This document shows positions 1 to 64,000 of a DNA stretch of 64,000 nt, one piece after another (positions within the stretch are counted from its first letter, which is position 1; every line of letters starts with the position of its first letter). A program made the position numbers and the translations under genes. The notes below the pieces were generated by a model. It ran no database searches. It saw nothing but the letters and a program-made list of their open reading frames with translations, and had not been told where the DNA came from. Source of the DNA: Haliotis rubra (lineage: Eukaryota); assembly GCF_003918875.1 (NCBI RefSeq), contig NW_025765154.1, forward strand, positions 124,001 to 188,000. The letters run 5' to 3'.

Positions 1-7
1 AGATCTG

Positions 8-115
8 GATCCCAATCCACAAAGAATTCGTAACGTTACGACTTTGTGGTAACTCTTTAGTTTATCATATGCTTACGAATGCCGTAGCGCTACAAACGTT
101 TTGTGGATTGGGACC
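8..115. mobile_element. Palindromic MITE, Harbinger/PIF-like
   Basis: TIRs GATCCCAATCCACAAA / TTTGTGGATTGGGACC, flanked by CTG on both sides. Same family as 17783-17888. Confidence 0.8.
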
Positions 116-118
116 CTG

Positions 119-223
119 GGGCCCATTTCACAAAGCGATCGTAACACTACAACTGTCTTAAATCTATGTTAAAGTATGGGAAATACGATCATCTTAGCTA
201 CGATCCTTTTGTGAAACGGGGGC
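119..223. mobile_element. Palindromic MITE, Harbinger/PIF-like, abutting the previous one
   Basis: TIRs GGGCCCATTTCACAAA / TTTGTGAAACGGGGGC, flanked by CTG and CAG. Internal sequence related to 60430-60536. Confidence 0.8.
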
Positions 224-994
224 CAGCTTGGAGCACACAGAGTATCCAGGTAGTCACACCCAACACTTCACTATCATGTTTAAATGTAACGACAGTGATA
301 CTAGTAAGTACTTTGAAACCTTTCAGAATTTACATATTGCACATTTGGTTAAGTAAATCTATTGATCTTCCCATGTTGTCCATCAACTTACCCATGTCGT
401 GACGACATTGTTAGTTCCATTCGTAAATCAATCAGCTCAACAAACGTAAATAATTAATTTCACAATGGCAAATAAATAATGTTTCGTAACGAAACCAGAT
501 TATTAGAAAACTGTAATAAAAAATAACAACAAACTGTTCAAACAAAGACCTTGCAGCAGATTTGTAAGCATACATAATGACATGTCATAACAACTAAGGC
601 TGGATAAATAAACACTAAACTGGTTTTCAGGCAAGGGGGTGTGAAAAAGCATGTAAACCTTCTTAGATAAGACCATTTCATTTTTTTTTATGTGTTTCTC
701 ATCTTCATTCTCAACCTACAAGATAAATGGTGGGCAACAAAAAAGAACAGATAAAGAAACATTTTTCACTTAATGTGTAACTTATTTTACAACATTTTGA
801 AGTTCAGAATATTTGGAAATAGTCTTTAAAATACATTTATGATGAAGATTGAATTGTGATTCCTTGGAAACTAATTTTTAACAACCATAGCTGCAGAAAG
901 ATCCTATATTTTTTCCTTTTACCCGGTACATCGGGGCAAATTTCCTCAGCCCAAAGGAGAAAACTGAGATAACTTTGTATATTTCAAGTCTGAG

Positions 995-1155
995 TGAGTG
1001 AGTGTAGTTTTACGCCACTTTTAGCAATATTCCAGCAATATCACGGCAGGGGACACCAGAAATGGGCTTTACACATTGTACCCATGTGGGGAATTGAACC
1101 AGGGTCTTTGGCGTGATGAGCAAACGCTTTAACCACCAGGCTGCCCCACCGCCCC
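995..1155 (-). mobile_element. tRNA-derived SINE family A
   Basis: Pol III A-box/B-box head, tail GCTGGAATATTGCTAAAAG...(ACTC)n, TSD TTTCAAGTCTGAG. Confidence 0.9.
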
Positions 1156-4100
1156 TTTCAAGTCTGAGAAGTGAAACAGAAATGAATGAAGCCTGATGGA
1201 GGCTTTCATGAGGAGTGATTTCAGTGTGCAACAATGCCTGAGAACCAAGAGTGTTTTTAGCCTAAAAAAATTGACTATGCTTCCTACAATTACTCTTAAC
1301 TTGATACATCAAACTCTTTTGTTTAATAACAGTTGGAATTTGCTGATTCAACATGTTTTTATCCTTGATTCAATTTTAGTGACATTTAAACAAAATTCCA
1401 TTTTAGAATTGTAGGTTGACATTTCTCTATTTCAAAAACTAGAAACCTAGAATTCTAAAATGAAAGATTTTTCCAAAAGAAAAAACCCTTAATAAATGGC
1501 ATCATGAACCTAGAAGATATTTTTAAAATAATACCATCTCGAGCAAGAGTCAAGTCTTCATCCCCAATTAACAATTCAAATAAGCTGGCTTGGTAAAGGG
1601 AGACAACTTGCCAAACCTCAATAAAACCGGTGTTCCAGGAATTAACCTGTGGTAAGGAATCATCCAGGAGACAAACATCCTTACCACAAACTAAATATTG
1701 ACAACCCGTTCGGCTTTGAGACGGCACAGCTATCCTAGTCAGGTCGGGTTGGAGAAAACTGTATTCCCAGAGGCATGCAAACATTGCTTGCTTCACAAAT
1801 AGGTGTAAGAGGCAATGACAAATAGTACGATTCTCGCCCAGCTTCCGGCATGGGAGCTTGCCTAATGAGCTGTTTGATAGCTCACCTTGGTGGGGACCAG
1901 GTCATAGAACATTCACAAATATTTTTAAATTTCTTTGTTTTGTTTGATATTCAGTTATCAATGGCCTCCAAAACGGTAAATTCAATTATGACATACACAA
2001 AACTAAAATACTACATTACCTCTCAACACATTCTCGGATACAAAGATTTAAATTTCACATTTCATTTGCTGGTGACACGTACCCTATGAGGAGAATACAA
2101 CCCTGACTTTTTAATCGTGTGATATTTTCAGCACAGAGTTTGATTTACACTGCAATCTCACTTTAAATCCCAGACCATGCATGTACAAATTATAGCATCA
2201 GGTAATTGATACATGTTTTGTTTAAACTGAAGTCAATTCAGGTAACGCTTGACTCAATATTCAGCTCATTGTACAACCGAAGCACACAGACTTGGTGAAT
2301 TTAGAATGGGCGCGCGCGGCGTCATTTGCCAAAGTGACAGGATATGTCGCTCAAATACACACCCCTGGAGGAAATCTTCTACAAATTTGTTCAGGGCCAA
2401 ACCCACTCTTCTCACAGGTTTTTCAGAACATTGGATAAAACCTGTCAATCTGGTGAAATGTTCTTCCCTCCTCGCTGTGCATGCCTCCATGTCAGTGTAA
2501 AAGTAAAAACACTTCTCATGCCAAATATATTAGCAGAATTAACAACTTCATCGTTACATGCATAAACTTAATAGATGACGCCGTGACTTTTTGGGCGATA
2601 AATACAAACGGCAAAAATATTTTCACAGAGCCTTTCTCCTGAAACTTTAACCCGTTTTAGTTATTTTATCCATAAATCATCTTGAATTTTATATGAATAC
2701 ATATATAAATAGCAGCAGTAAATAATCGGAAGATTTTAGCAACCATCACAAAAACAGGGTTCTGAACAACAGTAACATTCGCAAACACAATTTCCTTCTC
2801 TTAAAACACATCTATCCACAAAACAGCAGAAATGGGTGCAGAGGTTTTGCGGTTGTTAACACAAGTCCTCTGTGAAAGAAATAATGATCTCTGCATGATC
2901 AGCATTTGTACATTGCTCTGCACAGTTTGGGAACTGAATAACATCAATCTGTTACATACACTGTACAGTGAATCTGCTAAAAGCATATAGAAAATAAAAC
3001 AAGGAAGTATCATTCGTCAGCAGAAATACACTTGGCACAATAATTATCTGTATTTGTTAATGTACAAATTGTCTTAAAGGGAGATAACTCTGTCCTCCAT
3101 ATCTTCACGGAAGCTTCCAAGACTCTTCTCTGCAATATATGCACAATATTGATTGCTCAAGACTACAAAGCAAGAACTAACTTTTATCACCATGGCAAGA
3201 TTGTATGAGACAGTTTACCATGACCTTTGCATTATCTATCATTATAAATCAATTGTTAAAACACCCACATCCAGTTCAGGAGTCTCAGTTCATTATAGGC
3301 TACTTCCAATATTTTATTAGTTTTGATTTGATGAACTAATTCATGAAGTGATCACAAGTAAAATTATTATAATTCCTTTCATATACATTTTAGAAACAAT
3401 ATAATGATAATAACAACCTACAACCGTCTATTTCAGTCAGTTGACATCATAACGTTTATAGCATATGAAATATTGGTTGACATTTCCTGTGCTGTATATA
3501 TGAATATATACAACCCTGTTGGGTAAAAGTCTGACTAGCACACTCATGACAATGATACAAAGTTTAACTTAATATCAAAAAGGTAGTATTTCTCAAGGTG
3601 ACTATTTCACAATTCTGTCCAATTTCACACTTAAAACCATTCAAATCTAATTCAAAACTTCAAAACATGAAATCATGTCTATTCTTGAATATTTTCTTGA
3701 CAGTTCTTAAAACACACTTTTGACCAAGTAACCATGATGGTCTGTGATCACTAAATAATCCTTGTTAATCTGTAAAAGCACTAAAATCATTGCTAGTATT
3801 TCTGGTTACTTTCACTTTTCTGTTTTTTCTAATGTTGTTCGAAACAGTGAAAATTTTCTAATCAGAACTAATCTAAGCTTCTACATTCATCTTCATAGAA
3901 GGAAGCATCTGTATTTAAATATTGGATACAAAAAGTGGTATAAAAAGTGGACCAAATTGTGTACAACCATGAACATTTTGTAACATATCACAATAGACAG
4001 AAATATATCTACATTGTATACAGATATATAACAATGTTGTCATGGTTTGATTGACAGGTCACATGTCACCACGGAAATGTACATAACCATGTTATAAATC

Positions 4101-4804
4101 GCATAACACACCCATCAGAAGTTACACAATACACAACAGATGATGCATTACATGTATATATCAAAATATCACCCCTTTGCCCCTTTAAGTACATTACATG
4201 AAGGACACACACCATGTTGAAGCCTGTCAGCGGTTAGAGCCAAGACCTTGGCAAGTTGTCGAGCTGTGTTTAACACATCTTTGAATAGTATTTCTGGTTT
4301 ATCACTAGTGTTTTGGCTAAGCAATGGAGGAGTGAAGGTTATAGACTTTCACTGTTCTTGTGAATCCTCACTATGGGTTTTCTCTTGAAAGACCAAGGAT
4401 CATTACTCAGGAGAGCGTGGAATGGAATTCAAAACAATGACAGCAGATCCTGGTACAAAAAGGGACACGACTCTGAACAGTGAATTATGATGCTGTTGAC
4501 CACTGTGATATCTGCATTGTTGTTTCAACACAAATACACAGGACTTAAACATCTCAATTTTAGGTAACAGCCATCATTAAAATCCAAAGAACATTATTTC
4601 AAAATTTTTAATGCAGTTAGTGTATCTGCCAAGTTCTTGGTTCCAAACATTAACAAGTATTATCAAGTTCCTGTGAGACTTTAGACATGATGAATTATCA
4701 TAAATGAGTAAAATACAAGTGTTTAGACAGGTTCCTCAAACTAAGTTCCTTCCAAAAATATTACACAGTATCACAGCTGCATATGACATTTTTTTAAACA
4801 GGGG

Positions 4805-5254
4805 CAGTGTCAAAGGCTACATTGATAATTTTGCTTTTCAGCCCTACTGAAAATATCTATGAAGAACAGGAAACAGCTGTGTTTTTTGCAAACTACAATC
4901 TATGATGGACCATAATTTATGGCAAGGGGGTTGATGCTGATATGGGGGAAGAAATCAATTTTGTACACATGAGTTTGTACATGAGTAAGTGATTATGGTT
5001 TTACGCCGCTTTTAGCAATATTCCAGCAACATCATGGCAGGGGACACCAGAATTTGGCTCACACTGTACCCATATGGGGAATCGAACCCGGGTCTACAGC
5101 CTGTCGAACAAACACTTTAACCACTAGAGGAGGAAGGGGGCGGCACATTCACATTGTACATGCTACTCCATAAAAATCATCATCCCCTAAGCTATAAATT
5201 ATGTACAACCCCTATCAATGATAAATATATTCAGCTATGTAGCCTTTGATACAG
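4805..5254. mobile_element. Nested elements: outer TIR element, inner TIR MITE (~4900-5214) and a SINE A (~4982-5127)
   Basis: Outer inverted pair CAGTGTCAAAGGCTACAT / ATGTAGCCTTTGATACAG. Inner pair CATAATTTATGGC..GGGG.TGATG / CATCATCCCC..GCTATAAATTATG. SINE A body in the middle. Confidence 0.6.
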
Positions 5255-5993
5255 TCATGGGGAATATCAACGTGATATTTCATTGTATCTTGTCACCGAC
5301 TCAACACATTCAGCATCAATAGTGGTCTTGTTGAGTTCACATAGCGCAGTAATATTTCAAGGCTCGAAATATCTGCGTTCATGAACTTTCTTTGGCATCA
5401 ATCTAGCGGGCAACATGTGGTTACTGTTAGTCTAAGCAGTTGATATATTGAGCAGTTTGTATAATTTCCCATATTACTTGAATATGTGGCAATGAAATTT
5501 CACCTCTACACAAAAGAAGACATAAGTCTTGAGACATTACAATGCCAATGTACAATCTATCCTTGCTCCCAATCAGACAAAAATCAACTTCAAATACAAC
5601 AACTTATTTCTTCAAAAACCAGGCTGAGGTTAGAAGATGATGTAGATATTATCTCTGCTTATATATGTCAACAAATTGATCATCAAACAAACTGGACAGA
5701 ACTATCCTTGTGTAAAACTCAAATGGAAGCAACCAATCAGCAGCAGGGTCAAAGGTCACTCATGTTAGCCATTTTTCTTTCATGGCAAAAAAGCGGGCAG
5801 TGTCATCACAAACGATAGCTGGTCCACCATCTTGGAATCACAGGCAGCAGTAGATAATGTTTTCCTCATGACTAAGTTCCAGCAGAAGAAACTACTTTCT
5901 TGATCACTAATCATAGGGGCTCTGGACTCCAGACGACGGGCTGGTGGTCCAGTGAGGTTATCACACACGGATGACACCTAATGTCGACCATCC

Positions 5994-6130
5994 TCAAAGT
6001 TGGGTAATAAAGTCTCGATTCATCGGTACAGTGAGAAGAGGAGGCGGCCATTTTGTTGCGGTCATCCTGGGCAACAGACTTGTAGGTCTGGTTAGGGGTG
6101 ATGCACAGCCATCAGGCTTATTTACACAAC
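5994..6130 (-). other. Start of terminal exon (3' UTR of the full-length isoform; possible alternative 45-aa C-terminus)
   Basis: Strong acceptor tgttctttgtctttcag|G at 6131/6130 pairs with the donor AG|gtaaga 2 nt after the KLF stop codon. The 3' UTR end is undetermined; a candidate minus-strand AATAAA is at 3313-3318. Confidence 0.6.
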
Positions 6131-6597
6131 CTGAAAGACAAAGAACATCATTAATTACCAAATAGGAACAGAATATAACATGTCAGAGCGTAAAAATACC
6201 CGTACTGACTATCTTCAGAAATAAATTCCAATTGGTGTCAAGAGCAAAATTATTGTGAAAATCATAAAAAGGGACCTATGAACATCAGTGATGACACCAG
6301 ATGTTCATGAAAAGGGTAAGCGAACTGATTTGATAAAAACATCATATCTCTTTTGTGGATAACAGGGATTCTTTCAGTTCAAGGTGATGTGTGAGTGTGT
6401 TTTAATGCTTCTTTAAACAATATTTCAGCTGTACAATGATTCTGTCTGTTTGCTAGTGACAATTGTGTTACATAAAAATACCTTGCATAAACAGGAACTG
6501 ATCATCAGCCAATAATTACTTAAGAAATTAATCTATTTAATTAACCAGATTTTTGTTTATTGCTAGTTGCTATAGGGTGACAACAAATAGATTTCAG

Positions 6598-6692
6598 GGT
6601 CCCGTTTCACAAAGCTCTCATAAGCCTAAGATCGTAACTTTTCTCATAGCATTCGTACCTCCTATACTGTAACATAGGAGGTACGAATGCTA
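6598..6692. mobile_element. Truncated palindromic MITE (24491-24638 family)
   Basis: CAG|GGTCCCGTTTCACAAAG left end and central hairpin present; right arm missing. Confidence 0.75.
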
Positions 6693-8018
6693 TCACATCA
6701 CTGTCTGGTTACTGAACATGTGATGAGGGAAAATCGGAACTCCTGAGACATCATCATCGACTTATTCTTCTTAAAGATCCTGCATAGACAGGGGTCAGGT
6801 ACCCCAAACACTGGTCAAGTCCTGAAAGCGGGAATTGTGTTGGTTGAGTACGCGTCTGCCTGATTAAATCTGTGCAAACTGGACAACAGGGTGTAGCCAT
6901 CTACTCTGTTGTCTCAGAAAGGTGAAGGCCATTGTCTGAACGTGTCCACAACAGTGGTCATCAACAACTGACCTAATGAGCTGGGCTCAACTCCCCAACA
7001 CCAGTGTCAACACTTAGACAGAAGCACGAACCTCCACAAATCGCCTATGGCAAAACCTTAACTGCACTACAGCTTTCACACAATGCATTGTGGGTGGGGA
7101 AACTTTCGACTAAACATCAATCAGAGACCAATTATAATCACTCCTACGCTAATTCTAAACCAATTATTTATCCCAAGAAGATAAAACAAACAGGATCAAA
7201 GCAAAAGCAAGGGAAGGTAACTCTCTGGGTCAAATAGGGAGGGACCACCATGTTGGTCCAAGAAGGGTGTGACGGGTGAGTTTGCATCAATGAGTACGGG
7301 CTGGCACACCTGCACTCTGGTGCTCAGATCGTAATTAAATGCACACAAATTCCCGGCAAAAAACAAACAACGACTCTCTGCCTAAAACATGTTTCATTTA
7401 GGTCAGCCACCTCGTCTTCCCTTTCTGAGTTTTAACAAGTTTTTTGGGTGGCTCTGGAAAAGCCGTAATTCTACATCCATCACACTTTTGAACACCTATG
7501 TATGTCAAAGATACGTCTCGTAAAATATCAATAAACTTGAATGCATGGATATGTTTTTCACTACGACATACACTAACACTGATCTTATTCAATTTTTCAG
7601 TCATCTACTTACTGTGTTAAACATCTAGATATTTAGGGTGAGGGTTAGGTTGGGACCTGGACGTATTGTTATAATATGCTTGTGTTTGAAGGAAGAAAGC
7701 AAAACTAGTAACTGATGCAGATACTACACCTCATGAGTTAGCCCAATGTGTTCTCTTTCACGGACCTTAGAGTACATACTTAACAGAACAACCAACCCAT
7801 TCTATCTGTCAAGCATGGGTTGCTGAACAACAATTACAACCCGGATCTTCACGGGTCCACATAGAAATGTGAATGCAGTTGTGCATTCGACAGCCTGTAC
7901 AATTTCTAGTGAGTGAGTGAGTTTTACGCCGCTTTGACCAATATTCCAGCAATATCATGGTGGGGGGGACACAAGAAATGGACCTCCCACACTGTAAGGA
8001 ATCGAACACGGGTCTTCA

Positions 8019-8361
8019 GCGTGACAAGCGAATGCTTTAACCACCGCCCTGTACAGTTTCTAGACTTCTTTAAGTGTCAGCTCTCTGAGATACCACGTCA
8101 GTTTAACAGGAATACCAACTCAGCTGCATGATACTGCGTGACGAGCGAACGCTTTAACCACCGCCCCATACAGTTTCTAGACTTCTTTAAGTGTCAGCTC
8201 TGAGATACCACGTCAGTTTAACAGGAATACCAACTCAGTTGCATGATACTGCGTGACGAGCGAACGCTTGAACCACCGCCCCATACAGTTTCTAGACTTC
8301 TTTAAGTGTCAGCTCTGAGATACATCAGTTTAACAGGAATACCAACTCAGCTGTATGATAC
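8019..8361. repeat. Three tandem copies (115-117 bp) of a SINE head plus flanking DNA
   Basis: Unit GCGTGAC.AGCGAA.GCTT.AACCACCGCCC..TACAGTTTCTAGAC...CAG.TG.ATGATAC starts at 8019, 8136 and 8251, next to a SINE A at ~7908-8050. Confidence 0.9.
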
Positions 8362-8508
8362 GGACCAAAACCTGGCCATTTCTTGTTTTATCTTCTAATG
8401 CCTCCCGGCTGGGCAACAACAAGTACCATTTTCTAACGTCTTTCAGTATGTCTATAAAAAATTGAATTCCTTCACAAAATTAAAAAAATAATCTGATTGT
8501 TCTTACCT

Positions 8509-8748
<240 letters not shown>

Positions 8749-8756
8749 TCATATTC

Positions 8757-8986
8757 TTTGTTGTTTAACGCTGCACTCAGCAATATTCCAGGTGCATGGT
8801 GGCAGTCTGTAAATAATCGAGACCAGACAATCCAGTGATCAACAGCATGAGCATCAATCTACGCAACTGGGATACGATGACATGTGTCAACCCAGTCAGC
8901 GAGCCTGACCACCCGATCCCGTCAGTCGTCTCTTATGAAAAGTATGGGTTACTAAAGATCAATTCTAACCCACATCTTCACGGGTC
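8757..8986 (-). mobile_element. SINE-like family B
   Basis: 5' GACCCGTGAAG... head, body TGATCACTGGATTGTCTGGTC, shared GAATATTGCTG tail. Confidence 0.85.
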
Positions 8987-10210
8987 ATAAATATTCAATA
9001 ACTGCAGGAAATATTGAAGTGAAGTCTTACAAAACCAAAATACCGATGACAGATGTTCCAAACTGTTTCAAAGCATATCACATTACATGATACTTTGATC
9101 ATGATATGGTATTTGTCATACTAAATTCAAGGCAATTTTGTGACAATTGTTCAATATTTCATAGGGCAGACACACAATTAACTGCATATCAAATCTCATA
9201 TTTGAAAAAATGTGTTTCATTTTATCAAAAACTTAATTTCAGATAAAACTAAACTTTCAACTTTAGTTAGAATATGCCAAGAACCACCTGACATCAAGTT
9301 TCAATTTTGTCTACAACCCAGCCCCTAAAAGTACATAGGGTGCGGTCAAATGAATACTTCCTTCGGGCTTATTCTGGGGGCTTGTGTCAATGCAAAGACT
9401 GGATGCAATACAGAAAACATGGCAAAGTTGACGCAAATGTGAGTAAATACAAGCAACAGAATGTAACACTACTTGAGTGAACACCAAGCTTAACGAGTAC
9501 TTCATCCTCTTTCCTTTCAGCCGACAAAATCCTCTGAAAACTGTTTCACTCTCGGCTATATGCAGTGGAAATGTATGTGTACAAAATGAAGACATATCTG
9601 AATGTTAAAAAGGTAATTTGTACTTGTGGAGGCGTCAGGAGACTACACATATTCAGTTTCTATTTGAGTTTGATATTTACTCAGTACACACCAATACAGC
9701 GAAGGCTTAACTAAGGAAATTATAATTCAACAACGTTATCCCTTTAAGTGTTTGAACTACGAGCAATGAATCATGTTCGTTAGAAAATGCTTTCGATTGT
9801 AATTTTTTTACAACTAATTCATTGGGTAACTCAAATTATTAATCAAAACAATTTTGGTTTAAAAAGTAACCACGTTAAGAAGTATTTGAATACTGATAAT
9901 AAATCTTTACTATTTATTTTGTTTTAGATAACACAAAAAAGGAATTTATCTTAAGACGCTGAATACAAAATGAAGTTTTCCCTTTCAAAACACTCCTTTT
10001 ACTAATGTTAAGGTTCACAGAAACCTGACAGACTGAAATCTCCAAAATAACATTTTGTTTACTAAAATCTTTATATAAGTACTAGAATCAAAGAACTTAA
10101 AACTCTCACAAATATTTGCCCTTAAACGCGTCAGTATGTTTGAAAATCCTGGGCCTGTTTGCAGAGAGCCAACTTCATTGCAACTGTTGCAAATATTGTC
10201 AAAGCACATG

Positions 10211-10445
10211 CACCCATGAAGATCTGGGTTAGAATATTGATCTTCAGTAACCCATGTCGTAAGAGGCGACTAACAGGATCGGGTGGTCAGGCTCGCTGAC
10301 TTGGTTGACACATGTCATCGGTTCCCAATTGTGTAGATCGATGCTCATGCTGTTGATCACTGGATTGTCTGGTCCAGATTCGATTATTTACAGACCGCCA
10401 CCATATAGCTGGAATATTGCTGAGAGCGGCGTAAAACTAACAACA
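10211..10445 (+). mobile_element. SINE-like family B
   Basis: ACCCATGAAGATCTGGGTTAGAATATTGATCTTCAG...GTCGTAAGAGGCGACTAA...GCTGGAATATTGCTGAG. Confidence 0.9.
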
Positions 10446-10634
10446 GTTAGTTAAAGCACATGCCTGACAACAGTCATGTCGTAAGATCGTTTTGTGAAAG
10501 TGGATGACAGTTGCATGGTGTGAGAGAGAGGGTCCAGCTGTCTACAGTCCACACACGGTTACGTGTGCTGAATCCAACCCACGAAGTTGTAGTATGGTGG
10601 TATCAGTTCGTGTGAGAGTTACTTGCATTAATAG

Positions 10635-10795
10635 TGAGTGAGTACGGTTTTATGCCGCTTTTAGCAATATTCCAGCGATATCACAGCAGGGGACACCAGA
10701 AATGGGCTTCACACATTGTACCCATGTGGGGAATCAAACCCGGATCTTCGGTGTAACTAGCAAATGCTTTAACCACAAGGCTACCACATCGCCCC
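10635..10795 (-). mobile_element. SINE family A
   Basis: Full length, TSD TGCATTAATAG. Confidence 0.9.
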
Positions 10796-11604
10796 TGCAT
10801 TAATAGCAGGGTGTACAAAATTGAATGGTGGATACATCATGACACAGAAGGCGAAAGGAGTTGAATTACAAAAAACTCCACACGCCTGACTATTGTAACA
10901 AAATATCATCATTACTGACCGGTCATTATTCCTATACATATTCTTCAGAAGTTAATATCACAAGTGCAATTGAAGTAACATTTAACAAAAACACCTTCAT
11001 GTAACAAAAATTGAATAACTAAAAATAGCATTTGCCTTAAACTTGAAAAAAGTGTTAATACGAAAATAATAATTTTACTATGCTGGGTGAAATAATGCTG
11101 TAACTATTTCTTTGTCAGCAAATATTCCCAGCTCTAACTAGGTCCCTCCGTTTCCATCCTTATCCTGAACAACTATTCTCATTCACTGAACGCAAAAAAT
11201 ATCCAAATTTTGACACTCTCTTCCCATCTAACGGAGTCTTCCTTTGACTGTCTGTATAACCAGTTAATAATTTACAAACTAACGTCAAAGCATACAATCG
11301 AGTAGACAGCTGTCATTCTCGCTGCAACTGCTGGGGGCGGAACAGCACACAGTCATCGTAACACCTTGACATTCTCAGTAGATGGCTGAACAAACACATT
11401 CGACAGATTCAGGGGGACCAATTCAATACAGGTGGTTTCAAGACTGCTCTCGCATACTGGCATCATTGTTAACTTGGCTGAATACCCTCTTGAAGTAATA
11501 TTACACACATGACTGGTATGTTACGGTTTCATCGCACTTTAACACAGACCTGGATTTGGTCAGCTGGCAGGTTGGATTCAAAGCATTCAAAACATGCCTG
11601 GTAA

Positions 11605-11838
11605 TAGTTTGTTTGTTTGTAGTTTGTTTGTTTGCAATCAGAAATATTCCAGCTATATGGCAGTGGTCTGTAAATAATTAAGTCTGGATCAGACAATCCT
11701 GTGATCAACAGCATGAGCATCGATCAACGCAACTGGGATACGATGACAGGTGTCAACTAGGTCAGCAAGCCTGACCATCCAAACTCATTAGTCGCTGAGT
11801 TTCTGAAGACCAATTCTAACCCATATCGTCATGGGTAT
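11605..11838 (-). mobile_element. SINE-like family B with (AAAC)n tail
   Basis: Diverged copy of the family B consensus. Confidence 0.8.
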
Positions 11839-11910
11839 CTTTAAATATAGTCATCACTGTAAAAGAAAGCCCCTACGATATCCCAGGCAAACAAAATCAG
11901 TGTTGCTCAC

Positions 11911-12092
11911 CTGTATGTGTTCTTCGATGTGCTTTTAAGTGAGAGCTCTTTGTGTAAACCTTCATGCAGCCTTCAAAGTCACATCGATGGACTCTCCGTT
12001 TTTTCTGACTGTCTGAGTAGGGATCTGTCTTACTAACCATTGTCACCGGGTAGGAACTCTTTGGCCCTCCATTTTCTAAATATTTGAACTGC
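11911..12092 (-). CDS. KLF12: KLF zinc finger 1 exon (QFKYLENGG...[32 protein letters not shown])
   Basis: Acceptor ttctgtttttcag|, donor ACAG|gtgagc. Basic NLS followed by C2H2 ZF1; [23 protein letters not shown] is the KLF3/8/12 type. Confidence 0.95.
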
Positions 12093-12761
12093 CTGAAAAA
12101 CAGAAATGGATTTTAAGAACAGCCCTCTTGAAAGCGGTGCTTAAATGCCATGTTAGCATTCAAAACATGCAATGTCCATGTTATGACTCTTCAGCAGAAA
12201 TATTAGTAGATTTTGCAAACTAAAATAATTTATTCGTGAAGTATGAGTTGAAATGCACTTAGAGAATGAATAATAAGTAAGCATAAGATTGGCCTTCTGT
12301 CATCTGAATACAGACATTGTGAGAATAACTGCCCACAAAATATTGATGACCCATTAATTTTAAGTAAGTGTGTGAACACATACTATTACTTAACAAATTA
12401 AGAGAATCTAACTGTGAATTGTGAAGTCGAATATATTTTCACTTACTACAATAAGAGCAGCAAATTGACAGTATCAAGGTAAAACATATATATTACATAA
12501 CATATAATCCAGCTTAATTAATTCATTTATTAAAACCAATCATATTCTGACATGCTTGAGAAAATTCAAATTCAACACATACAACTGGACACACATGAGC
12601 CTGTTTTAAAAAAAATGGAACATTTTTACAATGCGAGTTTATTACCGAGGTCTGTGATGGTACGACCTAAACATTCACAAACTTGGCTCGACCATCTTTT
12701 CAGTTCCTCTTGCACATCTACTTACTACAATAATCTGGAGGAAGACACATTTGTCACTTAC

Positions 12762-12852
12762 TCGGATGCTTCTTTTATCCTCCTCAGAGACAGAAGAGCT
12801 GCGGAGCCGATTTTATTGACAGATTCGACAGAGACATTCGGGTGATCTTCAT
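12762..12852 (-). CDS. KLF12: KLF linker exon ((D)EDHPNVSVESVNKIGSAALLSLRRIKEAS(E))
   Basis: Acceptor ttgtcttgcag|, donor GA|gtaagt, 91 nt. Phase 1 in and phase 2 out exactly bridge the PVDLS exon and the ZF1 exon with no stop. Confidence 0.75.
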
Positions 12853-14177
12853 CTGCAAGACAATTTAATCCCAGTTATACAAAAGACTTAGCTTCATCTG
12901 GTGGAAATGCTTTGCAAATATCTTACATCCATCTTGTACCATATTCAACCAAATAAACACTCAACTGTCATGAACACTCTCCATCAAGATCTGGCTAACT
13001 GACCCTCTATACCTAGTACAGACTCGCTTCAAGCTACTAGGCATCTGTTAATCCCATACAAAATTCATTAGTTCAACTGGTTTACAGTTTTTGTTCTGTA
13101 CAATTGGGCTTGGTGATTAAAATATAATTTAGAAAACAATTTAGAAAAATATACTCTTATGCAATCAAACACAAAAACAGAATGAAATGAAGTTAAAGAG
13201 CCAGTTATCCTATATTGGCCTATTCAGGAGCTTCTTTCGTAATTTAATTATAAGGAATAAACAGACTCGGAAAGAAAAAAAATATAAAAAATACAATTTC
13301 AAAAAATATTCGTCTTACCACATTTGTGAAATGACTATGCATCAAATAATGAAAATCTTTATAAATGCATCCGAACGTAAGACCAAGAAAGAATGCCTGA
13401 AACATGTTGAAAGTAAGCTTGACTGAACTTTCCATTCTTATTGTTTGGCCAATTCCTCAAAAGTAGGCACTCCGACTTCTTTCAAATCATTATTAAAATA
13501 TCACACAAGACTTAACAGGTCATGGTTGACAACGCTGTCATGTTTTGACGTCCATACTCGCCACTTACCAGGCAACATGCGCCATAAAGAGGATATTCAA
13601 ACCACTCTGTCATTAAACCTTCTCTATACATCTTCGTATTTCCCTCCTTTGTATGTGATAAATAATTATATACATTCACCAGGGACACACTTCCCTCCCA
13701 TTTGGAATAATATCAGGGGTGTTTTTTTCAATTCTCTATCACAGGCATTTTCAGATGAATTAATGTATATTAGTCAAATGCATATTTAAAGGAATTATTC
13801 CTAACAATAAATACCCTGCATTAGTTCCATTTAGAGCTTTAGCTCCGGTCTCCGATATTTGAAATGCAGGTTAGGAGTTGGGGAATCCTGGTGAACTGTT
13901 TGAACCCATCTGAGCATGAATTGATATCATTTTAAAACATAGAATCAGTTCCACATTTTGTATGCAGCAAAGAGCCATTTATTCAGTCTCATGACTGTAT
14001 TAGTTCAACCACAATGACCCTTTTCATCTGTAGTTACCTACATTCAAGAACAATTTATCTGTAGTTACTTGAATATGTCATTGTTAGATACAGATACATA
14101 AAAACTGTCGAAATGAATAAAGTCATGATTTGCCATGTCTAACTTACATTACTGTACTTGTTGCCAGGTATACTGGC

Positions 14178-15124
14178 ATATATCATCCCAGCCAACACAG
14201 GTAGGTATATGACATATATCATCCCAGCCAACACAGCTAGGTATATGACATATATCATCCCAGCCAACACAGCCAGGTATATGACAGGCCAACACAGCCA
14301 GGTATATGACATATATATTATCCCAGCCAACACAGCCACGTATATCACATATATCATCCCAGCCAACACAGACAGGTATATGACATATATCATCCCTGCC
14401 CACACAGCCAGGTATATGACATATATCATCCCAGCCGACACAGCCAGGTATATGACATATATCATCCTAGCCAACACAGACAGGTATATGACATATATCA
14501 TCCCAGCCAACACAGCCAGGTATATGACATATATCATCCCAGCCAACACAGCCACGTATATCACATATATCATCCCAGCCGACACAGCCAGGTATATGAC
14601 ATATATCATCCCAGCCAACACAGCCAGGTATATGACATATATCATCCCAGCCAACACAGACAGGTATATGACATATATCATCCTAGCCAACACAGCCAGG
14701 TATATGACATATATCATCCTAGCCAACACAGCCAGGTACATGACATATATCATCCCAGCCAACACAGCCACGTATATCACATATATCATCCCAGCCAACA
14801 CAGCCAGGTATATGACATATATCATCCCAGCCAACACAGCCAGGTATATGACATATATCATCCTAGCCAACACAGACAGGTATATGACATATATCATCCC
14901 AGCCAACACAGCCAGGTACATGACATATATCATCCCAGCCAACACAGCCAGGTATATGACATATATCATCCTAGCCGACACAGCCAGGTATATGACATAT
15001 ATCATCCTAGCCGACACAGCCAGGTATATGACATATATCATCCTAGCCGACACAGCCAGGTATAAGACATATATCATCCTAGCCAACACAGCCAGGTATA
15101 TGACATATATCATCCCAGCCAACA
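14178..15124. repeat. 36-bp minisatellite, about 26 copies
   Basis: Unit ATATATCATCCCAGCCAACACAGCCAGGTATATGAC; explains the stop-free 12-aa-periodic ORFs on both strands. Confidence 0.97.
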
Positions 15125-15398
15125 GAGCAACAAGCACTGAGATCTGATTTCAATGAGATTATTTAATATCATCGCCCAGAATGAATAAACAAATACAACA
15201 GTCTAAGTGGTCACTGACAACATGAACAACTATACAATACCAACAATATCATAGGATTTAATACAAGAAATCTGTATCCTTTATGCAAATAGACAAGGAG
15301 CAAAGAAATGAATAAAAACACTGCATATTGAACATCCCTCCAAATGACACTGCTGTTGGAAGTAATTTTAATGACTTCTCAACCCTCTTTGTTGAGAA

Positions 15399-15558
15399 GG
15401 GCAATAGAGTAGCCAAGTGGTTAAGATGTTCGCTCGTCACACCGAAGACCCGGATTTGATTCGCCACAAGGGCACAATGTGTGAAGCCCACTTCTGGTGT
15501 TCCCCGCCGTGATATTGCTGGAATATTGCTCAAAGCAGCGTAAAACCAAACTCACTCA
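15399..15558 (+). mobile_element. SINE family A
   Basis: Full length, TSD CTCTTTGTTGAGAA. Confidence 0.9.
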
Positions 15559-15744
15559 CTCTTTGTTGAGAAACTTCCAATTCATTCTTATTATAATTTG
15601 AAACAGACTGTAGATATTCCACATTTGGCAATGACGCTCAAGGTCCTTCTTTGTCAATTGCACTGTCGGGAGTGACATTACCGGCAGGTTTATGGACAAC
15701 TGTATATGACTCAGTGCTGCCGCAAAGGTCATTAAGGTGAGAAA

Positions 15745-15940
15745 TAAGTTTTAGAAAAAATATATAAAAATTTCAGACAGATAAAAGATAATCAGGTAAA
15801 AGATATGATTCTGATTTAGTAAGTTTTAGAGAAAAAAAATATAAAAATTTCAGACAGATAAAAGATAATCAGGTAAAAGATATGATTAGTAAGATTTAGA
15901 AAAAAAAAATATAAAAATTTCAGATATCATTCTGATTTAG
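15745..15940. repeat. Short AT-rich tandem duplication (~70-75 bp, about 2.5 copies)
   Basis: TAAGTTTTAGA..TATAAAAATTTCAGACAGATAAAAGATAATCAGGTAAAAGATATGATT repeated. Confidence 0.8.
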
Positions 15941-16464
15941 TATACAGTATTGCATATTACCCATTCTATTTGTCAGCGATGCACAAAAGAGTTACGGTGG
16001 ACGGTCTATGTTACCAGCAACATACTCGTACTTGTGTGGTTGATATACTGCCAAAATATGTGCCAAAAAGCAGGTTTGGGTAAAATTGAAGTAAAATCAA
16101 CAAACGTTGGTGAATGGAATGAATTTCTGCAGTTCTGACATTCCATGGACCTCACAGACCATGGTCTATGCCTGAATATATAATCTGCAACTTGAGGATA
16201 AATTCACTTTGGTCAAATATGACCTGAAAGAGTTCAGGGAATAAAGACTGCTATAATAATACCAACAATGTTTAAATATACATTATCTCTTTGATAGGAC
16301 ATAATACAAAGTTTTCCAGACTTGACAAAGCTGTGTGATTTTGTGATAAAAGGGTACAAGGAAGAAAGCTTCAAATGTAGGAATTTTCTGTTTCCCCCAT
16401 GATGATTGGTCCATAGTTCACCATGTTGTTTTAAACATACATTGTATAATTAAAGCAGACATTT

Positions 16465-16622
16465 GAATGAGTGAGTGAGAAGGGTTTTATGCTGTTTATA
16501 GCAATATTCCAGCAATATCACAGCAGGAGACACAAAAAGTGGGTTTCACACACTGTACCCACATGGAGAATCGAACCCAGGTCTTCAACATGACTAGCAA
16601 ATGCTTTAACCTCTAGGCTATG
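16465..16622 (-). mobile_element. SINE family A
   Basis: Similarity to the family consensus, (GAGT)n tail. Confidence 0.85.
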
Positions 16623-16937
16623 CCAAAGTACCTCTTAATATGGGAAGAAATCTGAAAGTGATGAAAGTCTCAGACAGTTACCACTCCAGTAAAACCCATG
16701 AGCATTGGTATGGTGCTGGCAATCCTAGAATAATAACTAAGATGGAACTGTGATTCAAACCCAGTCCCTGCATCCAAAGAAGGGGCACCTCATGCCAAGT
16801 TGCAGCATTTTTGAGTTATATGATCTATAGTATTGAATTATGCTTTGATTCATTTTGTGTGATTGAATTGAAAAAAACCTTTTGATTCTGATTGATTTCT
16901 TTTGGGTAACATTTACTGCAACCATTTGGCTACATCA

Positions 16938-17104
16938 GGGTGGTGGGGTAGCCTAATGGTTGAAGCATAAGCTCAGTACACTGAAGACCCGGGTTCGATT
17001 CCCCACATAGGTACAATGTCTGAAGACCATTTCTGGTGTCCCCTGCCGTGATATTGCTGGAATATTGCTAAAAGCAGCGTAAACTAAACTCATTCACTCA
17101 CTCC
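16938..17104 (+). mobile_element. SINE family A (part of the inverted duplicate with 38449-38746)
   Basis: A box TAGCCTAATGG, B box GGTTCGATTCC, (ACTC)n tail. Confidence 0.9.
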
Positions 17105-17782
17105 TTAAATTCACCTCTTGAACTTCTATCTGGACAAAATCAGACAATATTCTGATATTGTCATTTATAATATAAATTCAATAATACCTTTCAAACATTA
17201 ATAATATGCCTATTGGTAATCTTTGAGATGTCAGCACGGTCAGTAGTGACTCTAGTGTGTGAATTTAGTTAAATGCCACTTTAAAACATTATTCCTGATA
17301 AATGACATCGTCTGGTTATCGTTGGAAGAAAGCCGAAAGTGATAGAAGTTTTTGGAACAAGACAATACATTACATAACATGAATAAATCAAACAAAACAA
17401 CACTGTCATAGAACAACAATCTGCCTTTAAGTATCAATGATTGTTTACTAAATGATAACAAACAATCAGGTGCAATATCAGTCAATTCATACCTTACAAA
17501 ATTTCAATTAAGTGAGCAAAACAGTTTTTGTTTGTGTTTCCAAAATCAAATGAAAATAGTCTTGCCAGGAGAACAAACACTTGTTGGATATTGTTTTGAC
17601 TGCCTAAAAAAAAATGTTTTGCTTCAACATGTTGGAAATCTTAGTCCCAATTTTCGTGTAAATATGTCAGGCAATTGCTGTCAACTGGTTTCAACAAGAC
17701 CCTCCAAGGTGAGTCACAAACTAGAACAGCTTGGATCCCGTTCCCAGTTCATGAGTGAGTGACTTGTCCCAATTTGGACCAG

Positions 17783-17888
17783 GGTCCCAATCCACAAAGC
17801 CTCGCAGCACTGCGACATTTGTGCGCTTATGATAAATTACAGAGTTACGACAGTTCGTAACGTTAAAAAGCCTTTGTGGATCGGGACC
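17783..17888. mobile_element. Palindromic Harbinger-like MITE
   Basis: TIRs GGTCCCAATCCACAAAG / CTTTGTGGATCGGGACC, TSD CAG/CAG. Confidence 0.85.
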
Positions 17889-18087
17889 CAGGCTGTTAAA
17901 ACTAGTGGTCGATAACATGAGCAATAAGCAATATCCATGGCAATAAATACACAAAATCATCAGTATCACACATTTCAACCACCTATGGATTGATCACATA
18001 CACCTGACATTATATTTATATTCGATGAGGCAGTATGTATTCAAAGTAGGAAAGCCATTATGATCCACACAAACTCTATTGGATGTA

Positions 18088-19142
18088 CTGAGTAAGTACG
18101 GTTTTATGCCGCTTTTAGCAATATTCCAGCAATATCACGGCGGGGGACACCAGAAATGGGCTTCACACATTGTACCCATGTGGGGAATCCAACCCAGGTC
18201 TTCGGCGTGACGAGCGATTGCTTTAACCACTAGGCTAACACACACACACAGACACCCAACCCCACACACACACACCCCACCCCACACCACACACCCCATA
18301 TTGGCTTTACTGAGTGCCTTCTAAACCAACTGGTAAGTGGTAAGTAATCTGAAAAGGTGCCCCTACTGATGTTTTTGACAGTCCATATTTTCTTGTGTAT
18401 AATGCACATTATTTATAAAAAACAGGTGTTTGGTGTTTGTAGCATGGATACATCACTGCCTAGTAATCGCTATCCTACCGTTTCAATTTCATTGGCATTT
18501 AGATTAAGTATTTTGACAACAATACAATCCTTGAAAAATTCATATTGTCACCTATGGTTTAAGTATGCACTCCATTCATCAATTTTTAACACTCCCTGTG
18601 CACTTATTACAATAATTACAGTAATTAATCTGGTTAATAAACATAACCCGGCATAAGGCATGATGACTGACTGACTGAGTTGGGTTTTACGCTGCTTTTA
18701 GCAATATTCCAGCAATATCACGGCAGAGGACACCAGAAATGGGCTTCACTCATTGTACTCATGTGGGGATTTGAACCCGGGTCTTTGGCATGACGGGCCA
18801 ACACTTTAACCACTAGGCTACTCCAACATCAGCGCTAGGACTGTGGGAATTCTACATTAGGGTATCGGAGTTACGATCACCTTAGAGCTGAGATAGCTTC
18901 ATACAATGACTAAACAGCAATAACTGGGGAAGCCACCCAACTCTTCCTTCACAGCAGTTACCATGCTGTATAAGGGGTACCAAGAAGATAGAAGTGAGTG
19001 AGTGAGTGAGTTTAGTGTTACGCCGCTTTTAGCAATATTCCAGCAATATCACTGCGGGGGAACACCAGAAAGCTTCACACATTGTACCCATGTGGGGAAT
19101 CGAACCGGGTCATAACCTGTCACTAGGCTACCCACCACCCCC
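18088..19142 (-). mobile_element. Cluster of three SINE A copies (~18088-18240, ~18662-18825, ~18993-19142)
   Basis: Each matches the consensus. The first is followed by a CA-rich expansion; the third has TSD CAAGAAGAT(A/G)GAAG. Confidence 0.85.
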
Positions 19143-20089
19143 AAGAAGATGGAAGATAGAAGACATCATTTCAAATTCGAGCAACACAAAAAGGAGGCAG
19201 TACGGTAACACTAAAAGTAAACTGTATCTTATGCTAAACAACATTTATCACCATCTGCTTATCAAGTAGGAAAACACATCACATTAACATTTCAAACTTA
19301 CTCCTAAAATGTTAAAAGGCAATCAATCTGTTAAATGAAAAGACACTACAGATAACAAATACTTCTGGGATGGAACACAGCAATTCGAAACTCAAACCAA
19401 CCATCAAACAGTGTGAAGGTGTGTTTGGTCCCTGTACCAATAGTGATGGGACGTGAGAGAGGAATGTAACCAAGTTCAGGTGTGGCCCTGCAAGGAAGTT
19501 AGCAAGCTTGGGCATAAACAGCAGCCACTCCCACACCCTGCATTACGGTTGTGTTCCACACGGTTTTCTTCTGCCATGTTTCCAATACTAAGTTTCAACA
19601 AAAACTCACACGTGATAGTTTTAAGGAAAACCCAACCTATTCTATCTTCTACGAGAGGAGGTAATTAATGTCTGTATCAGCCTTATAAAGTGTTGCTCCT
19701 GTTTAGAAATAGCTAATCATTTCTTACTTTATACATATTCTCAAAAATCTCTGAAAAAATTATCATTCAAGAAATGAGAAAACACAATGTACCTGTTAAA
19801 TGATCAAGTTTCACAGGATGTTCAGACATTCTCCATTCATTTGTTTTAGAATCGTTAACAATAATGAATAAAGTATAAGTATTAATAATTAATTTAGTCC
19901 CAGAAATAAAGATGCCACATTAAATGCTTTACAATATTTATTTGTTACATTTCATTCCTGATTACCAACTTAATTCTATGCCATATATTTATATCCAGCA
20001 ATCGAACTGTCCAGTTTATAACGAAGAAACACAGGTGCTCACATATACACAATGATTCTGCACAGATACTCTAGTTTATGAACTACATG

Positions 20090-20780
20090 TAGGCATTACA
20101 TGGATACATAAACTTTTTTTACATACAGGTATTTGCTATAAACTCTCTCAACATTACATCTAGTTGCTGTACACATATATATCCACTTTATGAGTGAGTG
20201 AGTTTAGTTATACGCCGCTCTCAGCAATCTATGAAATATAGCTAAGTTATATGGATACACACATAAATGAATTATACCTAGGTGAAATATGGATAGATAC
20301 ACAAATCTTTTTACCTACAGCTAGTTGCTGTACACACATATATATATATTTCAAAACACCTAGTTGTTATACACATATATATCCACTTAATGAATTATAC
20401 GTAGGTGAAATATGGATAGATACATAAATCTTTTTACCTACAGCTGGTTGTTATAAACATATATATCCACTGAACAAATTATACCAAGTGATATATGGAT
20501 GCATACAAATTTCTTTATACCTACAGCTATTTGCTATACACATATTTATCCACTCTTTCAAAATACATTTCTGTACAGATATATATCCACTTCATGACCT
20601 TCAGCGAATTTTTAAACAAATTTATATTTTCACTCATTGAAAACGCAGATATTTCTGTGAGAGAGATAAATCAATTTTATGACACCAATATACAGATATA
20701 AAATCTTTGAAAGTACAGCTAGTTGGTCTACAGATATACATCAACTTAATGACTTAATCCAGATGATCGTCAGATACATA
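20090..20780. repeat. Degenerate tandem repeat
   Basis: Motifs ATGGATA(G)ATACA.AAAT..TTTTACCTACAGCTAGTTG.T.TACACATATATATCCACTT recur about 6 times. Confidence 0.7.
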
Positions 20781-20835
20781 GCATTCTACCATAACTTCAG
20801 TAAATACTGGATTGTGATTGGTTAATTAAAGTCAT

Positions 20836-21110
20836 TCAGAGGTATATAATCATGTTATATACCTCTGATTTTCCAACACAGTATGTATTATATTTAAATC
20901 TTAATAATGTGGTTATGATAGAATGCATTCGGTTTTAAATCAAATTTAGAGCTATTATAATTTTGTTATATACCTCTGATTTTCCAACACAGTATGTAAT
21001 TTTTCTTAAATCTTAATAATGTGTTTATTATAGAACATGTTCGGTTTTCAATCAAATTTAAAGCTTTTATAATTTCTTTATATACCTCCAATTTTTCAAC
21101 AGTATATTTA
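20836..21110. repeat. 111-112 bp tandem triplication starting at a perfect hairpin
   Basis: TTATATACCTC..ATTTTCCAACA at 20855, 20966 and 21078. Hairpin TCAGAGGTATATAA-tcatg-TTATATACCTCTGA at 20836-20868. Confidence 0.8.
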
Positions 21111-21207
21111 TCCCCCATCAAATCCACATATGCACATTGTATAACAGTCATTACATGTACAGACACTTAACATCAACCTTAGCATCACAGACATACAGAT
21201 ATCCCAC

Positions 21208-21316
21208 CTTTTCTTCCAACGCGTAAATCCAAGCCTTGATGCACATGCATATCTGCTACAAACTCTGGTAGTCCTAGTGTTCGCTTGACAGACAGGTCAA
21301 CAGGTTCGGTCTGTGG
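21208..21316 (-). CDS. KLF12: KLF exon with CtBP-binding motif (PQTEPVDLSVKRTLGLPEFVADMHVHQGLDLRVGRK)
   Basis: Acceptor ttgttttattgcag| (phase 0) and donor AAAG|gtggga (phase 1). QTEPVDLS is the hallmark of KLF8/KLF12. An alternative phase-0 donor TCT|gtatgt at 21197 is also present. Confidence 0.85.
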
Positions 21317-22195
21317 CTGCAATAAAACAACTAACGTCAGTTCATGTACCAGTATCACACATACCAACTTCAATCACAGATACAATACTGTGGAAATGAT
21401 CTCAGAAATCGTCATCACGCTCAAACAATACCATGTACACTCACATGAGCCCACCATGCAAGAGCACAACCCCCCAGAGAGGATTATATTTACACGATAT
21501 ATGGTAGAAGGACGTTGTGATTGTGATAGTCACACGGGATAATGTCAACTCACATCGGCCATGTACGGAGTCTGGCAGCAAGCACACCGAGGTATCACCA
21601 TGTTGGAGTCAGCCGCACATACATGAAATATTGTATTGAGTAGGTGACTCCACAAGGAGTTAGTCATTTGACAGGAAAGTGACGACAGCACAAGTGGAGC
21701 GTGATACACTTCACGGGTCGTTGGCCAGCGAGCCGCCTGCAGACTTTCAGCTCCTGGTGTGCTGTGAATATGTGCTTTTTCACGTTGAGGTTTCTTAAAT
21801 CTACACTATCAAATTCTGTGTCGGGTCTCTTGGTTACCTATTCCTGCGATGCAAATCCTCTTCCAAGGAAATTTTTAATACTATTTTTGTGTTTTTAAAT
21901 ATTCTTTTGACATGTACACACCTAGGGAAACATAAGAATTTCTATCCAATTTATCAGTAATGTGTGAGTGATATTTTATTCCATAATCACCACATACTAC
22001 AGAATTCTACCAAAGTTGCCAGAAAACTCATGATAAAGCTATTAAGTAAAACTAACACTCCCTCAAATTTCTAGCAGACATCATTAATGTCTCCTCAATT
22101 AATTAACAAATAAGCACAAACAAAATTCATAAACATGTAATAAAAATAATCTCTGTAGTTTAACCATTTTGAAAAAAAAATTCACCAAAACCTAC

Positions 22196-22258
22196 TTTAG
22201 TCTGTTGTTCCCAGTATAACCAGGCAAAATCGTCGGCAGTTGCACTAGACATGTGCAT
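22196..22258 (-). CDS. Candidate alternative first coding exon of the KLF gene (MHMSSATADDFAWLYWEQQTK), short 205-aa isoform
   Basis: ATG at 22258, 21 open codons, donor AAA|gtaggt in phase 0, matching the PVDLS-exon acceptor. Promoter-like motifs lie immediately upstream. Confidence 0.55.
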
Positions 22259-22289
22259 CCTTACACTTCCCTCTCGCCCTGTGAATAGG

Positions 22290-22520
22290 CGGTGGAAAGC
22301 TAGCCACACCTTATACATACAGTACAACAGTGCAAGCGTGGATGGTATCCAAATTTACAAGGGGAGAGGCTTGGCTGCTATTAAGTGAAAACCTCGGCAA
22401 ACTTCCACACACTTTTCAGAGAGCCCAACCAATCAAGCAGTCCGAAAATGGGTATCGTTGCAAAGACAAATTTCAAGCGTCTAATCAGAGGACGGGTGGT
22501 GTTGTCCTAGTCTTCATGTC
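22290..22520 (-). promoter_or_regulatory. Candidate internal promoter for the short KLF isoform
   Basis: GCCACACC (KLF/CACCC-like) next to TATAAG on the minus strand near 22303-22318; CCAATCA near 22429; GGGTGG near 22494; locally raised GC. Confidence 0.4.
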
Positions 22521-22814
22521 AACAGAGCGCGCCCCAGTTGAAGGAAGTGAGCGTACAGGATGCTTGACTGGATGAAACTGTAAAAAGTTCCCCAGGATGT
22601 TATCGTCTATGACCGTTAAACAACAGACAGGGAATTGGTGAAGGTGTCAAATTGTTGTCAAACGCTTATCAAACATCAGAGAGGGCTGGTTTGACTTCTG
22701 GGGACCTGTTGGTCCAATCATGCATGACTAGGAGATGAGGCCGGGGTAACATAGCCGATCTTTGTAAATATTGAAACAGTTTTCGATGCTGGTTGTGTAT
22801 TACATGCTGATGAA

Positions 22815-23911
22815 TGAGTGAGTGATTGAGTATGGTTTTACGCCGCTTTTAGCAATATTCCAGTAATATCACAGCGGGGGACACCAGAAATGGGCTTCAC
22901 ACATTGTACCCATGTGGGGAATACAGCCCAGGTCTTCGGCGTGACGAGCAAACGCTTTAACCACTAGACTACCCCACCGCCCCTGGTGATGAATGAGTGA
23001 GTGAGAATGGTTTAATGTGAAACTCAGCATTATTCAAGTTACAGTGGGGTTACTAAGAAAGATCCTCATACATCGTGGTCATGCAGGAGCTGAACCTGGT
23101 TCTTGAGATTGTACCACTATGCTATCCCTCCAACCCATATTTTCAACTGAACATATATGAGTGGTCACCACTGAATACTATCACTGCTTGGAAAGTGAGG
23201 AAAAGGATGTACAAATATTTCACTCAGGTGCTGAAAACGATATATTTTCATTACAAATTAAACTACTAGCTATTTTATTTAGATTAATATTTAGTTTCAG
23301 AAACAGTGTTACCTTATGTAAAATATATCTCAAGAAATCAAAATCAAATCAAAATGGAGCCCAAGACAATGCTAATTACAGGTTTGTGTTGGAGTGAGAC
23401 TGGGCATTACAGGGTTGTGACTAAAATTATATATGGTCCTTTTGATAACTGTTGCTTTAAAATGTGAGCAAATGAGTTTAGGTTTACACCGCTTTTAGCA
23501 CTATTTCATCAATATCACGGCGAGGGCACCAGAAATGGGCTTCATACTTGTACCCATGTTGGGAATCGAACTCAGGTCTTCGGCGTGACAAGCCAAATGC
23601 CTTAACCACTAGGCTACCCCACAGTGCCTAGCCAATCAAAATCTAATACGATAATCATGTAGTCTTCACAACAAACATAAAAGATGCATTAATACAATTA
23701 ATTAATTATTGAAATATATATAAATTCATTAATAGATTATCTTTTCATTTAAATAAGTAAGAGGGGCAGTGGGGTAGCCTAGTGGTTAAAGCGTTGGCTC
23801 GCACGCCGAAGACCCGGGTTCGAATCCCCACATGGGTACAATGTGTGAAGCCCATTTCTGGTGTTGCTGGAATATTGCTAAAAAGCGGTAAAACCAAACT
23901 CAGTCAGTCAG
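22815..23911. mobile_element. Three SINE A copies (22815-22983 minus, ~23462-23620 minus, 23763-23911 plus)
   Basis: Consensus matches; the third has TSD TAAATAAGTAAG and intact A/B boxes. Confidence 0.85.
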
Positions 23912-24490
23912 TAAATAAGTAAGGAAGTATTTATGTCCTGGTTATTGTTCATCTCTTCCTTCAAATAATTATTAAACTGATCTCCCGTGACACATTTTCC
24001 TAAATAAAAGAACATCTTTGAAATGTGGGTATGAACAAAATTAAAACAAACAGCAAGAGGGAGAATTAAGTGGTGGATGGGCGTGGTTGATAAACGGATG
24101 ATTTATTTACACTGGCCTAATGTTTCCTGTGCTATCCAATGATGGTCTGTAGCCACATGAAGCAACGTGTCCTGATGTACAGTGAATGAAACAGAAACCT
24201 CCCAGGTCATTTCCTTAACCTAAAACTACAGAACGCAGGCTCTAATACTCGTCATTCCTCAATATAACACAATAACAACAACAACAGGATTAAATGTCTA
24301 TAGTGTGTTGAAACTGATTATTTTTTAACAATAGCTGAAATTAGGATGACGGAAATATCAGTTAAGGTTCGTCTGTATTTTCTGAGTTTCTTACAAAACA
24401 GACAATACGGTCATTGACTTTATCTGCAATGATCCACACCATGACCATAATATGACATACAATCATCCTATCACCGAGCTTGACAACCTG

Positions 24491-24638
24491 GGCCCCGTTT
24501 CACAAAACTCTCGTAAGCCTAAGATCTCGTAACTTTTCTCGTAGTATTCGTACTCCCTATGTTGCAGTATAGGTGGTACGAATGCTACGAGAAAAGTTAC
24601 GAGATCTTAGGCCTACGTGAGTTTTGTGAAACGGGGCC
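24491..24638. mobile_element. Near-perfect 148-bp palindromic MITE, Harbinger-like
   Basis: GGCCCCGTTTCACAAAACTC...GAGTTTTGTGAAACGGGGCC, TSD CTG/CTG. Confidence 0.9.
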
Positions 24639-26794
24639 CTGATCAATTCATTTACCCCTGCTTCAGACCTATTTCAACCCAGAAACCCCTAAGGGACCCG
24701 AACTGACTGAGGCATGAAGTAAGAGGAGCTTACACTGTGTGCAAGAGATTTAAACTTGGTTTGTATTTGAGCGTGTGTGAGTGAGTATGTTTTTATGCCA
24801 CTTTTAGCTATATTTCAGCATTATCACGGCTGGGGACACCAGAAATGGGCTTCACCAATTGTGCCCATGTGGGGATTCGAACCCGGGTTTTTGGTGGAAC
24901 AATTATATTTGAGGCAGTTTATTAGGATATATATGGTATGTGAAGATTGTAATGTTTTCCATAGATGGGAAGGCTGATCTACCACTACATTATTGCCACA
25001 TGTGATGATCCACTTATCTTAGGAAACGGATGAGTTTGAAATGGGGTTATATCTTCAACATTTACTTGATTCATATACATGTTTAAACCTGAACCGGTTA
25101 ATTTTGAAAACTGCTAAATCCTGACAAGGAATTCCATTAAAGCTATTTTCTACCCAACAGTTAAAAAACACCAACTTAATGAAACCAGCATGGCATTTAT
25201 ATGCTGGTATATAAAAGATGCTCATGCCTTGTTTCTGAGTCATATATTACTATGCAGGCTCTGACCTCAAATATCACATATTCTCTAACCCACCAGTGTT
25301 TAAAGAAATCCTCATTCAAACATTTCTCATCAAGGTGTGGTCATTTTTATACAAAACCATCTCAGTGAACTGTTTGAACTGGGCAGTGGTCTTTGGAACT
25401 CCTCTCCGACAAAAAACAAATACAGGAAAGTGTGACTACAGAGTCCAGCTCCTTCGCCTGCATATCTTGAGTAGCTGCAGGCAACAAGGCCTCTTGTCGT
25501 TCGTCAGCCCGTGTCGTTGTTGGCACAGCGCTGTTGACGCCACGGCGACCGCAGTTAGCGGTGGACGACACACTGACACATCGCCTACTGGGAAATGTAA
25601 GTACTAGGATCAAACACTTGAGACGAATGTCAGGGCGAAACCGACTCCCGGAGGAAATGTGTTACCGTAAACTACACAAAAGCCTTTGTCAATATTATAA
25701 ATTGTTTCACCAAGCTATCCGGCTTATAACAGCAACTTATTTCATAGAAGTAAACTTGATAAAAGATGCAAAACATCATGAATAACGTGGAAAATAAACA
25801 AAATACATTTTGAGACAAAATCGTTGATTATGTCAATTTTTCATTATTGGAACGAGGTTGGTATTTGATGAGCTGGCTCCGTGGCTAATTGGAGACGACT
25901 GACAACAAGCCCTCTCATCACGTCCTCGTTAGGGTCCTTAGTATCATCAGGTGACACATCAAATGAAGAGAAGTCCCCAAACCGCCAAGCCTACAGGACA
26001 AGCCCCAGCCAGCAAGTATGTGAAGGACGCTTTGCAATTGTCACAGTCTGATCGCACATGAAAAACCTATTTTCTGGTCAACTATTTTGACAAGTGGATA
26101 ATTTTCTCTCCAAAAATTCAAAAGGACTATTAAGGATACATCGGGATATATATAAGTCTCTTTCAATAACAGCAAGAACATGCACATATAGGATTAAAAA
26201 TGACCATTAACAAATCAATACATCGGAAAACTCATTACATATATTGAAAAAAAATTTTAGTCAAGTTTTTGTTTGGGTCTTATCAGCAACTTTTTAAAAT
26301 GATTCATTTAAATCAACAACCATGATGACCATTTTGGGGGGGGAAATTTACAAAAGTAAAACTGCTTACAATTTACACATTTATCAGTTGTGTCAAATTT
26401 TCACCAGCTGTGTGACAGTTTGCAACACCTGTGATGCAACACTGATCTCGGACAGTTCCAAGTTATTTTACAAATATTTTGCCAGCTTGTATCATATCAT
26501 TGATTTCAAGTCAGGTCTGGGGTTTTTCATAAGCAGGTGCTTGAATGATGTACTCACTATAACTCCACCTGAATATCAGCTATTTCTGGACTACACAGCC
26601 CCAACTATGAACCAAAATCAATCCATGGTGAACAGCTTGCTATTACACGATGTTTGATGCAAAATGTTCAAATCCAGCAGTATGTCTTCATGCTTCTAAG
26701 CCGGAAAAAAGGAACTCACTTTGAGCATCAATCTGCTTCACATCATTTGTTGATAAATGCATATTCTGCGATATTCCATGTGTAAATATACCAA

Positions 26795-26980
26795 TCTGTT
26801 CACCCAGAAGAAAATGGGTACCCCGGTGGGATAAGTCATGTGACTATAACCTTCTAGCGCCTCACAAGCAGCTTGGGTTATCCGGAATAAAAATCCCTCC
26901 TAGACTTTGTGATGCGCCATTGAACAGCGTCAAGTTGAGATACTAGGCATCATAGAAATTCATTATAATAATATAATAAT
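26795..26980 (+). mobile_element. Old CORE-type SINE fragment with L2-like tail
   Basis: TCTGTTCACCCAG.AG.AAATGGGTACC resembles the CORE domain; ends in (ATA)n. Confidence 0.45.
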
Positions 26981-27178
26981 CTGGACCAAACAATCCAGTG
27001 ACTGACACTATGCACAAGATCCCTGCTATTGAGGAGCGACGGGATGCCATCAAGCAAGTCATTGAGCAAGACTACCCAATCCATCTTGCGACCATTTTTG
27101 CCTAGCAAAGGCTGCTGGGAACCTAGTGTCCTGACAGGTATAGTATGTGTGAGTGATTATGGTCTGACACTATTAGTG

Positions 27179-27446
27179 AGTGAGTGAGTGAGTTGAGTTT
27201 TACGCCGCACTCAGCAATATTCCAGCTATATGGCGGCGGTCTGTAAATAATCGAATCTGGACCAGACAATCCAGTGATCAACAGCATGAGCATCGATCTG
27301 CGTAATTGGGAACCGATGACATGTGTCAACCAAGTCAGCGAGCCTGACCACCCGATCCTGTTAGTCGCCTTTTACGACAAGCAGTCGCCTTTTATGACAA
27401 GCATGGGTTGCTGAAGACCTATTCTACCCCGGATCTTCACGGGTCC
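27179..27446 (-). mobile_element. Young full-length SINE-like family B copy
   Basis: TSD CACTATTAGTG; internal duplication of AGTCGCCTTTTA.GACAAGC; (GAGT)n tail. Confidence 0.92.
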
Positions 27447-28156
27447 ACTATTAGTGTCTCAACTTGTTATCAATAATGAGAAAGACTTCAGTTGAAATTT
27501 GAAGAAATCCATAATGTAACGACCGAAATCCTGTACTATTGTTTGATGTATTTGAGGTATCGTATTAATTGTAATTATGAAGAGTCGGACTAACAAGAAA
27601 AGATAAATGGGGAAAAACCTACAAAGAGGGATTGAGTGAGTTCAGTTTTACGTCACTTTGGACAGCATATCAGTTATACGATGGCATATTAGCTTGATGT
27701 GGATGTGGAGACTTCTCAAGTACAAAACTGGATTCGAACCCATGCTCGTAAATTTCTTGCAGAGCTAACAGATATATCTCAGACGAGAAATTTGTAAAAC
27801 CTGAGACTCTTAGCACCTGTGACCCTACCAACATGGAATTACAGCTGCAAATACAGAGGTCGTAGTCGTGTAACAGTTATACGAAGGGTCTTCAGGGTGA
27901 TGAGTGAAAGCCTTAACGCCTGGGCTACTCCACTGAGTGCCTGTGTATGACGCCGCATTAAACAACAAAGTCACAGCTGGGAGCCCATGACACAACCAGG
28001 TCACTGACATATTTGTCTGTCCTGGATTTTCCCAAAGAAGATTTCTGGGGTATGACCACACACTAGCCTTGCTCCAAGTCTGTACTAAAACTAAGTCCTT
28101 AAGTGTAGTAATTGTATCAATATAATGGGCACTTCAAGGTAAGCATACAGTTCAGA

Positions 28157-28276
28157 GTTTCACAAAGCTCTCGTAAGCCTAAGATCTCGTACTTCCTATG
28201 CTACAGTATAGGAGGTACGAATGCTAGAGAAAAGTTACGAAATCTCAGGTTTACAAGAGTTTTGTGAAACGGGGCC
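28157..28276. mobile_element. Internally deleted palindromic MITE (24491 family)
   Basis: GTTTCACAAAGCTCTCGTAAGCCTAAGATCTCG...TTTTGTGAAACGGGGCC|CAG. Confidence 0.8.
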
Positions 28277-28588
28277 CAGAACGCCAGCCTTCAAAGGGGC
28301 AACTTGCTCTTACTATTCACATAAACTAGAAGTTATGACTTATACTAAAAAGTATATCGAGACTGGTGCAAGGCAGACAACACATTAACACAATCAGGTT
28401 ACAGAAAAATGTAACGGACTCAGTTTTCACTTTTCTATATTTCATGGACCAATGAATAAACTGGCATTAAAAAAATGCATTCAACATTTGTCTCGCTAAA
28501 TTGAAGCGTAAGAGTAATTGTCCTGAAAAGAAATTTCTAGACCTGATATAAACGACAAATTCTATAAAATTGACATAAAAGTGCAAAC

Positions 28589-29149
28589 CTTTCCGTCTTT
28601 ATTTCTCTTCACTGGGCGATTAGTAACGGGGACGTGGACACGTTCAATTTCTTCATCCATTTCATCATCATCATCTTCTTCCTCCTCATCATCATCAATC
28701 GGCTCCTGTTTAATCACTACATCATCAGCACCATTTGAATTTGAGCAGTTAAAAGCCACCTCATAGTCCCCATTCACCGCTTCCGTCTTGATGCGTTTCT
28801 TCAACGCAAACATCTGGCCCACAGTTCCACTACTGGAGTGATTCGGACTGCGGTTTGCAAACGCAGATTTGATCTGACTCAGCTTTATAAGGTTGTACCT
28901 TGCGTCATTTTGATGAGATGGTCGATGTAAACTTTTGTTCAAGTTTACTGTGTTAATACTGGAATCGGCCTCAATGGGCGTAGGGGCATACACTCCCTCA
29001 GGAATACTGTCTATGGGGTAGGCAGGGTCCTCCAACCCTGGCGATAAGGACTGAGGGGTGCTGGTGCCACTGGAGCCATCCATGTCGCAGTGAATGTCTG
29101 GGCGTTTGTCAGGATGGGTGTGGGCACTGGGATTGCGGTCTTCCGTCAT
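28589..29149 (-). CDS. KLF12: KLF3/8/12-group Krüppel-like factor, first coding exon of long isoform (MTEDRNPSAH...KRIKTE...VIKQEPIDDDEEEE...NKDGK)
   Basis: Acceptor ttttttgtcgttttcag| at 29165, ATG at 29149, 187 open codons, donor AAG|gtttgc at 28588 (phase 0). Contains IKTE and IKQE SUMO consensus motifs and a D/E tract. In frame with the PVDLS exon. The symbol means KLF12-like; the gene is probably co-orthologous to KLF3/8/12. Confidence 0.8.
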
Positions 29150-30999
29150 TGTGTCAAGGGAATGCTGAAAACGACAAAAAAACAATTGCACTTTTTTTTA
29201 AAAAAGAGTCAGACGGACAGGAAGATGATGATACTCTCTAGCGTGGATCAAACTAATGTTTTTTAATATGGATTCCTGCGACATGACAACTTGACTGCGG
29301 TAGCTGCTTTCAGTACATGTAATGGGAATAAAATCATTTATTAAATAAAACTACATCTATTATTGTACATAGTTAAATTTCAGCAGTATTCCAGGCATAT
29401 CAACGCAAGGTGGACACCAGGTATGGATTTACCACATTGTAACCACATGTGAAACAAACCCAGGCTTTTGTTGTGCCAAGCCAACACTTTAACCATTGGG
29501 CTACCTCACCAACACACATCAAGCAAAAACAAAACTGATTAGAGAGTGAGCCTTGTTTTACGTCAGTGTCAGTATAATTTTCAAATTTTCAGTTAAAAAA
29601 ATGTTTGCATCACAATCCAAACTTTTTTAGAACAAATAAAAAAAAAAATACTGTTACTGTTGAATGGAAATGTATGAATCACTGGATTATCTGGTCAAGA
29701 CTGTATTATTAACTGACTGATGACAAATAGCTGGAATATTGTTGACTGCCAACCACAAATAAATCCAGTTATTATCCCATCCAGTAGAAGCCTACAAGGG
29801 AAGACAAATTTGAACTGGAATAATAAACTGAGTTTAGTTTTACGCTGCTTAAAGCAATATTCCAGAAATATCACGGCGGGGGACACCAGAAATGGGTTCT
29901 AACATTGTACCCATGTGGAAACGAATCCTGATCTTCAGCTAACAAGCGAACACTTTAACCACTAGGCTACCCCGGGGCCCATGAAACAGGAATAATACTG
30001 ACTACATACTACTTGTGTAGGAGAGTTCTGGGGGTAGGGACAAGGTGTAGAGGTTACAGAGGTCAGAGCCTGCTGTAAGTAGATTGTTACTTCTTACATC
30101 AGGGTGGGGTGGGTGTTTCTAAACAGCTAATTTATGTATTTATGAGTGGTCAAGTACAAGAACGCTTATCAATGCCATATACATCCATAATAAATAATGA
30201 CAACTTACCCTGAAACAATCTCTCAGTTATTGTAACAGGCATGTCAACAATACAACAAAATATTTACATTGATATGTGCGCTATATAAATATCCCATCCT
30301 ATAATAATAATAATATGTTTAACAGGGTACTTGCACACAGTACACTGGCTACTTGACTGTAAAACTGTGGTTTGTCATCATTTTCAGTATTTTTTAGTTT
30401 TACGTATGGACTAATATTGCTAAGTGTACAAGACCAAACTTTTTTAATAGGCTCAAGCTGTACACTCGTGTCTTCAGTAACAAGCCACTTTGTACACACG
30501 ATGCATTAAGGCATGAACAACTGGAAATATATCATTAGCTGTACAAGAAATATCAAAGTATTCAAGCACACAAAAGAATATGTCCAGTTTAATGTCATAC
30601 TTAGTTCATTTTTTATACTCTGGCATTCTGTAAACACAATTATGTACAACAACATGAAAGTTTTATAATAAACTGATTGTAATATTCAAACTACCACACA
30701 AAACATAACCTCATAGCAAGTTATATGTGTAGTATTACCGCGACCTCAACATTTTAACATCTTTTGATTCAACATCTGCCACCAATAGATATTTAAAAAG
30801 TCAATAACAACAATTTTAATTTTATTAATTTTAAGACTATTAAAAACTATAGGTAACTGCTTATCAAATAATTAAAATATTTTTGAAACATGTTTTCTTG
30901 TTCCAAGGAACATTTTGAGTGCATCGTATTAAAGTGTGAGATCAAAAATAGATCCTTCAATTAATAACATCTGTCTTATAATTCATGAAAATAAATGGC

Positions 31000-31860
31000 A
31001 AGAGAGGCCACACCCAATTTCTCTCATTAATAAATCAAATGTGATAAAGATATACTTTATCCACACCCACTCGGTATAATTTTCCAAAAGTATATCAAAT
31101 AATAATGAAATTATTCTATTTGTTGAGGAAATATTATGATAAATGCTTCACAGAAATGTATCTATACAATCCAAGCTTCTCGAAAGGTTGACGACAATAG
31201 AAAGTGTTGACAAGAAGTTGGCCCTCAAACATTGGGACCCTCGGCTTTTCAAAATCTTTACCAAGTAGACAGTACATGCGTTCTAATTGACAACCGTTAA
31301 CTTTACAGAGGTGGTACTGAACGTAACATCTGTTCAAACAAGCACTGAATACATAGAATCTTGCCATAACAAACGATATAAGGCCACTCCCTTGCCAAGA
31401 TTTTCATCAAGGGAACTTCAACAGTGCCACCATATTCGAAAGAAAAGCTTATATTTGGCAATATACTCACAAAAAGCATCTCTGAATAATCTGTTTCCAC
31501 AAGGTATTCCAGTACAGCTTTTACACACAAATCCAAGTTTTAGAATTGAGAAAGCCTAGAGAAGACAGGAGACCCAGTTACAAACTGAGGTTGAGCTAAA
31601 CTAGTGGGACGTGCCTGCCCTTGGCTGAATATTGTCCTCAATAGCTTAGGGGGGTGAGCCAGTGAGTCAGGCGACTGTGGTGGTATGCTTGCATGGAGAG
31701 GGGAATTGTGGGAGTGGTTGGGAGCGGCACGGAAGGCGATCATTTTCACATTACATCAGAGTCGTGCCTGATGAAGTAGGGCAGATGATTGGTCGATAGC
31801 TGTGTTTACATCTGAGTGGGTGAGGCCCTCTATAGCAGGAAAACATGGCCACACAGTGCT
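31000..31860. promoter_or_regulatory. GC-enriched regulatory region upstream of the long-isoform coding exon
   Basis: GGCCACACCC (31006) and CCACACCC (31061) KLF sites; GGGGTG, AP-1 TGAGTCA (~31663), ATTGG/CCAAT (~31788) and TGTTTAC forkhead motif (~31803). Based on motifs only. Confidence 0.35.
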
Positions 31861-32669
31861 GTGTTGTATTTGGTGCAGTCTACGCCTATACCTCGTTATA
31901 ACGCTACAAGGGGATGTTTACCTCAAATGCTTATGTCAGTGCGTTAACTGAGGCTATTAATTTTGGTTGTGCTTACAACGAGGTAATAACGGGTTTTCCT
32001 GCCTTGCCCTCAATAGCCCGGAATTATTATTTGACTTTGAACCTATTTTATACGGTTAATGAGATAACGATTCATAACTTGACTAAAAGTATAAAAAGTG
32101 TACAATATTCAAATTATACATAAATAAGACAATATATGAATATCCCAATTTAATTATCACAATATTAAAATTACAATTGTTCATAAAATGACACTTCAGG
32201 AAGGAATATTTGTGGCTGAGACTGACATGAAGCAATTATAGGAACATAGAAGATGGGATAATTGATTTATCTCACTAAAGGCAAGGCTATAATTCATAGA
32301 CACACATAATGATCATACCCTATCAGAGTTATCTCGCTGATAAAACACCAGGGAATACTGCAAACTCTGACAGCTTGGAGAGGGTTTGGGGTAGGAGTGG
32401 ATGTGAAGGGGTGAAGGGGTGGAGATCAATCCTCCAACAGGAATGACCTGAGGGTTAAAGGAACTAATTGTGAGGGTGGTGGTATAACAGTTTATAATCC
32501 CATGTAGGAAGTACTTCGGGGTGGGGGTGGAGTGGAGTATGAAAGTCAATTTAGATTTACATTTAGTAAAACATTGGTAAACTGTTTTCGGAGGGGGCAT
32601 ATCCAACACTGATTCCCCCAAACTGGGACATGGAGAACGTCAGTCAGATTGTGGGGTAGTCTTTGAGTA

Positions 32670-33000
32670 GGGGTGGGGTGAAGACAATGGTTGGTGGGGT
32701 GAAGACAATGTTTGGTGGGGGTGAAGGGGTGAAGACAATGGTTGGTGGGGGTGAAGACAATGGTTGGTGGGGGTGGGGTGAAGACAATGGTTGGTGGGGT
32801 GAAGACAATGTTTGGTGGGGGTGAAGGGGTGAAGACAATGTTTTGTGGGGGTGAAGACAATGGTTGGTGGGGGTGGGGTGAAGACAATGGTTGGTGGAGG
32901 TGGGGAGGTGAAGACAATGGTTGGTGGGGGGAAGTGGTGGGGAGGTGAAGACAATGGCTGTTGGGGGAGTGGGTGGGGAGGTGAAGACAATGGTTGGTAG
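32670..33000. repeat. G-rich minisatellite, 12 copies of G(G/A)GGTGAAGACAATG with G-run spacers
   Basis: Counted directly; embedded in a G-skewed tract ~32380-33230. Confidence 0.9.
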
Positions 33001-33852
33001 GGCAGGAGGAAGGGAGGTGAAGAGGGTAGAGAGTAGGGATGATGGCAGGTGAGGAAGGTGGAGTGATGGTTGTTTGTGGGTGGAGTACAGGTAGTTGATG
33101 AGGCAGGAGGCAATCATAGGGGAGATACATCAGGGTGGGGGTGCTAGTAGGTCAGGGTAGAGGTGTCTGAAGACATTTAACCCTGGGCAATGTGAACCCT
33201 GACAGGTTGAGGAAGGGGTGGGGATGGGGATGTTAATTAGAACATGACCCCCAGGCACAGACTGTCAACTCTATTGAACTATATTGTGGGAGGGGATGAC
33301 CTATAAATAACTTTATGACCATAAAGCACTTAGTCCCCGAATCACCCTACTCATGGTTTGTAGGGAAACTCTCCCTAGACCCTCTCAGGGTAGTGTGTTA
33401 CTAATAACATCAAGCATTGATTGGCTTGTCCAAGTTTGATTATTTATAGGCTGATGTGATGCATAGCTGTACTGCTGTTGGCAGTTTCATTCAACACTAT
33501 TCACCTGCTATCTTAACCTACCTATATTACATATTGTGTATGTATCCTATATCTGTTCCTATAGAACCATTAGCGTTATCCTTCTTGAACTCTGACAATC
33601 TTACCATCAACAACAGCATTTACACTGACATTCAGTCCCAGAAATAAAGTTATCTTCCTTTAAAATATATATCGACATATATTCAGTAATTCACATGGAG
33701 CCCAGAACATTCCTTAATTCCCAGAGCTGAAGCAATCTGGACTAATGCAAAATCATTATCTAGAATCTAGTGGGACTCTTTTTTTAAATTCATGCTTTAG
33801 GGTATGAAGACTACAAGAGCTTTTATATTGAATACATCAACTGTAGCATGGC

Positions 33853-34205
33853 AGAGTGAGTGAGTGAGTGAGTTTAGTTTACGCTGCTTTTAGCAACATT
33901 TAAGCAATATCACACATGTGGGGAATCAAACCTAGGTCTTTATGCAATGAGCAAACGCTTTAACCACAAGGCTACCCCACTGCCCACTAGCAGTAACCCA
34001 TGCTTGTCGTAAGAGGTGACTAATGTGATCAGGTGGTCAGACTCGCTGACTTTGTTCACACATGTCATCGTATCAATTGGTAGATCGATGCTCATGACAC
34101 TGATCACTGGATTGTCTGGTCCAGACTTGATAACTTACAGACCACCGCCATACAGCTGGAATATTGCTGAGTGCTGCGTAAAACTAAACTCACTCACTCA
34201 CTCAA
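33853..34205. mobile_element. Head-to-head SINE A (minus) and truncated family B (plus)
   Basis: Consensus matches with outward-facing (ACTC)n tails. Confidence 0.8.
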
Positions 34206-35614
34206 GTTCCCATCAACCAAAAAAGCAAGTTTGACCGTCCGCTTCTGCTCATCGACTCTGTGGTCATGCTTGTAAAATCCCAGTCTACTTTTATCATCTG
34301 TGTTCATTGATATAACAAAGTTCTTAAATTAAATGCCAAGACAAATAACTTATACACCGGACAATTACAGCTGTCACCTTCTCCTCATCAAATATATTCC
34401 TATGACCATTGCATGTTGTTAACAACAATTCATCAGAATCTACATTTTTTTTAATCAAAAGAAATTTTCTTTTTGCAATCCTAATTAAAACAACAATGAT
34501 TCTTAATATAGCTCTACAGTAAACAATAGGATGGTTTCTGACATTGTTAAGGAATCAATGCAGACTTCAATATGAAACAGGCCAACACATTGGGCATTGT
34601 GAGCTTGCTGTGAAAACAAAATACTTCCTAGCAAACATCCAGAAGGGGCACTGCCTGACTAGCATGGCACAGACAGTGTCATTTTAAATTCATGCAATTT
34701 CTTACACAGCAGGGTAAGGGAGTCTGTAGAATGTGACCAGTGAAATTGAAAAGTTGAAACACTGATTTATAGACCCTGAAACAAAAAATCCAAACAACCA
34801 AAAGAACAGAAATAGTCTAAATTTCCCAACATGTCTTGGTCTGTTAATTTTCAGAAAAGCAAGAATGTCTGTGGGCACTATTCCGCAAGAGTCAAAATAT
34901 GTTAATAAAAACAAATTGTGGAGACCTCCAGTAAATGTTTATGCAAAATGAGCTTCTAAAGGGTTTATAGGGTGAGAGTTAGGGTTTGGATGTTCACGAC
35001 GGGAGGTGCACCCAGGACAAGTCAATGATAAAACACATCAATGAAAAGCCTCACTGCATTCACGATTTGTTTAGTACAACACTTTCAGAGTATTAAAACT
35101 GTTATTTTTGGAAAATCATGTGTTGGCTGCCAGGACTGATACTCCTACAAATGTTTTAAAGTCAGTGGTGATATAATATCATTTACATAACGTCGCAGCT
35201 GCCAGTGCCTTGTGAAGACGAGATTTATAAACATCGTCTGAATTAGGTTTGATTTTTTTTATGTGAAAAACACTAAACCACAAATCATTCAGTCTGAGCC
35301 CGAGTACACTGCTACTTATCTTCAACCAAAGAGCTGAGGCTTCTGAAGACGAAAAAAGAAAGAATCGTGTTCCATTCTCAGTCAGTTGTTTCATTAAAAG
35401 CCATGAAGAAAAATTGCGACACATTAAGGGGCCAAACTCCCTGCACAACTTGCATCCGTTCAGCCATTTCGGAGAAGAGACGTTCAGCGGCAACAAAATG
35501 CAAAAACATTATCAAATAAGCTAACCTTGATTACAATTCATTATCCTCTAGTGAATCACATAAATAGACCTTGGAAGAAGGCAAGAAGCTGATCGAGAAT
35601 TGAGTCTGTGATAA

Positions 35615-35845
35615 CAGACTATCTGTGAGTGGCTACAGACTATCCCTAACAGACTAAAGACTTATAATCTAAGACTACAGACTATCCCTGACAGACTAAA
35701 GACTTATAATCTATGACTATAGACTGTCCCTGACAGACAACAGACTCTATCCATGACAAGGGACTCTATCCATGACAAGGGACTCTATCCATGACAAGGG
35801 ACTCTATCCATGACAATGGACTCTATCCATGACAAGGGACTATCC
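35615..35845. repeat. Compound minisatellite (ACAGACTATC-based 41-bp unit; 19-bp GACTCTATCCATGACAAGG x5)
   Basis: Direct repeats visible in the sequence. Confidence 0.85.
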
Positions 35846-36107
35846 AAAACAAACAGACTTGACTTCGATCAGTAGAATACAACCACAGTAGGCATAATGT
35901 CTTAAACGTCATGATTCCCAACACTTTAGTAAATTATCATCTTTGTTTATCATATTTCTTAGTTGAGTAAATCATTGTGGCTATGGAAATAAACAACATT
36001 AGTTCTCTCATTTAAGACATACCTAGCATGCGGAGACAACTGTTGACTGATATCTGTAATTACATTTTCCCAGGTAACAAACATTTTCAATATATCACTC
36101 ATATTTG

Positions 36108-36560
36108 TGGGCAGTCTGGTAGCCTAGTGGTAAAAGCGTTTGCTTGTCACGCCAAAGACCCAGAGTTGATTCCACACAAGGGTACAATGTGTGAAACGTA
36201 TTTCTGGTGTCCCCTGCTGTGATATTGCTAAAAGTGGCATAAAACTAAACTAAACTCACTCACTCATTCATATTTGTAATTTGTAGATTTGAATGTGTGT
36301 CTGAACTTCAATGCACATTCAGCATTATTCCAACAACATGACAGAAGCCTGTACATTTTGTTTGTTTGCTGTTTAACACTCAGCACTATTTCAGTCTGTA
36401 AATAATCCAGTTTGGACCAGACAATCCAGTGATCAATGTCATGAGCATCGATCCACACAATTGGGATACGATGACATGTGTCAACCAACCCAGCAAGCCT
36501 TACCACCTGTACGTGTAAGTCACCTCTTACGACGAACATGGGATGCTGAAGACCGATACA
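36108..36560. mobile_element. SINE A (plus, ~36108-36268) and family B (minus, ~36358-36560)
   Basis: Consensus matches. Confidence 0.8.
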
Positions 36561-37454
36561 TGGGTTGCAGCCTATAAATAATCAAGCACCATACAGATAA
36601 TGACTACAATTAATAACAATGGTCGGGTACAATACCTCTATCAACCAAGTCATCGAGTGTGACCAACCAATGCATTAACTCGCCTTGTAAGACCAGAATG
36701 GATTTACACCAATCCTAACCTTCGCTCCCAGTTCTATGATTTGACACATTGTATCGATGTATTGATATTTCAATTTCAATGACAGCCCTTACTTCTGAAG
36801 CTGAGGGCGACATTGAGGTTCAGCATCATCTCGTCAGGCTAACTCGTGGGTTCAAAGAAATAAACCATATGTATTGTACTCAACGTCCTATCCACAGGTA
36901 TAATTCAGCGGAATCTAATTGTCAGATTGCATACGAAGCAGAAGAAGATACTCCTTTATGCCCATCACTAATAATCAATATGCTTGAATGATTTCAATGA
37001 ATGTTTTTATGAAGAGGCTGACACACTTTCAGGGATCGATAGACGGAGCATCCTGTGTAATAATGCAGAGTCGGTATGTACAGTGCCTTCGTATACGCAT
37101 GCATGCTGCCATGAAAAGAATGCTTTGTGTGTGTCTTTCTTTGTTAATTTGAGCTGTGCTTGAAATTAAAGATGAAAGTCTTTGCAAAAATTACATACTA
37201 AAGGGTTTCGTTTTACTAAATACGATAATACCAGCTTATGACATGAATGACTCTCAGGACATCCATGTATAACAGTACAAATGAGGTCATTTCACCACCA
37301 GTAACTGAATACGTGGCATTGTCTTTGGGAAACCACACGTGTTTGCTTCTTCTGTTTGTTTGTTGTTCCACACTGTACAAAGTAATATTCTATTAATGTG
37401 ATGGCTGGCTGTAAATAATCCATGTCTGGTTCAGAAAAAGCAACGCGTCAATAT

Positions 37455-37884
37455 CCAATTTAGAACTGATCTTTGATACTTATACCTTTGTCATAAGAGG
37501 CAGCTAACAGGTGGTCATGGCCACTGACTTGGTTGACAAGTGTCATCGTATCCCAACTCGTAAATCGAGGTTCATGCTATTAACTACGGATTGTCTGGTC
37601 CAGACTCGATTATTTACCAATCGCCGCCATATAGCTGGAATATTGCGGGGTGCGGTGTTTAACAACAAAACAACCAACTAATCAGAAAATCCAGTTACTG
37701 ATATACGCGTCTTCATTGCGATCAGGGGGCGTAGGGGTAGCCCAGTGGTAAAAGCGTTCGCTAGTCACGCCAAAGTCCTGGGTTCGATTCCCCACATGGG
37801 TAAAGTGTGAAGCCCATTTCAGGTGTCCCCCGCCATGATATTGCTGGAAAATTGCTAAAAGCGCGTAAAACTATACTCACTCAC
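37455..37884 (+). mobile_element. Family B (~37455-37680) followed by SINE A (37725-37884)
   Basis: The SINE A has TSD TCATTGCGATCA. Confidence 0.85.
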
Positions 37885-38147
37885 TCATTGCGATCAAGCA
37901 GTCTATGCTAACCCAAGAATACTCATCAAAGATCTGGACATGTACATAGACAGTGAGACCAAGGTAGTTAACAAGAGTATCTTCAGCAGAGGTGTGGCTG
38001 TCGCAAATCCTGGGTGGCTTAATGCATCATAATGTAGAGATACTTGACTAAGTGAAATAACTATGGTTCATCTCCACTTTTAGCAATATCAAATTAGGGG
38101 CCTCGAAGGGCCTCGCATACTGTACCCATGTGGTGAACTAAAACCAG

Positions 38148-38254
38148 GGCCTAGATTTTCGGAGCTCTCTTAGCGCTAAGATAGTCGTAAGTTAATGTTA
38201 ATGTATGGCACTTACGACTATCTTAGCGTTAAGAGAGCTTCGAAAATCTAGGCC
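38148..38254. mobile_element. Palindromic MITE inserted in a degenerate SINE A
   Basis: TIRs GGCCTAGATTTTCG / CGAAAATCTAGGCC, flanks CAG/CTG; host SINE sequence TGTACCCATGTGG..AA on the left. Confidence 0.85.
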
Positions 38255-38448
38255 CTGGTTCTTAGCAAGATCCATAAATTATAAGGCAATCCAAACACCC
38301 CAAGCCATTTCTTCAAAGAACTAACTGAGACTGTCTTTGTCTATTTTCATACTCCATTAGAACTTACCACTGCTTCCCTAACAACACATAATCTGACAAT
38401 GCTTATCTAACAAAGTGTTCACCAAACTTTTCATATGATGTACATGAA

Positions 38449-38610
38449 AGTGAGTGAGTATGGTTTTACGCCGCTTTTAGCAATATTCCAGCAATATCAA
38501 GGCAGGGGACACCAGAAATGGTCTTCAGACATTGTACCTATGTGGGGAATCGAACCCGGGTCTTCAGTGTACTGAGCTTATGCTTCAACCATTAGGCTAC
38601 CCCACCACCC
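38449..38610 (-). mobile_element. SINE family A
   Basis: Shares private substitutions with the 16938-17104 copy. Confidence 0.9.
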
Positions 38611-39838
38611 TGATGTAGCCAAATGGCTGCAGTAAACGTTACCCAAAAGAAATCAATCAGAATCAAGATAAGATTTTTTCAATTCAATCACACAATATGA
38701 ATCAAAGCATAATTCAATACTATAGATCATATAACTCACAAATCTGTTAACCGCTTTGTATACATCATCAATTGACAATGGCTACAGTAAAAACAGAAAA
38801 TTATTTATGTCGATAGGTGCGTCACAGGAATCAATAGACAAACTGTCTAATACACATCCGTGTAGCATGAATGAAACATCCTCACTGAACAGCTTTACAT
38901 TGTGGGACGCAGCAGCCCAGTAACAATGGGGCTCCATGTTGTACTAGGAAGGATATTCACACCCACGCCACTTCTACAAAAGGACACTTCCAGCATCATG
39001 ACATTGTCATTTGACAGTAATTGTACCTGATATTATTACAAACCCAAACTGGTTATGATTGACTATTAACATCATGAATTCTGAATCATTAGCATCATTA
39101 TTATGACATCATTATATTGAAATATTCAAACTGAATTCAATTTGGATTGACAATATACCACACTTTATAGCTCATAATGTGCACTTACGAAGAATATACT
39201 TAACATTCTCAGATACATGTTTCATGAAAACTACTATTAAATGTATTGTGCGCAGTCAGATACTACATCAAAATTGCTACAGGTTAACAAACTGGAAATA
39301 ATGAGTGAGTCAATAACGACATGACATTTACATACCATTACTGGAAATGATGATCTACAATTTTAAATTCTTCATCAGATGAGATAATAACAGAAATATC
39401 AAACTGACTTGACAATCCATTGATTTATATCACGAGTAATGCACACTATCACTGTATGATCACATGACAACGTGTGACTGAGAATTACAAACCAATCCAA
39501 TAATCCTTTAATTATAAGGCTACCCAAACACCCTAGACACCTCTTAAAAGAAGTAACTACCTCTGTCTGGCTGTCTTTGTGTACGTTCATACTCCATTAG
39601 AACTTACCACTGCTTCCCTAACAACACATAATATGATAATGCTTAACCAAGGCAATTAATTGTTCACCAATCTTCTTATTTGAAAGTGAGTGAGAATGGT
39701 TCTACGCCGCTTTCGGTAATATTCCAGCGACACCATCATATGATTACACGATCACGTGTCACTACGATTTACCAACCGATGACGACCAGCAGATTTTGCA
39801 AGGAACCAGTTCTAACCCGGACCTACCACTTTATCAAG

Positions 39839-40075
39839 GACCCATGAATATCCAGGGTAAAATTGGTCTTCAGTAACCCATGCTTGTCGTAAGAGGCGAC
39901 TAATGGGATCGGGTAGTCAGGCGGACTGATTTGGTTGGCACATGTCATCGGTTCCCAATTGCTTAGATCAATGCTCATGTTGTTGATCACTGGATTGTCT
40001 GGTCCAGACTCAAATACTTACAGACCACCGCCACATATCTGTAATATTGCTGAGTGCAGCGTTAAACTAAACTCA
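39839..40075 (+). mobile_element. SINE-like family B
   Basis: GACCCATGAA...CCCATGCTTGTCGTAAGAGGCGACTAA...tail. Confidence 0.88.
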
Positions 40076-40854
40076 ACCTCATTAATGGAATAGCGGACAC
40101 CACAGTTCATATGGTGCATCATCTGATGACAAATTTTGCTAGATAACTATCACATCCTGTTAAACTATCAGCAGTGTTTCCGTTTCACAATCCATCCGAA
40201 CATTGCCATTTTGGACATCAAATCAAAACTTCAAATTCAAATTTAAACAATACTGTGAACAGATCAAAACTGCGAATATTGAGGCCTTCATGTTCAATAT
40301 TTTACAAATTGGCACAATTCTACTTGCTACCAAATCTTTACATTGTTGAAAGTGTGAGGACAAATTAAGTTTAAAGTCTGTGTGACACTCAATATTACTG
40401 AGGATATCTCATGATATGGGTGAGTGAGTGAGTAAGTTGGGTTTTAGCAATATTCCAGCAACATCACAGCGGTTGACAGCAGAAATAAGCTTCACACATG
40501 GTACCCATGTGGAGAATCAAACCCAGGCTTTCGGCATGGCGAGTGAACGCTTAACCACTGGGCTACCCCTCCATCCCGCACTCATGGAAAATAGTTATTA
40601 TCTGCCCCTGTATGTATAGTAGGGTACCAAGAGGTGGCTTTTCACTTGGCTTAAAATCAAGGCACATTTACAGCCACTTGGCGACCAGTCATTTGAGCTG
40701 AAACCTTCAAGATAAGATCATGGCTGAAGATGGGTTGACATTATAACCTTTTTGATCGAGACAAATTTAATGGTGTCTCATGTACACAGTGTTTATTATG
40801 CAGTGAGTTGAAATGGGGTTGAAAATCGCTTTCAAGAATATTTCACTCAGGCGG

Positions 40855-41118
40855 ACTCTGAGAAATAGATGATCACGCATATTGGAGATACCACCCACTA
40901 AAAGAAAGACCAATGGTGACAGATCTTTTCCAAAGCATGACCCACATTGTGGAACAATCTCCCAAACAACATCCACAAATTATGGGAACTTGACCAGTTT
41001 AAGAGTTTGCTAAAACACAGTTTTTTGACACTGCCTTTACTTTGCCTGAGCACCTTTGTGCAATTTGTTAGAATAGGCACTATACAGATATTAACATTAT
41101 TATTTTTATTATTATTAC
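40855..41118 (+). mobile_element. 3' end of an L2/CR1-type LINE (degenerate ORF2 C-terminus and tail)
   Basis: Frameshifted translation LEIPPTKRKTNGDRSF / LWNNLPNNI....LDQFKSLLK matches the GDRxFSxxxPxLWNxLP...FKxxLK C-terminal motif of CR1/L2 ORF2; ends in (TTA)n. Confidence 0.75.
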
Positions 41119-41174
41119 ATAACAACAAGCATGTATCTGTGTGTGGCAGCTTGTCCTGGTTGTGACGTCTGCTA

Positions 41175-41355
41175 GTTTATATTGCAGACCTACTGTGACT
41201 CCAGAAGGCATGGATAGCCCCACTGAGACCCATTACCCTGCCTCTGTGATGACCCCTCAGTTTTATACCCTGGAGATAGCAGGATAACAACAACTGCCAT
41301 CTTTTAACGTCTTCTGGTATGACACAGCAGTGGATCGAACCACCAACCTTCTGGC
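41175..41355 (-). mobile_element. Third, older tRNA-headed SINE fragment
   Basis: Minus-strand B box GGTTCGATCC followed by GTCATACCAGAAGACGTTAAAAGATGG. Confidence 0.5.
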
Positions 41356-41507
41356 GTTTATTACGAAATAAGTACGGACCTAATTCAAGTACCATGCAGG
41401 ACTAGGGCTGTGAGCTTTGAAGGTCATTGGGGAAATGTCATGGGGAGTCAACTGATGATGTCAGAAGGTGTGGAGAAGGTCAAGCACACATAATCCGAAC
41501 AGTGTAA

Positions 41508-41660
41508 NNNNNNNNNNNNNNNNNNNNNNNNNNNNNNNNNNNNNNNNNNNNNNNNNNNNNNNNNNNNNNNNNNNNNNNNNNNNNNNNNNNNNNNNNNNNN
41601 NNNNNNNNNNNNNNNNNNNNNNNNNNNNNNNNNNNNNNNNNNNNNNNNNNNNNNNNNNNN
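41508..41660. other. Assembly gap (153 N)
   Basis: Run of N. Confidence 1.
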
Positions 41661-42179
41661 TAGCAATGTTCCAACAATATCAAGGCAGGGAGCAGAATCT
41701 GATCATAGGCAAGCCAAGGAAACATATCACTTGCAAGGCTACCCCCAAACATTCATAACTTGCTCTGTCAAAGGAGTACACTTTTTATACAGAAATGTCA
41801 ATTTTGACCACTCCAGCATTAAGGATTACCTTTCTGGAGCCACAAAATGTATTTTTTAATTATGATTGTAAGAAATGCTCGTCATTTAACATAAAAGATT
41901 TGTGCCAAGAAATCCATTTTTTCCAAAGTCTTCCTCCCCATCCAGAAAATAGACTAGCTTATCTCCATCGGCTGCCAGCATTATGTGAAGCATGCACTGT
42001 CTCACATGTCGTACTGCCTCACACATCTTACACCCTCACACGTCGTATGTTGATCCTATTTGCATGCTTGTGTGAAGGAAAATAGTTTTCTTTAGCAGAA
42101 CAAAACCTGCTTGTAGTACTGGTTGTACACATTGTGCATGTTCTTTACATATCACTACACTCCATTCCCTGCGGTGCGT

Positions 42180-43310
42180 TGTGAGTGAGTGAGTGAGTGA
42201 GTGTCAGCGAGCAATATATGGGCATTGTGAGTGAGTGAGTGAGCAATATATGGGCAATGTGAGTGAGTGAGTGAGTGAGTGATCAATATATGGGCATTGT
42301 GAGTGAGCAATGAGTGCATTGTGAGTGAGAGTGATCAATATATGGGCATTGTGAGGAGTGAGTGAGCAATATATGGGCATTGTGAGTGAGCAATATATGG
42401 GCAATATATGGTAATATGTGAGTGAGTGAGTGAGTGAGCAATATATGGGCATTGTGAGTGAGTGAGTGAGTGAGCAATATATGGGCAATGTGAGTGAGTG
42501 AGTGAGTGAGCAATATATGGGCAATGTGAGTGAGTGAGTGAGTGATCAATATATGGGCATTGTGAGTGAGTGAGTGAGCAATATATGGGCATTGTGAGTG
42601 AGCGCAATATATGGTAATTTCGAGTGAGTGGGTGAGTGAGTGAGCAATATATGGGCATTGTGAGTGAGTGAGAGCAATATATGGGCATTGTGAGTGAGTG
42701 AGTGAGTGAGCAATATATGGGCATTGTGAGTGAGTGAGTGAGTGATCAATATATGGGCATATATGGGCATTGAGGAGGAGTGAGCAATATATGGGCATTG
42801 TGTGTGAGTGAGAGGAGCAATATATGGTAATTTGAGTGAGTGAGCAATATATGGGGTGAGTGTGAGTGAGCAATATATGGGCATTGTGAGGTGAGTGAGA
42901 GCAATATATGGGCATTGTGTGTGAGTGAGTGAGTGATCAATATATGGGCAATGTGAGTGAGTGAGTGATCAATATATGGGCATTGTGTGTGAGTGAGCAA
43001 TATATATGGGCATGAGTGAGTGAGTGAGTGAGTGATTGAGCAATATATGGGAATTGTGAGGAGTGAGTGAGCAATAATATATGGGGTGAGGAGTGAGTGA
43101 GTGAGCAATATATGGCAATATATGGGCATTGTGAGTGAGTGAGTGAGAGCAATATATGGGCATTGTGAGTGAGTGAGTGAGTGAGTGAGCAATATATGGG
43201 AATTGTGAATGAGTGAGTGAGTGAGTGAGTGAGTGGGTGATTGAGCAATATATGGGAATTGTGAGTGAGTGAGTGAGTGAGTGAGTGAGAGCGAGCAATA
43301 TATGGGCAAG
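42180..43310. repeat. Compound minisatellite (GAGT)n-GAGCAATATATGGGCATTGT
   Basis: Fixed ~20-bp core alternating with variable-length GAGT runs. Confidence 0.95.
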
Positions 43311-43909
43311 GGTCATGAGCTTTATACTCTTTGCTCCTGATCAAATGAATAACATATCGCCACACTCCAGGATCCAGTGAAGGTAGAATTGAGTCAGGCC
43401 CTTCCTCTATTTAGACAGCTCCCACGTCAAACTCAATCAGTTCTATCACGTAATGTTCATTTGTGCAGTGTGCAGTGTGCAGTCTCATCTTACAAATACA
43501 CACCATCCAGCCATTAGGTGTGGTGGCAAGTCAGCATTTCCAAGAACGAGTGAGTTTAGTTTTATGCCCCTTTCAGAAATATTCCAGCAACATTACGGCA
43601 GGGAACACCAGAAATGGACTTCACACATTGTACCCATGTGGGACATCGAACCCGGGCCTTCAGCATGACGAGCGAATGCTTCAGCAACTAGGCTACCCCA
43701 CCAACCTCCTATCCAAGAACCTACGGGTACTATATGTTGCACGGCCAGGCGACATTTCTAGATATCAGTTGATCTCTTAATACCAGTAGTTACTTTATAG
43801 ACATGGCTGGGGTGTATGGATGGCCGAGTACTTGTGGGTTCCACCAAAGTGATGAGACCTGCATTACTTCGGTCTTTCCTCCCACATTAAACACACCATG
43901 ATACAACTG

Positions 43910-44168
43910 GGCTCTGTTTCAAAAAGCAATTGTAGCGCTACGACTGTCGTAAGTCTATGTTACAGTTTAAGAGTTATGACAGTCGTAGCACTACGACTGT
44001 CGTAAGTCTATGTTACAGTTTAAGAGTTATGACAGTCGTAGCACTACGTAAGTCTATGTTACAGTTTAAGAGTTATGACAGTCGTAGCACTACGACTGTC
44101 GTAAGTCTATGTTACAGTATAGGAGTTACGACAGTCGTAGCGCCCTGACAGCTTTGTAAAACGGGGCC
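43910..44168. mobile_element. Harbinger-like MITE with internal 53-bp tandem amplification (about 4 units)
   Basis: TIRs GGCTCTGTTTCAAAAAGC / GCTTTGTAAAACGGGGCC, flanks CTG/TTG; unit TAGC.CTACGACTGTCGTAAGTCTATGTTACAGTTTAAGAGTTATGACAGTCG. Confidence 0.85.
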
Positions 44169-44514
44169 TTGGTATTAAACCCAAACTCACTCACTCTGAT
44201 AGTTTTGTGCATTGAGAAAGAATACTTCAACTGAACTTACAAGGTTACATAGCAATGTTAATGCTTCAATTACTACGAGTCAATGTCAACATAAGTCAAG
44301 ATAGTTTTTAGAAGAAACACGTAACTTTGACTTCATAGCCACTAGTTTAGGTCCAGCTCCTTAAAATGATCTTAGCCCTATAGAGATCATAAGCCTGTGT
44401 TTAAGCATGGAAGTAATGACCTTTAGTGACCATATCTATTGAAACAACCATTGGTCAAGAGGGCTACCATGTTTTTATAGTCAATACATGTCGAGAGCAA
44501 AGTCTAGCAAGCTA

Positions 44515-44762
44515 AGTAAGTGAATGAGTTTAGTTTTACGCTGCACTCAGCAATATTCAAGCTATATGGAAGCAGTCTGTAATAATAGAGTCTGCACCAG
44601 ACAATCCAGTGATCAACACCATCAGCATCGATCTACGCAATTGGGAACCGACGACATGTGTCAACCAAGTCAGTGAGCCTGACCACCCAATTCCGTTACT
44701 TGCCTCTTACGAGGACAAGCATGGGTTACTGAAGATCAATTCTAACCTGTATCTTCACAGAT
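44515..44762 (-). mobile_element. SINE-like family B
   Basis: Consensus match. Confidence 0.85.
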
Positions 44763-47700
44763 CTCTAGCGTAAGGACACTGAACGAAACTGTCTGCCACC
44801 CACAGGCTGCTTACCCCCCAGGAAGGTGAGAATGAAAACCACGTGCACATGGATCCATTGACTGGGATAGTAATAATATCGATCATGGTCTAAGTGCATT
44901 TGAGCCGTCATAATTTGGAAAGTGCACCATACAAATTCATTGTATAATAACTAGTCACAAAAGTATTTAGTACAGACTGAGAACAAAGAATCTCTACATC
45001 TCAAAACAATACAGAAGGGTTAAAACTCTGCAACCAAAGAGAGATGCCCAACCTACCAGTATCTCTGCTACAGCAACTCTAACAACCAGCAACATCAAAG
45101 CCTGTGACAGACTCCGCCCTAGGCAGCTCCACCCGCCAAACTGACCCAAATGACCAAGTTTGCTCTGTCTCGAAGCAACATCTCAGTAATACCGGTGATG
45201 CTGAGGAGTGGAGTCATGCATCCTGGTCTGACATTCCACGGAGAAGGTGGACACACCGATGTTCCACGTGGTAATGCAGAGGGGGCCAGTAGCTGATAAC
45301 ACAGCTAGGAAACTGTGATAAGGGTGGATCCTCAGAGACACTCCCTTGATTACTTCCGGAATCTGTCCCAAACAACAAATTTTGCCTCTTGTACATGACG
45401 GAATGTTTGTACAGTTTGGCCAATTTGTATGTCATTGAACACTCAAAGCAAATAACGTTGGTGTAATTACAAAGATGAATAGACACTCCTATACGATCAG
45501 AGAGGTTTCAGTATAATCACGGACAAATTATGTGTTCTGAGTCATGAAAAGAGAAGAAGAAGTAAGTTAAGCTTGTAGTACAACATGTGAAGGGGCCAAT
45601 GGTGGGTTCAGAAATATCATCTGCGGGAACGTAGTGAGTTAGCGAGTGAATGTTATTTTATGCCTCAGTCATCACCACTACAGCAGTCAGCCATCAAGCT
45701 GAAAGGCCGGGTTCGATCGTCCACAGGGGTATAATGTTTGAAGCCCATTTCTGGTGTCCCCCGCCTACTGGAATATTGCTACAAGTGGAGTAAAACCCAA
45801 CTCACTCACTCACAACAGCAGTCAAATCAGATCAAAGCAAACTAGTAGTTAAAAACATAGGCAATGATCCTTCTGTCATGATATGACGAACAAAGACAGC
45901 GACGTGTCACATGTTGTAACCAACCGATTATCACTCAAGTATGCAAATTGGCACTCATGTTTGTCTAATACGTCATGGAACAACTTATGCAGTGTAAACC
46001 ACCTAATAATAAGATGACAAAACACATCAATTAAGACAAACTATGCAACCGTAGCAATTAGCTGAAGAAGATTACATTTTTAAAAATAGTTAACAAGAAT
46101 AAACTAACACATGTATGCATCAAACTATCACTAACATCAAGAATCATAGTCAGTTGTCTACGTCCAATTTTCCTGTAAATGCAACTACTTTGCATGAATT
46201 GTCATAAAAAAGAAAGCAAAGCATTTTTTATTCGCATAAAATGCCTGAAGCCAGATAAGTTGTGGAAAAACAATCTGTTAATCATAACATGCAAGACAAC
46301 AGGGTTAGTGGGCCAATCATGACAGAATTTGACCCTGTCTCATGTCAACTCCAATACATAAGCAATATCCTATATCATGTATGTGTGATCAACAGCAAGC
46401 ATCAACTAAAAGTACTGTCGGAAATAGATCCCGTTAAGTAAGCCTCTTCACGACAAAAAAATGTTTTTAGGATGTTACTCTGTATCCTTAAAATATAGAA
46501 AACACAATTGCAAATAGCATATGTCGAAATAACCCACATCGGCCTAACTGGGCGTTCAGTGGGATGCGTAATAGGATATCCAGAAAAGCATGTTTACTCG
46601 TAAAATCGGGCAAACCTTAATAAAATACGACTAGCTGCTGAAAACAAAAGATCAGACTATAGATGGCAATTAGGTCGCTCAGCCAGGTATGACGACGGGC
46701 CGTCGACTCACCTGTCATGAAATGCATGTGCTGCCTCCAGGCGCAAGGGGTCATCTCAAAGATATTTTATGCTTTCTGATGTGTGTTGAAAATGTCTCAT
46801 CTATTGATTATCATCTTACGCGTCTTTCTTTCATAAAGTTTATGTTGAGATATGTAAAAGAGTATAATACCCATAGAAAAGCTTAAATCAGCCATCTTAT
46901 TAAATGTCTCAAAATATATAGGTGGCATGCCCACTCGAAGATCGACAGGACTGGATATTATTTGTAAATAGTTATGACATGCCATTTGCTTCCCCAGTTT
47001 AATTCCCCTAAAGGATTATCTTATCTCAGCTGATATCTCTATCCCCCAGCCCGACCCCAACCACCCATCCTGACATAACGTTTGAGACAACTCGTTTGAG
47101 ACGACCCCTCCTACCTGTTTCTTTTTATAGTGTTAGTGAGACTCCTTGGTAGCAACATCCTTAATAGTTTCAGTATTAAAGTTACTGTTATTTACGTCAG
47201 CTATCGTTTATAAAGAATCTAACTTTAATTTTAAAATGGGCATTTAAAAAGTGTCCTTTGTAATACAATATCATCGCATACTAATTTCCATAAAGTCATG
47301 GTCTGTTCCAAATAAGCTGCTTTGGACTTAAAAAAAACAGCATTGCTCATTTCTGCACTAATCTCTCCTCAGTAAAGTCCTTTTTCTACGTTTCCTATCT
47401 CCCTACCACTGAGACTGTAGTTAGGCCGAACTTAGTTTAACAGATATTTCACACTTTCACATATCAACTACATAAATTGTAGATATAAATGCGAAAAAAC
47501 ACTGTTTTTCTATTTCTGGCAGTACTTTAACAATAATAATTGGTGCTTTCCTTTCGAGTGTTAAGCAAGGAGAACATATAGAACTGTTTTTGAGTAGTTC
47601 ACAACTATATATATATTCGTAATATGCACAGATAAATTGTTCCCACAATTACAACAAAAATATTAAATATATAAAATAAGAAGTAATTATCTTAATCCAA

Positions 47701-47924
47701 ACAAATGCAAGGTAATTTAAAATGCATATGATCATTTGTAACCATAAAAATATAAGGCAAAACGAATCTCACCCAAATTATGAAACAATAAAGACAGCCA
47801 TACTTAAATCAGATCAGAATTCTTTTAGCAACTTGGTCACTTAAATTTGGGATAGTTATTACAAAATTTCACCTTGACTGTCAGGTGAGCTGAACATAGG
47901 CATAAAGTCTTGATTCTTGTGGTT

Positions 47925-48142
47925 ATGTTTGTTTGTTGTTTAACACCGCACTAGGCATTATTCCAACTATATGACAGCAGTCTGTAATCCAGTGATCAAC
48001 AGCATGAGCATCGATCTACGCAACTGGGATACGATGACATGTGTCAACCAAGTCAGCAAACCCGACCGTCCATTCACGTTAGCCACCTTTTATGACAAGC
48101 ATGGGTTGCTGAAGATCAATTCTAACCAGATCTTCACGGGTT
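47925..48142 (-). mobile_element. SINE-like family B with (AAAC)n tail
   Basis: Consensus match, intact 5' head. Confidence 0.85.
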
Positions 48143-48442
48143 TCTAATTTTTATGAAAATTAAACTTCCGAAGAGCCTATACTTATGAAAAAGTCCTAAG
48201 AGCATGAATCAGGGTTTTACCAGAGGTTGTCCAGTATGTACAAACATATAGAGTGGATGCAAAGAAGAAAGGCTGGGATGTACAGGAATATTCATCCTAC
48301 CAAACACTTGACATGAAACACAAAGGTCCTGTCATTACAGAAGTATCATTTCTCACAGTACACAATACCACTTGACTTCTTGCCAGGATTCTCACATTTC
48401 TTGTGAGGACCCTTGAAAATATACTAATATAAAACACTGAAA

Positions 48443-48733
48443 GATTGCATTGTGGATTGTATTGTGGATTGTATTGGATTGGATTGTGTATGGTGTATTG
48501 TACTTTGTATTGTGCATTGTATTTTGTATTGTGTATTGCATTGTATATTGTTGTATTGTGCATTGTATTGTGTTGTTGTATTGTGTTGTGTATTGCATTG
48601 TATTGTGTATAATGTTGCATTGTGTTGTGTATTGTGCATTGTATTGTGTGTTGTGCATTGTTGTATTGTGCATTGTATTGTGTTGTGTGTTATATTGCAT
48701 GTTGTATTGTAGATTGTATTGTGGATTGTATTG
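48443..48733. repeat. Degenerate (ATTGT)n pentanucleotide repeat
   Basis: Seen directly. Confidence 0.9.
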
Positions 48734-50703
48734 AAATTATATAATCAAACTAAATACTTGTCACACAGAAGCATCCCCTGCATCACCTATCACAAGACAC
48801 ACATACACACATGCACACACATACACACATATATTGGTACTAAAAGCTGAATGAGTTTCTATTTGACTTACTTCCAAATCTTCAGCACATCAGTCAGTGA
48901 CAGATGCCGCAGTAAAACCAAACTGTGACCTTGAATAACTTGACTATTCCACAACCAAAGCTATAAAGGGATGTTTGGTCTACAGGCCTGACACTCCGAA
49001 CTACACCGCCTTCAACTCCATTCAGTCCAGGGTGTTGGCCATTAAGCATACAAGTGATAAATAGCCTTCTCTTCTAACATCCCAATTTCTTTGTTTTTTA
49101 ATTCCATACACATTTTCCCAAAATAACATGTCTCGTTACAGTAAATCACATATAGATCACACCATCCTGCAAATAAAGCTTAATTACTACTGGAACACTT
49201 AAGATGTCAAATTAATCTTGTATACATTTAAAGTCCAATGGCCAGCAAACACTAGCTTCCGAAACCAGCGAGATCTTATGTTAATAAGGGCGTCCCCTTC
49301 ATCGTTGCCTGTCTAGCGACTCACTAATCATGGGTTATCCCGAATCACAACCTCGGAGTTTACCAAGGCACGGCAGGGCAAATAAGCTCGGTGTTTCTAG
49401 GGGGTGGGGCAGCTTTGCCAAAATCCAACGTTTCCTCGTACACAGGCAACACCAGCACTGCTCCAGCAGGAAGCACAGATGAAATAGAGAAAGGGTGTGC
49501 CTTGACAATGTTCAAAATACATATGGATACTTTTACAATCTTATCTCTCAAAGGCATATCGTCAGTGGGATGATGGCTGGCTACAACCACCAAAAGCATA
49601 AACACTGCACACATTGATAACAGATATGTCACAATATAATCTAATTAATATATTAACAACTTGTGTTACCATGAAATATGGGATTGTTTGGTTCTAAGTG
49701 CGTATATTTTCTTGTGGTATACATGAAATATGTATTATCACCAATAATAACTTCATTACATATTTGAAGTGGGTGTGGATAAAAAGATTTTATTCTTGAA
49801 GGTTTTAATTATTATTCTTGATATGTTGTAATAGAATTAGATAAATTCTACTTATACAAATAAAATTTTCTTCATAAAAAGACAATTCCTGAATGACTGC
49901 AACTGTATCTACCGGTATTTAATTCACTACTGTTCATACATCTCATTTGAAAAACAATTATTTTTTTCAACATTTCTGGAAAAACACGATAAAAGTACCT
50001 AAAGATATTTCTTATTTGATCATACATACAATATTGAAAATAAAATTAACAAAAACAATTTGCTTACTGATTTTACCAAGTTGATTCGAAGCATCCTCAT
50101 ATATTATCTAATACATTGTTGAATTGAATAGGTTTTTATTACAAAAATACAAACATAAATAATATTATCAAATATCGCATTAAAAGACATGAAAACTTTT
50201 AATCAAATATCTTGAAATGAATGTGTGTTTTTTTCACAAAAATGCATGAACTCCAAGATGAACATGACGTTCAAATTCAAATCTTAAAGAACATGAATAC
50301 ATTTACTCTTACTTCTGTAAAATTTCGATCCTTAAAACAAATAGCAACTGAATGAACTTGATTTAACAAGTAAGTCGTGTGTTTGACCCTCTTTGAGAGC
50401 TGATTGGTCTGAAAGTTGTGGACGGGGACCAAAAGGGAGTGTCTCGGCATGGTATGACAGCAGGCTTCCATCAAGTGCAATTTTCTTGTGCTAGGTGGAA
50501 GTCCCCTCTCACAACAGTATCAATACAATTCATTGGTCCTGAAAGGAGTGATTGATTGAAGAGGATTTCCTTATGCCATTCTTGTCGTCTATATGCATAA
50601 AGGTACATTGGAGAAAACATATAAAAATGGCCACAACACATCTGTGAAGAGCCCCTTGAATACTTCAGATTTAAAACTTCTGACTTGATATACAAAACAT
50701 AAT

Positions 50704-50951
50704 CTGTCTGTGTGTCTGTGTGACTGTCTGAGCCTGTGTCTGTGTCTGTGTGACTGTCTGAGCCTGTGTGTTTGTCTGAGCCTGTGTCTGAGCCAGTGTC
50801 TGTCTGAGCCTGTATTTGTGTCTGTGTGTCTGTGTTTGTGTCTGTCTGAGCCTGTGCCTGTGTCTGTGTGTCTGTGTGTCTGTGTGTTAGTGTCTGTCTG
50901 AGCCTGTGTCTGTGTCTGTCAATGCATGTGTCTGTGTGTCAACCTGAGTCT

Positions 50952-51012
<61 letters not shown>

Positions 51013-51131
51013 TGTCTGTGTGTTTGTGTCTGTCTGAGCCTGTATTTTTGTCTGTGTGTTTGTGTCTGTCTGAGCCTGTGTCTGTCTGTCAACGCATGTG
51101 TCTGTCTGTCAACCTGTGTGTCTGTGTGTCA

Positions 51132-51170
<39 letters not shown>

Positions 51171-51226
51171 TGAATGTCTGTGTCTGAATGTCTGTGTGTT
51201 AGTGTCTGTGTGAGCCTGTGTCTGTA
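50704..51226. repeat. Compound (TG)n / (TGTC)n / TGTCTGAGCC microsatellite
   Basis: Seen directly. Confidence 0.95.
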
Positions 51227-51267
51227 TGACTACATCAATGTATATTACTCAGCCCAACTCATCTACA

Positions 51268-51372
51268 TCTGTGTTGTAGCCAGTATATCTGTGTTGTAGC
51301 CAGTATATCTGTGTTGTAGCCAGTATATCTGTGTTGTAGCCAGTATATCTGTGTTGTAGCCAGTATATCTGC
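51268..51372. repeat. 20-bp minisatellite x5 (ATCTGTGTTGTAGCCAGTAT)
   Basis: Perfect tandem copies. Confidence 0.95.
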
Positions 51373-52116
51373 TGGAGGCTGCAGTTGGTAGGTGACACCT
51401 CTCTTTCCCTCTGTTACATTTGGACTGCACAATTACATTGCTCAAGCACTCTGCAGACTGTTTTTGCCTCCTTCCACTGTACTAGTCAGATTAGGTTCAC
51501 ACAAAAGGCTCCCTGGCTGACAGATTCCTCCCACAACCAACTCACACTGTCAGCCCTGGGTTTCTGCTCAAGACACAACGACCTTGCAGACGACCTTTCC
51601 CTCCAGGTTTTGTCATTACATACAGTGAAACCATAATCCAAACATAGATATTCTCAATGGTTGTACAGAGTTTCAAAATAATCTGTTTGTATATGGTTAT
51701 ATTGTACTTCATAAAAATGTCCATTCAATTGTTGGTGTCTGCACAGAGAAAACAGAAAATTTGTGAATCCAAACTATCTTATACCTCAAAAAACAGTTTC
51801 CTCCATGTTTATCCTCAACTAACAGTGCTCAACTTATGGAAATCATAAGTCACCTGTCCTGGTACCATTCACTGGGAGTTCTCTACTTGGCAGATTTAGA
51901 CATTTGTTTTTAAATGACCAGTAGTAACCTTATTTTATTAGTTTGTAGCTTGTCCAGCATATATGAGACAAACAATCTTCCTTATTTCACATTTTTCATT
52001 ATTTTTATACAGTTCCAATTCATAGCTACCTGAAAGCATTGAGAACTGGTTCAAAATTGAAAATATGGCCCTCAATGCTACATTTGAAGTATATCTGCAA
52101 CCTCAGCACCACTAAG

Positions 52117-52343
52117 CAGGCAAAGAAACCTTTCAAAATTTCCCACTAGACCACAGGACCAGTGAGTGGACAATAATTAGTGGTCCTGTCTGTACGTCAC
52201 TGGTCCAAAATAACATTCATAGATTTACTTACCTATCAAAACAAAATTCACTGGCCACCAGGACCACTTCAAACAGCATTTAGTGGTCCTGATGAAATTT
52301 TTCTAGCCAATGACCACAGGACCAGCGTAAATTTCGCACACTA
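52117..52343. mobile_element. Degenerate non-autonomous DNA transposon (hAT-like) with repeated GGACCA motifs
   Basis: Multiple GGACCA/TGGTCC subterminal motifs; right end AATTTCGCACACT; left TIR and TSD unclear. Confidence 0.45.
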
Positions 52344-52957
52344 AGTAGGCTTCAGATAGTGCACTACTGCTACTTTCAAAGGCAGCTTGCTCACAAAATC
52401 ATAGATATAATCTTGCTGAATCAGCATTTTTTATTGTGAGGTCATCAGTGTCAAATCCAGGCTTAAGTCAGAATAGACAGTTGTTTCACCAATCAGAAAA
52501 CAGTCTACTTTAGATTCTTGCTTAACATCAACAATAAACTTCTTATCATACATGTATGTGCTCATGGACACAATTGGTCCACATCACAACTTCAGACCTA
52601 TCGATGGGCATAATGTTAGTATTGGTCCAGGTTATCTAATCAATATATTCATGAATGACATCTCATGACCTGTCAGAATACCAATTGGACCTTCACTATA
52701 TGCATCCATCTATTTGACTGTCTCCACCAGTTCCAGGGGGCACAAGGGACCAAGTCATTAAAGCACAGCCCAGAAATATATGAGGATGGGTTCGAATCCC
52801 AGATTCTGTCTGATTATGGTTCTAGGTTTGATCGTTTGTTTGAAATAGTGGTAAACATCTACAGCATCACTTAAGCTGTTCCATTGATTCAGGCTTATAC
52901 ACTTGTTCGGAGTGATAAACTGTTCCAAGTTATTTTTAACCTAAGTCACTCTTTCAA

Positions 52958-53234
52958 TAGGGGCGAAACGGTACGTATTGCGGTACAAGACCTTCGGTTC
53001 GGTCCATTTCGGTTTGGTATATGAGATATTATCATAATACACAAAAGAAAAGAAACGCATAGATTTTGACAAAATGTTTCAATTTCTAGACATTTTGGAA
53101 AAGGTTTAAAAAGGTTAATAAAATGACGATACAAAAACCGAAAATACCGATTTTTGGGATTGCATCACAGTATACTGAACTGAAGGCAACATAACGTGGT
53201 TCTACTAACACCGCAGTATACCGTTTCACCCCTA
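52958..53234. mobile_element. Non-autonomous hAT element, 8-bp TSD
   Basis: TIRs TAGGGGCGAAACGGTA / TACCGTTTCACCCCTA, exact TSD TCTTTCAA, subterminal CGGT/ACCG motifs. Confidence 0.92.
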
Positions 53235-53250
53235 TCTTTCAAACTAGTAG

Positions 53251-56200
53251 ATCAGGCATGGTGTATCCACATCCAAGTATTTGTTATAGCCCATATCATT
53301 CTAACTTGCTGGGATATAAGTGATATACTGTTTAAAGCACCCCCTCACAGGAGCAGGAGAAGCAAATCAGGGATGGTGTATCCACATCCAAGTATTTGTT
53401 ACAGCCCATATCTGGCTGGGATATAAGTGATATACTGTTTAAAGCACCCCCTCACAGGAGCAGGAGAAGCAAATCAGGCATGGTGTATCCACATCCAAGT
53501 ATTTGTTACAGCCCATATCATTCTAACTTGCTGGGATATAAGTGATATGCTGTTTAAAGCACCCCCTCACAGGAGTAGGAGAAGCAAATCAGGGATAGTG
53601 TATCCACATCCATGTATTTGTTATAGCCCATATCTGGCTAACTTGCTGGGATGTAAGTGATATACTGTTCAAAGCACTCCCTCACAGTAGCAGGTCAAGC
53701 AAATCAGGGGTAGTGTATCCACATCCATGTATTTGTTATAGCCCATATCTGGCTAACTTGCTGGGATATAAGTGATATACTGTTCAAAGCACCCCCTCAC
53801 AATAGAAGATCAAGCAAATCAGGCATGGTGTATCCACATCCATGTATTTGTTATAGCCCATATCTGGCTAACTTGCTGGGATGTAAGTGATACACTGTTC
53901 AAAGCACCCCCTCACAGGAGCAGGAGAAGCAAATCAGGCATGGTGTATCCTCATCCATGTATTTGTTATAGCCCATATCTGGCTAACTTGCTGGGATGTA
54001 AGTGATACACTGTTCAAAGCACCCCCTCACAGGAGCAGGAGAAGCAAATCAGGCATGGTGTATCCTCATCCATGTATTTGTTATAGCCCATATCTGGCTA
54101 ACTTGCTGGGATATAAGTGATATACTGTTCAAAGCCTTCCCTCACAATAGAAGATCAAGCAAATCAGGCATGGTGTATCCTCATCCATGTATTTGTTATA
54201 GCCCATATCTGGCTAACTTGCTGGGATATAAGTGATATACTGTTCAAAGCCTTCCCTCACAATAGAAGATCAAGCAAATCAGGCATGGTGTATCCTCATC
54301 CATGTATTTGTTATAGCCCATATCTGGCTAACTTGCTGGGATGTAAGTGATACACTGTTCAAAGCACCCCCTCACAGGAGCAGAAGAAGCAAATCAGGCA
54401 TGGTGTATCCACACCCATGTATTTGTTATAGCCCATATCTGGCTAACTTGCTGGGATATAAGTGATATACTGTTCAAAGCCTTCCCTCACAATAGAAGAT
54501 CAAGCAAATCAGGCATGGTGTATCCACATCCATGTATTTGTTACAGCCCATATCTGGCTAACTTGCTGGGATAAAAGTGATATACTGTTTAAAGCACCCC
54601 CTCACAATAGAAGATCAAGCAAATCAGGCATGGTGTATCCACATCCATGTATTTGTTATAGCCCATATCTGGCTAACTTGCTGGGATATAAGTGATATAC
54701 TGTTCAAAGCACCCCCTCACAATAGAAGATCAAGCAAATCAGGCATGGTGTATCCACATCCATGTATTTGTTATAGCCCATATCTGGCTAACTTGCTGGG
54801 ATGTAAGTGATACACTGTTCAAAGCACCCCCTCACAGGAGCAGGAGAAGCAAATCAGGCATGGTGTATCCTCATCCATGTATTTGTTACAGCCCATATCT
54901 GGCTAACTTGCTGGGATGTAAGTGATACACTGTTCAAAGCACCCCCTCACAGGAGCAGGAGAAGCAAATCAGGCATGGTGTATCCTCATCCATGTATTTG
55001 TTATAGCCCATATCTGGCTAACTTGCTGGGATATAAGTGATATACTGTTCAAAGCCTTCCCTCACAATAGAAGATCAAGCAAATCAGGCATGGTGTATCC
55101 TCATCCATGTATTTGTTATAGCCCATATCTGGCTAACTTGCTGGGATATAAGTGATATACTGTTCAAAGCCTTCCCTCACAATAGAAGATCAAGCAAATC
55201 AGGCATGGTGTATCCTCATCCATGTATTTGTTATAGCCCATATCTGGCTAACTTGCTGGGATGTAAGTGATACACTGTTCAAAGCACCCCCTCACAGGAG
55301 CAGAAGAAGCAAATCAGGCATGGTGTATCCACACCCATGTATTTGTTATAGCCCATATCTGGCTAACTTGCTGGGATATAAGTGATATACTGTTCAAAGC
55401 CTTCCCTCACAATAGAAGATCAAGCAAATCAGGCATGGTGTATCCACATCCATGTATTTGTTACAGCCCATATCTGGCTAACTTGCTGGGATAAAAGTGA
55501 TATACTGTTTAAAGCACCCCCTCACAATAGAAGATCAAGCAAATCAGGCATGGTGTATCCACATCCATGTATTTGTTATAGCCCATATCTGGCTAACTTG
55601 CTGGGATATAAGTGATATACTGTTCAAAGCACCCCCTCACAGGAGCAGGAGAAGCAAATCAGGCATGGTGTATCCTCATCCATGTATTTGTTATAGCCCA
55701 TATCTGGCTAACTTGCTGGGATATAAGTGATATACTGTTCAAAGCACCCCCTCACAGGAGCAGGAGAAGCAAATCAGGGATGGTGTATCCACATCCAAGT
55801 ATTTGTTATAGCCCATATCTGGCTAACTTGCTGGGATATAAGTGATATACTGTTTAAAGCACCCCCTCACAATAGAAGATCAAGCAAATCAGGCATGGTG
55901 TATCCACATCAATGTATTTGTTATAGCCCATATCTGGCTAACTTGCTGGGATGTAAGTGATATACTGTTCAAAGCCTTCCCTCACAACAGAAGATCAAGC
56001 AAATCAGGCATGGTGTATCCTCATCCAAGTATTTGTTACAGCCCATATCTGGCTAACTTGCTGGGATATAAGTGATACACTGTTCAAAGCACCCCCTCAC
56101 AGGAGCAGGAGAAGCAAATCAGGCATGGTGTATCCTCATCCATGTATCTGTTATAGCCCATATCTGGCTAACTTGCTGGGATATAAGTGATATACTGTTT

Positions 56201-57280
56201 AAAGCACCCCCTCACAGGAGCAGGAGAAGCAAATCAAGGATGGTGTATCCTCATCCATATATTTGTTATAGCCCATATCGAGCTAACTTGCTGGGATGTA
56301 AGTGATACACTGTTTAAAGCACCCCCTCACAACAGAAGATCAAGCAAATCAGGCATGGTGTATCCTCATCCAAGTATTTGTTACAGCCCATATCTGGCTA
56401 ACTTGCTGGGATATAAGTGATACACTGTTCAAAGCACCCCCTCACAGGAGCAGGAGAAGCAAATCAGGCATGGTGTATCCTCATCCATGTATTTGTTATA
56501 GCCCATATCTGGCTAACTTGCTGGGATGTAAGTGATACACTGTTTAAAGCACCCCCTCACAATAGAAAATCAAGCAAATCAGGCATGGTGTATCCACATC
56601 CATGTATTTGTTATAGCCCATATCTGGCTAACTTGCTGGGATATAAGTGATATACTGTTCAAAGCCTTCCCTCACAATAGAAGATCAAGCAAATCAGGCA
56701 TGGTGTATCCTCATCCATGTATTTGTTACAGCCCATATCTGGCTAACTTGCTGGGATATAAGTGATACACTGTTCAAAGCACCCCCTCACAGGAGCAGGA
56801 GAAGCAAATCAGGCATGGTGTATCCTCATCCATATATTTGTTATAGCCCATATCTGGCTAACTTGCTGGGATATAAGTGATATACTGTTTAAAGCACCCC
56901 CTCACAGGAGCAGGAGAAGCAAATCAGGCATGGTGTATCCTCATCCATATATTTGTTATAGCCCATATCGAGCTAACTTGCTGGGATATAAGTGATATAC
57001 TGTTCAAAGCACCCCCTCACAGGAGCAGGAGAAGCAAATCAGGCATGGTGTATCCTCATCCATGTATTTGTTATAGCCCATATCTGGCTAACTTGCTGGG
57101 ATATAAGTGATATACTGTTCAAAGCCTTCCCTCACAATAGAAGATCAAGCAAATCAGGCATGGTGTATCCACATCCATGAATTTTGTTATAGCCCATATC
57201 TGGCTAACTTGCTGGGATGTAAGTGATATACTGTTCAAAGCACTCCCTCACAGTAGCAGGTCAAGCAAATCCACATCCAT
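53251..57280. repeat. 115-bp satellite, about 35 copies, with higher-order structure
   Basis: Monomer CAAATCAGGCATGGTGTATCC(A/T)CATCCATGTATTTGTTATAGCCCATATCTGGCTAACTTGCTGGGAT(A/G)TAAGTGATA(T/C)ACTGTT(C/T)AAAGC...; the ORF track repeats every 115 nt. Confidence 0.98.
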
Positions 57281-58292
57281 GTTCTTGCCATACAACCCTC
57301 ACACTGAGCTCTAACATCGCTGTCCAAATCGATGTGTGGTATTTATGCCTTGGACAATGTCTCTTACAAAATATTCAACCAAAGTCATACAAATGGCATT
57401 TGAACCCTGCATAATGGCGTGTAAGTATCATGAATGATAAATGCACGGGTTGCCTCCCTCCTTGTGATTATTTTGACATGACACCATTATCTGGGTCAAA
57501 TGAGCTAAATATCAGATTTGTTTAAAACGTACGGCAACTGACTTCCAATGCATGGTATTCAGTGTTCAAAATTAACAATAAAAGTCAAGAAGTCATGGTC
57601 ACAACCCAATTAAATTTAAAACATCAACATCAGTGAAATTTTTTCTCTATTATCAGACTAAACAAATTCCATTGAGTGTAATAGGCAAAATGGCAGTAAA
57701 AATTCTATGAATAGATCACTGAAAATCAGCGATGACACCAGGTGTTCTAAAGAAACGTAAGCACGTACTTTCCTAAAAGAAGGCCAGCCTCAAGAGATTT
57801 TCAAAGACGATTTAAACTTCAAACATTTAAACATCAAAATACGACCCAAAAAATTATACTGTCACATTTTATAATGAGAATGAGCCACCGGACTGTGCAA
57901 CGTTTGCCTCGGGTCTAGACACACGACATGATGTGGAAAGCCACAAACTGCAATCACTAGACTATTAGTCACTTCACACAGTTAAGCAAAGGTAGTTAAG
58001 AAACTCAGGTATTCTAAAGGTCAGAAACTGATACCAAGCAATACAATGACAAACTGATCTGTGTCAAGTCTTTCCATTAAGAATCCTTTTCAAGAGGCAA
58101 ATGTCCTTCACCATTTAGTAATAAAATCATGTTGATTCCACCAGGAAAACAACATATGTTTATTATTTTATTCAGCAAAAATCGTTATTATATTATTCCA
58201 GTCGGAACCTACATTCAATTAATGACGAACAACAAAATTTCTATTTGTCTTAGATGGGTCATCCAGGTGAAGAGATAGGATATTCGAGTCAA

Positions 58293-59686
58293 GAGTGAGT
58301 GAGTGAGTTTGGTTTTATGCCGCTTTTAGCAGTATTCCAACAATATCACGGCGGGAGACACCAGAAATGGGATTTACACATTTTGCACATGTGGGGAATC
58401 AAATCCGGGTCTTCTGCGTGACGAGCGGACCGGAAGCTTTATCCACTAGGCTACACCACCGCCCCATTTTTGAGGCAAGAATTAGAGAATAGAAGTACAA
58501 CTCAAAAGAAGTTAAGAACATAGAAAAAAGTATATATCACATGAAAATCAATAATAATAATAATATTAAGCCATTAAACTATGCACACATTCTATCAAAC
58601 TGGAGCCTAGTTTCATAAAGAATGTAACATATTTGGACAAAGTTTTGAAGATCATAAACTTAATCTGAAAATATTTTTGCTACATGTCTTGGCCACCTCC
58701 AAACAAGGGTTTTCTATAACCATGTCTGAAAAACCAAAACTTTAAGACTTTGGGCTTAATGGTGCTTCTAAAATTAGGCCAGAGAGAGAATCATTCAGCT
58801 AAATAATCAGTCAAGAACTAGTCAATATGAAGTCATCCTTATTCCATCCTCATACTCATAGTGGGATAGCCCAGTGGTCAATGCGTTTGCTTGTCACGTG
58901 GAAGGCCTGGGTTCGATTCCCCACATGGGTAAAATGTGTGAAGCCCATTATGGTGTCCCTTTCCATGATATTGCTGGAATATTGCTAAAAGCGGCATAAA
59001 ACCCAACTCAATCACTCACTCACAGTAGACTATTAGAGGTTGGTTTGTGGAGCTTCAAGAAATCTGAATTAAAACATTTGTAACAACTGGCACTGCATGT
59101 CACCAGTCCTGACTGAGCTGAGGACAAAGTATTTTATTCATCTTGGAGTTAATTTATCCAGGTTATAATTCAGAAGTAATTTATCAATGACAGGTTCCCC
59201 TTTGTTCGTTCAATGCAGCAATACCATTGTTAGTTACCAACAAAATCTGTTAAGTCAAAAGTTCAGCAGTTTGAGTTGAACACAACATGTTTCAGTTCAA
59301 TAATCACTGGGGATGAATATGAGTGACCGAGTGAGTCAGGTTTTATGCCTCTTTCAGCAGTATGCCAGCAATATCATGAAAATAGGCTTCAAACATTGTA
59401 CTCACATGAGGAATCAAAGCTGAGCCTTTGGCTTACCAAGCAAACGCTCTAGCTACAAGGCGACCACACTGACCTGGATGACTATGAGATGAGTTTATGT
59501 ATCATAATTTCTCTACACATGAGGGGCCATGGGGTAGCCTAGTGGTTAGAGCATTTGCTCCTCATGCCAAAGACCTGGGTTCGATTTCCCACATGGGTAC
59601 AATATGTGAAGCCCTTTTCTAGTATCTCCCACCATGATATTGCTGGAATATTGCTAAAAGCAGGGTAAAACTGTACTCACTCACTC
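58293..59686. mobile_element. Four SINE A copies (58293-58465 minus, ~58858-59022 plus, ~59320-59470 minus, ~59523-59686 plus)
   Basis: Consensus matches. Confidence 0.85.
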
Positions 59687-59949
59687 CTAGCACATACAAT
59701 CTATGTACTGTCATCTGTGGATGTGAGAACCCCCTGCTGGTATTTGGTGGTTAATGGCGTGACAACTGTCAGGTTACATTGTGGAAAGAGCATCTATTGC
59801 TATGGAATAACTATTCTCATCTGGCTCCCTTTTAATGCTGTTCTCATATCACATGAACACTTTTATAACCTACTCAGTTAATCACTTCCATAAATTTGAC
59901 TATGTTCACTGAAATTATATTTGAACAGTATTTCAGTTCACTATGGTAG

Positions 59950-60195
59950 GACCCGTGAAGGTTTGGGTTAGAATATTGATCTTCAGTAACCCATGCTTGT
60001 CGTAAGAGGCAACTAACGGGATCGAATGGTCAGGCTCACTGACTTGGTTGACACATGTCATCGGTTCCCAATTGCGTAGATCAATGCTCTTGCTGCTGAT
60101 CACTGGATTGTCTGGTCCAGACTCGATTATTTACAGACCGCTGCCATATTGCTGGAATATTGCTGAGTGTGGTGTAAAATTAAAGTCACTCACTC
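59950..60195 (+). mobile_element. Full-length SINE-like family B
   Basis: TSD TCACTATGG(T/A)AG; head GACCCGTGAAGGTTTGGGTTAGAATATTGATCTTCAG. Confidence 0.92.
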
Positions 60196-60429
60196 ACTAT
60201 GGAAGGAAAGCCCAAAGAAAGGCATGTCTTTGAGGTTTTCCACTGTAGTGAGACCAAGGGCATGGTTAAGGTGCTCACAAACATATACACATACTCTAGG
60301 CAAATCTGAGATTTGAACCAATCTTATAGCATCAGACTACTTGGACGGAGTCTTTGTGTATTCTTGGGTAGTCATGGGGCAGTGGGATAGCCCAGTGGTT
60401 AAGCAAGAGCTTGTGAAGCCAAACACCTA

Positions 60430-60536
60430 GGACCCGTTCCACAAAGCGATCGTAACCCTAAGATGATCGTAACTCCCATACTTTAACATAGACTTACGAC
60501 TGTCGTAGCGCTACGATCGCTTTGAGGAACAGGGAC
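60430..60536. mobile_element. Palindromic MITE inserted in a SINE A (~60376-60655, plus) just before the B box
   Basis: TIRs GGACCCGTTCCACAAAGCGATCGTA / TACGATCGCTTTGAGGAACAGGGAC, flanks CTA/CTG. Confidence 0.85.
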
Positions 60537-61031
60537 CTGGGTTTGATTTTCCAAATGGCCACAACATGAAAATTTCATTTTCTGATTTCCTGGTGTCCCC
60601 CGCTGCAATATTGCTAAAATACGTGAAAATCCACCGCACTCACTCCCTCACTCATTAGAGATGTCACTGTAATATTGTAATGTGATACTGATGTATCAGT
60701 AGATTATTCATGATGATAATGTATCAATTCAAACAATACATCATCAACATTACATGAAAAATTAATTGTAAAAGAAACACTTAAATTTGTTCAGATAACT
60801 ATAGTAACAATAGACAGTCAGAAAAACAACAATTCAATTTCAATCATGTAATGGAACAGTTTAGTTCACAGTCTAAAAGCTATCATTTATTAATTCAATT
60901 GATCTTCAGAAGTTGTTTTATCCATGCATACTAAGAATAATAAATCTAAATAACATACTAATACATTGTGATACTTAAGAGCAGATATATCAATACTAAA
61001 CTTTACAATCAATGACACCACTAGTGTTGAC

Positions 61032-61421
61032 TAGGGCTGCGCAATATAACCGGTTTACCGTTATTTACCGGTTCAGACATGAAAACGATCTGTATTGCGA
61101 TACGCTGATCGAAAACCGGTAGTTTGACTTGCATTCGGAAAACTTCGTAACACTCGGAAATCTTTGGATATTTCCTTTTTTCATTTGTGCCAAATATTAT
61201 TCACATTTTTATTTTTAATTATGAATAAAAGTTGTTATTAAAGCTTTATCAAGCATAGTGATTTTGCTGTGTATTTGCTCTATAAATCAAGCATTACCTC
61301 GATTATAAGTCATTTTTTGTTTAAAAATACTTCATGCAATATATTGCAATACATATCACAATACATGCTTTCGTATCGCAAAATATCGCAATATGAAAAT
61401 TCTCTGCAATACCCACAACTA
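61032..61421. mobile_element. Non-autonomous hAT element, 8-bp TSD
   Basis: TAGGGCTG left end, ...CAACTA right end, TSD GTGTTGAC, subterminal ACCGGT and ATTGC/ATCGC motifs. Confidence 0.75.
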
Positions 61422-61727
61422 GTGTTGACCCCTGTCAATCAATGGACCTGACATATACTGCAAGGTCTGATTTAACGGCTTATCTACGGTAGCTGTATAT
61501 CAACAAGCACCTTGTATCTACAGGTTCATGTAAGATTATCCAAGAAGAACAGTAGGTTATTGATCTACTTACAGTCTTGTTGGCTTGAGCATTTGGGTCA
61601 CTTCCTTCAGAGCTGAAACACACACCAGTATGGTTTATTCAAAATGTCAACATTAGCACAGTCATCACAAAAACAGTCAATTCTGGTGAAAAGCAATAAA
61701 ATTTGTAACAGATTTCAAAGTGTTTCA

Positions 61728-62050
61728 GTGAGTGAGTGAGTGGGTGGGTGAATCAGTGAGTGGTGAGTGAGGGAGAGTGATAGTGAGTGAGTGAGTGAGT
61801 TCAGTTTTACGCCGCCTTTAACAATATTCCAGCTATATCACAGCGGGGAACACCAGAAATGGGCTTCACATATTGTACCCATGTGGGGAATCGAACCCGG
61901 GTCTTCGGCGTGACGAGCGAACGCTACCCCACCGCCCCATAGAGTCAGTCAGTCAGTCAGTCAGTCAGTCAGTCAGCGAGTGAGTAAAAGGACCGAGTGA
62001 GTGAGTGAGTGAGTGAGTGAGTGAGTGAGTGAGTGAGTGAGTGAGTGAGT
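61728..62050 (-). mobile_element. SINE A (~61783-61938) flanked by expanded (GAGT)n and (AGTC)n
   Basis: Consensus match with microsatellites on both sides. Confidence 0.88.
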
Positions 62051-63000
62051 CTTTATACATGAATACTATTTGGAGACTTTGTCATGCATACTGGTTCACA
62101 TTCATATCCTTATCAATAAATATAGGTAGTTCATTATTGAACAGATATAGCTCAACAGGATGAAGATATGCACATATATGTAACACAGATATGCAATAAC
62201 AAAAAAGGATTGCAAAGCACCAAGTTTCCATCCTAAAGGTTCTCAGCAATGCTGACAATATAATCATAACATGCACAGCTACATTCTACACAATAATTAT
62301 AAATGAAATTGTGTCGTCTATTTAATCCCGTGAAATTATATAAAGGTTGAGATAAAAATGTACAGAGTGAGTGAGTCAGTCAGTCCTAATTTCCCTCTGA
62401 ACGCTGTGTCATGCCAGATGTTGGACTCTTGTGGAACCAATAATAACTGTGATGACAGAGGACAAGAATACTTGGGCCGAATCTGGCGTTTGAATCCACA
62501 ATCATAAGATTGTTTTAAACATATTTTATTCACAGAGAAAAGGATTAGGAACAAGTTCTCCAAATTAGAATACCCTCTCCTTGGTATGTACAAAGGTAAT
62601 TTAGATTCCCGCAACTAAAATGACAGCTAGTAGACAAGAAAGTAGTTCAAGCAGTTCATGTTCAAGAGTACACACATCCCAGACATGCGTAGTCAAGATG
62701 CGGCCGAATGAACATGGTATAGATCTTATAAAGAGTACCCCTACACAATACACATTTCAATAGTCCCATGGAGGTAACCATTTTTTAAACTTTTATATCA
62801 TATTTTGAATATGACCAGCCCATTTTCCATTGAGGGTAAGGTTAACTCCAAGATCTTTATGATTATCAACAATTTTAATTTCAACACCGTCAAAGTAAAG
62901 ATGGGATATATCGATATCATTTTTCATCGAGAATAGGACAGCTTCCATCTTTTCTGGGTTGTACATAATTAGCTATCTTTTACCTCAAATATCTAACTGG

Positions 63001-63166
63001 CAGGGATTGGGAAAGGCAGGGCCATTTTGCACATTAGAATAATAAATGGCCCATTAAAATTTTGAACTTTGCTATTGATACAAGGGTTTTGGCCCATTCT
63101 AAATTCAGAAAATGGCTAATAATCCTGAAAATGGCCCATTGTCAAAGTTCTCTATCCCACTCCCTG
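63001..63166. mobile_element. hAT-like MITE with 6-bp TSD
   Basis: TIRs CAGGGATTGGGA / TCCCACTCCCTG, TSD AACTGG, repeated (AAT)GGCCCATT motifs. Confidence 0.8.
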
Positions 63167-63727
63167 AACTGGCATAACTTAGCATTTAGATTCATTTCAA
63201 TAATCCAGTTATCAGGTGAAGAATAACCTGGAGACGAGTCATAAGCAAATAGACATGTTAAGCAATCAAATTCATCTGCTATATCATTAATGTATACAAT
63301 GAATAATTAAGATCCTCACATGCAGCAGAGATTCAACCTATGCACTGCTGGGCAATGTGCCTTAAATGACTGATCAACTTTTGCCCTAAACAACCTTTAT
63401 AAAATAATGGTCACAGAATAAAATATATAAATTTAATTCAAACCATAGCCTGAGACACTGTAACTCACCTGGATATGTCAACAAATACAGATGCTGAACA
63501 ATTTTCTGTCAGTTTTGATATTCACAAACAATTTGGCATATAATATGGCACCATCATGAAAAGAAAAATACAAGCCAAAAGTTAACTCTCAGTTTGGTAA
63601 TTCCTCTGGAGAAGAATAGGCATGGACGAAGGTTAATAAATCATTACCAAAATTTATAATATTGCAAAACTGCAATATATGTGCTTTCACCAACCACCAA
63701 CTGATAATGAACAAATTTCATCAAATG

Positions 63728-63969
63728 CAGAGGTGGAAATAACTTTAAAATTGCTAGTGTTCTCCGGTACAGTGGCACATGTAAAATCACTTGCCCTGAT
63801 AATTTTTCCACTATACCGGCCGATATTTTGGGTGATTTTTTATATAAGCAACATAATTAACATTGGAATGTCAACCGGACACCAGTACAGCGTGATATAC
63901 AAATGTGCTTGCCCGACAGAAAAAAAACACTGGACTCGGACGTCGGGCAATGGGTTATTTCCACCCCTG
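63728..63969. mobile_element. hAT-like MITE with 5-bp TSD
   Basis: TIRs CAGAGGTGGAAATAAC / GTTATTTCCACCCCTG, TSD AAATG. Confidence 0.8.
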
Positions 63970-64000
63970 AAATGTCAAATCTGAGACGTGACCGTAAACA

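What the first reader, a model, noticed from the sequence alone, without database searches (positions are those of the whole stretch)
22196..22520. Hidden alternative first exon: possible N-terminal switch in a KLF repressor
Seen: an exon absent from the ORF track encodes MHMSSATADDFAWLYWEQQTK and splices in frame to PQTEPVDLS, with CACC, TATA-like and CCAAT motifs upstream. It would replace the 187-aa N-terminus carrying both SUMO motifs and the acidic tract. DDFAWLYW is an acidic-aromatic pattern typical of activation motifs. YWEQQT..QTEP is reminiscent, from memory, of the KLF6/7 activation segment (YWQQT...LQ(S/T)EP). Inference: two promoters give isoforms with different regulatory output.
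Basis: partly seen in the sequence, partly recalled or inferred. Interest (0 to 1): 0.7.

Follow-up and report, generated by a model that had tools for sequence, protein, structure and literature searches.

The report
Conserved alternative first exon, abalone KLF
An unannotated 21-codon exon inside an intron of an abalone KLF12-like repressor gene is conserved, with its start codon, reading frame and splice site, in distant snails, so it is very probably a real alternative first exon that makes a short protein form; its use in abalone RNA was not seen directly.

Summary
On the minus strand, ATG 22258 to 22196 encodes MHMSSATADDFAWLYWEQQTK, followed by GTAGGT, in phase 0 with the PVDLS exon (21316-21208). 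The predicted protein has 205 aa instead of 371+. On its own this is not above chance: five places in the 7.3-kb intron fit similar criteria. Conservation singles it out. The ORF and donor are intact in four Haliotis species. The same exon, in the same intron, with ATG, frame and GT donor kept, is found in Gigantopelta (MHMSNVPSAEFGWLCWEHQPTH) and Patella (MLMTEENSQDFHWLYWEHHTN), each with tblastn E about 5e-5, an in-frame indel and excess third-position change. Pomacea and Mytilus RNA contigs show an alternative first exon in this intron spliced to the PVDLS exon. Bivalve versions start MHL. Octopus RefSeq has an alternative-N-terminus isoform. Direct proof in Haliotis is missing. Contigs of four RNA runs show only low-depth collinear cover, no listed 22196-to-21316 joint, and one contig reads 8 nt past the donor. 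The exon sits in a 480-nt block conserved at nucleotide level (promoter or enhancer). The activation-motif and KLF6/7 ideas were not tested. Verdict: a real, ancient, unannotated alternative first coding exon (about 0.7). It is a new member of a known kind, of moderate interest.

The parts
22196..22258 (-). Coding part of the alternative first exon: 21 codons, MHMSSATADDFAWLYWEQQTK, with the start codon in an AGGATG context
   Evidence: Intact in H. asinina, H. rufescens and H. cracherodii. Homologous ORFs in Gigantopelta and Patella. Codon comparison.
22190..22195 (-). Splice donor GTAGGT, phase 0
   Evidence: Identical in four Haliotis species. GTAAGG in Gigantopelta and GTAATT in Patella at the aligned place.
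22259..22687 (-). Conserved non-coding block upstream of the ATG (candidate promoter/5'UTR/enhancer). It holds the TATA-like box 22319-22309 with the overlapping GGTGTGG box, an ATTGG/CCAAT box, CCACCC, and the 25-nt block 22489-22465.
   Evidence: 93-100% identity to H. asinina, H. rufescens and H. cracherodii, against 55-85% in the flanks. Collinear conserved blocks in Gigantopelta, including the TATA-like box. Motif coordinates.
21208..21316 (-). Shared PVDLS (CtBP-motif) exon, 109 nt, the acceptor for both the canonical and the alternative upstream exon
   Evidence: Lies exactly at 21208-21318 inside long spliced RNA contigs of X6 and X8.
28589..29149 (-). Canonical N-terminal coding exon (MTED..NKDGK, 187 aa; SUMO-consensus IKTE and IKQE, acidic tract) that the alternative exon would replace
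   Evidence: 100% identical to Haliotis rubra XP_046556926.1.
12762..12852 (-). Shared exon 3 (DEDHPNVSVESVNKIGSAALLSLRRIKEAS-)
11911..12092 (-). Shared exon 4 (linker and zinc finger 1)
8509..8681 (-). Shared last coding exon (zinc fingers 2-3 and the stop codon)
21554..21766 (-). Second Haliotis-conserved block in the same intron, with an open frame (ATG 21667) ending at a GTGAGT donor after 21554, also in phase 0. It may be an alternative distal donor of the same transcription unit.
   Evidence: Two contigs of run X1 fork exactly at 21554, one of them with a 30-nt unaligned end.

Best explanation
The window carries the Haliotis (rubra-type) KLF12-like gene, a KLF with a PVDLS CtBP-binding motif and three C-terminal zinc fingers, on the minus strand. 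The 7.3-kb intron lies between the large N-terminal exon (MTED..., 187 aa) and the PVDLS exon. Inside it sits an internal promoter region with a short alternative first exon. Transcription from this region gives an mRNA whose first ATG (22258, context AGGATG) opens a 21-codon exon. That exon splices through GTAGGT, in phase 0, to the PVDLS exon (21316). The product is a 205-aa protein that keeps the CtBP motif, the conserved middle motif and the DNA-binding fingers. It swaps the 187-aa N-terminus (two SUMO-consensus lysines, an acidic tract and the conserved LIKLSQIKSAF/MFALKKRIK segment) for an aromatic-acidic peptide with the conserved core (D/E)FxWL(Y/C)WE. Shown here: the exon anatomy; its deep conservation as a coding unit; and the use of an alternative first exon in this intron in Pomacea and Mytilus RNA. 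Inferred: that Haliotis itself transcribes and splices it; where its TSS lies; and any difference in regulatory output. The short form most probably still binds CACCC/GT boxes and CtBP, but it escapes whatever control the long N-terminus provides.
For: Gene model and the clean 205-aa ORF. Within Haliotis, the ORF and donor are intact in four species, although synonymous change in the neighbouring PVDLS exon reaches 10 of 36 codons. Gigantopelta aegis has MHMSNVPSAEFGWLCWEHQPTH|GTAAGG at L002 57023-57088, on the gene's strand, between the MTED exon (50698-51315) and the PVDLS exon (61466); tblastn E = 4.7e-5 in 82 kb. Patella vulgata has MLMTEENSQDFHWLYWEHHTN|GTAATT at L006 39294-39356, between 36686 and 45700; E = 5.2e-5; there the coding part is the only part of the block still detectable by blastn. 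Codon evidence: synonymous codon differences at identical residues (1-3 per pairwise comparison; H, S and L between Haliotis and Gigantopelta), a 3-nt in-frame indel, and 10 third-position changes against 4-7 at first and 5-6 at second positions. RNA evidence in relatives: the Pomacea Logan contig L001 joins an exon at L007 43325-43479 (ending ATG|GTGAGG) to the PVDLS exon at 44070 by a GT-AG splice. Mytilus contigs L011 and L012 start at L010 50400 (L012 begins with adapter sequence), run through MHLTYAEE...CPYVW|GTGAGT at 50537-50626 and splice to 53707. A Mactra genomic exon MHLMYGED...|GTAAGT lies in the same intron. Long and short forms share identical downstream sequence in bivalve clusters. 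Octopus RefSeq isoform X2 has an alternative N-terminus joined at PVQTEPVDLS. Promoter-like blocks, including the TATA-like box about 50-60 nt before the ATG, are conserved between Haliotis and Gigantopelta.
Against: There is no direct Haliotis evidence. In Logan contigs of four RNA runs the region 22188-22664 is covered only by short, low-depth (2-8) contigs collinear with the genome. No 22196-to-21316 joint is among the listed joints; only 15 of 698 joints are listed, ranked by support, so a low-depth joint could be hidden. The X1 contig runs 8 nt past the donor into the intron. The long mRNA contigs holding the PVDLS exon continue upstream off the laid stretch, consistent with the canonical exon. 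Those contigs also cover sequence upstream of the TATA-like box, so either the TSS is further upstream (a long 5'UTR with three upstream ATGs) or the cover is pre-mRNA. No protein with this N-terminus exists in the 5.8-billion-protein collection. RefSeq isoforms of H. rubra, H. rufescens, H. cracherodii, H. asinina, Gigantopelta and Patella all use the MTED exon. The only hit to the exon is an unspliced ORF (P0097). Within Haliotis the ORF shows 2 synonymous against 2-3 non-synonymous changes, and the block is constrained at nucleotide level over 480 nt, so much of the short-range conservation is non-coding. No homolog was found in the chiton Liolophura.
Confidence: 0.7

Rival explanations
1. 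The 480-nt block is an intronic enhancer or other conserved non-coding element of a developmental transcription-factor gene. On this reading the small ORF and the GT after it are incidental and never spliced.
For: Conservation is highest in the non-coding part (100% over 22507-22448) and extends 430 nt upstream of the ATG. The invariant half of the ORF shows no synonymous change within Haliotis, whereas the real coding exon next door shows 10. RNA contigs are collinear and of intron-like depth, and in X5 the block is not deeper than the intron. Five ORF-plus-donor candidates occur by chance in this intron.
Against: ATG, open frame, GT donor and phase 0 are kept in Gigantopelta and Patella, with an in-frame indel and a third-position excess. 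In Patella only the ORF part remains detectable. Alternative first exons at the same gene position are used in Pomacea and Mytilus RNA.
Confidence: 0.12
2. The region is transcribed in Haliotis, but as a long 5' exon that ignores the 22196 donor and uses the distal GTGAGT donor after 21554, or stays unspliced. The MHMSS ORF would then act only as an upstream ORF (it stops 11 codons into the intron), and the protein would start elsewhere.
For: In run X1, cover is continuous from 22664 to 21320. The contig over the exon runs past the 22196 donor. Two contigs fork exactly at 21554, and one has a 30-nt (k-1) unaligned end, as expected at a splice joint in a de Bruijn assembly. The donor GATGTGAGTTG and an open frame in phase 0 are kept in four Haliotis species.
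Against: The 30 unaligned letters could not be read, so the joint is a guess. The frame upstream of 21554 changes nearly neutrally (5 synonymous against 8 non-synonymous) and has no counterpart in other molluscs. This reading does not explain why the 21-codon ORF with its own donor is conserved in Gigantopelta and Patella. Both donors could be in use.
Confidence: 0.12
3. The exon is an ancestral alternative exon, still used in other molluscs, that is no longer used in Haliotis: a relic not yet decayed.
For: It is absent from all Haliotis RefSeq isoforms and from the protein collection.
Against: The ORF, ATG and donor are intact in four Haliotis species, while neighbouring intron sequence has diverged to 55-85% identity. 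A relic would have decayed like the flanks.
Confidence: 0.05

Closest known systems
Vertebrate KLF3/KLF8/KLF12 (CtBP-recruiting Krueppel-like repressors)
   Same: Three C-terminal C2H2 fingers and a PVDLS motif (PXDLS is the CtBP-binding consensus: PMC3820594, PMC4558859). RefSeq names the Haliotis product KLF12.
   Different: Orthology to the vertebrate clade was not tested here. Presnell et al. 2015 (PMC4558859) placed the PVDLS-KLF class in vertebrates, with a convergent hexapod case. The long mollusc N-terminus (MTED..., LIKLSQIKSAF...MFALKKRIK) matches no Pfam family.
Short isoforms of the same gene in other molluscs: Mytilus and heterodont-bivalve transcript contigs (MHL... N-termini), the Pomacea Logan contig, and Octopus bimaculoides 'KLF12 isoform X2' (XP_014778670.1)
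   Same: In each, an alternative first exon is joined in phase 0 to the PVDLS exon in place of the MTED N-terminus; genomic mapping places that exon in the same intron for Mytilus, Mactra and Pomacea, but the octopus exon was not mapped. Gastropod and bivalve versions share the MH(M/L) start and an acidic-aromatic make-up.
   Different: The peptides differ in length and sequence (1 codon in Pomacea, 30-37 in bivalves, 65 in octopus). Homology of the gastropod exon to the bivalve and octopus exons is plausible but not proven. The Haliotis, Gigantopelta and Patella exon is unannotated.
Alternative promoters/first exons of vertebrate KLF genes (for example Klf3 1a/1b, from my own knowledge; not checked in a paper here)
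   Same: Several starts for one KLF gene, with CACCC-type boxes near a start.
   Different: As I recall, the Klf3 first exons are non-coding and do not change the protein. Here the first exon changes the N-terminus.
KLF6/KLF7 N-terminal segment
   Same: Only a remembered likeness of YW(E)QQT followed by Q(S/T)EP.
   Different: The QTEP part belongs to the PVDLS exon, which both isoforms share.

Membership tests
KLF3/8/12-type (CtBP-binding) KLF | Three C-terminal C2H2 zinc fingers of KLF type | tested here: met
   C2H2 finger patterns at 11983-11915, 8664-8596 and 8574-8512. Pfam zf-C2H2 and zf-H2C2_2 match the identical RefSeq protein P0051.
KLF3/8/12-type (CtBP-binding) KLF | PXDLS/PVDLS CtBP-binding motif N-terminal to the fingers | tested here: met
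   PQTEPVDLS is encoded at 21316 onward and is conserved in all mollusc orthologs retrieved.
KLF3/8/12-type (CtBP-binding) KLF | Phylogenetic placement with vertebrate KLF3/8/12 | not tested
   Only automatic RefSeq names (KLF12, KLF8, KLF3, luna, KLF4...) are available. PMC4558859 argues that the class is vertebrate-specific.
KLF3/8/12-type (CtBP-binding) KLF | Physical binding of CtBP and repression | not testable with these tools
   Needs a pull-down and a reporter assay.
Alternative first exon with its own promoter | Splice junction from the exon to the shared downstream exon in RNA | tested here: inconclusive
   Haliotis: no such joint is listed in contigs of four runs, and one contig reads through the donor. 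Pomacea and Mytilus: the junction is present in RNA contigs.
Alternative first exon with its own promoter | Transcription start just upstream, not spliced from further upstream exons | tested here: inconclusive
   Haliotis: contigs cannot show starts; cover reaches 22664 and stops. Mytilus: contig L012 begins with adapter letters at L010 50400, collinear with the exon. Pomacea: the 5' part is collinear apart from a 12-nt indel.
Protein-coding exon | Start codon, open frame, donor and phase conserved across distant species, with a coding-type substitution pattern | tested here: met
   Haliotis x4, Gigantopelta and Patella. Tblastn E about 5e-5 in each of two independent loci.
Acidic-aromatic transactivation motif (9aaTAD-like) | Activates transcription when tethered; binds coactivator | not tested
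   Only composition is known: the core (D/E)FxWL(Y/C)WE is conserved. No predictor or assay was run.
KLF6/7 N-terminal segment | Alignable similarity to KLF6/7 N-termini | not tested
   No KLF6/7 sequence was retrieved. The text search found nothing.

The most novel reading that the evidence does not exclude
The short isoform is an ancient product of the gene, shared at least by gastropods and bivalves. Its conserved aromatic-acidic N-terminus, placed directly before the CtBP motif, would be a cofactor-docking or activation module that changes the sign or strength of regulation. The internal promoter, with conserved CACCC-type boxes, would put the switch under KLF/SP auto- or cross-regulation. 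A corollary is that PVDLS-type KLFs with this two-isoform design predate vertebrates, contrary to the 2015 inference.
Probability: 0.15. Interest if true: 0.6.

Novelty: new member of a known kind. Interest (0 to 1): 0.42.

Why it matters
The finding adds an unannotated, deeply conserved protein isoform to a CtBP-type KLF repressor in abalone, limpet and a vent snail. It links that isoform to short isoforms seen in bivalve and apple-snail RNA. It also gives a concrete, testable case of N-terminal switching by promoter choice in a lophotrochozoan transcription factor. It shows that automatic annotation misses short first exons even when they are conserved. As a side result, molluscs clearly possess PVDLS-type KLFs, which bears on when the KLF3/8/12 architecture arose.

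Tried and rejected
- Rfam gave no family in or around the block, at gathering threshold over the whole window and at E up to 1 over 21900-22900. A known structured RNA gene is therefore not indicated.
- The exhaustive protein search with the MTED exon returned only representatives with 36-52% identity over the matched stretches. This was due to 50% clustering, not to absence of Haliotis proteins.
- P0085, a 217-aa Logan member of the Haliotis cluster that looked like a possible short isoform, is an intron-retained canonical exon.
- Searches for a protein carrying the Haliotis alternative N-terminus found none.
- The ESM Atlas feature search with the Mytilus short N-terminus gave no usable hit.
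- The chiton locus has no detectable homolog of the exon.
- The Pomacea weak hit DDWAWAVW at L007 41225 has no ATG or open-frame context and was dropped.
- Paper searches for abalone KLF work and for the literal KLF6 motif gave nothing useful.
- Earlier scan notes near this place concern a SINE family and the terminal exon and did not bear on this question.
- The N run at 41508-41660 was left alone.

Full report
**What is there.**
- On the minus strand the window carries a KLF gene. All five shared coding exons translate 100% identically to Haliotis rubra 'Krueppel-like factor 12 isoform X1' (XP_046556926.1, P0051).
- I verified the model by assembling the exons:
  - N-terminal exon 29149-28589 (MTED...NKDGK, 187 aa)
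  - PVDLS exon 21316-21208
  - exon 12852-12762
  - exon 12092-11911 (zinc finger 1)
  - last exon 8681-8509 (zinc fingers 2-3 and the stop codon)
- Together these give 371 aa, equal to P0051 from its MTED onward.
- RefSeq isoforms X1 and X2 add different short extensions from first exons further upstream. A piece of X1 maps at 61611-61567.

**The observation.**
- Between the MTED exon and the PVDLS exon, ATG 22258 to 22196 reads MHMSSATADDFAWLYWEQQTK. It is followed by GTAGGT and is in phase 0 with the acceptor at 21316.
- The spliced alternative CDS is a clean 205-aa ORF.
- The replaced N-terminus carries IKTE, IKQE and an acidic run. The short form has none of these.
- As a single-genome pattern this is weak. 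Five donor positions in the 7,272-nt intron show an ATG-started open stretch of at least 10 codons ending at a phase-0 GTRRG.

**RNA in Haliotis.**
- The stretch 22190-22560 is held at 0.72-0.86 of its sampled words by five runs of 'organism A' guessed to be RNA. It is held at 0.17 by runs of four further organisms.
- I laid contigs of four runs (X1 and X5, organism A; X6, organism B; X8, organism D) on 17000-22950.
- The runs are RNA. The PVDLS exon lies exactly at 21208-21318 inside 1,383- and 2,249-nt contigs, whose 723-787 upstream letters fall off the stretch. That fits the canonical exon plus 5'UTR; the two extra matching letters AG fit the end of the MTED exon.
- The candidate exon region is covered only by short, low-depth contigs collinear with the genome:

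| Run | Contig position | Depth |
|---|---|---|
| X1 | 22188-22664 | 8.0 |
| X5 | 22234-22641 | 2.6 |
| X6 | 22234-22498 | 2.0 |
| X8 | 22214-22589 | 3.7 |

- For comparison, the mRNA contigs have depth 118.7, 18.2, 7.1 and 113.1 in the same order.
- No 22196-to-21316 joint is among the 15 joints listed, but 683 more are not shown. The X1 contig runs 8 nt beyond the donor.
- Direct evidence for use of the exon in Haliotis is therefore absent. Contigs drop rare forms, so this is not evidence of absence.
- One unexplained detail: in X1 two contigs meet exactly at 21554. One of them has a 30-letter (k-1) unaligned end there. A strong GTGAGT donor follows 21554, also in phase 0. This suggests a distal donor may be used.

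**Conservation within Haliotis.**
- I fetched the orthologous loci of H. asinina, H. rufescens and H. cracherodii.
- The block 22687-22208 is 93-100% identical in all three. Flanking intron is 55-85% identical, and the PVDLS exon is 85-97%.
- The ORF is open, 21 codons long and followed by the same GTAGGTTTTG in all four species. Changes are S5N, D9A and D10H plus two synonymous changes, and FAWLYWEQQTK is invariant.
- The PVDLS exon shows 10 synonymous and 0 non-synonymous codon changes between the window and H. rufescens. The block therefore evolves far more slowly than neutral sites, and at nucleotide level, not only at protein level.
- This argues that the block also has a non-coding role, as a promoter, enhancer or 5'UTR.

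**Deep conservation as a coding exon.**
- In the Gigantopelta aegis locus, tblastn with the 21-aa peptide gives one hit at E 4.7e-5. It lies on the gene's strand at 57023-57079, between the MTED exon (50698-51315) and the PVDLS exon (61466).
- The sequence there reads ATG...MHMSNVPSAEFGWLCWEHQPTH, followed by GTAAGG, in phase 0.
- In Patella vulgata the hit (E 5.2e-5) lies at 39294-39353, between exons at 36686 and 45700. It reads MLMTEENSQDFHWLYWEHHTN|GTAATT, again 21 codons and phase 0.
- Codon by codon:
  - identical residues carry synonymous differences (H, S and L between Haliotis and Gigantopelta);
  - Gigantopelta has one extra in-frame codon;
  - third positions differ about twice as often as first or second positions (10 against 4-7 and 5-6);
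  - the start context AGGATG is shared.
- In Patella, blastn detects only the coding part of the block.
- In Gigantopelta, several upstream blocks, including the TATA-like TGTATGTA(T/A)AAGGTGTGG about 50-60 nt before the ATG, are collinear with Haliotis.
- A chance ORF in an enhancer would not keep its ATG, frame, donor and phase in three gastropod orders.

**The same architecture in other molluscs, with RNA.**
- *Pomacea.* A 205-aa Logan protein (P0042) begins M-VIQTEPVDLS. Its 1,649-nt RNA contig joins an exon at L007 43325-43479, ending ATG|GTGAGG, to the PVDLS exon at 44070 (acceptor ...aacag). This exon lies in the intron after the canonical exon (35339-36139).
- *Bivalve short proteins.* These were assigned to bivalves by best match to Mytilus and Mactra proteins. 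They begin MHLTYAEELYLHH...CPYVW or MHLMYGED..., followed by P(V/L)QTEPVDLS. They share identical downstream sequence with long MTED-type forms from the same or closely related species.
- *Bivalve genomes.* In the Mytilus coruscus and Mactra antiquata genomes these exons lie in the same intron, with GTGAGT and GTAAGT donors.
- *Mytilus RNA.* Two RNA contigs run collinearly from L010 50400 through the exon and splice to the PVDLS exon. One of them starts with adapter letters, which points to a true 5' end.
- *Octopus.* Octopus bimaculoides RefSeq lists a 'KLF12 isoform X2' with an alternative N-terminus joined at PVQTEPVDLS.
- *Chiton.* No counterpart was found in Liolophura.
- No protein with the Haliotis, Gigantopelta or Patella alternative N-terminus is in the 5.8-billion-protein collection. 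All their RefSeq isoforms use the MTED exon. The only hit to the Haliotis exon is an unspliced ORF. For these snails the exon is therefore unannotated.

**Most likely mechanism.**
- An internal promoter in a strongly conserved block drives a short first exon. This exon splices to the PVDLS exon and yields a 205-aa KLF.
- That protein keeps the CtBP motif and the DNA-binding domain. It exchanges the SUMO-consensus and acidic N-terminus for a 21-aa aromatic-acidic peptide with the conserved core (D/E)FxWL(Y/C)WE.
- The anatomy and the conservation are shown. Expression in Haliotis, the TSS, and any functional difference are inferred.
- The short form would still be expected to bind CACCC/GT boxes and CtBP.
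The KLF6/7 likeness was recalled from memory and could not be tested either. The QTEP half of that likeness belongs to the shared exon.

**Comparison and novelty.**
- The gene meets the two architectural criteria of the KLF3/8/12 class: a PVDLS motif (PXDLS being the CtBP-binding consensus) and three KLF fingers (PMC3820594, PMC4558859). Orthology to the vertebrate clade was not tested.
- Presnell et al. 2015 (PMC4558859) reported the PVDLS-KLF class only in vertebrates and, convergently, in some hexapods, although Lottia was in their set. The mollusc genes seen here (gastropods, bivalves, octopus, chiton) show the architecture is wider.
- Alternative first exons are ordinary for KLF genes, and short isoforms of this very gene exist in bivalve, apple-snail and octopus data.
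- What is new is the unannotated gastropod exon, its conserved peptide, and its embedding in a nucleotide-level conserved block. I rate it a new member of a known kind, of moderate interest.

Noticed in passing
window 21554-21766 (minus strand): A second block is conserved among four Haliotis species (90-98% identity). An open frame (ATG 21667, 38 codons, open back to about 21780) ends at a conserved GTGAGT donor in phase 0 with the PVDLS exon. In run X1 two contigs fork exactly at 21554, one with a 30-letter unaligned end, as at a splice joint. The frame changes nearly neutrally (5 synonymous, 8 non-synonymous) and has no match in other molluscs.
   Followed up: partly
window 8509-61611 and loci L002, L006, L007, L009, L010, L013: Molluscs (gastropods, bivalves, octopus, chiton) have a KLF with a PVDLS motif and a conserved middle motif (DHPNV..VNKIGSAALLSLRRIKEASEQF). 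Presnell et al. 2015 (PMC4558859) reported the PVDLS-KLF class only in vertebrates and some hexapods, although Lottia was in their data set.
   Followed up: partly
window 22811-22990, 18100-18237, 18690-18830, 18990-19110 and others: tRNA-related SINE copies are present (Rfam tRNA hits at 18756-18827 and 23558-23617). They show summed contig depths of 10^4-10^5 in all four RNA runs and account for nearly all listed 'joints', so they swamp the read tables for this region.
   Followed up: no
window 14139-15147: A long tandem array gives open frames on both strands, with a repeated ...AGMIYVIYLAVL... unit of about 11 residues on the minus strand. It looks like an intronic minisatellite.
   Followed up: no
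window 32001-34000 and 42001-44000: Two 2-kb bins have a strong positive GC skew (0.31 and 0.36) against a background near zero. They lie in the large upstream intron of the gene.
   Followed up: no
L001 1-30 versus L007 43300-43334 (Pomacea): The RNA contig carries 12 extra letters relative to the reference genome just inside the alternative first exon. This is probably an indel polymorphism, not a splice.
   Followed up: partly
window 29150-29170 and 61567-61611: The MTED exon has an acceptor about 17 nt before its ATG. RefSeq X1 (MADSVERTS...) and X2 (MLFHSLDT...) reach it from two different upstream first exons, so the gene already has at least two annotated starts. The MAD... first exon is also present in Gigantopelta and Patella isoform X1.
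   Followed up: partly

What the first reader, a model, noticed from the sequence alone, without database searches (positions are those of the whole stretch)
38141..60545. Two unrelated MITEs hit the same CCCGGG site of the SINE: CpG decay may create Harbinger targets
Seen: different MITE families at 38148-38254 and 60430-60536 both sit in the GACCCGGGTT palindrome just 5' of the SINE A B box. Reconstructed empty sites are AAAACCWGGTTCTT and AAACACCTGGGTTT. Established, from memory: animal Harbingers make CWG TSDs, and zebrafish Harbinger3_DR prefers AAACACCWGGTCTTT. Inference: methyl-CpG deamination (CCCGGG to CCTGGG) turns ageing SINEs into preferred landing pads, and insertion splits the A and B boxes. 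That would be a SINE-MITE interaction system giving MITEs safe harbours and possibly disabling SINE promoters. A third MITE (43910) also sits at a CTG in a SINE-like tail.
Basis: partly seen in the sequence, partly recalled or inferred. Interest (0 to 1): 0.7.

Follow-up and report, generated by a model that had tools for sequence, protein, structure and literature searches.

The report
Harbinger-type MITEs in decayed SINE palindrome
Two small abalone transposons do sit in the same mutated CCCGGG site of an abundant SINE, and about 70 such insertions exist genome-wide, but the two are sister families and the site takes only about 1% of their insertions because it fits their ordinary target motif.

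Summary
Two 107-bp MITEs (38148-38254, 60430-60536), each flanked by CWG, split fossil tRNA-type SINE copies at the CCCGGG palindrome on the 5' edge of the B box.

The MITEs are not unrelated. They align without gaps over 107 bp, 84% identical in the core.

49 copies chosen without regard to flanks give the target AGWC|CWG|GWCT. The SINE's GAAGAC|CYG|GG fits one half perfectly, and only after its CpG mutates.

Genome-wide junction searches found about 20 M2-type and about 50 M1-type insertions in the palindrome. For M2 this is about 1.2% of roughly 2,000 elements. The site holds 0.18% of CWG trinucleotides, and a 4-bp-flank model predicts 1.6%. Two native CTG sites in the SINE took 10 and about 5 M2 insertions.

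None of the 49 copies is in the palindrome. One is inside a SINE, matching the SINE's 3.3% share of CWG sites.

So "CpG decay creates preferred targets" holds. A "SINE-MITE system" or safe harbour does not. A first-stage note on another piece of this genome (s1-333182) reports a similar case.

Unexpected extra: the two flanking CWGs disagree in their middle base in about half of copies, in a family-specific direction. This suggests donor-flank carry-over.

The parts
38148..38254 (+). M1: 107-bp MITE, termini GGCCTAG...CTAGGCC, almost a perfect hairpin. It is 99% identical to other genomic copies.
38145..38147 (.). Left flanking CAG of M1. It is discordant with the right flank.
38255..38257 (.). 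Right flanking CTG of M1.
38075..38310 (-). Heavily decayed host SINE of M1 (approximate limits). The body from B box to core lies left of the MITE. The head lies to its right and is barely recognisable.
   Evidence: Local alignment of the empty site to SINE consensus positions 49-123.
60430..60536 (+). M2: 107-bp MITE. The family consensus is GGCCCCGTTCC...GGAACRGGGCC. This copy has GGACCC and GGGAC at its two ends.
60427..60429 (.). Left flank CTA, a mutated CTG.
60537..60539 (.). Right flank CTG, followed by the decayed B box GGTTTGATTTTCC.
60376..60655 (+). Host SINE of M2. The head with the A box is at 60376-60429. The B box, core and CTCA-type tail are at 60537 to about 60655.
   Evidence: Alignment to SINE consensus positions 2-123; direct reading of the sequence.
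43910..44168 (+). M3: M2-related MITE of 259 bp with internal tandem duplications. Flanks are CTG and TTG. It lies next to an 18-base SINE-tail-like stretch, not inside a SINE.

Best explanation
M1 and M2 are sister subfamilies of one abalone family of 107-bp hairpin MITEs. They are of the PIF/Harbinger-related kind that makes CWG target-site duplications (NuwaI type, like zebrafish Harbinger3_DR). Their transposase picks an extended palindromic target, about AGWC|CWG|GWCT.

The very abundant tRNA-derived SINE makes up about 3.8% of the sampled DNA, roughly 0.5 million copies. It carries GAAGAC|CCG|GGTTCG at the T-arm/B-box edge. Its left half is a perfect half-site. The centre becomes CTG or CAG only when the methylated CpG deaminates, as it has in about 30% of copies.

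Old SINE copies therefore offer many good, though not exceptional, targets, and are hit again and again as a by-product. Shown here: the target logo, the recurrence, the per-site preference, and that the hosts are older than the inserts. Inferred: the transposase family, since no autonomous partner was examined, and methylation as the cause of the decay.
For: - CWG flanks occur on 47 of 49 left and 47 of 49 right flanks. The symmetric flank logo reads A(-7) G(-6) W(-5) C(-4).
- M1 and M2 align gap-free, 84% identical in the core.
- Genome-wide junction patterns (MITE end + CWG + SINE flank, up to 3 mismatches) gave these counts. M2 palindrome: 10 + 12. Native CTG98: 11. Native CTG122: 14, of which 10 are one tandem array. 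M1 palindrome: 44 + 17. Reversed-pattern controls gave 0.
- The M2 denominator is 4,082 ends against 23 control hits.
- Pattern sensitivities are similar across the SINE sites, 83-95%.
- Palindrome-derived CWGs are 0.18% of CWG sites. A flank PWM gives them 1.6% (trained on M2) to 2.8% (trained on M1) of the weight.
- In the 44 M1 junction hits I counted about 2% mismatches in the MITE part and about 12% in the SINE part. The hosts are therefore older than the inserts and the hits are independent.
- CWG TSDs and GG(G) termini are the published NuwaI hallmarks (PMC4482050).
- A 15-bp target preference is known for vertebrate Harbingers (PMC2836001; PMC3016246).
Against: - Estimates run from 477 (a lower bound) to about 20,000 (crude contig-depth sums). 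The M1 share in the palindrome is therefore only bracketed, at roughly 0.3-10%.
- Only three SINE positions were assayed, so the full insertion profile along the SINE is unknown.
- The 9-base PWM over-predicts at 5.4%.
- No autonomous element with matching terminal repeats was looked for.
Confidence: 0.8

Rival explanations
1. This is a SINE-MITE interaction system in which ageing SINEs serve as dedicated landing pads or safe harbours, and MITE insertion disables SINE promoters.
For: - Hits recur at one SINE site, about 70 junctions.
- Insertion does separate the A box from the B box.
- Another first-stage note reports 107-bp MITEs in SINE heads elsewhere in this genome (s1-333182).
Against: - Only about 1% of M2 insertions are at the site, the level the generic flank motif predicts.
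- 0 of 49 unbiased copies are at the site.
- The share of insertions inside SINEs (1 of 49) matches the SINE's share of CWG sites, 3.3%.
- The hosts are old, decayed copies.
- 7 of 49 copies abut another MITE end instead, a stronger preference.
- SINEs also insert into MITEs (L016).
Confidence: 0.05
2. Pure coincidence. The SINE is so abundant that two MITEs landing at the same position in one window needs no site preference at all.
For: - The SINE is 3.8% of the sample and about 0.5 million copies.
- Many windows of this genome were read, so a striking pair was likely to be noticed in some window.
Against: - The palindrome holds 0.18% of CWG sites but takes about 1.2% of M2 insertions.
- Per available CWG, M2 uses it 5-12 times more than the native CTG98 and CTG122 sites of the same SINE.
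Confidence: 0.1
3. One or a few ancestral SINE+MITE composites were later copied, by retroposition or segmental duplication. The many junctions would then not be independent insertions.
For: Some junctions are clearly duplicates: C2691 three times and C2712 twice, and a 164-bp-period array in C2456.
Against: - Two subfamilies and two registers are involved.
- The SINE side of the junctions is heterogeneous (TTCGATT, TTTGATT, TTCAATT, TTGGATT and others) and about five times more diverged than the MITE side.
- The middle base of the flank varies between junctions.
Confidence: 0.05

Closest known systems
NuwaI group of the PHIS (PIF/Harbinger-ISL2EU-Spy) superfamily, including zebrafish Harbinger3_DR
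   Same: - 3-bp CWG flanking duplications.
- Terminal repeats that begin with GG(G).
- An extended palindromic target: here AGWC|CWG|GWCT, and AAACAC|CWG|GTCTTT for Harbinger3_DR.
- Already reported in one mollusc (PMC4482050; PMC3016246).
   Different: - These are 107-bp non-autonomous hairpin elements, and no transposase partner was examined.
- Position -6 of the target prefers G here, where Harbinger3_DR has C.
- The middle base of the two flanks often disagrees, which the papers read here do not mention.
Tourist-type MITEs such as rice mPing (PIF/Pong)
   Same: - Short non-autonomous elements with a 3-bp TSD whose middle base is W.
- An extended target preference.
- Excision by staggered cuts in the TSDs, so that the excised element carries donor TSD overhangs (PMC4561436; PMC11254759).
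   Different: - The TSD is TWA, not CWG, and targets are AT-rich.
- None of the mPing papers read here links it to a SINE-borne target.
Nested transposable-element insertions and MITE-derived tandem arrays in molluscs
   Same: MITEs sit in or next to other repeats, and arrays of MITE units occur (L008, L028, C2456).
   Different: Here a specific target, created by CpG decay in a tRNA T-arm palindrome, can be named and counted.

Membership tests
NuwaI / CWG-type PIF-Harbinger MITE | 3-bp target-site duplication CWG | tested here: met
   - CWG is on both sides in 42 of 49 unbiased copies.
- SINE-hosted cases show that three bases are duplicated: GAAGAC+CWG ... CWG+GGTTCG against consensus GAAGAC-CCG-GGTTCG.
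- Caveat: the middle base differs between the two sides in 17 of the 42.
NuwaI / CWG-type PIF-Harbinger MITE | Terminal inverted repeats that begin with GGG/GG | tested here: met
   GGCCTAG (M1), GGCCCCG (M2), and GGTCCC, GGGCCC, GGTGCC in relatives. PMC4482050 says the start is 'usually GGG'.
NuwaI / CWG-type PIF-Harbinger MITE | Extended palindromic target preference beyond the TSD | tested here: met
   Symmetric logo A G W C | CWG | G W C T from 98 half-sites.
NuwaI / CWG-type PIF-Harbinger MITE | An autonomous partner in the genome with the same terminal repeats, encoding a DDE transposase and a Myb/SANT ORF1 | not tested
tRNA-derived SINE (host) | Internal Pol III A box and B box in a tRNA-like head, a family-specific body, and a simple-repeat tail | tested here: met
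   The 162-bp consensus has TAGCCTAGTGG (A box), GGTTCGATTCC (B box) and a CTCA-type tail. 127 hits were found in 352 kb. The parent tRNA was not identified; the ARAGORN result on the consensus was not meaningful.

The most novel reading that the evidence does not exclude
The flanking 'duplications' of these CWG-type MITEs may be chimeras. One flank would carry the middle base of the target, and the other the middle base of the donor site. The donor base would arrive on a 3-base 5' flap of the excised element, be ligated as a mismatch, and be resolved by replication.

Each copy would then carry a one-base tag of its parent. M2 sources would be mostly CAG...CTG and M1 sources mostly CTG...CAG. 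That would be population-scale natural evidence for piggyBac-like flap carry-over in Harbinger-type transposition, and a way to trace source elements. The decayed SINE sites serve as the control, because their original middle base is known.
Probability: 0.55. Interest if true: 0.55.

Novelty: new member of a known kind. Interest (0 to 1): 0.33.

Why it matters
It gives a concrete case in which mutational decay of one repeat family creates preferred targets for another. CpG deamination in a tRNA T-arm palindrome does this here, and I counted the resulting insertions genome-wide.

This helps explain nested repeat patterns in mollusc genomes, and it warns against reading such nesting as a purpose-built system.

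The mismatched middle bases of the flanks bear on how PIF/Harbinger-type transposases cut and join DNA. They may be the more useful lead, because these enzymes are now used for targeted insertion in plants.

Tried and rejected
Later loci came only.
- The pattern for the A-box-side junction of the palindrome was contaminated. The reverse complement of an uninterrupted SINE (GGGGAATCGAACCCGGGTCTTCGG) resembles the M2 end. I used it only after filtering by eye, not for counts.
- The sequencing runs are kept only as contigs, so depth gives at best an order of magnitude. No empty allele was seen. Contigs of organisms A and E cross both M1 junctions.
- Models with no TSD or a 1-base TSD (insertion into C|G or at W) were rejected. 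The counts of C and G at SINE-hosted junctions fit a 3-base duplication.
- A CCTGGG SINE subfamily was rejected, because there are no linked diagnostic sites and those copies are older.
- The B-box-like flank in L023 is neither a tRNA nor a repeat.
- ARAGORN on the SINE consensus gave a meaningless wrap-around call.
- The insertion in L002 at nearly the same SINE position is not a CWG MITE. It has an 11-12-bp direct repeat.
Full report
**What is there.** The window is piece C264:124001-188000 of a 1.38-Gb abalone-type genome.

- At 38148-38254 lies a 107-bp element, GGCCTAG...CTAGGCC, flanked by CAG and CTG.
- At 60430-60536 lies another 107-bp element, GGACCCGTTCC...GAACAGGGAC, flanked by CTA and CTG.

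Forty further genomic copies of each were scored at 95-99% identity. These copies fix the family ends as GGCC...GGCC and show CWG on both sides.

I built a 162-bp SINE consensus from 44 near-full copies in a 352-kb sample. The sample was the window, 20 loci around M1 copies and 29 loci around M2 copies. The consensus has an A box, the palindrome CCCGGG at 53-58 running into the B box GGTTCGATTCC, and a CTCA-type tail.

Aligning the rebuilt empty sites to this consensus places both window MITEs in the palindrome. M2 used C-T-G of CCTGGG. M1 used the mirror C-A-G of CCCAGG, one base over.

The assembly gap at 41508-41660 is kilobases from every element discussed. It opens inside a SINE on its right side. 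It was neither filled nor relied on.

**What is wrong in the observation.** The two MITEs are not unrelated.
- BLAST found 81% identity over 73 bases.
- A multiple alignment is gap-free over all 107 bases. It is 76% identical overall, 84% in the central 67 columns and 60% in the terminal 20.
- They share length, hairpin layout, GGCC ends and CWG flanks, so they are sister subfamilies.

The third element (43910-44168) is an M2 relative with internal duplications. Only 18 bases on one side resemble the SINE tail, so it is not inside a SINE.

**Target preference.** The 49 genomic copies were picked by similarity to the MITE alone, so their flanks are unbiased. They give a symmetric logo, A G W C | CWG | G W C T.

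This is close to the published Harbinger3_DR target AAACACCWGGTCTTT (PMC3016246). It also matches the published NuwaI hallmarks of CWG duplications and GG(G) termini (PMC4482050).

The SINE reads GAAGAC|CCG|GGTTCG at this point. The left half is a perfect half-site, and the centre lacks CWG until the CpG mutates. Among sampled SINE copies the palindrome CpG is CG in 63%, TG in 23% and CA in 9%, like the SINE's other CpGs. CCTGGG copies are older (86.8% versus 92.5% identity) and share no linked diagnostic changes. This points to decay, not a subfamily.

**How often is the site used?** None of the 49 unbiased copies is in the palindrome. One (L017) is at the native CTG at SINE position 98. L016 is the reverse case, a SINE inside an M1.

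I searched the genome for a 13-base MITE end, then CWG, then 14 SINE bases, allowing up to 3 mismatches. Reversed-pattern controls gave 0 in every search.

| Site | Subfamily | Hits | Credible or independent |
|---|---|---|---|
| Palindrome, register 1 | M2 type | 10 | about 8 |
| Palindrome, register 2 | M2 type | 12 | about 12 |
| Native CTG98 | M2 type | 11 | about 10 |
| Native CTG122 | M2 type | 14 (10 in one tandem array) | about 5 |
| Palindrome, register 1 | M1 type | 44 | see below |
| Palindrome, register 2 | M1 type | 17 | see below |

- After removing segmental duplicates and doubtful rows, the M1 hits come to about 50 independent insertions.
- The sensitivity of the SINE parts is similar across sites, 83-95%.
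- M2-type ends followed by CWG number 4,082 against 23 control hits, or roughly 2,040 elements. The palindrome therefore holds about 1.2% of M2 insertions.
- Palindrome-derived CWGs are 0.18% of all CWG trinucleotides in the sample. A four-base flank PWM trained on M2 insertions elsewhere predicts 1.6%. The same model trained on M1 predicts 2.8%, and a nine-base model over-predicts at 5.4%.
- Per available CWG, M2 uses the palindrome about 5-12 times more than the two native sites. About 31% of copies have a CWG in the palindrome, against 86% at each native site.
- In the M1 junction hits the MITE side shows about 2% mismatches and the SINE side about 12% (my count). The hosts are therefore older than the inserts and the hits are independent.
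- The M1 denominator could not be measured. The first look gave 477, a lower bound. Contig-depth sums give roughly 20,000. The same method gives about 680,000 for the SINE, against about 500,000 from my sample, so it is an order-of-magnitude figure only.

**Verdict on the idea.** CpG decay does turn this SINE position into a good target, and it is hit recurrently by at least two subfamilies.
- The rate is what the generic flank motif predicts.
- SINE-hosted insertions as a whole (1 of 49) match the SINE's 3.3% share of CWG sites.
- Other SINE positions are used in similar absolute numbers.
- Both window hosts are decayed fossils.
- Insertion next to another MITE end is much commoner (7 of 49).

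Nothing here calls for a SINE-MITE system, a safe harbour or promoter silencing. A first-stage note on another piece of this genome reports two 107-bp MITEs in SINE heads (s1-333182). That fits the recurrence counted here but is not independent proof.

**An unexpected feature.** The two flanking CWGs should be identical copies of the target, yet their middle base often differs.
- In the 49 loci, 17 of 42 copies with CWG on both sides are discordant. Mutation would account for about one.
- Adding the 23 paired ends listed, M2 shows CAG...CTG 20 times, CTG...CAG 4 times and concordant flanks 22 times (binomial p = 0.0015).
- M1 leans the other way, 1 versus 5 (Fisher p = 0.005).
- Read outward from the element, 63 of the first 100 M2 ends show CTG. 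A true duplication would give 50 (p = 0.012).

SINE-hosted sites give a control with a known target.
- At native CTG98 (CTG in 60 and CAG in 3 of 73 copies), 3 of 9 A-box-side flanks carry the wrong base. All three pair with a correct CTG on the other side.
- At palindrome register 1, 12 of 43 M1 flanks read CAG|GGTT, although CCAGGG was found in 0 of 71 SINE copies.

The simplest reading combines two published results.
- mPing-type elements excise by staggered cuts in their TSDs (PMC4561436).
- Excised mPing carries donor TTA/TAA overhangs (PMC11254759).

A donor flap would be ligated opposite the target strand, leaving a W:W mismatch that replication resolves. One flank then keeps the donor's base. 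With few source elements this predicts about 50% of one discordant class, about 50% concordant and almost none of the other class. M2 shows 43%, 48% and 9%. This is an inference from sequence patterns and has not been shown biochemically.

**Limits.** Only three SINE positions and two subfamilies were assayed. M1 controls and its denominator are missing. No autonomous element was sought. The pattern counts depend on my reading of which hits are credible.

Noticed in passing
L001-L020 at 4898-5010; L022-L050 at about 1496-1610; window 38145-38257: The two CWG flanks of a copy disagree in the middle base in about 40-50% of copies. The direction is family-specific: M2 is mostly CAG...CTG and M1 mostly CTG...CAG. 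The same is seen at SINE sites whose original base is known. This fits carry-over of a donor-site flap.
   Followed up: partly
L001 5008-5116; L010 5008 onward; L026 1390-1605; L028 1608 onward; L040 1391-1702; L043 1501-1717; L045 1391-1607; window 11-221: 7 of 49 unbiased MITE copies abut another MITE end and share a single CWG. MITE ends are therefore stronger landing pads than the SINE palindrome, and may seed tandem arrays.
   Followed up: partly
L016 4720-5006: Reverse nesting: a full SINE is inserted inside an M1 copy. The SINE and the MITE were therefore active in overlapping periods.
   Followed up: no
L008 1691-2041; L028 1716-2082; G000:C2456:1551239-1553252: MITE-derived tandem arrays. 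The C2456 array repeats a MITE-end-plus-flank junction every 164 bp or a multiple of it (10 junction hits).
   Followed up: no
L002 5836-5944: An insertion of about 107 bp that is not a MITE sits at almost the same SINE position. It is flanked by an 11-12-bp direct repeat (AAGACTTGGAT) and starts T-rich, like a retroposed insert.
   Followed up: no
window 41661-41700: The right edge of the assembly gap opens inside a minus-strand SINE copy. The gap probably reflects repeat-induced assembly failure.
   Followed up: no
G000 hits, e.g. C335:3479931, C1651:9663, C2290:554682, C2740:253747, C2743:49275, C2456:1214354: Six M2 ends are followed by CWG+GTCTTCAG(C/T)AAC(C/T)C. A second repeat family with a GAAGAC half-site is therefore also hit recurrently.
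   Followed up: no
window 60517-60539 versus SINE consensus 53-70 (reverse complement): The M2 end GAGGAACGGGGCC|CWG resembles the reverse complement of the SINE B-box region GGGGAATCGAACC|CGG. This produced false junction hits and may be chance.
   Followed up: no
window 37876-38422: Contigs of a run labelled as a different organism (E) cross both M1 junctions with 4-5 differences. This M1 insertion is therefore shared beyond the assembled sample.
   Followed up: partly
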